Assembly: GCA_030390025.1 (NCBI GenBank)
Contig: JASTWF010000193.1
Coordinates: forward strand, 558,001-622,000
Length of the DNA: 64,000 bases
Reading direction: 5' to 3'
From: Squalus acanthias
Lineage: Eukaryota
Shown here: positions 1 to 64,000 of the stretch, one piece after another
Layout: each line of letters starts with the position of its first letter
Position numbering within the stretch: position 1 is the stretch's first letter
The notes under the pieces: generated by a model
Seen by the model: only the letters and a program-made list of their open reading frames with translations
Told to the model about the DNA's origin: nothing
Database searches by the model: none
Position numbers and translations under genes: made by a program

Positions 1-1003
1 GTCCGCAAGATCTGTGTTGGGGCCTTAACTATTCACTGTATTTATTAACGACTTAGATGATGGGATAGGAAGGCACATATCCAAGTTTGTCGATGACACA
101 AAGATAGGCGGCTTTATAAGCAGTGTAGATGGAAGCATAAAATTACAAAGATAATTTAATACATTAAGTGAATGGGCATAACTGGTAAATGGATTTCAAC
201 GTAGGAAAATGTGAAGTCATTCACCTTGGAATTAAAAAGTATTGAACAGACTACTTTCTAAATGGAGAAAAGCTGGAAACAGTGGAGGTCCAAGCAGACT
301 TGGGGCCCATGGACATAGATCATCAAAATGTCATGGACAGATGCAGAAACGAAATTAAAAGACTAATGGAATGCTGGCCTTTACATGTAGATGAGTAGAA
401 TACACGGGGGTAGAAGTTGTGCTGCAGCTATACAAAGCCCTGGTTAGACCACACCTGGAGTACTGTGAGCAGTTCTGGGCACCACACCGTGGGAAGGATA
501 TATTGCCCTTGGACAAGTGCAGTGTAATTTTACCAGATTTATACCTGGATTCCAAGGGTTAAGTTACGAGGAGAGATTACACAAACTGGGGTTGTATTCC
601 ATGGAATTTAGAAGGTGAAGAGGTGATTAGATCGAAGTTTTCAAGATATTGAGGGGAACTGATAGGGTAGATAGAGATAAAGTATTTCCGCTGGTTTGGG
701 GATTCTAGTACTAGGGTGCATAAGCGTAAAATTAGAGCGAAGACTTTCAGGAGTGAAGTTAGGAAACACTTCTACAAACAAAGTATGGTAGAAGTTTTGA
801 ACTCTCTTCCGCAAAGGGCAATTGATGCGAGATCAATTGTTAATTTGAAATCTGAGATTGCTAGATTTTTGTTAGCCAAAGGTATCAAGGGATATGGAAA
901 AAATCGGGTATATCGAGTTAGATTCACAGATCAGCCATGATGTGGCGGAGCAGGTTGAAGGGACTAAATGACCTACTCCTGTTCCTCTTCCTATGTTCAT
1001 ATG
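1..1003 (+). mobile_element. CR1-type LINE, degenerate 3' part (RT C-terminus and 3' UTR)
   Basis: Decayed VPQGSVLGP/FINDLD, FxDDTK and LVRPHLEYC motifs; CR1 tail (gatcagccatga...cctactcctg). Confidence 0.9.
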
Positions 1004-1030
1004 GGGAATCATGGTTTAAATTTAGTGATG

Positions 1031-1942
1031 TTAATTTAATTTTATTAACTTAATCATCTGAGCAAATGGATATTTAATCGCATTCTTTAACGCATCTCTA
1101 AATTTAGTCTGGGCCACTGCATAAATAACCGTGTTGGTGCAGGAACTCAAACGCTGGAGCATATATCCGCTGTGTTCCATGACGGTAAAAGGATCTGCGT
1201 AATCTGTTCGGAAGAAATGAGTATCTGTAATTTGTATACATATTTCATAGAGGAAACTTACCACCCATAGCAAGATAAAACTGCCTGAAATTGCGAGCAA
1301 TAAGATGACTGATTTCCTTCGGTTCTCCATCTCTGGATCATTGTGACTCTCACCCTTCTTGCTCCCTCGGAGTCTCCTTCTGACTCTACTGGCCTGTAGA
1401 ATGATCCTGATGGTCAGAGCATTGAGCAGTACAATGAACACGAATGGAGCGAGTGGGGTTAAAATAATTTGGAGCCAGAGATAAGCCATCCAAAAAAGGA
1501 AAGGTGTAGAAGGTAGATTTTACAGCACAGAACCATTGTATGTTATCAATTATTTCACCAGCTTCACTTACAAAGTAAAGTGGAATGTTTTGTAAAAGGC
1601 TCAAACCACACACCGTTGTTATAATCACAGTCGCAGTTTTTTCGGTGCAATATTTGACTCTCAGCTTCGGGTAAGAAATGGCGATGAATCGATCAAAGGT
1701 GAAGGCGACGGTTAACCAGACAGAACAATTAGTGGCAGAAAATGCCAGGCCGAGATTGAGACAGCAGATGAGAGTATAGTCCAGGAATGAATTTGGGAAA
1801 TAAATCTCTTTAATCTGATACAGAATTACATCAAATATCAGGACCAGTAGATCTGCTGCTGCCATGGCCACCAGGTATCGAGTGATACATGTGGCGAGAC
1901 CGCACTTTCCACGGGAGAGAATCACAATTGTGAATAAATTCG
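1031..1942 (-). pseudogene. GPR139/GPR142-like class A GPCR copy 1, exon 2; 1-nt frameshift (pseudogene or assembly error)
   Basis: Acceptor ttgcag at 1943-1944. ORFs 1386..1925 and 1031..1489 join into one 7TM protein (LVAMAAADLLVL, SVWLTVAFTFDRF, SSCTNTVIY) if one base of the A6 run at 1492-1497 is removed, giving FPFWMAYLW, which matches VPIWVTFIW in the paralogue. Confidence 0.88.
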
Positions 1943-2644
1943 CTGCAATAAAAGAGGGAAAATTAAATTAATCATCATAGTCAAAACAAAATGGCCGGCA
2001 GGTAATGACAGTTTATCAAATTTCAGCACATATTTTCTACTGCTCAACTCATGCTCTCTCTCTCTGACTCTCTCTGTATTTCTATATCTGTCACTGATTC
2101 TGACCATCCCTCAGTTTTACTCACAATCTGCCTTTCTCCTGCCTCTCTCTCTATGTCTCAGTTTGTTTCTGTGACGCTCTAATCATCTCTCTCTGTCTCT
2201 GTTTCTCTTTAGCTGGGAGTTTTCTATCAGGGTATTTTAGTCCAGAATGGCTATGAGGGAGGGTTTAATGTACAGTATTAACCTGAAGTGCGCTCTTAAC
2301 ACCCAGGTCTACTCACTAGCACAGCTTGAGCTGCAAATTGGGACGGGTTTGGGAGAAGGAAAAGGGGTAGAATTCAAATACAAGGGATGGGAACATTAAA
2401 AGGGGGTGTCAGAAGAGGGGTGAGGGATTCTGAGATTCTTTGGAGAGTCTCAGAAGGCATCTCAACCCGTTATCCATCTTGGCCAAGGTGAAGGAATAGT
2501 GGACTAAGAAGAAACAGGCAACTATGTAAAGAAAGGAAGCCCGAGGTTCAGGCATAAGTTGGCAGACCGCGAGACGTGGCAATAGAGAGAAAACAGTAAA
2601 TCAATGGGTCAAGCACAGTTACCTATATTGTGTATACTTTAATT

Positions 2645-2975
2645 GATTCCCGGGCTGTGGGCATCGCTGGCATTTATTGCCCATCCCTAGTTGCCCTCAG
2701 TAACTTGCTAGACCACTTCAGAGGGCAGTGGGTGACGGTCGGAGTCATGTATAGGCCAGACGGGTAAGGACGGCAGGTTCCTTCTCTAAAGGATATTAGT
2801 GAATCAGTTGGCTCTTTATGATACCTGGTCAATTTATGAATGCTCCATTTATTTTTATTTCCAGGTATTTTTTAACTGAATTCACACATTCTCGATCAGC
2901 CATGGTGGATTTGAACTCACGATTTTTAGAACATTGGTCCATGTCTCTGGATTCTTAGTCCAGGAGCAAAACCAA
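2645..2975 (-). mobile_element. tRNA-derived SINE sharing its 3' tail with LINE family B
   Basis: B-box-like gagttcaaatcc head; tail agggcaactagggatgggcaataaatgc matches the 3' end of the LINE at 4670-7368. Confidence 0.7.
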
Positions 2976-3622
2976 AGTCCTTTGAAGTAAATGGAAAAAT
3001 AATCCAGCGAGTTTTCAAACAAGCTGTCAGCTCGCGAGCCCCGGTTTTACACCTGGCGAGCAGAGTTCAGTTTACCCTCTGTCTCTCTGACTTTCCTTTT
3101 CTCTCTCTTTTCTTTAAACTATTTTTATATTTCTGACTCTGTCGCTCTCTATTTCTCTCTCTCTCTCTCTCTCCCTGCCAGTTTCTTCTGTTCCGACTCT
3201 GTGGGTGAAATTTGTATCGGACGGTAGCGCAAAACTGGCGTTAGTGAATTGGCAGCACATTCAGACCGTGCCCGAAATACTTTACTTTTTATTTCAATGG
3301 GAAAAAAATTGTGCGCGGAGTGAAACGGGTTCGGATTCGCTATGAGCCGGTCTCGAGCTGCTGCCGAAGACCTATTCCACCCCCAGTACTGCGAGACTGT
3401 GGTGAAAGTTGTTAAAATTGTTGGTGCTGAAACTGCAGAGAAAATTGTAACTTCCCTGGGAATTTCTGTGACGTTATTGCGTTAAGGTTTCACTAGAAGG
3501 TGGTGACATTTAATTGATCTCAATACAAACAAGCCCGTGAAAACAAACAGACCACAGAATCAACTAGAGCAGTGATACAGGTAAACCCCGAGTGACATTG
3601 ACAACTGATGGTAATGACTTAC

Positions 3623-3692
3623 CAGGAACACCAAACACTGCGAGAATCGGGTAGTAAACCGCTTCAATCTGGGCAAGGATTGGTCGATCCAT
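3623..3692 (-). CDS. GPCR copy 1, exon 1 (MDRPILAQIEAVYYPILAVFGVP)
   Basis: ATG at 3692; 70 nt; G|gtaagt donor; phase 1 joins exon 2 in frame (GVP-A-NLFTIVIL); homologous to 57149-57218. Confidence 0.9.
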
Positions 3693-3769
3693 CTCTTTGA
3701 GTCACACGATGCCGGTGCTGGAGGCAGTAGCTCAGTTTGACAAGAAGATGAAGCCGCTTCAATCCAATC

Positions 3770-3836
3770 CTTTATTTATATCTCAGAGAAATCTCAAGTG
3801 AGACAATTAGGTTACACAATGACTGACATTACTTAC
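3770..3836 (-). promoter_or_regulatory. Putative core promoter of GPCR copy 1 (TATA plus TAATTGTCTCA block)
   Basis: Minus strand reads TAATTGTCTCACTTGAGA-TTTCTCTGAGA-TATAAATA about 80 bp upstream of the ATG; the block is conserved upstream of copy 2. Confidence 0.6.
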
Positions 3837-4669
3837 GGTCTTTTAAACAAACAGATCAGGCAGCTGCTTTTACTACAATGATTCTTGACTATTAGGAGGG
3901 TGGAACTCCTGATCGGAGACACTCTCTGATGACTTTAACCTATTTGCCCTACATTCCTGTGTGCACTAACTTCACAGAGGTGATAACTCATTAATACACA
4001 CAGGACTGTCAAAGTAAATTTGCCTCTTGCTTTTCCTCAAATAACTATAAATTTGGCTGACAGCGCTTGCTTTTTACAGGTTGATTTTTCTTCTCCTTAA
4101 CTAGCCCACAACTTTCAGGATTTGCTCAATATTGTCCTGTTTTCTGGTTCCAGAAGCTGTCACACGACCAATCTAATCGACCCATGTCCTCCTCTTATAT
4201 CCTTTCACTCCCTCTATCGCATTCCTTGGTGAAAATTGGGGCTGAATATTGGTTTCTGTTATATCTCTAACATTCTTTCATCCTCTAGAAGATTATTTCC
4301 TTGCTCATTTAATGAATCCTTCCCTTTATTTAACTATTATTTTGTTTTTTTAATCTGTTCCTAAGAACCTTTACTATTTACCTGCCAGTCTTCCTTCAGA
4401 CTTCTTATTACCAGTTCGAATCTTTTCTTTCCGGTCTGTTTTTTTTCAGTTTGATTTCCTCTTACATTCGAAATGTCACATGCTTTTTTAACTCTCATCT
4501 TAATTTTTATTTCAATTCTCATTCTAGGAATTCCAGCTTTTGGTGAGCTACCTTTACTTGTGGGAATATGTCTAGGCTGTAGATTTATATTCCGCTGTTT
4601 GAATGATGCCCACTGTCTCTGCATTGCCTTATTGTAAAGCTTTCATTCCACATTTTCTGGCATCCCATC

Positions 4670-7368
4670 AAACTCCTCCATCACCATCCCTGGGTATGTC
4701 CAGTCCCACCGGCAGGACAGACCCACCAGGGGTGGCGGCCCAGTGGTATACAGTCGGGAAGGAGTGACCCTGGGATTCCTCAACACTGACTCCAGACCCA
4801 ATGAAGTCTCATGGTTTCAGGTCAAGCATGGGCAAGGAAACATCCTGCTGATTTCCACCTACCGCCCTCCCACAGCTGATGAATCAGTACTCCCCCATGC
4901 TGAACACCACTTGGAAGAAGCACTGAGAGTAGCAACGGCACAGAATATACTATTGGTGTGGACTTCAATGTCCATCACCAAGAGTGGCTCGGTAGCACCA
5001 CTACTGACCGAGCTGGCAGATTCCTGAAGGATATAGCTGCCAGTCTGGGCCTGCGACAGGTGGTGAGAGAACCAGCACGAGGGAAAAACCTACTTGATCT
5101 CGTCCTCAGCAATCTACCTGTCGCAGATGCATCTGTCCATGACAGTATTGATAGCAGTGACCACCGCACAGTCATTGTGGAGACGAAGTCCCGTCTTCTC
5201 ACTGTGAACACCCTCCATGTGTGGCACTACCACCGTGATAAATGGGATATATTTAGAACAGATCTAGCAGTTCAAAACTGGCCATCCATGAGGTGCTGTG
5301 GGCCATCAACAGCAGCACAAATGTATTCCACTACAATCTGTAACCTCATGGCCTGGCAAATCTCTCACTCTACCATTAACATCAAGCCAGGGTACCAACC
5401 CTGGTTCAATAAGGAATGTAGAAGAGCATGCCAGGAGCAGCACCAGGCGTACCTAAAAAGGAGGGGCCAACCTGGGGAAGCTTCAACTAGGACTACAAGC
5501 ATGTTAAAAAGCGGAAGCAGCATGCTATAGACAGGGCTAAGCGATCCCACAATCAACGGATCAGATTAAAGCTCTGCAGTCCTGCCACATCCAGTCGTGA
5601 ATGGTGGTGGATCATTAAGCAACTAACAGGGGAGGAGGTTCCAAGAATATTCCCATCCTCAATAATGGTGGAGCCCAGGACGTGAGTGCAAAAGTCAAGT
5701 TTGAAGCGTTTGCAACCATCTTCAGCCAGAAGTGCCGAGTGGATGATCCATATCGGCCTACTCCTGAGGTCCCCATCATCACAGAAGCCAGTCTTCAGCT
5801 AATTCGATTCACTCCACGTGATATCAAGAAATAACTGAGAGCACTGCATACGGCAAAGGCTATGGGCCCCAACAACATCCCGCCTATCGTACTGAAAACT
5901 TGTGCTCCAGAACTAGGCGAGCTTTTAGCCAAGCTGTTCCAGTACAGCTACAACATTGGCATCTAGCCGAAAATGTGGAAAATGCCCAGGTATGTCCTGT
6001 CCACAAAAAGCAGGGCAAACCCAATCCGGCCAATTACCGTACGATCAGTCTACTTTTAATCATCAGCAAAGTGATGGAAGGTGTCATCGACAATAACCTG
6101 CTCACTGATGCCTTATTCGTTTCCGCCAAGACTACTCGGCTCCCGACCTCATTACAGCCTTGGTCCAAATATGGATAAAGGTGTTGAATTCCAGATGTGA
6201 GGTGAGAGTGACTGCCCTCGACATCAAGGCAGCATTTCTCCGAGTGTGGCAGGAAGGTGCCCGAGTAAAACTGAAGTCAATGGGAATCGGGGGGAAATCT
6301 CTCCATTGGCTGGAGTCATACCTACCACATGGAAGATCGTGGTGGAAGGTCAATCATCACAGCCTCAGGACATCGCTGCAGGTGTTCCGCCGGGCAGTGT
6401 CCTAGGCCCAACCATCTTCAGCTGCTTCATCAATTACCTACCGTCCAACATAATTGTCAGAAATGGAGATTTACGCTGATGACTGCACAGTGTTCAGCAC
6501 CATTCACAACTCCTCAGATAATGAAGCATTCCATGCCCGCATGCAACAAGACCTGGACGACGTTCAGGCTTGGGCTGATATGTGGCAGGTAACATTCGCG
6601 CCACAGAAGTGCCAGGCAATGACTATCTCCAACAAGCGAGAGTCGAACCACAGCCCCTTGACATTCAATGGCATTACCATCGCCGAATCCCTCACCATCA
6701 ACATCCTGGGGGTCACCATTGACCAGCAACTTAACTGGACAAGCCACATAAATACTGTGACAAGAAGAGTAGGTCAGAGGCTAGGTATTCTGCAGCGAGT
6801 GTCTCACCTCAGGACTCCCCAAAGCCTTTCCTCAATCTACAAGGCAAAAGTAAGAAGTGTGATGGAATACTCTCCACTTGCCTGGATGAGTACAGCTCCA
6901 CCAACACTCAAGAAGCTCGACACCATCCAGGACAAAGCAGCCCGCTTGATTGGCAACCCATCCACCACCTTAAACATTCACTGGCGTACCGTGGCTGCAG
7001 TGTGTACCATCTACAAGATGCACTGCAGCAACTCGCCAAGACTTCTTCGGCAGCACCTCCCAAATGCGCCTCCTCTTTCACCTAGCAGGACCAGGCCAGC
7101 AGGCACATGGGAAGACCACCAACTCCAAGTTCCGCTCCAAGTCACACACCATCTTGACATAGAAGTATATCGCCGATCCTTCATCGTCGCTGGGTCAAAA
7201 TCCTGGAAAACCTTCCCTACCTAATAGCACTGTAGGAGTACCTTCACCACGCGGACTGCAGCGGTTCAAGAAGGCGGCTCACCACCACCTTCTCAAGGGC
7301 ATTTAGGGATGGGCAACAAATGCTGGCCTTGCCAACGCCGCCCACATCCCGTAAACGAATAAAAAAAA
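4670..7368 (+). mobile_element. 5'-truncated, degenerate non-LTR retrotransposon (CR1/L2 group, family B): APE endonuclease plus RT
   Basis: TYRPP, DFNVHH, LLDLVL, SDH, NYRTISLL, GVPPGSVLGP and YADD spread over broken ORFs; ends in an A-rich tail. Confidence 0.92.
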
Positions 7369-7704
7369 GTTGACTTTTACTAATTGAAACTAACTTTGCC
7401 CAGTTTGTATCTTTATCTTTAACTGTTCTCTCTTCTTTTCAGTTTTAACATGGCATTTAACTCTATTTTGCTATACTACAGGCACAGCATGAGGTAAATC
7501 TACACTAGTATTTCTTGTAATCCTTGAACCGTGATATTTACACCGCCTTCACTTCTGTTCTCTTTGCCTCTTTCATCTCTTCTCATTCACCTGTCCTTTT
7601 CTTTCCCTTCACCTCTCTTTCACCTCTACCAGCATCTATTTCTCCTTCACTTCTATCCATCTGTCTCCCTGCTCCCTATTATTCCTCTCATTCTCGAGTT
7701 ACAA

Positions 7705-7880
7705 AGAACGAAAGACTTGCATTTATATATCGCCATTCACGACCTCAGGACGTCCCAAAAATCTTTACCTTTGAAGTGTAGTCACTGTTATAATGTAGGA
7801 AACACGGCAGCCGATTTGTGCACAGCAAGTTCCCACGAACAGCAATGAGATAATGACCAAACAATCTGTTTTAGTGATGT
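7705..7880 (-). mobile_element. Deu-type SINE, 3' fragment
   Basis: Matches the 3' part of the SINE at 54643-55111 (aaagacttgcatttatat...ggacgtccca). Confidence 0.7.
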
Positions 7881-8349
7881 ATCTGGTATCTAGGCTTAAA
7901 AATTAGGACTCAACAGCTGCTATGAAGGAAATCCTCCCTTCTATTAACGATATGTATTGATATGAACAAGTGGGTCAGTGTGTGCGTGTTGGGACAATGG
8001 GACAGAGGAGGAATATAAAAGCCCTCTCCTGTGCCATCACGTCTTGCAGCTACTACGTGTCTCCATAAGTTTACCATAGCTCCAACTTTCCTTGCAGGGT
8101 CAGCCTCCTACAGCCCACTTCTATCACTCTGGAGCTCTGTATTGAGTACTGGAGCTGGGTTTCCTTTAAAATTATTGTTTGTGTGTGCCATCGGCCCTTG
8201 CCCATTTCCTCCTTTGCATACATTCAGGCCGAGACATTCATCTCAGTTGGTGGCGCAGAATGGGCGGTAGCGGATCGGCCGCACGTTATACGCAGCGCCT
8301 GACATTCAGTTCAATTGACGTCACTGGACAGCTGGTAACTGATTGGTTG

Positions 8350-11300
8350 GTAAAGGTCACTTTGTTTTTTTCTTTTTCTTGCTCTTCAAGGGTCCGTGTT
8401 TAAATAGCTGGTTTGAGATAAAACAGAAACTTTGAGGTAGGTAACTGTTAATACTATATTTAATTAGTAACTGTTAATACTATGTTAAATTAATAACTGT
8501 AATACCATGTTATATTAATTTAAATTAGATACATCTTAGTCTTAAGTTTCTGTAAAGCTAGTTAATAGCCTATTAAATGGAGGCATGGCAGGGCAGCTCA
8601 GTCCCACAGAGTGCACTTCCAGTGTCATGTGGGAAATCCAGGATGCTTCCCGTGTCCTGGACAACCACGTGTGCAGGAGATGCCGTTAGCTGGAGGAGCT
8701 CGAGCTCCGGGTTTCGGATTTTGAACAGCAGCTGGCGTCACTCCGGTGCATCCACGAGGCTGAGAACTACGTGGATAGCACATTTCAGGAGGTCGTCATT
8801 CCGCAGCTAAGGAGTATGGGTGACTGCCAGAGAGAAAAGGAGGACCAAGACAGGTAGTGTAGGAGCCCCCTGAGTGCATCTCGCTCTCCAACCAGTATTC
8901 TGCTCAGAGTACTGGTGAGGGCATTGGTTCCTCTGGGTAGTACAGCCAGAGCCATGTCCGTAGCACCACGGGTGCCTCAGCTGTACAGAGGGTGCGGAAG
9001 AAGAGTGGGAGAGCAATAGTGGCAGGGGATTCGATAGTTAGGGGAGCAGACAGGCGTTTCTGCGGCCGCAGACGTGACTCTAGGATGGTGTGTTGCCTCC
9101 CTGGTGCTAGGGATAAGATGCCACTGAGCGGCTGCAGAACATTCTGAGGGGGGAGGATGAACAGCCAGAGGTCGTGGTCCATATTGGTACCAACGACATG
9201 GGTAGAAAGAGGGATGAGGTCCAACAGGTAGAGTATAGGAAGCTGGGAAAGAGATTAAAAAGCAGGACCTCAAAGGTAGTAATCTCCGGATTACTCCTGG
9301 TGCCAGGTGCGAGTGAGCATAGAAGTAGGAGGATAGAGCAGATGAATGTGTGGCTGGAGAGTTGGTGCATAAGGGAGGGCTTCAGATTCCTGGGGCATTG
9401 GGACCAGTTCTGTGGGAGGTGGGACCTGTGCAGGCCAGACGTGTTGCACCTCCACAAGGCCGGGACCAGCATCCTTGCGGGGAGATTTGCTAGTGCTGTT
9501 GGGGGAGGGGGGGGGGGTAAACTAATTTGGCAGGGAGATGGGCACCGGGATGTAATATTAGAAAGTGGAAATAAAGTGATCAAAGGATGGGGAGAGGCAG
9601 AGAGCACCGAAGTAAGAAATAGTAAGGTATTAGGTGGGGTCCAACTAAGAGAGAATACAGGATGGTCTGAGATGGGTTTAAAGTGTATGTATGTGAACAC
9701 GCGAAGCGTAGTAAACAAGGTAAGTGAGCTGCATGGGAATATGATGTTGTGGCAATAACTGAGACCAGGCGCAAAAATGGCAGGATTGGATATTAAATAT
9801 TTCTGCTTATAAGGTGTTCAGGAAATATAGGAAAGGAAAGATAGGAGGTGGTGTGGCAGTATTGGTCAAGGAGAATGTTACAGTGCTGGAGAGGGAGGAT
9901 GTCACGGACAGAATCTATATGTCTAGAGTTAAGAAATATTAAATGTTCCATTGCACTACTAGGTGTATTCTATACATCACCAAATAGTGGGAAGGATATG
10001 GAGGAGCAAATTTTCAGAGAAATTACAGAGAGGTGCAAGAACTATAGAGTAGTGATAATGGCGGACTTCAACTATCCTAATATAAACTGGGATCGTAATA
10101 GTCTAAAGGCAGAGAAGGGAAAGAATTTCTGAAATAACAACAGAAAATGCTGGAGACACTCAACAGGACAGGCAGCATCAGCGGAGAGAGAAGCAGAGTT
10201 AAAGTTTCAGGTCTGTGACATTTCGTCAGAATTTCTGAAGTATGTTCAGGAGAACTTTCTTGATCAGTATGTTTCTGGCCCGATGAGGGAGGAAATATTG
10301 CTGGATCTGGTTCTGGGGAATGAGGTAGGTCAAGTGGAGCAAGTGTCAGTAGGTGGACATTTAGGGAACAGTGATCATAATATCATAAGGTTTAGTTTAG
10401 CTATGGAAAACGAGAGGCAGCAAACTAGAGTAAAAATGTTTCATTGGGGGAAAGTCAATTTCAGTGGGATGAGAAAGGATCTGGCCCAGGTAAACTGGAA
10501 TCAAAGATTGGCAGACAAAACTGCAGTGGAACAATGGGCTGTCTTTAAAGAGGAAATAATTCGGGTACAGTCGAGATATATTCCCACGAAGGAGAAAGGT
10601 AGGGCAACTAAAGCCAGAGCTCCCTTGATGACGAAACAGATAGCCAATATGATGAAGCAGAAAAAGAGCAAGTATGACAGATGTCAGGTTGCAAATACAT
10701 CTGAGAATCAGGCTATATATAGAAAGGTCAGAGGAGAAGTGTAAAAGAAAATAAGAGGGGCAAAGAGAGGATATGAGAATAGAATGGCAGCCAACATAAA
10801 AGGTAATCCGAAAGTCTTCTATAGGCATATAAATAGTAAAAAGGTAGTAAGAGGAGGGGTGGGGCCGATTAGGGACCAAAAAGGAGACCTACGCATAGAG
10901 GCCGAGTGTATAGTTGAGGTGCTAAATGATTACTTTGCATCTGTCTTCACCAAGGAAGAGGATGCTGCCATAGACATTGTGAAGGAGGAGGTAGTAGAGA
11001 CATTTAATAGGATGAAAATTGATAAAGAAGAGGTATTATAAAGGCTGGCTGTGCTTAAAGTAGATAAATCACCAGGAGCAGATGGGGTGCATCCTAGGAT
11101 GCTGAAGAAATCGAGGGTGGAAATCGCAGAGGTACTGGTCATAATATTCCAACCCTCCATAGATACGGGGGTGGTGCAAGAGGACAAGGCTATTGCAAAT
11201 GTTACACCATTGTTCAAAAAAGGGTATAAAGATAAACCCAGCAACTAGAGGCCAGTCAATTTAACCGCGGTAGTGTGGCGGCTTTCAGAAACAGAAATCA

Positions 11301-11570
11301 GGGACAAAATCAAATCACTTGTATAGGGGTGGATTAATTAAGGAAAGCCAGCACGGATTTGTTAAAGGCAAATCGTATTTAACCAACTTGATCGAGTTTT
11401 TTGCTGAGGTAACAGAGATGGTTGATGAGGGTAATGTGGTTGACCTAATGTACATGGATTTCCAAAAGGCGTTCTACAAAATGCAACGTAATAGGCTTGC
11501 CAGCAAAATTGAAGCCCATGGACTGAAAGGGACAGCGGCAGCATGGATACGAAATTGGCATTACCATTGA
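8350..11570 (+). mobile_element. CR1 LINE with ORF1 (Zn finger plus SGNH esterase) and ORF2 (APE plus partial RT); degenerate, 3'-truncated
   Basis: GDSIVRG, VHIGTND and DVLHL esterase motifs; DFNYP, LLDLVL, SDH, KSPGADG and QHGFVKGKS. Confidence 0.92.
10134..10227 (-). mobile_element. Solo Penelope pseudo-LTR fragment with a hammerhead-like core, inserted in the CR1
   Basis: Reverse complement aligns to 35431-35531; flanked by duplicated agaatttctgaa (10122-10133 and 10228-10239). Confidence 0.8.
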
Positions 11571-11959
11571 GAATAAAGGTACACCAACTAATGTTACTGT
11601 AATTTGAAAAGTGACTTAATGGACTAAATGGATGTGGTTTCATCCAGAGAGAATAGAACATTGCACAGTGATGCAGGAGGGGGCGCTCCTCCAAGGTTGG
11701 AGCAGAGGAACTTTATTGAGTTGGTGGAGGGAGCTTTAATATGCATCCAACGGCATATACCTGACTCGCCCGTGCTTGTTACTAACACTGGGTATCAGAG
11801 GAGGAGCGGTTCTGAGGGGGATTGAAAGGGTGGATGCCGAGAGGCTGTTTCCCCTGGCTGGAGAGTCTAGAACTAGGGGCACAGTTCAGGAGAAGGGCGC
11901 GGCCATTTAGGGCTGAGATGAGCAGACATTTCATCAATCAGAGGCTTTTGAATCTTCTA

Positions 11960-14900
11960 CAGTGCGGAACTAAACGGAGTAGACTTGAGCAGCGTGTTTT
12001 ATTTGGGAATTTGGAAAGAGTGGGAATTCGGAGAAGAGGGGAAATGCGTTGTTGCTTTTTGGCTACACTACTTGTGGTTTGTGTTACAAGTAGATATTTA
12101 ATTGCAGTACAGTTAAATTAATCTAGATCAAGTAAGTAGTCAAGAAACTACACTGTAAACTAAGTTACCTAAATACACAATAAATTAAATTTAATTAAAT
12201 AAAACAAGGTCATAAAGGGATGGTAGTGCAGGTGGTTTGCCGCAACTGTTGCATGTGGGAGTTTGTGGAGAGCATTCTGATCCCGTACAACCACGTTTGC
12301 AGTAATTGTTTACATCTTGAGGAACTCCATCTCAAAGTTTTTGAGCTGGAGTCTGAAGTGCAGACATTGCGGGACATCACGAATGGGTTGAGTTACCTGG
12401 ATGCTTTGATAAATGAGGCAGTCACATCCCTTAGGTAAGGTATTGGGATAGGTCTGGTTAGGGGTCAGGGACAGGAGGGTGTGATGGCAATTCAGGCAGG
12501 TAAGGGAACCCCAGGTGCAGTGCTGGAGGAGCCGCAGCCTTTGCCCTGGTCCAAAAGGTATGAGGTTCTTGCTGCCAGTGTGGATGAGGGAAAAGTCTGC
12601 AGGTTGACTGAGCAAGTTGACCATGGCACCATGGTGCAGGAGGCCGTTCAAGTGGGGGGAGTGAAAGGGAATGTAGCTATGGTAGGGGACATTATAGTCA
12701 GGGGGATAGATACTAATCTCTGCAGCTGAAGTTCTGAATGTTTTTTTAAAATTTGTTTATGGGATCAGGGCGTCGCTGGCAATGCCAGCCTTTATTGCCC
12801 ATCCCTAGTTGCCCTTGAGAAGGTGGTGGTGGTGAGCCGCCTTCTTGAACCGCTGCAGTCCGTGTGGTGATGGTACTCCTACAGTGCTATTAGGTAGGGT
12901 GTTCCAGGATTTTTACCCAGCGACGATGAAGGATCGGCGATATACTTCTAAGTCAGGATGGTGTGTGACTTGGAGGGGAATTTGGAGGTGGTGGTGTTCC
13001 CATGCGCCTGCTGCAATTGTCCTTCTAGGTGGAAGAGGTCACGGGTTTGGGAGGTGCTGCCGAAGAAGCCTTGGCGAATTACTGCAGTGCATCTTGTAGA
13101 TGGTACACACTGCAGCCACGGTAAGCCGGTGGTGGAGGGAGTGAATGTTTAAGGTGGTGGATGGGGTGCCAATCAAGCGGGCTGCTTTGTCCTGGATGGT
13201 GTCGAGCTTCTTGATTGTTGTTGGAGCTACACTCATCCAAGCAATTGGAGAGTATTCCATCACACTCCTTACTTGTGCATTGTAGATGGTGGAAAGGCTT
13301 TGGGGAGTCAGGAGGTGAGAAATTCGCTGCAGAATACCAGCCTCTGACCTGCTCTTGTTGCCACAGAATTGTGTTGCCTGCCCGGTGCCAGGGTTAAAGA
13401 TATTTCCTCGCGCCTGGGGAAGTCTTTGGAGTTCGAGGGGGAGGATCCAGTTTGTCGTGGTCCATGTAGCAAACAACGACATAGGTAGAACAAGGAATGA
13501 GGTTCTGCTGAGGGACTTTGAGGACCTAGGATCAATATTAAAAAGCAGAACCTCAAAGGTAATAATCTCTGGATTGTTACCTGAGCCACGCGCACATTGG
13601 CATAGGGACAAACAGATTAGAGGTTTAAATGCTTGGCTCAATGAGTGATGTGGGAGGAAGGGGTTGCAGTCCCTGTGGCACTGACACCGGTACTGGGAAA
13701 AGAGGGAACTGTTCCGTTGGGACGGGCTCCACTTAAACCGGGCTTGCACCAGTGTCCTGCCGAAAGACATAACTAGGGCAGCAGACAGGGCATTAAACTA
13801 ATGAAGGTGTGGGTGGGAGGATTCAGGAAAGAGTACATTTCAAATAGATAAAGAAAGGGGAAATCGAATATGAGAGTAAACTAGCGAGAGACATAAAGAC
13901 AGATTGTAAAAACTTCTATTGGTGTGTAAAAAGGAAAAGATTAGCGAAAGTAAATGTGTGTCTGTTACAGGCTGAGACAGGAGAAATTATAATGGAAAAT
14001 AAAGAAATGGCAGAGGAATGAAACAAATACTTTGTGTCAGTCTTCATGGAAGAAGACGCAAAAAACTTCCCGGAAATAGTGGAGAACCAAGGGTCTAGCG
14101 AGAATGAGGAGCTGGAAGAAATTAGTATTAGTAAAAAAATTATACTGGACAAATTAAAGGGACTGAAAGCCAATAAATCCCCTGGAACTGATGGCCTACA
14201 TCCTAGGGTTTTGAAAGAAGTGGATATAGATATACTGGATGCATTGGTTGTCATTTTCCAAAACTCCATAGATTCTAGAACGGTTCCCGCAGATTGGAAG
14301 TTAACAAATGTTATCCCACGTTTTAAGACAGGAGGGAGAGAGAAAACGGGGAACTACAACCATTTAGCTTGATGTCAGTAGTGGGGGAAATGCTAGAATC
14401 TATTATTAAGGATGTGAAAACAGGGCACTTGGAAAATAATAATGGGATTGGGCAGAATCAACACGGATTTATGAAAGGGAAATCGTGTTTGACAAATCTG
14501 TTAGAGTTTTTTGAGGCTGTAACTAGCTGGATAGATAAGATGGAAACAGTGGATGGGGTGTATTAGGATTTTCAGAAGACTTTCGATATGGTGCCACACA
14601 AGAGGGTGTTAAACAAAATTAAGGCTCAAGGGAATGGGGGTAATATATTAGCATGGATTGAGGATTGGTTAACGGACAGAAAACAGAGAGTAGGAATAAA
14701 TGGATCATTTTCAGGTTGGCAGGCTGTAACTAGTGGGGTACCGCAAGGATCAGTGCTTGGGCCTCAGCATTCCCAATCTACATCAATCATTTGGATGAGG
14801 GGACTATATGTAATATATCCAAGTTTGCTGATGATACAAAGCTGGGTGGGAATGTAAGTTGTGGGGAGGATGCAAGGAAGCTTCAAGGGTATACATGACA

Positions 14901-15741
14901 GGCTAAATGTGTGGGCAAGAACGCGGCAAATGGAATATAATGTGGAGAAATGTGAAGTTATCCACTTCGGTAGGAAAAATAGAAAAGCAGAGTATTTTTA
15001 AAATGTTGAGAGATTGCAAAATGGTGGTGTTCAGAGGGACCTGGGTGCCCTTGTGCACGAATCACTGAAAGTTAACATGCAAGTTCAGAAAAAAATTAGG
15101 AAAACATTGGTACGTTGGCCTTTATTACAAAAGGATTTGTGTATAAGAATAAAGATGTCTTACTGCAGTTATATAGGGCCCTGGTGAGACCACACCTGGA
15201 GTATTGTGTACAGTTTTGGACTCCTTAGCTAAGGAAGGATATACTTGCCATGGAGGGAGTGCAACGAAGGTTCACCAGATTTGTTCCTGGGATGGGGGGA
15301 TTATCCTATGAGGAGCGATTGAGTAGACTAGGTCTATATTTTCTAGAGTTTAGAAGAATGAGAGGTGATCTCATTGAAACATACAACATTCTTACAGGGT
15401 TTGACAGGGTAGATGTTTCCCCTGGTTGGAGAGTCTAGACCAAGGTGTCAGTCTCAGAATAAGGGGTTGGCCATTTAGGATTGAGATGAGGAGATATTTC
15501 TTCACTCAGAGGGTGGTGAATCTTTGGAATTCTCTACTCCAGAGGGCTGTTGAGGATGTGTCGTTGATTATATTCAAGACAGAGATCGATTTATTTTTGA
15601 ATATTAAGGGTATCAAGGGATATGGGGATTGTGCAGGAAAGTGGAGATGAGGTAAAAGTTCAACCATGATCTTATTGAATGGTGGAGCAGGCTCAAAGGG
15701 CCAAATGGCCTACTCCTGCTCCTTTTTTTATGTTCGTATGT
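11960..15741 (+). mobile_element. CR1 LINE (ORF1 and RT part of ORF2; endonuclease region deleted near 13850), degenerate
   Basis: CRNCCMWE..HVCSNC Zn finger; esterase motifs; GVPQGSVLGP; FADDTK; CR1 3' tail. Confidence 0.9.
12741..13365 (-). mobile_element. Family B LINE 3' fragment nested in the CR1 ORF1
   Basis: VRSVMEYSPIAW and the same 3' tail as 7270-7368, in reverse orientation. Confidence 0.88.
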
Positions 15742-15744
15742 AAG

Positions 15745-16490
15745 GAGTACACATACTTTTTGGAAAATAAGAGACTAAATGGGGTAGAGTAGCAAAGGGA
15801 TCATTAAATGCAGCCACACTGGTTAATAAGGCCATAAAACGGTAACAAAGCACTGGGGTTAATTTCTTGACAAATACAATTCAAAAGCAAAGAAGTTATG
15901 TTGAACTTGTTTTGAACCTTGCTTAGATCACGTTTAGATTAACATGCACAGTTCTGGTCTGCATATTATAAAAAAAGGATATAGGGGCATTGGAAAACGT
16001 ATTTTTTACAAGGATGTCACCAGATTGAGAGGTTATAACTATCAGGAAAAAATGAATAGACTGGGGCTCTTTACTCCAGAAAAGGGAAGACTGAGGGGTG
16101 ACCTGCTAGAGGTCTTTAAGATTATGAAGGGGTTCGATAGTGTAGACTTAGAGAAGATGATTCTACTTGTGGGGAATCCAAAACTAGACGCCACAAATAT
16201 AAGATAATCACTAATACATCTAACAAGGAATTCAGCAGAAATCTCTTTACTCAGAGAGCGGTGATAATGTGGAACTCGCTACCACGTGGAGTGGTTGAGG
16301 CGAATAGCACAGATGTATTACGGAGAAGCTAGATAAGTACATGAGGGAGAAAGGAATAGAAGGATATGTGTATAGGGTGAGATGAAGCAAATAGAGCGGG
16401 AGGAGGCTGGTGTGGAGCATAAACACTGGCAGGGGCCAGATGGGCCGAATGGGCCGAATGGCCTGTTTCTGTGCTGTAAACTCGATGTAA
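15745..16490 (+). mobile_element. Old CR1 3' fragment
   Basis: RLRGDLLEVFKIMKG; tail gggccgaatggcctgtttctgtgctgt. Confidence 0.8.
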
Positions 16491-18424
16491 TGCACCACGT
16501 GAAGATAAGTGTTCCATGTTGTAGTTAGTGACGGGCCCAAAGCGTCCTTTATATAATTCAAGAAAGCTAACTCTCAGATAATGTTTCATTTTCATGGATT
16601 TATTTTCTTATTAGTAACCAGAATGATTTCAAATAACCAACAGCTTTATATCTCCAGGTCTGTTTCTCACTATCACCGATTTGAAATGTACGGTTTCGAG
16701 AATTATTCTATTGTTTTGGGGTGGGGATGAACTATTTATTCTCTCCTATACCGGAGACAGTGACTCACGGTGGAGTGCACAGGAACCAACAGACATCGGA
16801 AACCACACCTTTCAGTCTGTGTTTCATGGGGGAGCCCAGACACTGAGTCTTGGTTTGCTGGTAAAGTTCATCTCCCGCACGGGGGTCGCACTGGCCATTT
16901 ATGATGTGACTGGAAGTAATATTCATACTTGTATTGAACAAGGAAATCCGTCCTAACCTCCTGGCCTGGCACGGTGCCCAGACCGGAAGGTTTAAAGATT
17001 AAAACACAGGTGGGGGCGGGAGGACGGGTAAAGGTGTGAGATATACCTGTGCACCTTTGAACTTTCCAGTGAATGAAGTACCCCTTTAAATAACATTAAA
17101 TCCATCTTCCGTAATTGGTACAATGCGGCCAAGTTAACAAACTTTAATAATGACAAATTTCCCATAAAATGGGAGCTCAAACATTGAGTTCAGCCAGGGG
17201 TCAACTAAACCGTTATCGAGTCCCAGAAACTTTTCAAACACTGCCTTTATTTTATATACATATCTGCGCGCCTCCAATTCTGGCCTCTTGCGCTCCCCCG
17301 ATAGAGGAATGGCGGATCGAATAATTTCCCAATGTAACGTTCCTATTTACTGGATCCGCTGGAGTTTCCAAATATTCTATTTTAGCAAAACAGAGTCGGA
17401 AAATACCGAAAGAAACCGGAAGAAAATGAATTCACCATTTAGAATACCATTATTATTCCCGACTTGTACTTAAAGTCCCTCTGTATACACAATGGATGTA
17501 ATGAGAGCTGGGCTCGGAATGGTCGATGCCGTGATCCGACTGTGGAACATGTTGTGGATGCTTTAAGCAATGTGCTCTGTGCTATATTTGTTGTCGCTTG
17601 TGGTTTATGTGCAGGGACTTTTTGCTAACACTGCTCGTCTCTGAGTGACACAAAACGAAACTTTGCGGCTTTAGCATCTGCCGAACTGGACAGACACCCG
17701 CGTCCATTCAACAAAGCTGTTTCCGTTACCTGATGCACATTCCCGCATATTCAGTGTTCCAACCGCGAGAAGACAGCTAGAAATCCTTGAAAACTTTGCA
17801 ATTTGCTCCATAACAGCAAAACAAGCCATGAACAAATAAACTGCAACGAATATTTAATGTCTAATATTCCATGTCCCAGAACTTGAGCTGTGAACAAGGC
17901 ACATTTCCCGTCTGCCTTCATTCCGTGGATCCACACCATGACAAGACCCCGCCAGTGTAGTAACTGCAATGGAGAACCTCTACTCTACATGTTAAAGGGC
18001 ACAGTTCCATGTACCAGTATTATTCGTTAACAGTATTGGTATTCAATAATCAGCACCGAAACCTTACCAGGTACAGAAATTCTAGGCCCAGTACAAGTGC
18101 CCAATCTTTACCAGTGCAGAGACTACTGGGCTACTTCTGGCGGTGGACATTGAAGTCCCCACTCAGCTGACATTCTGTGTCCGTGCTTCCCTGAGCGTTT
18201 CTTCCAAACTGCCTTCAATATGGAGCAGAACTGAATCCTCAGTTAAGGGAGAGTGGTCTGATTTGGTTGGTGAGGCCCAGCAAGACCTTTCGTTGGTCTT
18301 GCTTGGCCGAAAGCCATAAGGTAGTTGTGATAGAATATTTTTGTGTGAGGAATGGCGTGGTGTGGAAGAGAAAGATTGGAAACTCTCACTGGGACAACCT
18401 GGTTCAAAACAAAACTCGAAGAAT

Positions 18425-18630
18425 GGGGGATTTGATATTAGTGTGTTAAAGGTCACACCGCCCCACAGGGTGATTTCATATCAGAGTGTTAAAGGTCACA
18501 CCGCCCCACAGGGTGATTTCATATCAGTGTGTTAAGGGGTCATACGGTCCCTCAAGGTGTTTTCACATCGGTGTGTTAGGATTTCTACTATCTCACAGGG
18601 AGATTTAATCTCAGTCTTTGAAGGCCACTT
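18425..18630. repeat. Minisatellite, about 43-bp unit, 4-5 diverging copies
   Basis: ggtgatttcatatcagtgtgttaaaggtcacaccgccccacag repeated. Confidence 0.75.
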
Positions 18631-18942
18631 TCAAGAGTGCAGAATAAAAGTTCAAAGTAAGTCAGAAGACACAGATCTAAGTTCGTGGCTTGGGAGATGC
18701 AAACAAATATTAGGAGCAACTTTCCTCTACGATGATGAAAACTACGATAAATCCCTAAGTAGGAAAGCAGGAATGGTAATCATTGGCGGTGTTCCCAATG
18801 AAGTTTGAATCTACTGGAAAACTCCTGGCCCCGGAAGGATGAGTTGCAATGAACCCAAAGGCCTTTTCTTGTACAGAAAATGTCAAACTATATTTTAAAA
18901 CAATAAAGATTTGGCACTGGTCCTCCAGATTTCTTCGATATA

Positions 18943-19708
18943 GGCCCGTAATTTCCGATAGGAGGCTTCCTGCGTGCGGATGCCTCCTATCGGGAAAAAA
19001 TGTACGCCCTTACCTGAGGGCTCCCGAGGTCAGGACTCTGCCGTGCCTGGACCTCTCCTGGTGCACGCGCGCAGAGGCCCAGGTATCCCAGGGGCGCCGG
19101 CGGTTCGCAAGCGTTCCTGGGATCATGTGGGCCTGGCGACCCGATGGGAGAGGGGAATCCCCCTTCATTCTTTTGAAGTCTCCCATCTTAGACCTGTCAA
19201 CAGTATGAATGGGGATCACTCAAAAAATACACTAAAGCTTTGAATTTTTTTTTTTAATCACTTTTTTAAAATGAGTTAAAATTACATTAAATTAAATATT
19301 TTATAGAAGAATTTAATTTTTTTTATAAATAATTAAAGTTTTTTTTACGGGGCTCAAAATAAAATTACCTTTTTTAGAAGTATTTTTACATTATAAATGA
19401 ATGAAAACAAATATTGTTTTTACTTTTTTAAATTCGTATGCTGGTAAAGGCAGGCCTTACGGCTGCTTTTACCAGGCGTAAGATTTTTACGGGTTTTCAG
19501 CGGGCGGAGGTTCTGCAGAAAGCGGAACTCTGCACCCGCAGAGGCCCTTCTCCAGGATAGGCGAGCGATCTGTCAAGAGGATTCTTGACAGATCGGAAGT
19601 GCCGGTTTTCAGCGCATGCGCTTCCCATGCCTGAAACCGGCACTTGTGAGGTCCCTACGGGTGTGTACACAGCTCGTACGCACCCGTAGGAATCACAAAA
19701 TACGGGAC
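18943..19708. mobile_element. Non-autonomous TIR element (Harbinger-like MITE)
   Basis: Termini ggcccgtaattt and aaaatacgggac; GC-rich arms with an AT-rich core; homologous to 51851-52594 in inverted orientation. Confidence 0.72.
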
Positions 19709-20057
19709 ATTAGTTTAGGAAACATCATTCAGAAAAATTTGGTAAAATGTAAAGAAATCCATCCCCGCTCACTGAACGCTACAGATATATGCTGGGAAAT
19801 TAGTCCTAGTTAACAATCCCAGATTGAACCGTCACCATTCAACTCAAAGACCAAGCTCCTGAAAGAGGAGGAGGCCTTCAGGTAGACAATTTCAGGAATG
19901 CATTAATAGATACAAAAGGCAATTTACTGGATAAAATTAATGATTGTATTGTAAAATACAATAGTTGACGTTTTAAAATGTAATCTCTTATTGTGCACAA
20001 TGGAATGTTCAGACAACCGCGATTGAAAAACAAAACATACCAAGATGTTTGAGTGAT

Positions 20058-23000
20058 TTGTGGGAACCAGGATGTAGAAGCGGTTTGGGTAGAGATGAGA
20101 AATAATAAAGGCAAGAAGTCACTTGTTGGAGTGATGTACAGGCCCCCTAACAGTAACCACATGGTAGGATGGAGCATAAAGGAAGAAATAATGAGAGTTT
20201 GTCAGAAGGGGACGGCAATAATCGTGGGGGATTTCAATCTGCATATAGACTGGAAAAATCAGATGGGCAAAGGTAGCCTAGATGAGGATTTCATGGAATG
20301 TTTTCGGGATAGTTTCTTACAACAGCACGTTCTGGAGCCAACCAGAGAGCAGGCTATACTAGACCTGGTATTGTGCAACGAGATAGGATTAATTAATGAC
20401 CTCATAGTGAAGGTGCCCCTTGGCAGCGATCATAATATGATTGAATTTTACATTCAGTTTGAGAGAGAGAAGAGTGGTCCAAGACTACTATTTTAAACTT
20501 AAATAAGGGCAATTATGAGGGCATGAAAACAGAGCTAGCTAAAGTGAACTGGCAAATTAGGTTAAGGGATATGTCAATAGAGTTGCAGTGGCAGACATTT
20601 AAGGGGATATTTCAAAATACACAGAATATATACATTCCAACAAGAAAGAAAAATTCCAAGGGGAGGACCCACCATCCGTGGTTAACTTAAAAAGTTAATG
20701 ATAGTATTAAACTTAAAGAAAAAGTATATAATTGCACAAAGATGGGTGGCAGGTCAGAAGATTGGACAGAATATAAAAAACAGCAAAGAATGACTAAAAG
20801 ATTAATAAGGAGAGAAACATTAGAGTACGAGAGAAAGCTGGCTAGAAATACAAAAACAGATAGTAAGAGTTTCTATAGATATTTAAAAAAGCAAAGACTC
20901 AACAAAGTGAGCGTTGGTCCTATAAAAAGTGAGTCTGGGGAGTTAATAATGGAAAATAAGGAGATGGCAGTTGAATTGAACAGGTATTTTGCATCGGTCT
21001 TCACTATAGAGGATACAAGTAACATCCCAGAAATAGATGTAAATCAGGAAATGCAAGGGAGGAAGAAACTCAAGAAAATTATAATCACCAGGGAAGGAGT
21101 ACTGAGCAAATTGTTGGAGCTGCCGGCTGACAAGTCCCCGGGTCCTGATGGACTTCATCCAAGTGTCTTAAAAGAAGTGGCGGGTGAGATAGTTGCCACG
21201 TTGATTTAAATTTTCCAAAATTCTCTAGATTCAGGGAAGGCTCCATTAGATTGGAAAATAGCGAATGTAACTGCTTTATTCAAAAAGGGAGGGAGACAGA
21301 AAGCAGGAAACAACAGGCCAGTTAGCTTAACATCTGTCCTAGGGATGATGTTAGAAGCTATTATTAAAGACATTGGGCCAAAAATTCATCCCGCTGCGCG
21401 AGAGTACGCACTGCGTACTCTCGCGTATTCTCTCTCCAATTGCCGGTTTTCTGCATGCCCTGCGCATGCGCTGAAAACCGGCACTTGGTCTTTTGAAATG
21501 GGGGCGGTTCCTCGGTGCATCGCGTGCGCGCTACAGGCTGCGCGCACGCTGTGCACTTCGTGCTTTGGACGCGCAGGTAAGGACGGAAGATTTTAGAAAT
21601 GGAAAAAGGAGGAGTAAGACCCACTTTTAACAAGGTAAGTAGTGAATTAAGTATTTTTTTGAATTTTTTTTAACAGGTATATCTTTTTTAGAGACTTTAA
21701 AGACAGGTAAGTTTATTTTTATAACTTTTTAAAAGATTTTAAATTTTTTCAAAAATTTAATTTTTTATTTAAAATGGTTAATTTATTTAACTATACTTAT
21801 TTTATTAATGTGATGGTTTTTTTTTAAAATTTAATTGAGGTTTAGCTGTTATTTTGGGGGGGTGTAAGATTCATAGATTTCACAGCACGTTTGTGAAACT
21901 TATGAATGGAAGATGGTGTGCTGCCATTGGCTCTAACTGAGTCACGTGATCCCACAGCTCGCACGAATTCACTACGCCGGTGGGATACACAAGCACTGCC
22001 CAGCTGATGTCTGGAACATCAAGTTCCTGCGAGCTGGATCTGAAAAAGCACACGCGGAGTTAGAGATCGCGGGGAAGCCTTACCCCCACGGGAACAGAGC
22101 GAGATCAATTTCTGGGCCATTATAGCAGGGCACTTAGAAAAGTTAAACGTAATCAGGCAGAGTCAACATGGTTTTGTGAAAGGAAAATCATGTTTAACCA
22201 ATTTATTGGAGTTCTTTGAGAAAGTAACGTGTGCTGTGGATAAAGGGGAACCGGTGGATGTAATGTACTTAGATTTCCAGAAGGCATTTGATAAGGTGCC
22301 ACCTCAACAGTTATTGCGGAAAATAAAAGCTCATGGTGTAGAGGGTAACATATTGGCATGGATAGAAGATTGGCTCGCTAACAGGAAACAGAGAGTAGGC
22401 AAAAATGGGTCATTTTCTGATTGGCAAGATGTAACGAGTGGTGTGCCACAGGGATCAGTGCTGGGGCATCAACATTTTTCAATTTATATAAATGATTTGG
22501 ATGAAGGGATCGAAAGTATGGTTGCTAGATTTGCTGATAACACAAAGATAGGTAGGAAAGTAAATTGTGAAGAGGACATAAGGTGGCTACAAAGGGGTAT
22601 GTATAGGTTAAGTGAGTGGGCAAAGATCTAGCAAATGGAGTATAATCTGGGAAAATGTGAAGTTCTCCATTTTGACAGGAAGAATAAAAAAGAAGCATAT
22701 TATCTAAATGGTGAGAGATTGCAGAGCTCTGAGGTGCAGAGGGATCGGGAGTCCTAGTGCATAAATCGCAAAAGTTTATTATGCAGGTACAGCAAGTAAT
22801 GAGGAAAGCTAATAGAATGTTATCATTTATTGCGAGTGGAATTGATTACAAAAGTAGGGAGGTTATGCTTCATTTATACAGGGCATTGGTGAGACCACAT
22901 CTGGAGTACTGTGTACAGTATTGGTCTCCTTATTTAAGGAAGGATGTAAATGCGCTGGAAGCAGTTCAGAGAAGGTTTACTAGACTATTACCTGGAATGG

Positions 23001-23462
23001 GCGGGTTGTCTTATGAGGAAAGGTTGGGCAGGCTAGGCTTGTATCCGCTGGAGTATAGAAGAGTAAGAGGTGACTTGATTGAAACATATAAGATCCTGAG
23101 GGGTCTGGACCGGGTGGATGTGGAGAGGATGTTTCCTCTTGTGGGAGAATCTAGAACTCGGGGTCACTGTTTAAAAATAAGGGGTCGCCCATTTAAGACA
23201 GAGATGAGGAGAGTTTTTTTCTCACAGAGGGTCGTGAGTCTTTTGAACTCTGTTCCTCAGAGGGCGGTGCAAGCAGAGTCTTTGAATATTTTTAAGCAGA
23301 GGTAGATAGATTCTTGTTAAGCAAGGGGGTGAAAAGTTATCGGGGGTAGTCAGGAATGTGGAGTAACCAAATCAGCCATGAACTTATTGAATGGCGGAGG
23401 AGGCTCGAAGGGCCGAGTGGCCTACTCCTGCTCCTAATTCATATGCTCGTATGTTCGTATGT
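20058..23462 (+). mobile_element. 5'-truncated CR1 LINE ORF2 (APE plus RT), interrupted by a MITE
   Basis: YRPP, GDFN, SDH, KSPGPDG, SCLTNLLEFF, GVPQGSVLG; tail tatgttcgtatg. Confidence 0.93.
21375..22118. mobile_element. PIF/Harbinger-like MITE, 744 bp, ATT TSD
   Basis: TIRs gggccaaaaattcatcccgc and gcgagatcaatttctgggcc; ATT on both sides; excision restores the CR1 frame IIKD-I-IAGHLE. Confidence 0.88.
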
Positions 23463-23524
23463 AACATTGTGGCTAGATTGCATAATTTCAGTTTGATTAG
23501 TTTACGAAAATAAACTCTGGATCG

Positions 23525-23750
23525 ATGGATAGATAGATAGATAGGTAGATAGATAAATAGGCAGATAGTTAGATAGAACGATNNNNNNNNNNNNNNNNNN
23601 NNNNNNNNNNNNNNNNNNNNNNNNNNNNNNNNNNNNNNNNNNNNNNNNNNNNNNNNNNNNNNNNNNNNNNNNNNNNNNNNNNNNNNNNNNNNNNNNNNNN
23701 NNNNNNNNNNNNNNNNNNNNNNNNNNNNNAAACGGACGGACGGACGAACG
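23525..23750. repeat. (GATA)n/(GACG)n microsatellite with an N run (23583-23729)
   Basis: Read directly from the sequence. Confidence 0.85.
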
Positions 23751-23909
23751 TCTGTCCGACTGTCTTTTAGGTTTTATTTTATCTTCTCAGGAAACTTGTA
23801 TTAATTACCACTAATTAAAGATTTCTGATGTCAGAATATAAGTTTAGACTTTTGCATAAATTGCTCAGTGAACTGGTGTTTTTAACATTTGATGTTATTC
23901 CAATATATT

Positions 23910-24676
23910 GGCCCAGAAATTGATCTCGCTCTGTTCCCACGGGGGTAAGGAGCAGGCGCGATCTCTCACTCCGCGTTGGCTTTTTCAGATCCAGCTCGCA
24001 CGAACTTGATGTTCTAGACATCAGCTGGGCAGTGCTTGCGTATCCCACCGGCGTAGTGAAATCGTGCGAGCTGTGGGATCACGTGACTCAGTTAGAGCCA
24101 ATGGCAGCACACCATCTTCCATTCATAAGTTTCACATCCGTGCTGTGAAAGCTATGAATCTTACACCCCCCCAAAATAACAGCTAAACCTCAATTAAATA
24201 AAAAAAAAAACCATCACATTAATAAAATAAGTATAGTTAAATAAATTAACCATTTTAAATAAAAAATTAAATTTTTGAAATTTTTTTAAATCTTTTAAAA
24301 AGTTATAAAAATAAACTTACCTGTCTTTAAAGTCTCTAAAAAAGATATACCTGTTAAAAAAAATTCAAAATAATACTTAATTCACTACTTACCTTGTTAA
24401 AAGTGGGTCTTACTCCTTTTTTCGTTTCTAAAATCTTCCGTCCTTACCTGCGCGTCCAAAGCACTAAGTGCACAGCGTGCGCGCAGCCTGTAGCGCGCAC
24501 GCGATGCACCCAGCCTGTAGTGCGCACGCGATGCACCGAGGAACCGCCCCCTTTTCCAAAGACCAAGTGCCGGTTTTCAGCGCATGCGCAGTGCATGCAG
24601 AAAACCGGCAATTGGAGAGAGAATACGCGAGAGTACGCAGTGCGTACTCTCGCGCAGCGGGATCAATTTTTGGCCC
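23910..24676. mobile_element. PIF/Harbinger-like MITE, 767 bp, ATT TSD; inverted near-identical copy of 21375-22118
   Basis: Same TIRs; ATT at 23907-23909 and 24677-24679; internal duplication of about 24 bp. Confidence 0.88.
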
Positions 24677-24691
24677 ATTATGTTGTTCTAG

Positions 24692-24951
24692 ATTCTCACT
24701 CTTTGATGTATCACTACACACTGAAACATGGGATTTCTGATCTTCCGGACTATAGTATAATGGAGGTTGTGGATGGCTGTGAGATAGACTATTGTGACAG
24801 CAATATGTACATAACAGTTCCAAGTAAGCAGTGGATGGTGAATTCCTATGACACCAGTTACTGTGAGGAACTCACAATTACTGCAGCCAGTTTCCACGGA
24901 ATCAGAAAGGGCAAGTTTCCAGAACGTTACAGCAGATGAACTTCAGTTCAA
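24692..24951 (+). pseudogene. Orphan MHC class I alpha1-domain exon (paralogue of 40458-40718), 1-nt deletion
   Basis: ag|ATTCTCAC...TCAA|gtaagt; reads DSHSLMYHY...DGCEIDY...VPSKQWM...ASFHGIRKG; 260 nt against 261; restored end QVSRTLQQMNFSS; no alpha2 or alpha3 exon found nearby. Confidence 0.88.
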
Positions 24952-25129
24952 GTAAGTTGATTTGTTAAAAAAAAAAGATCCTCCTGGATCTACCTGGTGA
25001 AACGCACAGCACGCAATCCTAGTTGAATTCTATTATTTACTTTTGCCTATTCATTCAGCTGTACCGGAGACCGATGAAAGCAGTATTCTGTAAATACATT
25101 AGTAATGTTCCAGAACGAGTGAGCGGGAT

Positions 25130-27410
25130 AATACAGTAGCCTAGTGACGATAGTACTGGACGAGTATCCCAAAGGTGTTGAGTCCAAATTCCAACATGGG
25201 AAGTTGAAAATTGAAATCAGTAAATCTGATAAGAACATAAGAACATTAGAAATAAGGGCAGGAGTAGGCCATACGGCCCCTCGAGCCTGCTCTACCATTC
25301 AGTAAGATCATGGCTGATCATCAACCTCAACTCCACTTTCCTGCCCGATCTCCAAATCCCTTGATTCCCCTAGAGTCCAAAAGTCTATCTATCTCAGCCT
25401 TGAATATACTCAAAGACTCAGCATTCACAGCCCTCTGAGGGAGAGAATTCCAAAGATTCACAACCCTCTGAGTGAAGAAATTCCTCCTAATCTCAGTCTT
25501 AAATGGCCTACCTCTTATCCTGAGATTATGCCTCCTAGTTCCAGACACTCCACCCAGGGGAAACAACCTCTCAGCATCTACCCTGTCAATCCCCTTCAGA
25601 ATCTTGTATGTTTCAATGAGATCACCTCTCATTCTTCAAAACTCCAGAGAGTATAGGCCTATTCTACACAATCTCTCATCATAGGACAGCCATCTCATCC
25701 CAGGAATCAATCTAGTGAACCTTCGTTGCACCGCCTCCAAGTAAGTATATCCTTCCTTAGATAAGGAGACAAAACTCTGCACAGTACTCCAGGTGTGGTC
25801 GCACCAAGGCCTTGTACAATTGTAGCAAGACTTTCTTACTCTTATACTCCAACCCCCTTGCAATAAAGGCCAACATGCCATTTGCCTTCCTTATTGCTTG
25901 CTGTACCTGCATGCTAGCTTTTTGTGTTTCTTGCACGAGGACACCAAAATCTCTCTGAACACCAACATTTGAAAGTTTCTCACCATTTAAAATATATTCT
26001 GTTTTTCTATTCTTCCTATCAAAGTGAATAATCTCACATTTCCCTACATTATTCTCCATCTGCCACCATACTGCCCACTGACTTAGTCTATCTATATCCC
26101 CTTGCAGACTCTTTGAGTTCTCCTCACAGCTTACTTTCCCAACTAGCTTTGTATCATCAGCAAATTCGGTCCCTTCATCTAGGTCATTAATATAGATTGT
26201 AAATAGCTGAGGCCCCAACACTGATCCTTGCGGCACCCCACTAGTTACAGCCTGCCAACCTGAAAAAGATCCGTTTTTCCCTACTCTCTGTTTTCTGTCC
26301 GTTAACCAGTCCTCTATCCATGCTACTATATTACCCCCAACCCCATGAGTCCTAATCTGGTGTAATAACCTTTTATGTGGCACCTTATCGAATGCCTTTT
26401 GGAAGTCCAAATATATTACACGCACTGGTTCCCCTTTATCTACCCTGCTCGTGACATCCTCAAAAAACGCTAATTAATTTGTCAAACACGATTTCCCTTT
26501 CATAAAACCATGTTCACTCTGCCTAATCATGTTATGATTTTCGAAGTGACTTGATACCACTTCCTTAACAATGGATTCCAGCATTTTGCCGACGACTGAT
26601 GTCAGGCTAATTGGCCTGTAGTTCCCTGTTTTTTCTCTGCCTCCTTTCTTAATTAGCGGTGTTACATTTGCGAACTTCCAGTCTGCTGGGACCATTCCAG
26701 AATCTAGGGAATTTTTGAAGATCAAAACCAATGCATCCGCTATCTCTTCAGTCACCGCTTTTAAAACCCTGGGATATAGGTCTTCAGGTCCAGGGGATTT
26801 GTCGGCTTTTATTCCCATCAGTTACTCTTGTACTTTTTCTCTACTTATATTAATTACGGTAAGTTCCTCATCCTCATTAGACCCTTGGTTCTCCACCAGT
26901 TTGGGTATGCTTTTTGTGCCTTCTACTGTGAAGACAGATACAAAATATTTGTTTAACGTTTAGGCCATTTTCTTTTTCCCCGTAATAATTTCTCCTGTCT
27001 CAGCCTCTAAGGGACTGACATTTACTTTTGCTACTCTTTTTCTTTTTACATACTTGTAGAATCTCTTACAATCTGCTTTTATATTTCTTGCTAGTTTTCG
27101 GTCATATTCTATTTTTTCCCTTTTTATCAACTTTTTTGGTTAACCTTTGCTGGTTTCTGAAACTGTCCCAATCCTCAGGCTTACTTTGTGGACTATCACC
27201 AAGAAAAAATGCTACAGAAGCTGGCGGATTATCATAAAAACCGAACCGTTTCACTAATGTCTTACAGAGAAGGAGACCTGACACTCTCTATTTTGTCTGG
27301 CCTACAAGTGATTTTATCCCACCCAACATAGCTGGCTCTTAATGCAGTCAAGGCAATTAGGGATGGACAATAAATGCTGGCTTGCCAGAGTCGCTCACAT
27401 AGGAAGAACA
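25130..27410 (+). mobile_element. tRNA-derived SINE (family B tail) split by a CR1 insertion: 25130-25228 plus 27182-27410
   Basis: tRNA-like head before the CR1; tail aaggcaattagggatggacaataaatgctggc after it. Confidence 0.6.
25229..27181 (-). mobile_element. 5'-truncated CR1 LINE (RT and 3' UTR)
   Basis: [36 protein letters not shown]; terminal (ttatgttc)n repeat. Confidence 0.93.
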
Positions 27411-28184
27411 AATCATAACATCTTATAATACGCTTGCAGTTATATATATTACTGGTTTACTGATTTATTATCAGTTTCTTTGCATATTTGATGAATAATT
27501 GTAGTTTACAAACAGTTAACAGTCATTTAATGAATGACACTTGTGCCTTGATAATTCTTCGTGTCAGTCTCAAGCCTAACCCAAACCTACTAGATCTAAT
27601 CTACAGTCTCTTCACTCTTAGTTGGTTTCCATCTTTAGACATTCTTAGTTATAACAACTACTGAAATCTGAAATCACATCTCAGTTCAACTTTGGGCGGG
27701 TAAGCGCACACACTATACAGAAGTCTGCCCAATCTTCCCTCCGTATAAAGGAATGAATGGACAATCAGAAAGCTCCGTTTGGGGAAAGCGCTCTACTCCA
27801 CCGGAGGTTTTCATGTATTCACTGCAACAGAAAATTCAACAGCTCCCAGGTGCAGAGACGGGAACATCTGGCCCACATCCATCGAATGTGAATGAAAGAA
27901 TCCATTCGGGGTTCCTGATGATACTTCTTTGCTGCATCTATAGGACTGATACTGAGGGGTTGAGTTAAATGTGCATTACATGTTGCTTCATACACAAACA
28001 GGAAAAAGCTTCATTTAGGCGGAACATAAAGAACGGATTGGCTAAGTTTTGTAGTGAAGTCTTGAAATTAAAGTTATGTCAGGTAAGCACTGTGACACAC
28101 CACTGGGACACCGTCAGATATAATCTGAGATGATCTAAAATGTACAGAATCTATAGCACAGCGAGAGTCATAACCTGAACAATT

Positions 28185-28610
28185 ATGGAACCTTACAGCA
28201 TAGGAGGAGGCCTTTCGGCCAATCTAGCCTGTGCCGGCTCTTTGAAAGAGCTTTTGAAATAGTCGCACTCCCCTGCTTTATCCCCAAAGCCTGCAATTAT
28301 CTTCCCTTCAAGTATTTATACATTTCCCGTTTGAAAGTTATAATTGAATCTGTTTCCATCACACTTTCATGCAGTGCATTCCAGATCACAACAACTCACT
28401 GCGTAAAATAAACTCTCCTCATCTCACCTGTGGTTCTTTTGCCAACTACCATAAATCTGAGTCATTTGGTTACATGACCCTTTTTTCAGTGGAAACAGTT
28501 GCTCCTTATTTACTCTGCCACATCCCTTCATGATTTTCATCATGTCTATTACAGCTTAACCATCTCTGCTCGAAGGAGAACAATCATAGCTTCTCTAGTC
28601 TCCCCACAGA
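28185..28610 (-). mobile_element. CR1 3' fragment
   Basis: Reverse complement of the CR1 ORF2 end and 3' UTR. Confidence 0.7.
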
Positions 28611-29039
28611 ATCACTGACAAAACATTTAGTGTCACTGTTGCTATAGATAGGGGCAAACAAATTAAATATCACGAGTTAGATAAGTAGGATGGAATATCA
28701 GACGAAGCCTTAGTGTACGAATCTGTGTTCATAATTCTCTACGTCCTTGCTTGCAGATGATGAATTACAGGAAGGAGAACATGTGGGGGTAATTTTAACC
28801 TAACCCGGCGGGAACGGGGCGAGTTTGGGTCAGACGCCTGTTTCCTAGTCGCCAGATTTGAATTCAGTAGAAGAATTACAATACAACACATTTGACTTGA
28901 TTATCAAACGGTAGAATATACAGGTTGCAATATATAATTTGCTCATTTTTGGACATCCCACTTTATGTCACTTAAATTAAATGTTTTCCAGTCACTTCAC
29001 CATCGCCTGTTTTGCGCTGGGCCAGAGACCAATTTCCCC

Positions 29040-30290
29040 CTGGAGAATATAATATAAAATAGACAGCATGGATTTGTAAAAGGAAGGCCATGTTTAACTA
29101 ACCTTATTGAATAAGTTGAATTACTAATGGAAAGAATACACAAGGGCAATGCAGTAGGTGTGATCTACATGGACATTCAAAAGGCCTTCAATAAGGTGCT
29201 CGATAAGAAGCTCATGGCAAGTGTCAGAGCCTGTAGAGTCAGAGGTCAAGTGTCAGAATGAATTGAAAGATTGTTAGAATACAGAAAATGGGGGTGGGTG
29301 ATAAGGGAAGTTTCCCAGACTGTCAGAAAGTGGGAAGTGTTGTCCCGCAGGGATCTGTGCTCGGACCACTGTTGTCCACCTTAAACGTCACTGATTTGGA
29401 CTCAGAGTGTCGATGTATGTGGGATGATTTGAATTTGTTGATCAGCCATCCATTATACATTTCCTGGGAGGTGTTTCCCTCCTGGTGTCGAAATTTGCAC
29501 ATGATACCAATTGGGGTGTGCAGCCAATAATGTGGAGGACTGCACGAAAATACAAGAAGACACAAACAGGCTTGCAGAGTGGGCAGATGAATGACAAATG
29601 AAATTCAATATAGCAAAGTGTGTGGTGGGTCATTTTGGTAGGAGGAATAAGGAGGTTAACATTCCTTGGAAGGTAAGACACTAAATGTGGTAGAGGAGCA
29701 AACAGATCTGGAAACACAGATGCACAAATCCTTCGAAGTAGCAACGGAAGCTGATACGACAATAAAAAGTGCAAACAAAGTACTGAGGCTCATTTCTAGC
29801 AGAATATAACATAAAACTGGGAAGTCATGTTACATTTATACAGAGTCTTGGTTAGACCAGACTTGGAGTACTGTGGATGTTCTGGTCTCCATGCTACAAA
29901 AAGGATATTGAAGAACTGGGGAATGTACAGAAAATATTTGCAAGGATGTTATCAGAATTGGGAGGACAGAACTATCAGGAAAGATTGGACTGGGCTGGGG
30001 CTGGTTTCTTGTAGACACTTACAGATTAAGTAAAGAATTTTGGAGGCATTTCCTTACAAACAGAGTGCTGAGAATGTGGAACTCGCTGCCCCGTGGAAAG
30101 GTTGAAGCAGAGAGCATTGCTATATTTAAGAATGGGCTTGATACATACCTGAGGGAGGAGGGAATATAAGGATATATAGGGGCAGGGTTTGAAGCAGTAA
30201 TTAGATTAGGATAACGCCCCTGTGGTGTATAAACACCAGATAGACCAGTGAGGCGAATGGCCTGTTTCTGTGTTGAAGATTCTAACTTGT
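29040..30290 (+). mobile_element. Old degenerate CR1 RT fragment
   Basis: QHGFVKG, VPQGSVLGPLL, LVRPDLEYC; CR1 tail. Confidence 0.85.
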
Positions 30291-32373
30291 AATTCCATGT
30301 AATCGGTTCAGACAAAACGGATGCAGAAGCTTGGTGGAGTCACGGCAGAGCACTAGGTATCGGAGGAGTAATTGGATTCACTCTGATATCAAATTTTGTT
30401 CTGTACGAATATAAAATAACAGAAAATTAAATAAATAAGTTTACAGTTTAAAGTGCTCATAAAACGATTGTTGTGCTCTCAGGGAACTGTGAAGTTCAAC
30501 AGAATGTTTTTTTGAGTAAGATTTACAAATGGAATGCTAATTCTTTCAGAGGAAGTGAAACTACAAGAGGAAGAGCCTCCAGACGTGAATCATTCTGGCC
30601 GCCCACAGTTATATACGTGTCACAAAACCTAGGGCTCGCATTGAAAAATAATATTGTAAAATGCTGATGTCTTAATGTAGAGACTAGTAAATGGATAAAA
30701 TGCCAATTTCAGCCACGGGACCATGAGAGTCTTTGGGAAAGTGGAAACATGGGAAAGTTAGATAAGTTAGTGGGACAGTCTGGTTTAAAAAGACTTAAAC
30801 AGTTGCTGGGAGAAATGTAATTCTACGTCTTTCCCTGGTTTGGTTTTTACACTTTCTCTCTGAATTTGCCTCTCATTCTATGACCTCGCCCTCCTCTAGG
30901 GGAGGTGGTACCTGATGCTGAGACAGAGTTCTGCGGGTGCCTGCCTCCTCTCCCATTTCTTTCATGAGATCACCGTTCAGGTGTGAGCCCATAGAATGAG
31001 AGTAAGCAGGACATTCCATTGTGAGGGGCAGTGCAGCGCAGCACAGACCGATCCAACATAGGTGCCCAAGGATCTTCTAGCGGCTGTTCTCTCAATATCG
31101 AACAACAATGTGTACCTGGGATCTGCCAGCCCATAACACGGGGGCTAATTCTAATCCCACATCCCACCAGGCCGCAGCCTTGGATGAAATAACAACCTCA
31201 ACACAGGTCAGAGGGACACATCTACTCGTTGTTGGAGACGGAAAATAACAACAAAGCAACATTTTGCAATTGCCCACCTTGAAGAAATACTGTGCGTATT
31301 CACGACAAAATGTTGCAACTTGTTTCACTAACCACTCATAAAGGTTACAGTTCTGTTTACAAACCGTGAAAATGCAACCAAGAAACCACTGCTTCTGATA
31401 TCACTGTTGACCTTGCCTGGCATTGCACACAAGGTGATGACCAAGTGGTAGATTTCCGTCTTCACCGCCTGGATGTTAAGCCTCGCCTGGCGGAGCACAG
31501 AGTAAAACCAGATGGAGAGGCTCCCACACAATTTGCAGAACCCGCCTGATTTCCCTTCTATTGAACATCTAGCACCGAGTGTATTATTCCAGTGAGGTGG
31601 GTTCGAGGCTTGGGGAAAACTGGACCAAGGCGACCAGACATCATTCATCTCCATCTATCTGTGATTCATGCCTTCTCTCCTTACTGATAGAAACCTTTGG
31701 TTTTACATAACTCATAGTTATATGAGAAGATTTAGGGTCATTTAGGAAGTGGTAAAATTGAGACGGTTGGAGCAATGGGTGTTTTTCCTAGAATAATTCA
31801 GTCCCATTTGAAAGCCACTACATTCGGTCTTTATTTTCACTCAGTACTTTGACTTTATATTTTACAGTTTGGTTTTACAGCGCAGAAGCACAAAATAATG
31901 TCAGTTCAAGTGTAAAGTAAGCTGGAATAAAAAAAAATATTAACCCACACGCCGCTGCTGCAATGACAGCCGCAGTTTAGGGCAATTTTAACCTAAATGG
32001 CTGGGCGGGATCCCACGGGGAGGGTGGAAGGCTGCGTTACCGCTCCCGCGCAATATTACTCTCCACTGATTTCAATGGAGTGTAAAATTGGGCGCGGTGT
32101 AAAACCAGCGTTGCCCCCGATCCCGCTAGTTGCTCGGCCGGGCCGTCTAGAATAAAATTGGACCACGTGGTCAGAAAGGGTTTAATTGCCGTGATATGAA
32201 CTTCACTGGCTCACAGTATTGAGCTTCAAGTTTATTACTCGATTCTCTGCGGCAACGAGGGCGTTTTCCGCTAGATTCAGGCAATATATTTATTGCCTGC
32301 TGAGTTTTTCCAGCGTTTTCTGTTGTTATTTCGGATTTCCAGCATCCGCAGTATTTTGCTATCGTATTAGTGT

Positions 32374-35151
32374 TTGGTTCACTGCCACCTCTCTTCTTGG
32401 AATGCCTACCTTGAAGAAGTTCTGCTCTTCTCTTCGAGGGATTTCCGTTTGGCTCTTCAACCTTGTTCATCTTCATTGATTTCAGTTTCCCTTCTCGTGT
32501 TTGATCAGGTATCTGCCAAGACTCGGTTTCACAGCCACATTACTTTCCTCAGCAACTGTCTCCGGTTCCGACTTATCCCACGCGGATTCCAACTAAACTT
32601 CCACCCTTTGTGTTTCGGATCCACCCAGGATTACAAATATCTCCAAGATATTCATCGTTCCTCGAACTACTGCTCTCGCCGCATCTTGAGATCCACGCTC
32701 AACGCCATGCGGCGCCACATGAACACTCTCGACATCTCTTTTCAGCAGCACCGACGCACTCTATCTCAAAGCTGTCCGGGTCCACAGTTCCATTTCATCC
32801 TTAGACTCATCCGACGCTTCAACCAAAAACTTTTCTTCTTCCTTTCTGCGGTCAAGGATCACAAGCTTCAACAACTCTTGGACACTAAAGCCCCTCCGGA
32901 ACCTTCTTCCCCTTCACTTTCCTCTGACACCCCTTCTCCCAATCTCACCCCCTGCCGCGTTTTCACTATCCCCTCTGATCTTCCCCTCTCTGACTCCGAA
33001 CGATCAGTCCTCAGCAAAGGCCTGAGCTTCATCCCCTTACGCCCCCATCTCAATGAATTTCGAGCTCGGCACGATGCTGAGCTCTTTTTCCGCCGCCTCC
33101 GTCTCCGTGCCCACTTCTCTGGCCAGGAGTCTTCCCCCCGCACGGCTGACCCTTTCTCCCGCTTTCAGAATTCTCGTTCCACCTGGACCCCTCCCTCTGG
33201 CCTCTTACCCTCTCTTGATCTTTTCATTGCTAACTGCCACCGTGACATTGGCCAGCTCAATTTCTCTGCTCCCCTCACTCACTCCAACCTACCTCCCTCT
33301 GAACTTGCAGCACTCCATTCTCTCCGATCCAACCCTGACATTGTCATTAAACCTGCTGACAAGGGTGGCGCTGTTGTTGTTTGGCGAACCGACCTCTACC
33401 TAGCGGAAGTTGAACGCCAACTCTCTGACACCTCCTCCTACCTCCACCTGGACCATGACCCCACTACCGAACATCAAGCCACCGTGTCCAAGACTGTCAC
33501 TGACCTCATCTCCTCTGAAGATCTTCCCCCCACGGCCGCCAACCTCATAGTTCCCCAACCCCGCACAGCCCGCTTCTACCTCCTTCCCAAGATCCACAAA
33601 CAGGACTGCCCCGGTAGACCCATCGTTTCAGCCTGTTCTTGCCCCACGGAACTTATCTCTTCCTATCTCGACTCTATTTTTTCTCCCCTTGTCCAGTCTC
33701 TTCCCACCTACATCCGCGACTCTTCCGATGCCCTCCGCCATTTTAACAGTTTCCAGTTTCCCGGCCCCAACCGTCTCCTCTTCACTATGGACGTACAATC
33801 CCTCTACACCTCCATTCCCCACCAGGATGGCCTGAGGGCGCTCCGCTTCTTCCTTGAACAGAGGGCCAACCAGTCCCCATCCACCACCACCCTCCTCCGC
33901 CTGGCTGAACTTGTTCTCACATTGAACAACTTCTCCTTTGACTCTACCCATTTCCTCCAAATTAAAGGTGTTGCTATGGGTACCCGCATGGGTCCTAGCT
34001 ATGCCTGCCTTTTCGTGGGATATGTGGAACACTCTTTGTTCCAGTCCTACTCGGGTCCCCTCCCTCACCTCTTTTTCCGGTACATTGATGACTGTATCGG
34101 TGCCGTCTCCTGCTCTCGCCCTGAACTAGAACATTTCATTCACTATGCTTCCAATTTCCACCCTTCCCTCACCTTCACATGGTCCATCTCCGACTCTTCC
34201 CTTCCCTTCCTCGACTTCTCCATCTCCATCTCTGGGGATAGGTTATTGACTAACATTCACTACAAGCCCACTGACTCCCACAGCTACCTGGACTACACTT
34301 CCTCCCACCCCGCCTCCTGTAAGGACTCTATTCCATTCTCCCAGTTTCTCCGTCTCCGCCGCATCTGCTCTGATGATGCCACCTTCCATACCAGTGCTTC
34401 CGACATGTCTTCCTTTTTCCTCAACCGAGGATTCCCCTCTACCGTGGTCGACACGGCCCTCGACCGTGTCCGTTCTATCTCCCGCACATCTGCCCTCACC
34501 CCTGCCCCTCCCTCCCGGAACCACGATAGGGTTCCCCTTGTCCTCACCTTTCACCCCACCAGCCTCCACATTCAACGGATCATCCTCCGCCATTTCCGCC
34601 ACCTCCAGCGTGATCCCACCACCAAACACATCTTCCCCTCACCTCCCCTTTCAGCATTCCGTAGGGACCGCTCCCTCCGCGACACCCTAGTCCAGTCCTC
34701 TACCACCCCCAGCACCCCTTCCCCTTCGCCCGGCACCTTCCCGTGCACGCGCAGGAGATGCAACACATGCCCTTATACCTCCCCTCTTCCCACTGTCCAG
34801 GGCCCCAAACACCCCTTCCAGGTGAAACAGCGATTTACTTGTACTTCCTGCAATTTAGTATACTGTATTCGCTGCTCACGATGTGGACTCCTCTACATTG
34901 GGGAGACCAAACGCAGATTGGGTGACCGCTTTGCAGAACACCTCCGTTCAGTCCGTAAGGGGGACCCCGAGCTCCCGGTGGCCTGTCACTTTAATTCACC
35001 GCTTCACTCCCACTCTGACCTCACCGTCCTCGGCCTATTACACTGTTCCACGGAAGCTCAGCGTAAGCTCGAGGAACAGCACCTCATCTTTCGTTTAGGC
35101 ACGCTACAGCCCTCTGGACTCAATATCGAGTTCAACAATTTTAGATCATAA
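32374..35151 (+). CDS. Penelope RT plus GIY-YIG endonuclease polyprotein (true start uncertain; possibly ATG 32402 with a 1-nt deletion)
   Basis: KPADKGG, LPKIHK..PGRPIVS, MDVQSLYTSIP, GVAMGTRMGP, RYIDD; Cys linker CTRRRCNTC; VYCIRCSRCGLLYIGET..R..EH. Confidence 0.93.
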   Translation: MVHCHLSSWNAYLEEVLLFSSRDFRLALQPCSSSLISVSLLVFDQVSAKTRFHSHITFLSNCLRFRLIPRGFQLNFHPLCFGSTQDYKYLQDIHRSSNYCSRRILRSTLNAMRRHMNTLDISFQQHRRTLSQSCPGPQFHFILRLIRRFNQKLFFFLSAVKDHKLQQLLDTKAPPEPSSPSLSSDTPSPNLTPCRVFTIPSDLPLSDSERSVLSKGLSFIPLRPHLNEFRARHDAELFFRRLRLRAHFSGQESSPRTADPFSRFQNSRSTWTPPSGLLPSLDLFIANCHRDIGQLNFSAPLTHSNLPPSELAALHSLRSNPDIVIKPADKGGAVVVWRTDLYLAEVERQLSDTSSYLHLDHDPTTEHQATVSKTVTDLISSEDLPPTAANLIVPQPRTARFYLLPKIHKQDCPGRPIVSACSCPTELISSYLDSIFSPLVQSLPTYIRDSSDALRHFNSFQFPGPNRLLFTMDVQSLYTSIPHQDGLRALRFFLEQRANQSPSTTTLLRLAELVLTLNNFSFDSTHFLQIKGVAMGTRMGPSYACLFVGYVEHSLFQSYSGPLPHLFFRYIDDCIGAVSCSRPELEHFIHYASNFHPSLTFTWSISDSSLPFLDFSISISGDRLLTNIHYKPTDSHSYLDYTSSHPASCKDSIPFSQFLRLRRICSDDATFHTSASDMSSFFLNRGFPSTVVDTALDRVRSISRTSALTPAPPSRNHDRVPLVLTFHPTSLHIQRIILRHFRHLQRDPTTKHIFPSPPLSAFRRDRSLRDTLVQSSTTPSTPSPSPGTFPCTRRRCNTCPYTSPLPTVQGPKHPFQVKQRFTCTSCNLVYCIRCSRCGLLYIGETKRRLGDRFAEHLRSVRKGDPELPVACHFNSPLHSHSDLTVLGLLHCSTEAQRKLEEQHLIFRLGTLQPSGLNIEFNNFRS

Positions 35152-35428
35152 CCTCAGCTCCAATCACATTTATATTTTATTTTATCCACCCTTTTATTTG
35201 TCCCCCCCCACCTTTTTTTTCCTCCTAGAAGCTGGCAGCTGTCCTTCATTCTGCCAGTGGATTTCACACTTCATTCAGCCTTAATCTGTCACATTAACAC
35301 CACCTCTAGCCTTGCATATCTCTTAATGTCACTTAATGTCTCTCCATCTCCCCCTTTGTTCCTTTATCCCCTCCCCCTTTTCCCAGCTTTACCCTGGCCT
35401 TAAATCTATTTGATTTCCGGCTCTTCCC

Positions 35429-35465
35429 AGTTCTGATGAAAGGTCATCGACCTGAAACGTTAACT
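35429..35465 (+). ncRNA. Minimal type I hammerhead ribozyme in the Penelope 3' pseudo-LTR
   Basis: AGTT-CTGATGA-A-AGGTC-ATC-GACCT-GAAA-CGT-T-AACT: conserved core, stem II, palindromic ACGT stem III, stem I AGTT/AACT. Confidence 0.85.
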
Positions 35466-35594
35466 CTCTTTCTCTCTCCACGGATGCTGCCTGGCCTGCT
35501 GAGTTTTTCCAGCGTTTTCTGTTGTTATTTCGGATTTCCAGCATCCGCAGTATTTTGCTATCCCAATATATTTATTGTTATCAATTATACAACA

Positions 35595-36420
35595 TAACCC
35601 CCGGAGCGCTGCTTTAAACATATTTCTAACCGCCCGCCGTGTGTTGTCCATGGCCACATGGCGCAGGCCTTGGACTGTGAGTCAGTTTCGGTGCTGCTCA
35701 CGGTTCAGGGACAGCCCTGGACAATCAGTGACGTTTCTTTACTGCGATTGGACGGTGAGCTCCCGCACTGCCCACTTGTGAGTGAAGCTCGGCTCGGATT
35801 CATTCAAGGCGCTCAGTCTTGGTCTGTCACTGCGAGAGGCGGCCGCCGGACGGACGGACGGGACGGGACGGCATGTTTCTGTCACTTGTACTGAGTTTCT
35901 CCCGCCTACAAGCGGCCCTGTCTGGTGAGTAGCCGGTTCCCGCTGCATCATCGAATGTCTCCAGGCTCACCCTCTGATCTTAGACTGTAACCGACAGGCC
36001 TGTCGGTCACATCAGGTGTTTCACACAGGGAAACTGGACAGTGTGTGCGGAAGTGAAGCGATGAAGCGGGATTGGAATCTCCATCCTGCTTCTCAGGCTC
36101 GCTTCTCCCTCTGCTTGGATTAGATGATGTCCATTACTGTCCGGACAGCCTGACATTACCGCTCAATTACTGTGACAGCTTGTATGTTCGCTCTGATAAG
36201 CAGGAGGGAGACGGACAGTGTGTTCCCTCTAAGCGGCTTGCGGGTACGGAAGTGTCAGTATAACTGCGAGCCCCGTCCCGACCTGACCCCCAGAGTGACC
36301 CAGAGACGAGCGGCGAGACTCCTGCAGGAAAGCGGCTCAGTCGGTTCGGGTTCACACCTGTTTCAGTGTAACTCCAGCCGGCGGGAAGCTGCATTTTAAA
36401 AGCTTCGTTGTACCTCCTGG
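35595..36420. promoter_or_regulatory. CpG-rich island, possible promoter or non-coding first exon
   Basis: High CpG density in non-repeat sequence; consensus donor CTG|gtgagt at 35925. Confidence 0.45.
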
Positions 36421-37939
36421 GAACTTGGAAAACCTTTTAAAACTCCCAATAAACAGGACAATTCATTAAAAATACAGAGGGAGGGGTTCACTTTTATCAC
36501 AGGGGGAAACGGGTTCCAGCGACCCGGGAACCTCTTTTACACTTTCCGACTCGCTTTAGAATGAAGCTTTGAGGCGATCCGTGCAGGTTCGGGTGAAGAT
36601 TGAGCTCCCAGAGTTAACCTCTCTGTCTCTTTCACACTCACCTGCTGCATATTTGCAACATTTGCTGTTTGTAGCGGATTCCCACCATGTGCGGTTCCGT
36701 TCGGGCTCATGTTGACTCTGTGCGATGGTGTAAAGAGGGCGATAGCGAGTCTGACGCCCGTTTTCCATCTTTCTCCCCGTTTCCCCCCTTCTATTGAGTT
36801 CAACGGTAGTACACACCTGGAGAGCTGTAAAAGGGACTGCCGACTGGCTATCACCCGTTTTACTATCGCACAAAGTCAAGATCGAGCCCACTGACTGTTG
36901 GAATTGATCGGCGCCTGCTGCTCACAGCCTGGAGCTGTTCGGGGTGAACATCAGAGGCAGCTTTCGGCACCTGTTACAGCTGCTGCGGAAGAAAGAGAGA
37001 AAGAAAGACTTGCCTTTCTACAGCGCCTTTCACCACCTCAGGACATTAGGTGGAAGCCGATTTAACAGGAACTGTGAAAATGGAATTGGACAAACACTTA
37101 TAGGGAAAACAAAAATACATGGCTATGGGGAAAGAACAGGTGAATGGGACTGATTGACTCGTGCTGCCAAAGAGCCAAACACAGGCACTATGGGCCGAAT
37201 GGCCTCCGTCTGTGCTGTATCATTCCATGAATGGATGGTGTTAAAAAACAGATCAGCCATGATCTAAATGAATGGCTCGAGGGGCTGAATGGCCTCCTCC
37301 TGTACCTAAATTAATATTGGTGAAATTGGAGTTGAAATGCTGAACATGTTGGTATAACATTCCATTGCCTGTTATTTTAACTTGTTTAAAACCAGTGGGA
37401 TGTCCGCTGTGTTACAACAGTGGACAATAACATGTCTCACTAATATTGCCAACAGTAATTTTCGGCAGAACATGTACATGGTCCAGCGAGTGATAAGAGT
37501 CAATCAACAAGTGTATTTTAGCTTGGTCTGAAATTCCTCTTTTCACTATTTTAGCAGAGCCTCAATCTGTTCACAGCAGATAGAAAGGGAGGAGGGTTGA
37601 ATTTTCAGATTGAGTAGCTTGTAAACTTTCTATCACCCAGCAGAAACACTGGAAGTTACCAGCCTGTGATTGGCCTTTCATTGACCTCAACAGGGCGTGG
37701 CTGTATTTGCCAGTGAGGTTTGCCCCTGTTCTGAGAAGGTGCAAACACAGGATTGGAGATTGCTGCTGCTTTTAACAGCCAGCTCTATAATCGCTACCGA
37801 TCAGGTTCAGTGGGAAATATTCTCGCCGGTGCTTTCAATTTGTGTCCCAGTCTTCCTCCAGTTTCAAGTCTTTGCCATTGACCAGTGTGTTATTTTCTAA
37901 TCCAATTCTGCCCGCAGTTCCTAATGCTGGGAATAGAGC

Positions 37940-38098
37940 CAGAGATTCCCTCCCCAGTGACGGGAGGTGATTTCTTTCTCATTGGATAGAATGAGTTTCA
38001 CTGAACGAGATAAGCACAATAATGGGGGAGGGGTTCGGACATCTGCAAAACCTTCCCGTCTCGCTGTGCAGGGTTTTAACTGAGCGACTCCCTGAAAC
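37940..38098 (+). promoter_or_regulatory. Putative proximal promoter of the MHC class I gene
   Basis: kB-like gagattccc (about 37942), inverted CCAAT ATTGG (37981) and ISRE-like AGTTTCACT (37994) just upstream of the leader ATG; short motifs only. Confidence 0.35.
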
Positions 38099-38150
38099 AT
38101 GTTCCTCTTTGCTTTACTGAGACTTTACCTTTTTCAAAGGGTGGTTCCTG
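38099..38150 (+). CDS. Nonclassical MHC class I heavy chain, exon 1 (signal peptide MFLFALLRLYLFQRVVP)
   Basis: ATG; hydrophobic 17 codons plus 1 nt; G|gtaagt donor; phase 1 gives E-SHSL with the alpha1 exon. Confidence 0.82.
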
Positions 38151-38232
38151 GTAAGTCAAATGACAGGACTTGTGCGGCTATATTCATTATTGCACGGCAT
38201 GACCGCCGTCGTGAACAACGTATTTGACCAGT

Positions 38233-38598
38233 ATTTAGTCCGGGATACACCAACTGCCCCCATGTTTAGTCCGGGATACACCGACTGCCCGATGTTTCGT
38301 CCGGGTTACACTGACTGTTCTGTGTTTAGTCCGCGTTACACTGACTGCCTCGTGTTTAGTCCGGGATGCAATGACTGCCCCGGTGTTTATTCCCGGTTAC
38401 ACCGACTGCCGCATGTTTAGTCGGGGATATAATGACTGCCCCAGTGTATAGTCCGGGTTACACCGACTGCCCTCTTGTTTAGTCCGGGTTACACCGAAAG
38501 CCGGCTTGTTTAGTCCGGGTTACACTGACTGCCCTCTCGTTTAGTCCGAGTCACACTGACTGACCCAGTGTTTAGTCCGGGTCACACTGATTACCTCG
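38233..38598. repeat. Minisatellite, 12 x 30-31 bp, in MHC intron 1
   Basis: Unit tgtttagtccgggttacaccgactgcccnn. Confidence 0.92.
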
Positions 38599-40457
38599 GA
38601 CCTTGCGAATGCCCTGGGGGAGCTCCTGTGTTGATTGAAATAGTGAGGTGACGATAGGGGCTCGTGTGGCGCTGGACGCTTAAGAAACCTGCCAGAGAGT
38701 TACTGCAGCACTGAAGTAAAGTCCCTCAATCATAGATGGGGATTTGTGCGGTGAAACAGGCCGACGTGTTGCCAACGTTGGTTGGACTCATTCCAGGATC
38801 TTTCATCACATGAGCTCCAGCCCAGTCAACCCGCCTTTTGTCCCCAGCTCCAATATTGTTATAATTGTGATTGTTCTGTTGTTGTTGTTATTTTTCTCCC
38901 GAGTTTCTTGCGGCGGTGTCCAAGCGGTTCATCTTTAATTCCTGGAGACTCCGGGATAGTCCTGGAGGTTTGGTTAACCTATGCTCCTCCCGCCCGATAC
39001 ATAAAGTGGTGGAGACTGTATATTTTTTGTGATCCGGCTTCATTTACATGAAATGAGCGCCAAGCCCTTTTGATTTAAAGGCAGCCTGCAGTCCCTTAAA
39101 GGGACGGTTCACTTTTCAAGGGTGGTTAATGGAGAGCGACTTACTGGAGCAGCAGTTTGCATGACCTGGTCAGCTGTCCTCCGATTCTCTGGGGCAGCGG
39201 TAGAAGCGCTTGTAGAGCAAGTTAGCTCCGGTATGGAGGATCTCGATTCTTCTAATAGGTAACGATAGGCCCGTCAAATTAGTCAGCTGCAATGACGAGA
39301 GGTGGATGAGCAAGCCAATGGCAGCAACATTGGGTATAAAGTGCACGGTACCCGAAAGCGGCTGATGGCGATCGACAGCCTGTTTTGGTCTATCGACCAA
39401 TTTTCTTTTCCAATGAGTTCAATCGAATAGAAAGTCAGGTTGTAGGCAAACCTGGCTGCTGATTCGCTATCGCCCATTTCGCGCTGCCGCCCAAGACAAA
39501 TTTATATTCAATTTTCCCAAGAATCTGGCTGCATTGCAGGAAGAAACTTAAAGACCTCACCAGGACCGCCAAGGTCAGACTCGGCTTCACATCTCTCTTA
39601 CTGTCTGCATGGCCTCGCACCGTCGGAAGTTAACCGCTGCACTACCAATCCTTTCCTCCCCACTTCCCATGGCTCTCCTCCAATCACAACAGACCCTTCA
39701 CTACATTCCACTGTGGAATTACCAGAAGCCCATTAACAGTTCAAAATATTCAGCAGCCAGTACAAGCATTTTAAATGGTTTAATTAGTGAAATCCCACAA
39801 CATAATACAAGAAAAATGTCTCCCAAATATTCCAGCATTTTATTTGAGACCAACTGAGGATGCCTTTAATATTTGCCTCCCGATTGGTTCCATTTTGCAG
39901 GCAGGATCAGGAACTAGCGGAAAAATGTGGGCAGAGAGGAAAATGTTGTTGAGCGCCTTGATAACGTCTTTAACCCCAATTTGCATATATTCAAGCTGCT
40001 TTTCCCCCTCTTTCGCTCAGTAAATCTGAGGCCAATTTTAATGTCGCTACAAGCAGCAGACTGGGAGCTGATCACTGCGCACACACCAGGGATGGATTCT
40101 GCACGGCTTAGTACCATAATTCTGGGTGCACTTCCTCACTAATTCACCAAAGAATCCCCAGGTCAGACGTGGGACTAAAATCTTCAAGTTACGATTTACA
40201 AATGAGATGAGCTGATGTAATTTATTTCAACCTTCACATTTTTCATTTATTTCGAAAATGGGAATATTCTTGTAATTGGATAAGATTTAATATTAAGGCT
40301 CATTTTGCCTTCTCTGCAATGGTTTAACACGGGAGCGATGGCAAAATATCCAGTGATCTCTCATTTTTCTGAATAAATTGATTTTTCCCAAGTTGTTTAG
40401 CAAACAGACATTTCTAATATTTGATATGCCAATGATATTTTTTTTATTATGTCGTAG

Positions 40458-40718
40458 AGTCTCACTCACTGCTATATTACTACAGCCTGAACCATGGGAG
40501 TGCTGATCTGCCGGAGTATAGTATACTGGGACGATTGGATGGCTGTGAGATAGACTATTACGACAAAAATATGGAAATAACTGTTCCAAGACAGCAATGG
40601 ATGGCAGAAGCATTTGAGAAGAGTTACTGGGACGAATACACAATAACTCAAGCTGGTTTCCACGGACTCATCAAGGGACAGGTTGATAGATGGTTCCAGC
40701 AGAACAACCTAACATCAA
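40458..40718 (+). CDS. MHC class I exon 2 (alpha1)
   Basis: ag..gt, 261 nt, phase 1-1; SHSLLYYYS...LPEYSILGRLDG...VPRQQWM...SYWDEYT...NLTS glycosylation site. Confidence 0.95.
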
Positions 40719-40755
40719 GTGAGTGTATTCGTTTGAATGAATGCAGCGAACGACA

Positions 40756-40934
40756 GGGGTCATTTAAACTTGGGGGATAGTGTAACATGAGTGATATCGA
40801 ACCGCCTGATATAAACCCGCCTCATTTTCCCTTCCATTGACTTCAATACAAATGAACATAAGGCGAGTTGTATAATGGACAACTAATTGGATATCACCCA
40901 TTTTACTCCCTCTTTGGAAGGTAACATTAACCCC
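40756..40934. mobile_element. Short (about 180 bp) palindromic MITE, representative of a family with many copies in the window
   Basis: ggggt...acccc ends with a central cattgacttcaat dyad; relatives near 3203, 28786, 31980, 40957, 42567, 43030, 44894, 45757, 47388, 50755, 52740, 55807 and 56380. Confidence 0.7.
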
Positions 40935-41259
40935 AATGAATGATATTGGTGATACTGGGGGTGAAATTCAGTGTTGGTGAGTGTAAAATGGGCAGTAGCA
41001 GCGAGGCCTGCCCTTTATACATGCTGCCTGCTTTTCCTTTCCCTTCACGTCACAGTAAAATGGGCCGGGTTGTATAACAGGCGACTTTTCCGTTGCCACC
41101 CGTTCAGCAACCCTGCTTAAGTTGATTTCACATTCAACACCAGATAAAACCCGGGCGCCTGTGAATCAGCTGTTGTTTTACACCTCAATCGATTTTCTGA
41201 AAATCGGACATGGTGTACTATTTTGGTGCACACTATAAACAAATAAACTGTAACTAAAA

Positions 41260-41705
41260 AAAACATTAAAGGAAACCGAACAACTTTTATTAAAATTTGG
41301 TTACGGGGGTGAAGATGCACTCAAGTCCCTCTGGTGCCCACCGGTCGCGGAAGGTCACGAGCATGCAGGCAGACACCGCGTGCTCCATCTTCAGCGCCAC
41401 CCGGGCGTGAACTTGGCCGCGGGAGAGAGGCCGGCAGTCAGGCCGAACGACCTCTCGACCGCCTGCTACCTGGACCAGTTGATGGCCTCTTTGGCAAGGA
41501 GCAGTCCTACGAGGAGATCCCCCGATCTGTCCGCTCCACTCCGCACCGGGTGACCAAAGATCAGGAGCGTGGGACTGAAATGCAGCCAAAAATCGAGGAG
41601 CAGCCCCTTCAAATAATGGAAGAGGAGCCGCAACCTCTCACATTCGATATATACATGGAACACGGACTCCTCCAGGCTCGGACATGATGTAAAGTGTGCG
41701 GCCGA
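41260..41705 (-). mobile_element. L1/Tx1-clade LINE 3' fragment (ORF2 CCHC region)
   Basis: CPSLEESVFHVYIEC..L..LF....W...SP...IFG followed by aataaa and a T-rich tail. Confidence 0.75.
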
Positions 41706-41874
41706 TTCAGCATTGGTCATATTTCACCTTTGATAACAGTTAAAAATCCGCCCCTCCTCACCAACACCAGTGTTTATTGAATGATATTTGTATTATTACA
41801 TTTAATTAATGATATTTGTGATGTTATGTTTATTTAATTGTTTTGCTGGTATTTTACATGTAACTAATCATAAT

Positions 41875-42553
41875 GGGCTAGAAATTCGGCTCCCTGGCTT
41901 CCCTCGGGTGCAATGATCGCACGCGCACCTACCTACCTGCCTGCCATTGACCCCTGGGCCCGCGGGGGATTCGGCTCCTGGGCCTCCTCCAACTGCCGGC
42001 GCGCAGTGCTTGCCTATCCCAGGGGCGTAGTTAGTGCGACGCGTGCCCTGGGATCACGTGAGCCATGGAGAGCCAATGGCAGCAGACCATCTTTCATTCA
42101 TAGATTTGACAAGAAGACCTGTCAAATCTATGAATACAGATCGGCCCCAAAACATCCCTAAAACTACAGATAAATTTAAAAAAAACATCACGGGGCTAAA
42201 ACTAAACTTACCTTTGTTTAAAGTAATTAAAAAAGATAAATCTGTGAAAAAATTGTTTAAATTTTAATAAAATCAACACTTACCTTGTTAAAAGAAGGCC
42301 TTGCGCCTTCTTTTTCAATGTGCATCTTCTCCGTGCTTACCCTCACGGAGGATCCTGTAAAAAAAAACGATGTGCGAGGCGAACGCGCTGGCCCTCCGGC
42401 GTGCGCGTTCGACCTCTGAACCCCTTGCTTCAGGGGAACGGAAGTGCCGGTTACCCGCGTATGCGCAGTGCATGCAAGAAACCGGCACTTTCGTTCCGTC
42501 CACGGGTGAGTACACAGTGCGTACTCACCCATGGCGAGCCTAATTTCTGCCCC
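41875..42553. mobile_element. Harbinger-like MITE (related family)
   Basis: TIRs gggctagaaattcggctc and gagcctaatttctgcccc; AAT/ATT flanks; same arm and core layout. Confidence 0.75.
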
Positions 42554-43547
42554 ATTATGTTTATTGGGGTAATTTTTAACTCTTCAGCAAAAGAGTAAAA
42601 CGGCCAATATTGGACCGACCGCTCGTTCTACACATCGCTCGCATTCCCTTTCAATTGGGCGAGGTTTATAACAGGCCACTGACCCGATATTGTCCGCTTT
42701 ACACTATGACCACAGTTTAAAATTAACCCCCCCATTCATGGTAATATTACTTTTAATGAATGATATTAATAACACATTTATTTAATAACATTGGAAATAA
42801 CCAATTAATTGAATCATATTGGCAGTATTGTGTTTATTCAATTATATTGGCAATATTGAATTGAAGGATTATTATTCATATCATTGCATTTGCTCAGTGA
42901 TATTGGTAAGCACATATTTGATATTTAATGTAGATGTGTAAGTTTGAGGTTACAATGCCGTCTTATAATGCGCAGGTGGCTTATCAGAAAAGCATAATGC
43001 ACTGCCCGCAGTTTTCTATTCATTTCGAGTTAACTTTATATTTGGGCAATAGTGTAAAATGAGCGAATGCGAACTGACTACCCAATACACTCCCTGTCTG
43101 ATATTCTCTTCCGTTGACCACAATGGATATGAAAATCAGGCGGGGTGCAAAATGGGCGGACGATCCAATATCGCCCATTTTACACTCTCACCCAAATTCA
43201 AATTTACCTCCATGGAGACAAGTCCATTGTAACAAGGATGGATCATAGGGAACGTTAGCCTATGCTGTGCAATCATATATCAGTCCCCAATTTAATGTCA
43301 TACATTCTGGCATGTATTCTGGCAGCTTTGGCTAATATTCTGGTAAGTTATTTATAGTTAGGTAACAACATTACTAGAAAATTGTGACGGTGAGAAGTAG
43401 AGTTGGTTTATACACGGGAGTTTTCCAGAAATATATGTTGAAGAGTTGGGCAACAAAACACTGAGGCATTATAGCGCCACCACTGGAGTGAGCGTGCAAT
43501 TGCAACGGGCTGACTTTACATCGGCAACTCCCATTTCAAATGTGGAC

Positions 43548-44525
43548 ATATAGAATCATAGAATAATACAGCACAGAAAGAAGCCATTCGGCCCATTCGT
43601 GCCTGTGCCGGATGTTTGAAAGCTATCCAATTAGACCCGCTCCCCTGCCAATTCCCCATAGCCCTGCAACGTTGCCCCTTCAAGTATTGATCCAATTCCC
43701 TTCTGAAATTCACTATTGAATCTGCTTCCAGCATCTTCTCAGGTAATGCATTCCAGACCATAACAAATCACCGCGTTAAAAACATTCTCGTATCGGCTCT
43801 GGTACTTTTTCCAATTACCTTAAATCTGTGTGCTCTGGTTACTGACCTCTCTGCCGCAGGAAACAATTTCTCCTTATTCACTCTATCCAAGTCCTTCATG
43901 ATTTTGAACATGAATTCAGAGGAATTGATAATGGGAAGAAGTTCATAAAAAATGTGACAACAGGAAGTAAGAACCTAAGAAAATAAGAAATAAGAGCAGG
44001 AGCAGGCCATTTGGCCCCTCGAGCCTGCTCTGCCATTTAATGAGATCATGGCTGATCCGATTTTGGCCTCAATTACACTATATTGCCCGCTCCCCATAAC
44101 ACTTGACTCCACTGTTGCTCAAAAATCTGTCTATCTCAGCCTTGAATATATCAATTACTCAGCTTCCACAGCTCTCTGGGGTAAAGAATTCCAAAGATTC
44201 ACGAACCATTGAGAGAAGAAATTCCTCTTCATCCCCGTCGTAAATGGGCGACCCCTTATTCTGAGACTGTGCCCCCTCCTTCTGGATTCCCCGACGATTG
44301 AAAACATCCTCTCAGCATCAACCCTGTCCAACCCCCTGAAAATCTTATATTTTACAATAAGATCAACTGACATTCTTCTAAACTCCAATGAGTAAGGCCC
44401 AACCTGCTCAACCTTTCCTCAGAAGACAACACTTCCATTCCAGGAATCAACCTAGTGAACCTTCTTTGAACTGCCTCCGATGCAAGTATATCCCTCCTTA
44501 AATAAGGAACCAAAACTATACGCGG
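43548..44525 (-). mobile_element. Two adjacent CR1 3' fragments (43548-43910 and 43968-44525)
   Basis: VWNALPEK, AVQRRFTRLIPGM and CR1 tails. Confidence 0.85.
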
Positions 44526-45457
44526 TACATTGTGTGGACAGGTAGTACATAACATTTCTAATATAATATAGATAGATTTATAGTTAAATACCAACATTTA
44601 TTTAATTTGGAAAGCAGAGAAGTAGAATTTTTTGGAGCACAGCAGTTTCTCTGGGAAATGCAAAGCTAAGTCCGAAAGTGCCACCACCGGTGGGGAGGTG
44701 TAATTACATCATGACCAGCTTACGGTGGCAGCTTCCTTATAAAGGTGGCCATAGGAATTTATAAAGGGAAATGTTAACATAAATGTAATAGAAATGTGAC
44801 AATAGGAAGTATGCTTTTGTGGACAGGAACTGCCCACAGGTGTAAGATTTTTTTAAATTTTCTACTCAATTTCCTGTGGTGTTGCATATGTGAGGGGTAA
44901 TTTTAACTTTTGGTGACAGTGTAAAATGAGCGATATTGGGTCGGCCACCCATTACACACACCGCCCAATCTTCCCTTTCATTGGGGCCATGGTGAATTGA
45001 CAGCCCATTTTACATCTTTGAATTTAATAGAAGAACAATGGTTGGAGTGTAAAATAGGCTGCTGATTCGCTATGAGCCCATTTCGCACTACTGGAAAAGA
45101 CCAATTTCACCTCGTCTGTATTTTGTTAAATGGGGCATTGAATATAACATCAGGGACTTGATGTTGACTTACAGGAGATATTGGTTAGGTCACTGTTGGG
45201 GTCTTTCATGCAGTTCTAAGCACCTAATATAGCAAGAATATTACAGAAGACAGCTGTTGTTTAACTTTGGTGCCAATTGTTCTCTTTCTGTGGTTTAAAT
45301 TCTATGTCCCTGTGTGATGAACCTTGTTTTAGACACTAAACTCAATTTCTACCCTTAGTAATGGAAAGAGTGACTACAAAATAACTGAAATTCTTAGATT
45401 TGGTGTGACTAGATGTGATAATTATGTATCTATTGATTGATTCAATTTCTGTTCTAG

Positions 45458-45733
45458 GTACTCACTACATTCAAGGACTGTTTGGCTGTGAGCTGAATGA
45501 TGCCAATCCTAGTGTAGGGGTTTTGAAATTCGCTTATGATGGAAGATACGCATTTAGTTTCGATAAAGACAAATTGGTTTGGACTGTACATGATCCAGTA
45601 GCTCAGACCCGCAAAGTGAAATGGGATAAGGAAACAAAGATGAACCTTTATTTCAAGAGCTTGTTAGAAAAGGACTGTGCTGATTTATGGAGGAAATACT
45701 ATTCAATTGGAAAAGCATTACTAACCAGACAAG
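45458..45733 (+). CDS. MHC class I exon 3 (alpha2)
   Basis: ag..gt, 276 nt; THYIQGLFGCEL...FAYDGR...KVKWD...LEKDC; canonical Cys pair. Confidence 0.96.
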
Positions 45734-45961
45734 GTAAGTTCAGAAGAAACTGGGAGTAATTTTAAAGTGTGGCGATAGTGTAGAACTGGCGATATTGGAT
45801 CAGCTTCCGTTACACACCTCTTCCCATTCTCCTTCAACAGGCGGCTGATCCGATATCACCTGTTTTGCACTAGTGGCAAAAGTTAAAATGACTTTATTCA
45901 TTCTATTCTGAAATATGCGACTTTTATTGAAGTAGAAAATAACTGTCGTTCTATCATGTAG

Positions 45962-46228
45962 TTTCCCCTGAGGTCTCAGTTATTGCCAGGGCTGGTGATC
46001 GTTGGTTTCTCCACTGCATTGTGACTGGATTTTTCCCGCAGTCCATCAGCGTGACCTGGTTGAAGAATGGAGAACATGCCCCTGAGACCAAATCTACTGG
46101 GTTATTACACAATGAAGATGGGACGTATCAACTAACAACAACACTTGAATTTGATCCGTATGATGGGAAACAATACTCCTGTCTTATTGAGCACAGCAGC
46201 TTGCCGGGTGGGAAGACAGTCTCCTGGG
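45962..46228 (+). CDS. MHC class I exon 4 (alpha3, Ig C1-set)
   Basis: ag..gt, 267 nt; LHCIVTGFFPQSISVTWLKNG...NEDGTYQ...YSCLIEHSSL. Confidence 0.96.
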
Positions 46229-47789
46229 GTAAGGACATGAACAGCGATACTGAACAATCCATCAATAATAGCAACACTCACCCATACAGAGATAGAGAGT
46301 AGAAAGAGATCAATGAAATGAATTACTGAACCAAATTGCACATTACCCCCCTGCTTTTCTATTCTATTTCTCTAGAAATGAACCGGATATTCTGTCTCCC
46401 AGTGATGTTTATTTGTTACTATTGGGTCGTCTGTGCTTTTGCTGATGGACAAGAACAGGAAAACTGGAATCTTCCACTCCCACTAACTGTCTTTTCTTGT
46501 CCGTCACTTTTCTCTGTCTTGTTCTTTCTCTCTATTACATTATACATCAGACAACACGTTTATTATCTCTGTACTTCAGCTTGTCTGTGACTGTTAATCA
46601 TTCTTGCTCTCATTTAGTCCATTTCTGTTATCTTCTGACTCTTCCATAATATGCACCTACCCCTCAGTGTGTGCTTCTCACACAGTTGCTTTCTCTATAT
46701 ATCTTTCCCATTGCTTCTTACTGTCTATCTCCACCACATACCCACACACACCGCACGGTCTCAGAGTTAGACAAACAAATTAATCGCTGTTGACAGTCTA
46801 TCTGGGTTAGAGAATGGATTAATCTACATTCACCACCCACTCTCAGATATCAGACTCTTTATTTGCCCGACTTGCTGTTCCTTCACTCTTTGTTTCTGTT
46901 TTCTCATTGTTGTTCCCTTTCACTGTGGTGATGGTGCTGCTCGGTTTCTGAGCTGAACTTTTGCTCTGTGCTGAGCTATTACCCTCTCAGCCTCAGTGTG
47001 TTTTTGCTTCTCTTGTCTCTTTGCTCTTTTGGGGATGAGAGGACGGGTCACTTTGGGATATTAGAGGAGTGGGGAAGTGTTGTGAGGAAAGGTCATTAAA
47101 ATGTAGTGCAGTGGGGGGAGGGGGGATAAAATAATGCGGCCTGGCGACAAGGGTGAGTCTGAGGCTGGGCTTCTGAGGCGGGGAAGGGCCGAAGTGCACT
47201 GGGAGCTGCAGGCAGGGAAGGTGAGGGGCGGTGGGCTTTGCCCAGAAAGCAAGAATCTGCAGCAAGAATGAAGGTTGGGACAGCTGGAAGGGGGACCCCT
47301 GGAAATCAGCATATAAATTGCTTTTGTTGATTAACAGGGTCACCAAATCTCTCCAGGGGAACCTCCTGCTATTGGTTTAGACACAGCGGGGTAGATTTTC
47401 AACCTGCCGCCCGGGTGTAAAACCGGAGTTGCCTCCAATGGGAATAAAAAGCGGGCAGTTTGTGTGACAACCGGTGATCCACAGGGGCAGGTTCACACCA
47501 GAGCGGCGCAGTGAACATCTACCACAAATTGTTTAATAGATAACGGTGCTGCTCATTCAGGTCTCTCCATGGAAAGGTGCCTCCCTCAGGGGAACAGGTA
47601 GGATGATCCTTCTGATCTGGAAATGTATTTCTGGTCGGTTACTGCGCCGATCCTCTGCTGAGGGCAAGTTCCAGATGTTGTGGCCCAACCTGTGCAGGTC
47701 GCAGTTGTTTATGACAATCCCTTCAATTAGACAATCGGATCACTAAAGGTCAGTTTTATAAGCTGCATATACACAGCTTCATATAATCA

Positions 47790-48260
47790 TATCTCTCTGT
47801 CTCTCTGTCGCNNNNNNNNNNNNNNNNNNNNNNNNNNNNNNNNNNNNNNNNNNNNNNNNNNNNNNNNNNNNNNNNNNNNNNNNNNNNNNNNNNNNNNNNN
47901 NNNNNNNNNNNNNNNNNNNNNNNNNNNNNNNNNNNNNNNNNNNNNNNNNNNNNNNNNNNNNNNNNNNNNNNNNNATCTCTNNNNNNNNNNNNNNNNNNNN
48001 NNNNNNNNNNNNNNNNNNNNNNNNNNNNNNNNNNNNNNNNNNNNNNNNNNNNNNNNNNNNNNNNNNNNNNNNNNNNNNNNNNNNNNNNNNNNNNNNNNNN
48101 NNNNNNNNNNNNNNNNNNNNNNNNNNNNNNNNNNNNNNNNNNNNNNNNNNNNNNNNNNNNNNNNNNNNNNNNNNNNNNNNNNNNNNGTCTCTCTATCTGT
48201 CTCTCTCACTGTCACTCTCTCTCTCTCCTACTTTTTGTCTCTCTGTCGCTCTATCTGGAT
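47790..48260. repeat. (CT)/(CTGT)-rich microsatellite with N runs
   Basis: N at 47812-47974 and 47981-48186 within CT-rich repeats. Confidence 0.85.
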
Positions 48261-49191
48261 TTCTATCTGTCTATTTTGGAAATGCTGAGTGTGGTCAAGA
48301 TTCCAAAGCTGCTTCCCCAATCTAATATTACATTAGGTGACAGATTGAAAATGATAAGGTGCCGCCTATTGTTAAACGATACCACAAAGCTGAACTTGCA
48401 GTATATTGAGAATGAACGTTAAAAAAAATTGAGTCTGTATGCAGTTACAGACTCTGACCACTGAGTGTCACTGTGGGGCATTCTGGGTTTTTGAGACTGC
48501 AGCCATGTTGCTGCAGATAAGAAAAAGCAGATAAACATTTTGCTCCGTGAATTAAATGTAAACTTTGCACCTTGAGCCGCCTTCCATCACACGGACATGT
48601 GGGGACGGTCAGAAGCTCGATCCACACCCCTGGGAGCTGGCATAGTGGCATAATCTATTCAACTGCCATTCCTTACCCCTCATATTGCTCCTTTCACCAG
48701 GCCCGCAGACACAGGCCTCTGCCGCTTTCCTACCTGGCTCCCCTCAGTCAGCGATCCATGGGGGGTTGGGGAGGAGGGGACAGCTAGCTTACCCCCTGCC
48801 TCGCTGGGCACCACGACCACAACCCTTTTACATTAGCCTCCCAGCAGCACATTCTTATCGCTGGCCCAGCCATGATCAGTCCACAGACCATGCTTCACTC
48901 TTCACAGCCACTGCTTCTTCCCCCACCAACCCCCAGTCACCTTTACAGACTGACCACCTCTCGTTGACCAGAACCTGTGTTTATTCACAAAAGTGAACTT
49001 TGTGGTTTTAAAGAGACCTAGCTCCACCTTAGTGAAATAATTCATTGTGCACTATATGGTGTGGGGATACTGTCCATAGAAAGTAGCACATCATCCTAAT
49101 TACCATGAGCAGGGCCATAGGTTTCCACAGATTGTATATAAAACTGTCAATCCGCACATATAATTATACAACCCTTGCTAATCTTTTTCAG

Positions 49192-49299
49192 AAGGAAAAG
49201 TAGAGAAAGACAAGCATGTGGGGCTGATTGTCGTGTGTGTACTGGTATCGCTGGCTAATGTTATCGTGTTAATCTATATTTGGAGGAGAAAATGGAGAG
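49192..49299 (+). CDS. MHC class I exon 5 (connecting peptide and transmembrane)
   Basis: cag..gtaag, 108 nt, phase 1-1; EGKVEKDKHVGLIVVCVLVSLANVIVLIYIWRRKWR. Confidence 0.88.
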
Positions 49300-49409
49300 G
49301 TAAGGCGAGTGAATAATGTTACACTCTTGTTTGTAAAATTATTACACAGCGGCTTTGCAGAACATCATTTGTCCTGCCCCAGAATTATATTTGAATTTAA
49401 AATATCTGT

Positions 49410-49830
49410 TATAAAGAAAAAAAGAAAAAAATGCGTTTATATCGTGCACCTTTCACGACCTCAGGACGTCCCAAAGCGCTTTACAGTCAATGAAGTACTT
49501 TCTTTTTAAGTGCAGTCACTGTTGCAATGTAGGAAACGCAGCAGCCAATTTGCGCACAGCAAGTTCCCACAAAGAACGGTGTGATAATGATCAGATAACC
49601 TGTTTTTAATGTTGTTGAATGCGGGATAAATATTGGCCAGGAAACCGGAGTGATCTTCTCTGCTCTTCTTGGAGATAGTGCCATGGGATCTTTTACGTCC
49701 ACTTGAGAGGCACACGGGGCATCGATTTAATGTCTCCTCCGAAAGACGCCACCCTCGACAGTGTGGCACTCCTTAGTACTTCACTGGAGTGTCAGTCTAG
49801 ATTTTTGTGCTCAAGTCTCTGGAGTGGGAT
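49410..49830 (-). mobile_element. Deu-type SINE, 5'-truncated
   Basis: Aligns with 54643-55111. Confidence 0.8.
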
Positions 49831-49939
49831 TAAAATGGTTCATTTATTAACTTGTGTAAGAACAACTGGAATTTTATCGAGGGAAAGTTTACTAATGGAA
49901 TTCTATATTTAATCACAGGAGGTATAGAACCTAACAGCC

Positions 49940-50335
49940 AATTAATAACTATGAGCCTCTATAAAACCTTAGTAAGACCTGAGTTAGAGCAATGTGTGCA
50001 GTATTGAATTTCACGCAATATGGGGGATCTTTAGCTTTCGAGAAGCTACAAGGTGGATTCACTAAGATGCTGCCCGAAAGAAGGAAACACAAATGCAGAG
50101 AAAGACTTGGAAAATGCGCATTTTTATTCAACAATGCATATTACGGGTGATATAATAGAAGTGTTTAAAATGATGAAAGAATAACTCAGGGTAGATAGAA
50201 GCAGACTGTGTCCATTAGTTGAGGATCAAGCTGGAGGATTTATAGATACCAGGTTAAATTTTAGAGATTTAGAACAGAGGGTAGGTGACGATTCTTTTCA
50301 CAGAGGGTTGTAAGGCTGCGGAATCCGCTTCCAGT
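49940..50335 (+). mobile_element. Old CR1 3' fragment
   Basis: Decayed LYKTLVRP.LE.CVQ and FSQRVV.L.N.LP. Confidence 0.65.
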
Positions 50336-51271
50336 GATAGAGGTTTAATAACCTTCCTGATTTTGCATTAGAACATTTACCTTCTCTTCGAATAAGCCAC
50401 ATTCACACTGCAGCCTTTGGATCCCTAAGGACTGGTTTGGCTTAACGCCGGATGTTTTCGTGGAATTCCAGACTCAGGACCCCACCTGACTACCAGGTGA
50501 AGTACAGTGAGACTGCCTCCTTCAGAATATTCCTTCAAACCAAATCTAAGGTGGAGATGTAAATGGTTTCCGAGTGGCAATGAGGTAAAAGATGGAAATA
50601 TAATCAGAAGGTTACAAAGTGGACTAGAACTCCCAGGTTTTAAACACCTTCCGACAGATTTGAGTTCCCAGAGTGCATCATTAGGGCAAATATTGCCCGT
50701 GTCTACTGCGGTCATGGCACCTTCATAGGGGCAAGACAGGGAGGAGAGTCATTGGGAGTCATTTTCAGATTTGGAGATAATGTAAAACAGGCGTTATCGG
50801 ATCAGCCGTCCGTTCAGACTTCACGGAAAGTACAACTTGGGAGGTGTATAATAGATACCCGATCCGATAACCTGTTCACATGAACGCCAACAAATACAAT
50901 GACACCCATGGGGGTATAAATTTGCCGTGGGTGGTAGTTTAAATTGGGCGATACTGACTCTGCAGCCCGGCAGTACAAGCAAGTCTCTTCGGTTCCATCG
51001 CCTGTGGAACTGATTGGAGCCTTCACAACGTCAGAGGGAGGATAAGGCTACCGGCCCCATTTGGAGGCCATTTACTCCGTTTACTTCGGGCGAGGGCTGT
51101 GAGAATTGACCGCCCTTTAGGCCCGCTGCTCCTGTGCACCAAACTAACTGCCACTGAGCTACATGTAAGGGGAAGAACCATGAAAAGTTAATGAACAAGT
51201 CACTGCATTCTCTGTACTGTGCTCTGCACCATCATCTCTGGATTTTCTAACATTTCTGTTTCACTCCCTAG

Positions 51272-51348
51272 ATTACAATGTTGTTTCAACAGAACCTGAG
51301 AGTTTGAAACGTGAGATTTGCATTGGATCCAAGAAGACGCAGGAATAA
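51272..51348 (+). CDS. MHC class I exon 6 (cytoplasmic tail DYNVVSTEPESLKREICIGSKKTQE*)
   Basis: Strong acceptor (ctaac branch point, pyrimidine tract, tag); phase 1; stop TAA; AATAAA at 51532-51537. Confidence 0.7.
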
Positions 51349-51850
51349 TCATCGTGGACCAATTGCTTTATTACTGAAACAACTCTATTGGCATAAACCT
51401 TTCACCCCTGACTAATGTTTCAGTCACTTTATTAGAATATTACTAACTTGCTTAACATTGAAGGAACTTTGTCAAATCTCATCTACAATTGCACAAGCTG
51501 GCGCTTTAGATATTACATAACAGCGGTGCGGAATAAAGGCACGCCAGGGATTTTAAAAATAAGTTTTGTTACTATTAATACATTCCTAATAAGCACAAAC
51601 TTGATTTCATTTTCAATGTTCTACCCTCATCTCCTGAAAGCTTGGCTCCGACATTGACCTCAGGTAAACCGTCTCCATCTGTGAGCAGAAACAGTGACTG
51701 TGGAAACACTGTTCAATTACTGGAAACACAGCCGAGCCCGATCCTGTCCACACACTCACATTTCACCAGCAGCATCGCCAACACAGTGGTCCGGAGCAAA
51801 TTCCGAGGCCTCTTCTCCTCTGTAACTGAAGGGAGCGAGGCCAATATAAT

Positions 51851-52594
51851 AGCCTGGCTGTTCTGTCGCCTATGACTGCGTACGTGGTGTGTACGTGGCC
51901 GTTCGTGCCTCGCAAGTTCCAGGTTTACACATGGGCTGCGCATGCGTGAAAACCCTGAACTTGCGAACTGTCAAGATTCATGCGCAGGAAATGCACATTC
52001 GTGGGCGGAGAGTTAGCTCTTTGCCCAAATCTTGCTCAGCGAATGCCCATGAAACTCTTATGACTGGTAAAAGCAGGCGCACGGTCTTCTTTTACCAGCA
52101 TAAGGGTGAAAATAAATATTACACATTTTTTTTTGGAATCGTTTTAACATTCCAAAACCTGTAAAATAAGTTTGTGTTATTTTTGGTCCCCTTAGAACTG
52201 TTTCAATTTATATTTCAAAAAATTACATTTTTGTTTTAAATTGAAATTGTTTAATGAAATTGTATTTTAATTAATTTTAAACGTGTAACGATTTTTTTTT
52301 CAAGGTTGTGTACATGTGATTTTCGGTGATTCCTACCAAACTTATCGGGAATCTGTACGTAAATAGAATCTCCATAAGCATAATGGGAATCCCTTTTCGG
52401 ATTGGTTGGGCTGGCCTACGTGAACCCAGGGACGCCTGTGAACCGATTGCGCCCCTGCGATACGTGGTCCTCCAGGCAGGCGTACGGGTAGAGGCCCAGG
52501 AGCGCGAGTCTCCGTGGTTCCAGGTAGCTGCGTAGCTTAATTGCAGTTCGGAGGCATCCGCCTGCGGGAAGCCTCCTACCGCAAATTCAGGCCC
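51851..52594. mobile_element. Harbinger-like MITE, same family as 18943-19708, inverted
   Basis: Right end gaggcatccgcctgcgggaagcctcctaccgcaaattcaggccc is the reverse complement of the 18943 left end. Confidence 0.72.
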
Positions 52595-53105
52595 GGGATC
52601 TCTGCTGCTAACCCTGTGTTTACAATGGGAATGAGTATAAGACGGTTTCGATCACCGGTGGACAATCTGCAAACCCGTTTCAGGCTCCAGCGGCATGTTG
52701 AAAGTTAAAATGTCACATAACTACAAATAGATTTAGGGAATATTTTAAGCGAACTTTCTACGCCGGAGTGGAGTAAAACGGGGAGAATTGGATCGCCTGT
52801 TGTTTATAAACGCCGCCCGAATCTCCTTCCATTGACCTCGCTCCCGCCAGAGGGGAAAGTTCCACCGACCGGGGGTGAAATTCACTTTCAGGCGCGGCGC
52901 AAAACAGGCGGGAGCAGGTCGGCCGCTCATTACACCCCCCCCCCCAACCCCACTCCGACTTTCCTCTCCATTAAACTCTACCGAAAGTAACATCGTGTTG
53001 GGCGAATAAAAGGCGGCTGATCGTCTGCTGCCCGTGTTGCTGAATTAAGATGGAAGCGAGTCTCAATTCTCTGTAGTCAGTTCTGGTTAGACTCAGACCT
53101 TTCAA

Positions 53106-53995
53106 TTATTTCCTTAACTTAGTAATTAGAGACAGGGGATATTGAATCAGAATCTTTAACTCCTCTCTGAATTTAGTCTGGGACACTGCATAAATAATGG
53201 TATTTGTGCAGGAACTCAAATGTTGCAGCATATATCCAGTTTGTTCCATGATGGTGAAAGGATTACTGTAATCTGTGTGCAAATATTGAATTTCTGTAAT
53301 TTGTGCACAGATATAATGAATAAAAGTTACCGTCCATAACATTATAAAAGTGCCAGATATGACAAGCAGTAAAACGATGGATTTCCTGCGGTTGTCCATT
53401 TCTGGGTCACTGTCGCTGCTTCGGAGACCCCTCCTGATTCTACTTGTCAGAAGAATGTGCCGGATGGTGAGACCATTGAATATCAGAATCAAAAGAAACG
53501 GAATAAAAGGCATTAAAACTATGTCAAGCCATATGAATGTAACCCATATAGGTACAGTATAGGAGCTTGATTTCACATCACAGAACCACGGTAAATTGTC
53601 AATTATTACGCGAGGTTCTAAAGTAAAGTAAATGGGGATGTTTTCCAAAATGCTCAGCCCCGATATGGTTGCTACAACCACCGCCGCAGTTTTTTCGTTG
53701 CAATATTGAGTCCTTATTTTCTGGCAACAGATGGCGACAAATCGATCAAAGGTGAAAGCGACAGTTAACCAGACAGAACATTCAATAGAAGCAAAAATCA
53801 GGAACAAATTCATACTGCAGACCGGAGTGTAGTCCAGGAATGAATCCGGGAAATAAATCTCATTCATCTCATACAGGACCACATCAAATATCAGGACCAG
53901 TAGATCGGCCGCTGCCATGGCTACCAGATAAATAGTGATGCATTTCGAGAGGCCGCACTTTCCCCGGGAGAGAATCACAATGGCAACCAAGTTTG
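53106..53995 (-). CDS. GPR139/GPR142-like class A GPCR copy 2, exon 2 (intact)
   Basis: Acceptor tttgcag at 53996-53997; 890 nt open frame; LVAMAAADLLVL, SVWLTVAFTFDRF, WFC, SSCTNTIIY; with exon 1 gives 960 nt, 319 aa. Confidence 0.93.
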
Positions 53996-54642
53996 CTGCA
54001 AATAGGGTCGTGGGGGGAGTGAGGAGAGGGTTGGCGGTTGGTTGGGTGGGGGTTGGAGGGGGGGGGGGGGTTGGTGTGAAAGAAATCAGGATTATAGACA
54101 TCAATAGAAATTCGAACAACAAAGTCGTGTGATAATTTATGCTGATTTACAAATCACTCAAATCATTCACTGTCTGTGCCACGTTAAAGTGGAAATCCTG
54201 AGGACACATAACTATGCATCCATCCACGTCACATAATTTATTGCCTGAGTTACCTCAAAGGAAAACTATAACTTGTGAAATTCGGTAACTTCTAGAGTTT
54301 AATTCAATTATTTGGCATTAAACTGTGCAGACAACTTTAGACATAAATCAGTGAACACACATAGTTTATTACACGAAACGTACAGATCGATGGTTTATTT
54401 ACAGATTACATCAATGATACTGTAAACCAGACATTGAGACGTTTTTTGCCTTTGCCGCCAATAACTTTCTTTATTTTGATTTGGACGTGTAATCGTGTAA
54501 TAATGTTAATCACCACTTAACATTCAATCCTGTATTTGAAGCAAATACATTCAAACAGCGTGCTGGGTGGTAACCTAGTGTTACACCCCTATAGTGATCA
54601 GCGAGAGCTACGTTTCTCAGTGATACAGTGTTATGACCTAAT

Positions 54643-55111
54643 GAAAGAAGCAAGAAAGAAAGACTTGCATTTATATAGCGCGTTTCACCACCACCGGACG
54701 TCTCAAAGCGCTTTACTGCCAATGAAGAACTTTTAGAGTGAAGACACTGTTGTAATGTGGGAAACGTGGCAGCCAATTTGCACACAAACAGCAATGTGAT
54801 AATGACCAGATCATCTGTTATTTTGTTATGTTGATTGAGAGATAAATATTGGCCAGGACATCGGGGATAACTCCCCTGCTCCTCTTCGAATTAGTGGCCA
54901 TGGGATCTTTTCCGTCCCCCTGAGCGAGCAGACGGTGCCTCGGTTTAACATCTCATCTGAAAGGCGGCACCTCCGACAGTACAGCACTCCCTCAGCACTG
55001 CACAAGAACGTCAGCTTAGATTTCTGTGCTCAAGTCCCAGGAGTGGGACTGTGAACCCACAATCTTCTGGCTCAGAGGCGAGTGCGCTGTCCACTGAGCT
55101 ACAGCTGACAC
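54643..55111 (-). mobile_element. Full-length tRNA-derived Deu-type SINE (SacSINE1/AmnSINE-like)
   Basis: A box tagctcagtgg; B box gggttcacagtccc; 3' tail ctatataaatgcaagt(cttt)n. Confidence 0.82.
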
Positions 55112-57148
55112 TATAATGTGCTATCAAAATATTTCAAACTGGATTGGAGGGCATCGACACATTGCCCCAGTCAGCCCGCTCCTCACCTCGGCAGCGGGAT
55201 TTCCTGTAATGTATCAGATTTATTCTCCATAAAATATAGTACATTGTAATTAGTAGAAAGCTAGGTATTCAGTTATGACCTGTATAAATACTTTCATCAC
55301 TTTTCAACAGTTAGTTCACTTGCAGTGATGCTGCCAAATCTAAAAAAAAATGGAGCGATTGTTAAAAGCACTAGTGATGGGACACGGATTGCTGGCGCTG
55401 CATCGGCGGTGCGCAGGAAGCACATTACTCCGAGTTTGCTGCAGTGCAATGGCCCACACTGGTTAGTATTGGGGAGTCTTCGGCAAACTGTTGTTTCTCA
55501 TCTACCCTGAAAATTATAAATACTGCGAGCTCGGCATTATCTGTTCACGGTGGGATTTCAGCACTCGGCTCGACACAAGAAGTCGATTTTGAACTATCAG
55601 TGCTAGGGCCAAATTAATGATATCGGTGGGCCGCCCGTTATACACTCCTCCTGTTCCTTCGTTTCACTGAGGTCTAAGTTAAACTTACCTACAGGAGGCT
55701 GGATTTTATTCTTAATTAGGGTCCTTTTTGGGTAAATACTCAGGAAAATGGAGCAGTGAGGGTCCCGCTTCTACTAAAGCGGGGGTGGAAACCACTTGCA
55801 TTGTGTGGGGTAACTTTAATTTTGGACCGCAGTGTAAAATGAGCGATATGGAATTCACCGCCCATTATACGCCAGGCCTGATTTCCCTATCGTTTGAAAT
55901 CGATGGAAAGGAAAATCGGGTAGGACCTATAATTAGCGGTCAATTCGATATCACCCATTTTACATTATCACCCAAAGTCAATAGTACACCCACTGTCCGC
56001 AACATTTGACCCAAAATCGATCCCATTTTATCACCAGCTCTATATAACGGTGATATTACCTGCCGACTGTTTCCCTGAGGCCACCCCACATTGAGCAGCC
56101 CGTTATGTTTGCTACAGCTGAGGTTTGCTTTCACTTTGCCTGCCTGTTGATTTTAACTTTTTGGTTCTCTGGAGGTTCTTTCTAGACTTTTAATGCTCCT
56201 TTTAGTCAGCTCCGCAGAATGTACAGTATTGGGCTGGACACATGCATTTCCCAATGGGAATCCCACTATTCCCATGTTACGAGGAGGAGATAGAACAGGC
56301 CAGTTTGGAGTCTCTTGTAATGAAGCAGCATCACAAAGGAATGTTTCTACAACCTCCTGCAGACAAAATCCAAGTCAATGCAAAGGGGAATCGGGCGAGG
56401 TGTATAATGGGCGGCCCCTCCGGTATCACTCATTTTACACTATCGCGAAAATTAAAATGCCCCTTTGTGGCGTTAGGACCACCACACCGCAAACCCGCCA
56501 GTGGGTGGAGAAACCCCGTCAAAACACTTCTCACCCTGACTTCAACCAGCAACAGCTGCACAGGTACATCTGAGAATCTGAGCGCCTTCTTGCTGTTGAC
56601 CCCCAGCCCAGAGCCTCCGGCCCCTTCAAGGTACTCGGGCAGTTGTGCTTCCTGCAGCTCCAAAAGTGATGTCCCTCTTTAATTGGTTTCAACCTTTTAA
56701 AAGTTGCATCACAACTAAATGTCGCTCTTTCCCAGTAGTGGGGCCTAGTAAGGAGTTGCGTTACCCCTCCTAAGCATTGCATCGCTAATGAGGGCTCCAG
56801 GAGGAAACTTCAGCGGGTTAGTGTTGGGAATGCCGTGGGTGGGCGCCTGTCTTGCCTCCCCTCCAACCTGCCAACAAGAGGACTATTCAGCACAAAATTA
56901 CAGGAGAATAAAATCGGCCAGAATGCTGATTTTGAAAGTTCAGAGACAACTGTAGTTTCCATGATGTAATTCATTTAAAACAGCATTTGGGGAAATTAGT
57001 GCGTTTTTCATCTAACTGATCCATTAAAAGTAGCTGTAAAGCAAATAGATCAGAATGATCAGATGGCATTATCAGATACACAGAAAGAGCAGTAAAGCAG
57101 CAGTTAAACACTGGCAAAGATAAACAATAACTGAGAATACTGACTTAC

Positions 57149-57218
57149 CAGGAACACCAAGCAGCGCGAGAATAGGGTAGTAAATTTCTTCTATCTGTGC
57201 AAGTATTGGACTTTCCAT
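57149..57218 (-). CDS. GPCR copy 2, exon 1 (MESPILAQIEEIYYPILALLGVP)
   Basis: ATG at 57218; 70 nt; G|gtaagt donor; in frame with exon 2. Confidence 0.92.
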
Positions 57219-57284
57219 TTTCTGTGAGAAGCGACTTAGCCTGTTATTGTTAACGACACACAGACGAGATATGTTCAGATGAAT

Positions 57285-57352
57285 CCCTCATATATATCTG
57301 AAAGAGGTCTCCTGAGACAATTACATCACACATTAATCGACATTAATTACAG
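57285..57352 (-). promoter_or_regulatory. Putative core promoter of GPCR copy 2 (TATA plus homeodomain/Ebf-like composite)
   Basis: Minus strand reads TAATTAAT..TTAAT..TAATTG-TCTCAGGAGA-CCTCTTTCAGA-TATATATG; conserved with 3770-3836. Confidence 0.62.
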
Positions 57353-57869
57353 CTATTTGAATAAGCATATTAAGTACCTGTACTTGGGACAATATTGATT
57401 AGGGGATACTTTCTATCCCAATGGTATTGCAAACATCACAATAAAAACAGCTCGAATGTCATTATGATTATTTTTAGAATATAGTCTTTGTAAGATGTAA
57501 ATTATGTGGTGCAGATCCTTCTGGGACTTGAGCATTCACAGTTGTTGTTTGTGGTGCAGTAATAATTGGTGCCGTCGGCAACAACCTCACATCAGAACAA
57601 TGAACAGAGTAATCCAAAACTGGGCTTGACTTTGCTAAACATTAAAGCACCGAGTTTCTTTGATGGTATGTTTCTTTTTGTGTTTAATAAATACAAGCTT
57701 TGCATTTCTTGATCATCCCCTTGAATTGTAATGTTAAACACATATTGAAAAAAGACATGTGTGCGTTACAGTTTCAAGTTGTCTTCATCTTGGTGATGAA
57801 GGTGAGGGCTACTGGGGCTCGGGATTGGATCCCTTCTCATTTCACGCACCCATTGTCAGCCCGAATCCC

Positions 57870-58175
57870 TCCCAGGTCAGATTTCTGCAGAGCAAAGCAC
57901 CGCGGTACACACAGACACCCCAGACAGGAGGGTATCCTGGCAGCACCATTGTGGCAGGTTCCCCTTTCCTGGTCGAGCCATCAGGTCACCTCTTTCAGTG
58001 GAATTGCCGATGAATTGGCGTCACATTTCTGCTATATTCCTGACCCCATGAGGAACCTGATGGACTCATTTCACATAGAACGCGTGCAGCTAGCACATAT
58101 CAGAGAATTTCACTCCATTAGACCGGCTGATTAAACCCAGATCACCGAGGTGACAGGCCAGTGTCTAATCACTGT
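57870..58175 (-). mobile_element. Ancient tRNA-derived SINE, LF-SINE-like
   Basis: Minus strand ggcctgtcacctcggtgatctgggttt...ctatgtgaaatgagt resembles the LF-SINE head and body as I recall them. Confidence 0.45.
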
Positions 58176-58529
58176 TCCACTTGTATTTTTTTATATCTCT
58201 GATACCGATAACCATCTCCATGACGATTACATTTGCAGCAACAGCCTATAGATGCAGCAATGAAATTGTCCCTTCATAATTATATTGATTCTTTTCGTGA
58301 ACGGACAGTATGAAATATTGTGAATAAAATATGAATTATTGACTTTGTTTAATAACGAATTCATCATTGAGTGTTGTTCAGTAGATTACGGACTTAAATA
58401 CCCACAACCAACTTCAGTAATTTGCCATTGCTTTAGCCGTCTTGTTTTTCCTCAATTCTCTACCCTGATTGTGCCCTATACTTTCTCCTTTTCCGATTCC
58501 TAAACATGGCAGGAAATTATGATTCTGCC

Positions 58530-59058
58530 TGTGACATAAGATAGGAGTAAACTTGTGTAAGAGTTAAAAAAATTGATTGTAATAATGTAAGGGCAAATCA
58601 GTTGTAATGTTTAAGATTAGTTGAACTGCTTAAAGGACTATAGTAAAGGTCAAAGTGTCTCCTGAAGGCATGGAGACAGGGGTATAATTAAATAAAGACC
58701 AACTTGCTTAGGCTGCAGTATAGATATTTGTAAGAATGAAACCTCGCAGCGCAGATGGCTTACAAAAAGCAGAAGTAAAGGATAAGTTTCGCTAACATTG
58801 TAAAATTCTAAACAAGTTGTTTTTAGAGACCATACGAGTCGCTTATGATGTAATGACTGTGCTGATGTTTATATTTTTTGGCTTTTGGAAGTGTATAAAG
58901 GAGCGTGGCTGCCATTGTTAGATTGAAAAGTGGGTCATGAGACCGCAGGCTGTGACGCTTCTCCCAGAGCACTCTGAATTCTCCCGGAGCGCTCTGAATA
59001 ATAAACGGTGAACTTTTGCTTTTAAGACAGACTCGAGTGAATTAATTTTTCACCAACA
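58530..59058 (+). mobile_element. 5' LTR of an ERV-like element
   Basis: TGT...ACA ends; TATAAA at 58894; AATAAA at 59000; PBS follows after 2 nt. Confidence 0.8.
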
Positions 59059-59060
59059 AT

Positions 59061-59078
59061 TGGCGTAGTCGGCAGGAT
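59061..59078 (+). promoter_or_regulatory. Primer-binding site complementary to the tRNA-Ser 3' end
   Basis: TGGCGTAGTCGGCAGGAT is the reverse complement of ATCCTGCCGACTACG-CCA, the 3' end of vertebrate tRNA-Ser(AGA-type). Confidence 0.9.
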
Positions 59079-62000
59079 GCTCTGGGACTGAAAGACCGCC
59101 CGTACCAGTGAAGCCAGACGAGAAGTCAAATTTTGACCGTCCAGAAATTGAATCGCTTGGGACGGCGGAGAGGCAGTTCCATAGCATCACGATTCAAGTG
59201 AAAGTCTGTTGGAGGTATGAGAACACAGTTGTGTGAGTGTGGATCATGTGTACTAAGGGAACACTGTGTAGCGATAAATGTCACGAAGGTATGAGTAATT
59301 GACTGATCGACACGGACAAGGAGGGCGCCTGTCTCACACACCTAGCCTGAGCCGGAATTAAGAGGGTGATTGGGCCCCACGTAATGGCCAGGATCAAGTA
59401 GGCGTAGAGAACCAAAGCACCCTGGAATCGTGAAGTCAATAAATATATGTGTGTGTGCTGTGACTACGTAACCGCTTAAAGTGTTTTAAGGTATCAAGAA
59501 CTAACCCGATTAGAGGAACTCAGTATTTGGTAAGACTGTAAGTTGGACTATATATGGCGTGGTAGAAAGAAATAGAATAGGGACGAATGGTGCCCTTACT
59601 ATGTTCTATGCAGACGACCAGAAGGGTTTAGTTGATAAGATGATGAAGGAGGGGTGGGACCCGCTCCAGAATCCGAAGGTAAGAGAGAGTGGTAGAGGGT
59701 CAAAAACAGAAAAAGACGAAAAAGGCGAGGGTAATACTAGTAAACCAAGTAGTCGCATTAACAAACAAGGTACAACGACTCCACACTAAACTTGCAAGTA
59801 ATAATGAAAGAATTCTAGAATTAGAACAAGAGCTATTATTACACAAAGGAGGTTGCAAGTACGGTCTCACTCTGCGGGAATGAGGAAGAGACGTACCCCT
59901 GACAACAATTAACCAAGGGAAGATGATTAAGAAAGGGTATGAGTCAGGAAACAAACCGACATGGAAGTTATTAATATTTGTGCCGAGACAAATAAAACTC
60001 AAGATTTGCTAAGTGACAGCAACCTTAAAAAATTAAAAAATGCTGGGATCTCAGTTTGTATAAAAGTGTGTATTAAAGAGTGAAAGTTTTCCTGACTGTG
60101 AATGTTTAAGAAGTCACAGTATTTCTTTTGTCTAAAAATCTGTCTTTAAAAAAACGGAAGTCAGTTTTGTTTTAGCTCCACCCACTCTTTTGTACAGAGA
60201 GCTAAAAGCTGTTTAACCCTTTGAAGACCTGTCTTGAATGACGGACAAGTGTGTTGTTTTAAGTTTGTTAATTGTTTTACAAAAGATAAGCTTCAGCCTT
60301 GAAGTCACAGTTGCCAACGTGCCTGGAAGAAAATGAATTTGAATGTTTACAAGGCATGAGTAATTGTGTCTTTGTTAGTGTGTTTTTTTCATTTCCAAGT
60401 GATACTGGTTAGTTTAAAAAAAAACTGATCTGGATTGAATTGGAGTTAGAGCTGAATTAACCTATTAAAACCAGACTTTCATTGTGGCCACGGTGAAATT
60501 CTGGTTGGTGTAAATTTGTGTATAAGATTGTGCACCCAGAATTGAAACAAAACTTCAAACTACAATTTAAGTTAAGCTGGTGTGTAAAAACTGAGAAGAA
60601 AAACAAAAAGTTTGTTTAACAAAAGATTAAGTTTCAGTCTAAGATTTAACCTTGGAGTCGTGGTTGCTATGGTGGAATCCTCCGAAGCAATTTGTTTAAA
60701 TGTGAAAAAAACTAATTTTTCTCCAGTTGTAAGCAACAACTTTAGTATGGCTGAACGAAATTTAAAGATATTGGACGTTATTAAATTCAAGTGTCTTAAT
60801 TTTAAGTTAGTATTTCCCCACAGTGATGGAAGGAAAATTAAGATTTGATAAATTAACCCCTTGGGCTCTTAAACAGAACTATATCAGATTGCCGAAAAGT
60901 AAAGTGGGAAACAATCCTCTGACCAAGGGATGGATCAGTATTAATACAAAAACATACTGGAATAAACCCAGCATCCGGATTATTAACAGAAGGAGTTATA
61001 TGACCTACATTGGAAAGGCAGTAAAACATGGAAAGCTAATAGCAAGGTTAGTTAAGGCGACACAGGCACCTTTAGAAACCGCGGTAATTAAAATAAAGGC
61101 CCACACGAAGGTAGACATGGACTCATAGGAGCCTCAGGATCAGGCTCCCATAGGGAATCGGTATGCAGATTTGGCCGCAAAACTAGCCACGTTTAAACAC
61201 GAGATAAATATGGTCATGACAGCCAGTGGGGTACAGGAAGTGAATATAGTGGAGGTACAAGAAAATACTAGTAAAGAGGAAAAGGAGAGATGGAAACAAG
61301 CTGGCGCACAGTTACGAGATGGAATTTGGAGATGGGGCCCACGAAACCAGGTGGTGACATCGGAATGTTGTAGACAACAACTGATGGGGCTGTACCATGG
61401 TGTAACACATACCGGCAGAAGTAACATGTTGCACCTACTGACACAGTACTGGTGGTGGCCAAAGATGGGTCGAGAGGTGGCGAAGTATTGTCACCGTTGT
61501 ATAATATGCGCTAAGAATAATGTAGGACAGAGATGCAGAGTTAGAGTAGCAAACTAACTGTGATATGTAGAGGGATGTCCCCGGACAGGATGGGCAGTAG
61601 TAAATAATCAGTTGGAAACAGAAATGTCGGGAAGGTTAGACGGAAGCTTGTCGGCACAAGTAGCCGAGATAGTAGCGTTAACAAAGGCGCTAGAATTAGC
61701 AAGGGGAAAGACAGTAAACATCTACACGGATAGTAGATATGCATTCGGAGTGGTACAAGATTATATGACAGCTTGGGGGAGAAGGGGGTTTGTGACAACC
61801 GGAGGGGATCACATAAAACACCAGCAGCGAATAGAGGCCCACTTGGAAGCCACAAAAGCCCCAGCACAAGCTGCAGCAATAAAAATTAAAGCGCACCAGA
61901 AGATACAGAATCAGGAGCAAAAAAGGGAACCAGGCCGCTGATCTAGCAGCACAGCGAGCTCTTGAACAAGAAATGGTTGAACGGAACGTAGCTAGTGCAC

Positions 62001-62178
62001 AGATAGAGGAAATAGATATCAGTAAATTGCATGCAGATGCCCCAGAAGACGAAAGACAGGAATGGTACCGAGTAGGGGGTAGACCAGTTGAAGAGGCAAT
62101 TTGGTGAAAGAATGGAAAGGTGATAGCCCCCGCGTGCATCAGACAAACACTTTCAGAACTACATCATGGAAGCGCCCA
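59079..62178 (+). mobile_element. ERV-like internal region: gag-like coiled-coil remnant, then RNase H / H2C2 Zn finger / RNase H / H2C2 Zn finger; interrupted by CR1
   Basis: AVIKIKAH..GNRYADLAAK; HGVTH...WWWPKM...CHRCIIC; SAQVAEIVALTKAL..VNIYTDSRYAFG; ELHHGSAH. Confidence 0.85.
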
Positions 62179-64000
62179 TAAAGAACATAAGAACATAAGA
62201 AATAGGAGCAGGAGTAGGCCAATCGGCCCCTCGAGCCTGCTCCGCCATTCAATAAGATCATGGCTGATCTGATCCTAACCGCCAATCTACTATCTATCAC
62301 AGAACCATCTCCTGCATCTAACAGAATTGCACACACGAAATAGGAACAGAATCAGGCTACACAGTCCCTGGGCCCGCTCCACTACCCACAGGGCCATGAC
62401 CGATCCGAACCTAGACTCATGTCCAAATTCCTGCCCGCTCCCCGTAACCCTTAATGCCCTTTACTTCTAGGAAACTGTCTATTTCTGTTTTAAATTTAAT
62501 TAATGTTGTAGCTTCTACAGCTTTTTGTGGCAGCATATTCCATGGACCTACCACCCTCTGAGTGAAGTAGTTCCTCCTCATCTCAGTTTTGAAAGAGCAG
62601 CCCCTTATTCTAAGACTATGTCCCCTAGTTCTCGTCTCACCCGTCATCGGGAACATCCTCCCCGCATCCACCCGATCCAACCCCTTCACAATCTTATATG
62701 TTTCAATAAGATCGCCTCTCATTCTTCTGAACTCCAATGAGTAGAGTCCCAATCTACCCAACCTCTCCTCATATGACCACCCCCTCATCCCCGGGATTAA
62801 CCGAGTGAACCTTTTTTGCACTGCCTCGAGAGCAAGGATGTCTTTCCTTAAGTAAGGACACCAAAACTGTATGCAGTATTCCAGGTGCGGTCTCACCAAT
62901 ACCTTGTACAACTGAAGCAATACCTCCCTATTTTTATATTCTATCCCCCTAGCAATGAAAGCCAACATTCCATTTGCCTTCTTAATCACTTGCTGCACCT
63001 GCATACTAACCTTTTGAGTTTCGTGCACCAGGACCCCCAGATCCCTTTGCACTTCAGTACTCTCCAGTTTCTTGCCATTAAGATAATAAATTGCTCTAGG
63101 ATTTTTCCTGCCAAAGTGCATCACCTCACACTTTCCAGTGTTGTATTCCATCTGCCAAATCTCTGCCCACTTACTTAGCCTGTCTATGTCCCCTTGCAGG
63201 TTTTTTATGTCCTCCTCACTCACTACTTTCCCTCCCATCTTTGTATCATCTGCAAATTTTGATATGTTACACTTGGTCCCTTCCTCCAAATCGTTAATAT
63301 AGATTGTGAAGAGTTGGGGACCCAGCACTGACCCCTGTGGAACACCACTAGTTACTGATTGCCAGTCTGAGAATGAACCATTTATCCCAACTCTTTGCTT
63401 TCTGTTAGATAGCCAATCCTCTATCCATGCCAGAATATTACCCCCAATCCCGTGATTTTTACCTTAAGCAATAATCTTTTGTGTGGCACCTTGTCAAATG
63501 CCTTTTGGAAGTCTAAATACACTACGTCCACTGGTTCCCCTTTATCCACTCTATATGTTACTTCCTCAAAGAACTCCAGCAAATTTGTCAAACATGACTT
63601 CCCCTTCGTAAAACCATGCTGACTTTGTCCTATTAAATTATGATTATCCAAATGTCCTGTTACTGTTTCCTTAATAATGGACTCCAAAATTTTACCTACC
63701 ACAGATGTTAGGCTAACCGGTCTATAGTTACCAGCCTTCTGTCTACTGCCCTTTTTAAATAAGGGTGTTACATTAGCAGTTTTCCAGTCTGCCGGGACCT
63801 TAGCGGAATCCAGGGAGTTTTGAAAAATTATTACCAATGCATCTACAATCCCTACCGCCACTTCCTTCAAGACTCTAGGATGTAAGCCATCAGGTCCAGG
63901 TGATTTATCCGCCTTGAGTCCCATTATTTTACCGAGTACCACTTCCTTAGTGATTTTGATCGTGTTTAGCTCCTCTCCCCCTATAGCCCCCTGTTTGTCC
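62179..64000 (-). mobile_element. Young CR1 LINE (RT and 3' UTR), runs off the window
   Basis: Two long ORFs separated only by a 1-nt deletion in the T5 run at 63456-63460; FADDTK; (ttatgttc)n tail. Confidence 0.95.

Follow-up and report, generated by a model that had tools for sequence, protein, structure and literature searches.

A segmental-duplication copy with a UGA-lineage MHC class Ib gene and two GPR139-like receptor genes in Squalus acanthias

Genes and features of the window

The window, a 64,000-nucleotide stretch of Squalus acanthias DNA sited on an unplaced contig (C1054), contains a duplicated block of about 55 kb. This block carries, in order, a GPR139-like receptor gene (G1, minus strand), a dead MHC class I alpha-1 exon, a UGA class Ib gene (plus strand) and a second receptor gene (G2, minus strand). 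A preliminary description had listed these four elements, and all were recovered in the order and orientation given there (Table 1). The tail-to-tail distance between the stop codons of UGA and G2, put there at about 1.76 kb, measures 1,757 bases, and the cartilaginous-fish source that it proposed is supported.

Table 1. Features of the duplicated unit (positions in the window).
Feature	Position	Strand	Remarks
Segmental-duplication unit	1031..57352	.	Non-coding DNA colinear with other units, mostly 80-100% identity
Receptor G1 exon 2 (class A 7TM, GPR139-like family)	1942-1031	-	PF00001; frameshifted
Receptor G1 coding exon 1	3692-3623	-	ATG to phase-1 GT donor in TM1
Dead UGA-type alpha-1 exon (relic)	24692-24951	+	AG/GT ends kept; 1-base deletion
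Candidate UGA leader exon A (signal peptide)	35873..35924	+	Resembles sawshark and horn shark UGA model leaders
Candidate UGA leader exon B (second signal-peptide exon)	38099..38150	+	Resembles sevengill UGA model leader
UGA alpha-1 exon	40458-40718	+	9CH4 match; exon-bounded contig, run X3
UGA alpha-2 exon	45458-45733	+	9CH4 match, PF00129; exon-bounded contig, run X2
UGA alpha-3 exon (C1-set Ig)	45962-46228	+	PF07654; exon-bounded contig, run X2
UGA transmembrane exon	49204-49299	+	
UGA cytoplasmic-tail exon	51272-51348	+	Tyr-x-x-hydrophobic motif (YNVV) at start
Receptor G2 exon 2, open	53995-53106	-	PF00001, class A
Receptor G2 coding exon 1	57218-57149	-	

The class I gene shows the full layout of its kind, from leader through alpha-1 to alpha-3 to transmembrane segment and tail, in frame and with AG/GT exon ends. 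Judged by its sequence, it is a member of the UGA lineage. Its alpha-1 and alpha-2 exons match PDB entry 9CH4 ('Crystal structure of shark nonclassical MHC class I, UGA') with E-values of 1.5e-40 and 2.3e-40, the next matches lying at about 1e-11 and 1e-15; the runner-up, 8GM8 (4.5e-11), has an alpha-1 domain that matches nurse shark UFA. The nonclassical class I gene announced earlier is therefore confirmed, being far closer to 9CH4 than to other lineages. Identity with the UGA models of eight other elasmobranchs ranges from 60 to 89% per exon, and a Tyr-x-x-hydrophobic tail motif is present in 7 of the 12 ortholog models read. In the clade of the window, the tail continues 20 residues past YNVV. 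Classical MHC class Ia molecules are marked by nine peptide-terminus anchor residues (HLA-A2 numbering). Read by eye against the alignments, the window gene keeps only five of them (Y7, Y59, K146, W147 and Y171) and is changed at the other positions (84 Q, 123 A, 143 R and 159 L), so that it does not rank as classical class Ia; position 143 is F in most UGA paralogs. The predicted fold of sevengill UGA (pLDDT 67) was aligned with 9CH4 over 237 residues (Z 17.7, rmsd 8.5, 66% identity); with its alpha-1 domain poorly resolved, it served to read the title of 9CH4 and not the groove. A connecting-peptide exon guessed near position 46377 was dropped, a usable acceptor being missing in most copies.

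The relic was found upstream of 14 of the 16 UGA copies on C26, and its 1-base deletion is common to all 17 copies aligned over that site. This shared frameshift, together with an N/S ratio of 1.03, rules out that the relic serves as an alternative alpha-1 exon; it is carried along by the unit as a fixed, dead element.

The GPR139-like identity proposed for the receptors also held: when 40 family sequences were combined into a profile, human GPR139 came out as its best PDB match (E 3.4e-18; the second-best reached 2.1e-12). A single receptor sequence gives matches at E about 1e-7 not only to GPR139 but also to the motilin, GPR15 and CCK-A receptors, and RefSeq labels most relatives GPR139. Our receptor tree covers elasmobranch members, and the GPR139 placement rests on the profile match. 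TATA-like sites lie about 90 bases upstream of G1 exon 1 and about 80 bases upstream of G2 exon 1. The frame of G1 is shifted by a single additional T within the T-run near 1492-1497; since this change is private to the window among the 7 G1-type copies caught by a pattern search, it may be an assembly slip. The clade of G2 is old and includes orthologs from catshark, horn, whale and bamboo sharks.

Amplification of the unit and selection on UGA

Colinear non-coding DNA was found across 20 units, and the window itself is a mosaic whose segments are nearest to different units of C26. The amplified class I-receptor cassette envisaged earlier stands as far as a block with class Ib and receptor genes in constant internal orientation is concerned, but the window holds one such unit, not two: G1 and G2 (about 74% DNA identity) belong to separate subfamilies, and the set of four elements recurs as a whole. 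A G2-type copy lies tail-to-tail with UGA in 19 of the 21 other units examined, thus confirming the repeated pairs that had been anticipated; with the same receptor subtype in the same orientation each time, this recurrence is not due to chance. Mere closeness of UGA to a receptor is expected in the C26 array, since a known receptor lies within 20 kb for 51% of random points.

On C26, 16 alpha-1 exons were identified (threshold of at least 84%), plus 6 whole ones on unplaced contigs (of 64 matches), and copies of UGA-bearing blocks, tens of kb long, occupy at least 16 places there, some in one orientation and some in the other. The single- or low-copy state described for UGA does not hold on C26. 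As low copy is a described property and not a sequence criterion, the multicopy UGA found here marks a variant. The copies form about six clades, with paralogs about 5% apart.

These copies could have arisen by purely neutral amplification, with no selection for the number of UGA or receptor genes and with extra copies drifting to loss. Consistent with this, 5 of the 15 scorable C26 copies of UGA are broken, several units are reduced to the relic or a leader, and many unit copies are very young. However, the 10 open UGA copies on C26 have an N/S ratio of 0.36 (p 5e-7), against the ratio near one of the relic, and the clade without Tyr tail, taken alone, gives 0.37 (p 0.004). Moreover, exon-bounded UGA contigs were found in two same-species runs guessed as RNA, of which the tissue is not on record, and they include variants from clades other than that of the window; no exon-exon joint for UGA was present among the joints listed. 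Part of the low N/S signal could predate a recent relaxation, but we consider the neutral explanation to be quite unlikely.

Alternatively, the copy number could largely be an assembly artefact, through uncollapsed haplotypes or a chimeric tiling of few real copies. Some units are indeed 99-100% alike, layouts of C26 are repeated on unplaced contigs, the window is a mosaic, and false duplications or alleles may be present among the near-identical units. However, two haplotypes are an insufficient source for about six clades with roughly 5-10% intron divergence and clade-specific insertions, deletions and stops, and such an artefact is very improbable as the main cause.

The UGA tails are of three types: with a terminal Tyr motif, with a Tyr motif plus extension, and with no Tyr. 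The motif reads YNVV in the clade of the window and YNGV or YNFV in a second group, and it is missing in the 35.62/35.92/36.29/36.35/38.37 group. The tails of mammalian CD1 isoforms keep or lose a Tyr sorting motif, and the isoforms are routed to different compartments. By analogy, the three UGA tail types are predicted to lead to different compartments, the surviving paralogs being predicted to be beta-2-microglobulin-bound, CD1-like lipid presenters. This selected radiation of UGA with three tail types is new and was probably driven by unequal crossing-over in the array; our literature searches found no description of the UGA expansion or of the receptor array in the MHC.

Partnership of the class I gene and the receptors

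Besides these UGA copies, C26 carries at least 93 copies of the receptor family, and 56 of the 93 known ones are more than 50 kb away from any UGA. Of 18 G1-type copies, 4 lack a UGA downstream. The family is also present on C1, C3, C21, C28-C31 and dozens of contigs; a class I profile gave no match on these receptor-bearing sequences (62 of 62 candidates scored). As regards MHC linkage, UBA-like genes occur on contigs C812 and C3328 together with pieces of the unit or the array, and a BET gene with Ia-like genes on C3751, which is not shown joined to C26. A class II beta profile matched nowhere over the genome, and neither did its control, so that this search is uninformative. UBA-like genes do not form another lineage interleaved with receptors, since no receptor was found in 20 stretches of their flanks on C812 and C3328 (about 190 kb sampled). 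In this sample, the interleaving is therefore particular to UGA.

The sevengill shark and the skate were compared by accession order, which suggests that UGA is flanked by members of the receptor family in the former and was independently multiplied among them in the latter, with 10 clustered UGA models. The neighbourhood signs sought in other species are thus present, but the receptors near UGA in these two species belong to other subfamilies. In sawfish, the receptor array sits in the MHC, and its gene list shows no gene marked MHC-Ib among 10 array receptors.

The preliminary description interpreted the linkage as a functional receptor/class Ib module. On this view, cells would express UGA and array receptors jointly and the two would cooperate, as H2-Mv does with V2R; alternatively, the receptors would sense ligands in UGA-bearing cells. 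Selection would keep the linkage, perhaps via a shared regulatory domain instead of a fixed partner gene. The constant subtype and orientation in 19 of 21 units, the family members next to UGA in sevengill and skate, the mostly open G1 and the presence of family and UGA transcripts in the same three runs guessed as RNA (tissue not on record) are in line with this, as is the H2-Mv/V2R co-expression reported in PMC11643622. The two gene trees, the congruence of which had been proposed as a check, are broadly congruent on C26 (Mantel r of 0.66 between UGA and G2), but the dead exon equals this value (0.66 with UGA) and introns exceed it (0.77 with UGA). The introns and G2 gave 0.73, and UGA and G1 0.37. 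Linkage and congruent trees can thus mimic a functional module, and the dead exon provides a built-in control.

The survival of both genes was then scored in 15 units of C26, which are related by descent; unit 36.53 was dropped for an assembly gap. UGA and G2 are both whole in none of them, UGA is open with G2 dead or absent in 10, UGA is broken with G2 whole in 1, and both are broken in 4 (Fisher p 0.33). No positive association between UGA and G2 is seen in this small table, which does not prove their independence. The N/S ratio is 0.30 for open and 0.99 for broken G2 copies. The search of G2 against the three runs guessed as RNA returned 43 contigs, 0 of them at 95% identity or above, and is uninformative on G2 expression.

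The claimed module is therefore left unsupported: none of the 10 open UGA copies of C26 has a whole G2 next to it, the partner subfamily varies by species, and most arrays of the family are without a class I gene. Nor does the proposed parallel with H2-M1/M10 and V2R hold. V2Rs are class C receptors, whereas those found here are of class A (PF00001), and the class I gene is a CD1-like UGA, not of M10 type. The functional-module reading is weak, and we consider it unlikely.

We favour, as quite probable, the explanation that the window is a segmental-duplication copy, in which the receptors are likely passengers while selection kept many UGA copies. In early elasmobranchs, UGA would have been located in or beside an MHC-linked array of the receptor family. 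Blocks including non-coding DNA were copied across C26, probably by unequal crossing-over and conversion in this repeat-rich array; the window itself is a mosaic of paralogous blocks. After copying, UGA stayed under purifying selection, as its N/S ratio indicates, whereas most copies of G2 have died and now evolve neutrally.

Some observations are counted against this passenger explanation. In the unit of the window, UGA and G2 are both whole, and unit 36.53 may be in the same state. Of the 10 C26 units with a G1-type receptor, 9 have it open, and dN/dS is 0.63 across 14 open copies, so that G1 is not a decaying passenger. The lack of receptors in the sampled flanks of UBA-like genes, which makes the interleaving particular to UGA, also counts here. 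The second, independent multiplication of UGA among receptors in skate, read from accession order, is a further point of this kind.

Comparison with known systems

Shark UGA is represented by Gcirratum_UGA in the supplement of PMC10751288. UGA and UFA are presented as CD1-like and lipid-binding in section 2.1 of PMC12562908, citing a personal communication, and our literature search found no primary paper on CD1d-like lipid binding of UGA. The genes described here resemble the reference UGA in their alpha-1/alpha-2 sequence and Tyr tail motif. However, the latter is reported to be single- or low-copy (PMC12562908), whereas on C26 we counted 16 copies, which fall into about six clades and show two leader exons, three tail types and a dead alpha-1 passenger, the whole lying within a receptor array. 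The MHC-wide study of Verissimo et al. (2023; PMC10751288) names UBA and UEA as multicopy class Ib lineages; it tabulates the receptor array but does not discuss it, and its main text contains 0 mentions of GPR, G protein or olfactory. By our results, the class Ib region of elasmobranchs would hold a large array of receptors whose family is unstudied. Compared with the orphan receptors GPR139/GPR142, the array family stands out by its size, with copies numbering in the hundreds or more in each genome; mammalian GPR139 is reported to be activated by L-Trp/L-Phe.

Mammalian CD1a-e are duplicated genes (PMC12562908, section 2.1). Like them, UGA forms a set of duplicated CD1-like genes in which the Tyr tail motif is kept or lost, but its paralogs are far younger and UGA is a CD1-like gene rather than an established CD1 ortholog. 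If both the selected radiation of about 10 open paralogs and the probable one in skate are true, CD1-like diversification occurred more than once in cartilaginous fish. UGA, one of two newly named CD1-like genes, bears on the age of lipid-antigen presentation, and its paralogs offer a set of molecules in which ligands and trafficking can be compared with the 9CH4 structure as reference.

In mouse, H2-Mv (M1/M10) and V2R likewise associate a multiplied class Ib family with a large GPCR family. According to PMC11643622, the two are linked there by being co-expressed in vomeronasal neurons, whereas here the link shown is a physical one. The mouse receptors are of class C, those of the array of class A, and the class Ib gene of the array is CD1-like. 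There is a slim chance that UGA and the receptor family share a regulatory domain and are expressed in the same cells for a joint sensing of lipids or metabolites, with no fixed partner gene; such a domain would explain why UGA has come to lie among these receptors repeatedly, and to multiply there independently, in a shark and a skate. By this analogy, UGA and its receptors would be an elasmobranch counterpart of H2-Mv/V2R, without a fixed partner.

Class I gene and receptor families

The four elements of the preliminary description, a GPR139-like receptor gene (G1), a dead alpha-1 exon (the relic), a complete class I gene and a second GPR139-like gene (G2), were recovered as described, with 1,757 bases between the class I and G2 stop codons (about 1.76 kb previously). 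The class I gene belongs to UGA, a shark class Ib lineage described as CD1-like. Its alpha-1 and alpha-2 domains matched PDB entry 9CH4 with E-values of 1.5e-40 and 2.3e-40 (next matches, 4.5e-11 and 1.9e-15, respectively). The title of this entry names UGA, and its displayed residues agree with Gcirratum_UGA in the PMC10751288 supplement. Two candidate leader exons are followed by alpha-1 to alpha-3, transmembrane (TM) and tail exons, all in frame. Five of nine classical peptide-anchor residues are present (read by eye, HLA-A2 numbering), and a Tyr-x-x-hydrophobic motif directly follows the TM segment, as in 7 of 12 ortholog models. Neither an expanded UGA lineage nor this receptor array within the MHC was described in the papers that the literature search returned; 9CH4 was released in March 2026, and a primary UGA paper giving copy numbers may therefore exist.

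Further class I lineages were called by eye against a reference alignment: UBA-like on contigs C812 and C3328, Ia-like on C3751 (together with a BET gene) and UCA-like on C3663, which are probably unplaced MHC pieces. A divergent UGA-related gene on contig C26 (30.70-30.71 Mb) lies 1.8 Mb ahead of the receptor array. It shares 45% (alpha-1), 38% (alpha-2) and 51% (alpha-3) identity with horn shark UGA, and a by-eye comparison with the reference alignment placed it with neither UFA nor UDA.

G1 and G2 encode class A 7TM proteins, each with a 70-base coding exon 1 ending within TM1 and a long exon 2. The G2 frame is open in the window. G1 carries one additional T within a T-run, present in the window alone among the 7 copies caught by the pattern, and may therefore reflect an assembly slip. 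A profile of 40 family sequences had human GPR139 as its best PDB match (E 3.4e-18; next 2.1e-12). With a single receptor sequence, GPR139 was not separable from motilin or CCK receptors, so that "GPR139-like" designates the nearest relative by sequence and not an established orthology.

A first look at the genome gave about 4,700 receptor candidates. One query scored 135 of them, located on C26 (32.5-38.6 Mb) and unplaced contigs; a second, different query scored 127, spread over C1, C3, C21, C28-C31 and several dozen contigs without placement. Frames are open in nearly all of these matches, and the two sets lie in different arrays. On the contigs of the second set, the class I profile found nothing (62 of 62 candidates in the genome scored). 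Such a very large family fits oddly with the statement in PMC8455134 that cartilaginous fishes have relatively few GPCRs.

The repeat unit and its copies

Of the 64 matches in an alpha-1 search of the genome, 16 are UGA exons located on C26. Unplaced contigs carry 6 whole UGA exons and 1 that is cut, and the remainder comprises 28 exons of the relic type and members of other lineages. Flanks of at least 20 kb were fetched at 21 units besides the window. The predicted recurrent pairing was confirmed, a G2-type receptor lying tail-to-tail in 19 of these 21 units. The relic precedes UGA in 14 of the 16 C26 copies. At a threshold of 89%, there are 18 G1-type copies, of which 14 stand head-to-head, upstream of relic and UGA, and 4 have no UGA. 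Non-coding DNA is colinear in 20 mapped units, mostly with 80-100% identity. On C26 there are at least 93 receptor copies, and for 56 of them the nearest UGA is over 50 kb away; from this lower bound, a random point in the array has a 51% chance of a receptor copy within 20 kb.

In 2-kb tiles, the best match of the window passes from units 36.38/C812 to 33.95, 34.69 and 33.93 (units are named by C26 position in Mb), mostly at 99-100%. As read from the sequence, this shifting best match is the pattern of unequal exchange; the mosaic may also represent an assembly chimera or another haplotype.

Coordinates of additional features in the window and on contig C26
Position	Feature	Observation
8442-8519	Three tandem copies of a 26-base repeat	4.7 kb upstream of G1 start; none similar near G2
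21367-24684; about 42200; 51850-52600	Young inverted repeats, non-coding	Arms 93-97% complementary; one adjoins the relic's acceptor side in window and unit 33.95
32371-35148 (+)	Open 926-codon frame, presumably a Penelope-like element	Reverse transcriptase and GIY-YIG matches under curated cut-offs; upstream of UGA in window and unit 33.95, not at that site in other mapped units
35873-35924; 38099-38150	Tandem candidate leader exons	Each in most fetched copies; one broken in units 33.95, 34.69 and 36.29, the other open there; other sharks' gene models use either
38234-38598	31-base tandem, about 12 copies	Directly after leader B
59500-62160	Retroviral/LTR-element pol-like fragments	RNase H- and integrase-like stretches, by eye
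L102:1244-1492, 9544-9807; L109:1616-1888 (fetched stretches)	Divergent UGA-related class I gene	

Survival and selection of the copies

The expected congruence between class I and receptor trees was present (UGA and G2, Mantel r 0.66, 14 C26 units) but not specific, the relic giving an equal value (0.66, 14 units). The correlation with UGA was 0.77 for introns (16 units) and 0.37 for G1 (9 units). An identical 1-base deletion occurs in 17 of 17 relics covering that site, so that the relic was already dead prior to amplification and continues to be carried.

G2 is whole at 2 of its 16 positions on C26 and missing at another 2. An insertion of about 420 bases interrupts 6 copies, 3 have stops, 1 has an exon 1 stop, 1 is fragmentary, and for 1 no exon 1 lies within 16 kb. 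UGA and G2 are both whole in none of 15 C26 units (36.53 was left out for an assembly gap); UGA is open beside a dead or absent G2 in 10, broken with a whole G2 in 1, and both are broken in 4 (Fisher p 0.33, the units being related by descent). An exception is the window, on unplaced contig C1054, where both are whole.

We computed N/S ratios from distinct changes, and pairwise values were consistent with them. The 11 UGA copies with open frames gave 0.36, from 67 non-synonymous and 47 synonymous changes (p 5e-7), and the ratio was 1.03 in 15 relics; for G2, it was 0.30 in 5 open and 0.99 in 9 broken copies. Open G1 copies gave 0.63 pairwise (n = 14). Open UGA paralogs vary at 38 alpha-1/alpha-2 positions and have three tail types. 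Overall, the interpretation proposed earlier is partly supported: the results favour an amplified block with class Ib and receptor genes, but not a functional receptor/class Ib module.

In one UGA group (fetched stretches L021/L022, L023/L024, L025/L026, L027/L028 and L033/L034), the TM exon is short by 2 bases, so that the tail is read in another frame and lacks the Tyr motif; the ectodomain of this group is under purifying selection (0.37, p 0.004, three open copies).

Three Squalus acanthias runs guessed to be RNA, all from one study, were searched. In two runs (X2 and X3), contigs start or stop at the borders of UGA exons and carry additional sequence past them, which suggests spliced UGA transcripts; the variants in these contigs indicate different paralogs from that of the window. 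All three runs also contain short fragments of other receptors of the family.

Other species and proposed mechanism

Twelve clusters came from an alpha-1 search of longer proteins: three in sawshark and otherwise a single one for each species or species group. In six species, the contig given for UGA and that given for family receptors are equal in length. Neighbourhoods in skate and sevengill were read indirectly, from accession order, which is no map. The UGA cluster of the skate Rhinoraja longicauda comprises 10 members, of which the seven with 334 residues are 95.5-99% alike. The accession numbers of nine members are interspersed, in 13 alternating runs, with those of 22 receptors from the same 41.5-Mb contig, the tenth being excluded because its accession is outside that range; LOC numbers increase along with the accession numbers. 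In the sevengill Heptranchias perlo, UGA accessions (249, 250) fall between receptor accessions (247, 252) on a 530-kb contig. In a FastTree phylogeny (86 sequences, midpoint root), these neighbouring receptors fall in skate-specific and sevengill clades outside those of G1 and G2. In the sawfish list, class Ib genes flank the 10 array receptors, and no gene marked as class Ib is interspersed with these. From these accession orders, lists and clades, the neighbourhood looks old, the receptor partner of UGA does not look fixed across species, and UGA probably multiplied at least twice.

The analysis shows that UGA was copied with its flanks, that purifying selection kept many of the copies, and that the tail-to-tail receptor mostly died. 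As the most likely mechanism, and with reasonable confidence, we favour that UGA would have lain in or beside an MHC-linked, duplication-prone receptor array, and that unequal exchange would have copied it. Three points count against this mechanism: G1 mostly remains open, UBA-like genes had no receptor interleaved in about 190 kb of flank sampled, and skate has the same pairing of families. The 38 varying positions and three tail types would predict a division of labour like that of CD1 isoforms, which differ in their tails.

Follow-up and report, generated by a model that had tools for sequence, protein, structure and literature searches.

Two class A GPCR genes in the window (the whole stretch of DNA that was analysed, 64,000 nucleotides) share a promoter module with an olfactory-style signature, i.e. 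a homeodomain hexamer beside an O/E (Ebf)-like site with a TATA box behind it, and the sequence indicates that this module is real and old. The combination of an olfactory-style promoter with varied ligand pockets raises the possibility that the receptor family serves to sense chemicals and has been overlooked in that role. Both genes lie on the minus strand, 52 kb apart, and each has two exons, the first coding exon being 70 nt long:

53106..53995, minus strand: copy 2 exon 2, intact, class A GPCR (Pfam 7tm_1, E 1.5e-22)
57149..57218, minus strand: copy 2 exon 1, 70 nt, encoding a short N-terminus and most of helix 1, with a GT donor in phase 1, located by tblastn with family proteins
1031..1942, minus strand: copy 1 exon 2, its reading frame shifted by one base in a T run near 1492-1499
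3623..3692, minus strand: copy 1 exon 1, 70 nt, its peptide identical in Pristiophorus protein P0033

The copy 2 protein matches Scyliorhinus and Heterodontus proteins at 84-86%, and its best solved relative is GPR139 (E 7.9e-9). Each half of copy 1 exon 2 around the frameshift is 83-84% identical to P0033, and the frameshift may reflect either a pseudogene or an assembly error. Between the two copies, dS is 0.75 and dN 0.22 over 315 codons, with a synonymous-site identity of 53% and 48 of 79 four-fold sites identical. A quick tree of 66 proteins, which contained no true GPR139 or GPR142 row, placed the copies in different subclades, copy 1 with Pristiophorus and Rhincodon and copy 2 with Scyliorhinus, Heterodontus and Rhincodon.

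Upstream of both first exons lies a block that can be aligned between the copies, and the predicted sites fall within it:

57282..57350, minus strand: copy 2 proximal promoter block, 69 bp, aligned by blastn to 3766-3836 (74.6% over 71 columns, E 1.6e-4)
57332..57349, minus strand: copy 2 TAAT cluster, three further cores, including the word TAATGTC common to copy 1
57318..57323, minus strand: copy 2 homeodomain hexamer TAATTG, a putative Lhx2/Emx2-type binding site
57308..57317, no strand assigned: copy 2 O/E (Ebf)-like dyad, 0 nt from the hexamer, with one mismatch to TCCCYNGRGA, in the core
57290..57296, minus strand: copy 2 TATA box, 78 nt before the ATG, conserved with copy 1
3766..3836, minus strand: copy 1 proximal promoter block, 71 bp, defined by the alignment with the copy 2 block
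3804..3809, minus strand: copy 1 homeodomain hexamer TAATTG, as read in the sequence
3792..3801, minus strand: copy 1 O/E (Ebf)-like 10-mer, 2 nt from the hexamer, with one mismatch to TCCCYNGRGA
3774..3780, minus strand: copy 1 TATA box, 88 nt before the ATG

The alignment of the block shows identity in 53 of its 71 columns and a single 2-bp gap, and the block ends just behind the TATA box. Its alignment score of 49 was reached by none of 2000 shuffles (the best of which scored 33), and in the 500 bp upstream of the block no alignment between the copies was found (score reached by 1325 of 2000 shuffles). An earlier note on this DNA had started from an 11-mer, which we recovered on the minus strand upstream of both GPCRs (3799-3809 and 57313-57323); the window holds no further occurrence. 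Taken alone the 11-mer is weak, since shuffling the 300-bp upstream region 5000 times produced a common word of at least 11 bases in 143 cases; it forms the centre of the 71-column block, 105 nt (copy 2) or 117 nt (copy 1) before the start codon. The same note had placed the TATA box about 75-80 bp before the ATG, which is correct for copy 2 and some ten bases short for copy 1. A different 11-base word occurs twice on the minus strand of copy 1, about 100 nt apart, at ~3659-3669 inside exon 1 and at ~3755-3765 just behind the TATA box, and a 26-bp unit is repeated three times at 8442-8519, 4.6 kb upstream of this copy. About 3.5 kb upstream of copy 2, on the plus strand at 60800-62200, there are broken retroviral-type pol pieces with RNase H and integrase zinc-binding matches.

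Since the copies belong to subclades that each span distant sharks, the block must be old, predating the split of those lineages. As the block is homologous, the question becomes whether it has been kept better than neutral DNA. Its identity exceeds both synonymous-site and four-fold identity (binomial p 4e-5 to 4e-3, uncorrected for the choice of the best block). However, neutral divergence is unsaturated and part of the intron can still be aligned, so some of the similarity needs no selection. The introns had been described as showing no alignment, but the first 200 bp do align weakly, including a 40-bp stretch with 72% identity some 165-225 nt into the intron, about equally far from the donor in both genes (minus strand, 3419-3458 in copy 1 and 56924-56963 in copy 2, coordinates derived from alignment offsets). 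This stretch was matched by 0 of 3000 shuffles with soft scoring and by 17 of 3000 with strict scoring, and is possibly a second regulatory element.

In both copies the O/E-like site is part of a perfect palindrome with 5-bp arms (57307-57318 in copy 2, 3792-3803 in copy 1), and in both its mismatch lies in the TCCC core; such one-mismatch sites occur at 0.83 per kb. A 2-bp indel inside the dyad gives a hexamer-to-O/E spacer of 0 in copy 2 versus 2 in copy 1, and the hexamer lies 27 nt (copy 2) or 29 nt (copy 1) from the TATA box. The promoter stretch has an AT content of 60% in copy 1 and 67% in copy 2, with a TATA box in both. The dyad and the extra TAAT sites reported for copy 2 are present: the 151 bp upstream of its TATA box hold eight TAAT/ATTA cores, a count reached by 0.5% of window bins, while the three cores of copy 1 are reached by 23%. 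Copy 1 had been judged the poorer fit, but read two bases further on it contains a 10-mer with a 2-nt spacer inside the dyad and a single mismatch, equal to that of copy 2. Sites for Smad, Meis/TALE, Nkx2 and GATA were also considered, and none of them appears to suit both copies as well as the hexamer plus O/E site.

We defined a composite as a hexamer and an O/E site with at most one mismatch within 0-3 nt of each other, the definitions having been chosen with the sequence already known, and took the expectation from 60 shuffles. The 64 kb contain two composites, both at these promoters, compared with 0.33 expected per window and ~4e-4 per 150-bp promoter; requiring a TATA box behind the composite lowers the expectation to 0.017 in the window, while a laxer definition raises it to 2.5 per window and ~3e-3 per promoter. 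The proposed arrangement of hexamer, adjoining O/E-like site and TATA box is therefore borne out in both promoters and is rare by chance, although the two promoters, being homologous, amount to about one observation.

These counts bear on a reading in which the 11-mer and dyad are mere leftovers of common descent beside a conserved TATA box, their resemblance to Lhx2/Ebf sites having arisen by chance. We consider it very unlikely. It draws on the modest dS, on the still alignable 5' part of the intron, on the ease with which shuffles yield a common 11-mer, on the indel inside the dyad and on the background of the window, which holds 82 palindromes of the dyad's shape and 3.9 laxer Ebf matches per kb. 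It does not readily explain why block identity should exceed synonymous-site identity, why a one-mismatch O/E-like site should persist in both copies despite the indel, why the composite should occur nowhere else in the window, or why similarity further upstream has been lost.

O/E, homeodomain and TATA sites are enriched elements of mouse OR promoters, and the O/E consensus TCCCYNGRGA used here is the one printed in the same source (PMC3247239, Young et al. 2011, accessible text). According to the accessible parts of PMC5608512, PMC11643329, PMC12547500 and PMC7804114, juxtaposed Lhx2/Ebf sites are enriched in mouse OR enhancers and depleted from OR promoters, the latter holding both sites but further apart (PMC12547500, PMC7804114). 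The earlier statement that adjacent Lhx2 and Ebf sites typify OR promoters and enhancers thus applies to the enhancers, composites being depleted from the promoters. In the Sfaktiria composite probe, whose hexamer is as in copy 2, the Ebf 10-mer follows 2 nt after the hexamer (PMC5608512, Monahan et al. 2017); the same text describes the composite Ebf half-sites as degenerate and reports that spacing matters, a 2-bp insertion having impaired recognition of the mouse composite. Against the 20-mer Greek Island pattern (as given in the accessible text of PMC11643329), copy 1 has one mismatch in the right register, a level reached by 9 of the 108 TAATTR sites in the window, and copy 2 has five mismatches, which reverses the earlier ranking of the two copies. 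As a sole search tool the Greek Island pattern was rejected as too loose (15-23 sites per kb at one mismatch). Mouse V1R promoters carry motifs different from those found here. Olfactory neurons are the cells in which a hexamer, an O/E site and a TATA box have best been documented together.

A search with the copy 2 protein returned 2342 of 4717 candidates at E<=1e-10, a full count that may include more distant kin. Among the best 120 of these 2342 matches, the 116 that were named all came from sharks or rays, mostly under the name 'probable GPR139', with 26 on apparently one Heterodontus contig and 16 on one Heptranchias contig; this is the large, clustered, lineage-specific expansion expected of a chemoreceptor repertoire. 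No relatives were present in the metagenome contigs or prokaryote genome contigs scanned. A family profile compared with solved structures gave GPR139 (PDB 7vug) as the best sequence match (E 6.5e-20, ~25% identity). The pocket residues listed for GPR139 in the accessible text of PMC5430874 are F109, H187, W241, R244 and N271; in the family, F3.33 is kept in 67% and W6.48 in 99%, and H187, R244 and N271 are replaced. With ~25% identity and three of the five pocket residues replaced, the family is not GPR139. A structure search confirmed a class A peptide-receptor fold without singling out GPR139 (rank 18), the predicted model having seven helices and a pLDDT of 86.

All 30 family members scanned with Pfam matched 7tm_1, with weak Srx matches in four and no OR, V1R or taste-receptor match in any of the 30. 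Membership in the known olfactory families (OR, TAAR, V1R, V2R) was rejected on the grounds that 7tm_1 alone matched and that the best solved match is GPR139. The N-terminus is very short, in canonical form in 55 of 104 models and with a glycosylation sequon in one of these. Promoter DNA was also sought within the over-long N-termini of other gene models, a check with low power in which none of the 8 matched. Across the family, intracellular loops 1 and 2 contain four cysteines (A1 / P0002 residues 37, 42, 113 and 122) that are 94-96% conserved and form a possible lipid or metal site.

The nearest non-shark kin are the P0227 clade, a single-copy orphan with about one gene per amphibian plus sturgeon; a P0227-type search gave 25 matches (20 amphibian, 1 sturgeon and 4 elasmobranch), and in the quick tree the amphibian clade was sister to the shark expansion (SH-aLRT 99). 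A coelacanth-type single-copy orphan has its own, separate shark orthologues. These single-copy orphans are probably the GPR210A/B sets of PMC6504862. As judged by sequence comparison, the receptor genes are an elasmobranch expansion related to, and not orthologous with, GPR139. We found no publication on either the expansion or the promoter in a literature search that covered article texts and few of the subscription journals.

Variability of the ligand pocket was measured in 104 family proteins of 280-345 residues among the first 181 ids, using our own helix numbering and pocket list, which follow common conventions and leave out position 6.54, whose inclusion would have been post hoc. Mean entropy was 1.90 bits at the 26 pocket positions. 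The 47 remaining helix positions of the outer half averaged 1.39 (permutation p 0.004), and the 64 of the inner half averaged 0.76. The order was reversed in a single-copy relative (53 orthologues, identity matched at 59% vs 58%), where the values were 0.60 and 1.02 (p 0.007). The excess at the pocket also appeared within single species (24 Heterodontus proteins, p 0.027; 22 Heptranchias proteins, p 0.021). This pattern supports a family with many ligands and one signalling route, as would be expected of any multi-ligand family, immune ones included. The suggestion that this GPR139-like family may be an unrecognised chemoreceptor repertoire fits the protein evidence insofar as this points to many ligands.

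Alternatively, the family may sense chemicals outside the nose, much as GPR142 or the rodent Mrgpr expansion does, with related homeodomain and Ebf factors acting on the promoter; the places to consider would be endocrine cells of the gut, taste buds, solitary chemosensory cells and sensory ganglia of the skin. GPR142 is described as sensing aromatic amino acids in endocrine cells of the islets and gut, and the family largely retains F3.33 and W6.48 of the GPR139 pocket. In the catshark, moreover, V2R and V2R-like genes have shifted to gills, testis and rectal gland, and the nose is described as V2R-dominated. We nevertheless regard this alternative as distinctly unlikely, the promoter combination being the one best documented for olfactory neurons.

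Known olfactory receptors of sharks are few, namely 34 V2Rs and 4-9 genes in each other family, and in the catshark, whose nose is V2R-dominated and appears to consist of microvillous neurons, 8 OR genes were examined without expression being detected (PMC10116579, accessible text). A catshark brain-and-olfactory library has no GPCR among its 50 most specific genes in the accessible text of PMC11979771, but V2Rs are equally absent from that list, so the absence of GPCRs is weak evidence. Among the genes examined in the accessible parts of these two articles there is no sign of the shark GPR139-kin family, and another catshark supplement does not mention it. No RNA run is listed as carrying the copy 2 sequence. 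Three same-label runs compared with copy 1 each yielded paralogue contigs 82-90% alike over exon 2 (3/3 runs) and none over the promoter; we did not count these runs as expression, because their RNA status is a guess, their tissue is not given and one contig enters the intron. Four Logan proteins were likewise rejected as transcripts on account of their intron-like N-termini.

Between the two receptor genes lie MHC sequences:

40457..46230 (ends approximate), plus strand: MHC class Ib gene of the UGA lineage, with alpha1, alpha2 and alpha3 exons (Pfam MHC_I and C1-set)
24678-24966, plus strand: another alpha1-like exon, which shares 75% identity with alpha1 of the UGA gene and has no neighbouring alpha2 or alpha3 that could be found

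The alpha1 exon of the class Ib gene matches PDB 9ch4_A (E 1.7e-41), a chain that reads as nurse shark UGA in the accessible part of the PMC10751288 supplement, and UGA is reported as CD1-like and lipid-binding (PMC12562908, accessible text). Leader and membrane exons of the gene were not located in the window, and the second alpha1-like exon is likely a gene fragment. With a UGA-type class Ib gene between the receptors, the window is very likely MHC, and the receptor locus very likely sits among the class Ib, C4 and TRIM genes of that region. The plus strand between 32371 and 35151 holds an open frame of 926 codons that matches reverse transcriptase and GIY-YIG, with a 69-bp exact repeat at both ends, apparently a young Penelope-type element, and there are minisatellites at 38234-38598 and 18425-18578 with 31-bp and 43-bp units, respectively.

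The MHC location keeps an immune reading alive without deciding it: the core promoter would be real and conserved, but the repertoire would serve immune or barrier tissue, like expansions of formyl-peptide or chemokine-like receptors, and the dyad would be a B-cell Ebf site or no Ebf site at all. This is unlikely, though it has more to recommend it than the location. Variable pockets fit it too, the paralogue contigs found in all three runs, whose tissue is not given and which may be DNA, leave room for it, and an OR-type gene with immune-cell expression has been published (PMC13113109, accessible text). Against this, a hexamer abutting an O/E-like site is an olfactory arrangement rather than a B-cell one, and support from immune tissue was likewise not found. 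Multigene families of many kinds, mammalian ORs included, gather in or near the MHC, which weakens the argument from location. A candidate chemoreceptor cluster interspersed with class Ib genes is reminiscent of the pairing of V2R and H2-Mv genes in the mouse.

The reading that we favour, if only tentatively, is a chemosensory-neuron repertoire under homeodomain and Ebf control. The stretch would be the core promoter driving a two-exon GPCR gene; it would have come down from an old duplication and been maintained by selection, with transcription probably starting near the predicted TATA box. An Lhx2/Emx2-type homeodomain factor and an Ebf dimer would bind side by side ~10-30 bp upstream of the TATA box and would restrict transcription to chemosensory neurons, most likely those of the nose. 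The receptors would then be an elasmobranch repertoire derived from GPR139/GPR142 kin, in which the signalling side was kept and the ligand pocket varied, each member being tuned to different small molecules, perhaps amino-acid or amine-like, given the kin and the acidic residues conserved in the pocket. Counting against this reading, there are two homologous promoters only, a 2-bp indel shifts the dyad, both O/E cores are mismatched, the intact copy 2 fits the Greek Island pattern poorly and the better-fitting copy 1 is frameshifted; by analogy, the depletion of composites from mouse OR promoters and the dominance of V2Rs in the shark nose would also weigh against it.

The more specific proposal of an uncounted elasmobranch olfactory family, i.e. 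hundreds of genes from GPR139 kin under Lhx2/Ebf control with an enhancer-type composite at each promoter, is possible but more doubtful. If true, the family would outnumber the shark V2Rs and overturn the view of a shark nose with ~50 receptors; that figure comes from surveys of the four recognised families, which sought known families alone and may have missed a large share. It would also provide a test case for whether an unrelated GPCR lineage can come independently under the Lhx2/Ebf programme. If the tissue is instead immune, the genes would form a hitherto undescribed repertoire of receptors within the MHC of the oldest lineage that has adaptive immunity. Both outcomes, sensory and immune, would be new.

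Compared with known receptors, the shark family resembles GPR139 and GPR142, class A GPCRs activated by Trp/Phe, in mostly keeping F3.33 and W6.48, and differs from them in having hundreds of paralogues where each of those is one gene. It is also unlike the single-copy 'GPR139-like' orphans of amphibians, sturgeon, coelacanth and fishes, which have about one gene per species and a conserved pocket. The shark promoter directly precedes a coding first exon, unlike that of OR genes, whose coding regions are single exons behind non-coding exons. With the mouse OR promoters it shares homeodomain, O/E-like and TATA sites within ~60 bp, AT-richness and a clustered GPCR multigene family, but its sites are juxtaposed, its O/E core is mismatched and its receptors are not ORs. 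As in the Greek Island composite, TAATTG is followed at once by a degenerate Ebf palindrome in both shark copies; the fixed 2-nt register of that composite is matched by copy 1, copy 2 being 2 bp tighter, and the shark element is a TATA-proximal promoter, 27-29 nt before the TATA box, whereas the mouse element is an intergenic enhancer. The short N-terminus of the shark family is like that of ORs. Finally, the family is like the OR, TAAR, V1R/ORA and V2R/OlfC families, as described in the accessible text of PMC10116579 and PMC10869828, in being a clustered multigene family with pocket-focused variation and a frameshifted copy, and unlike all of them in being of separate origin.
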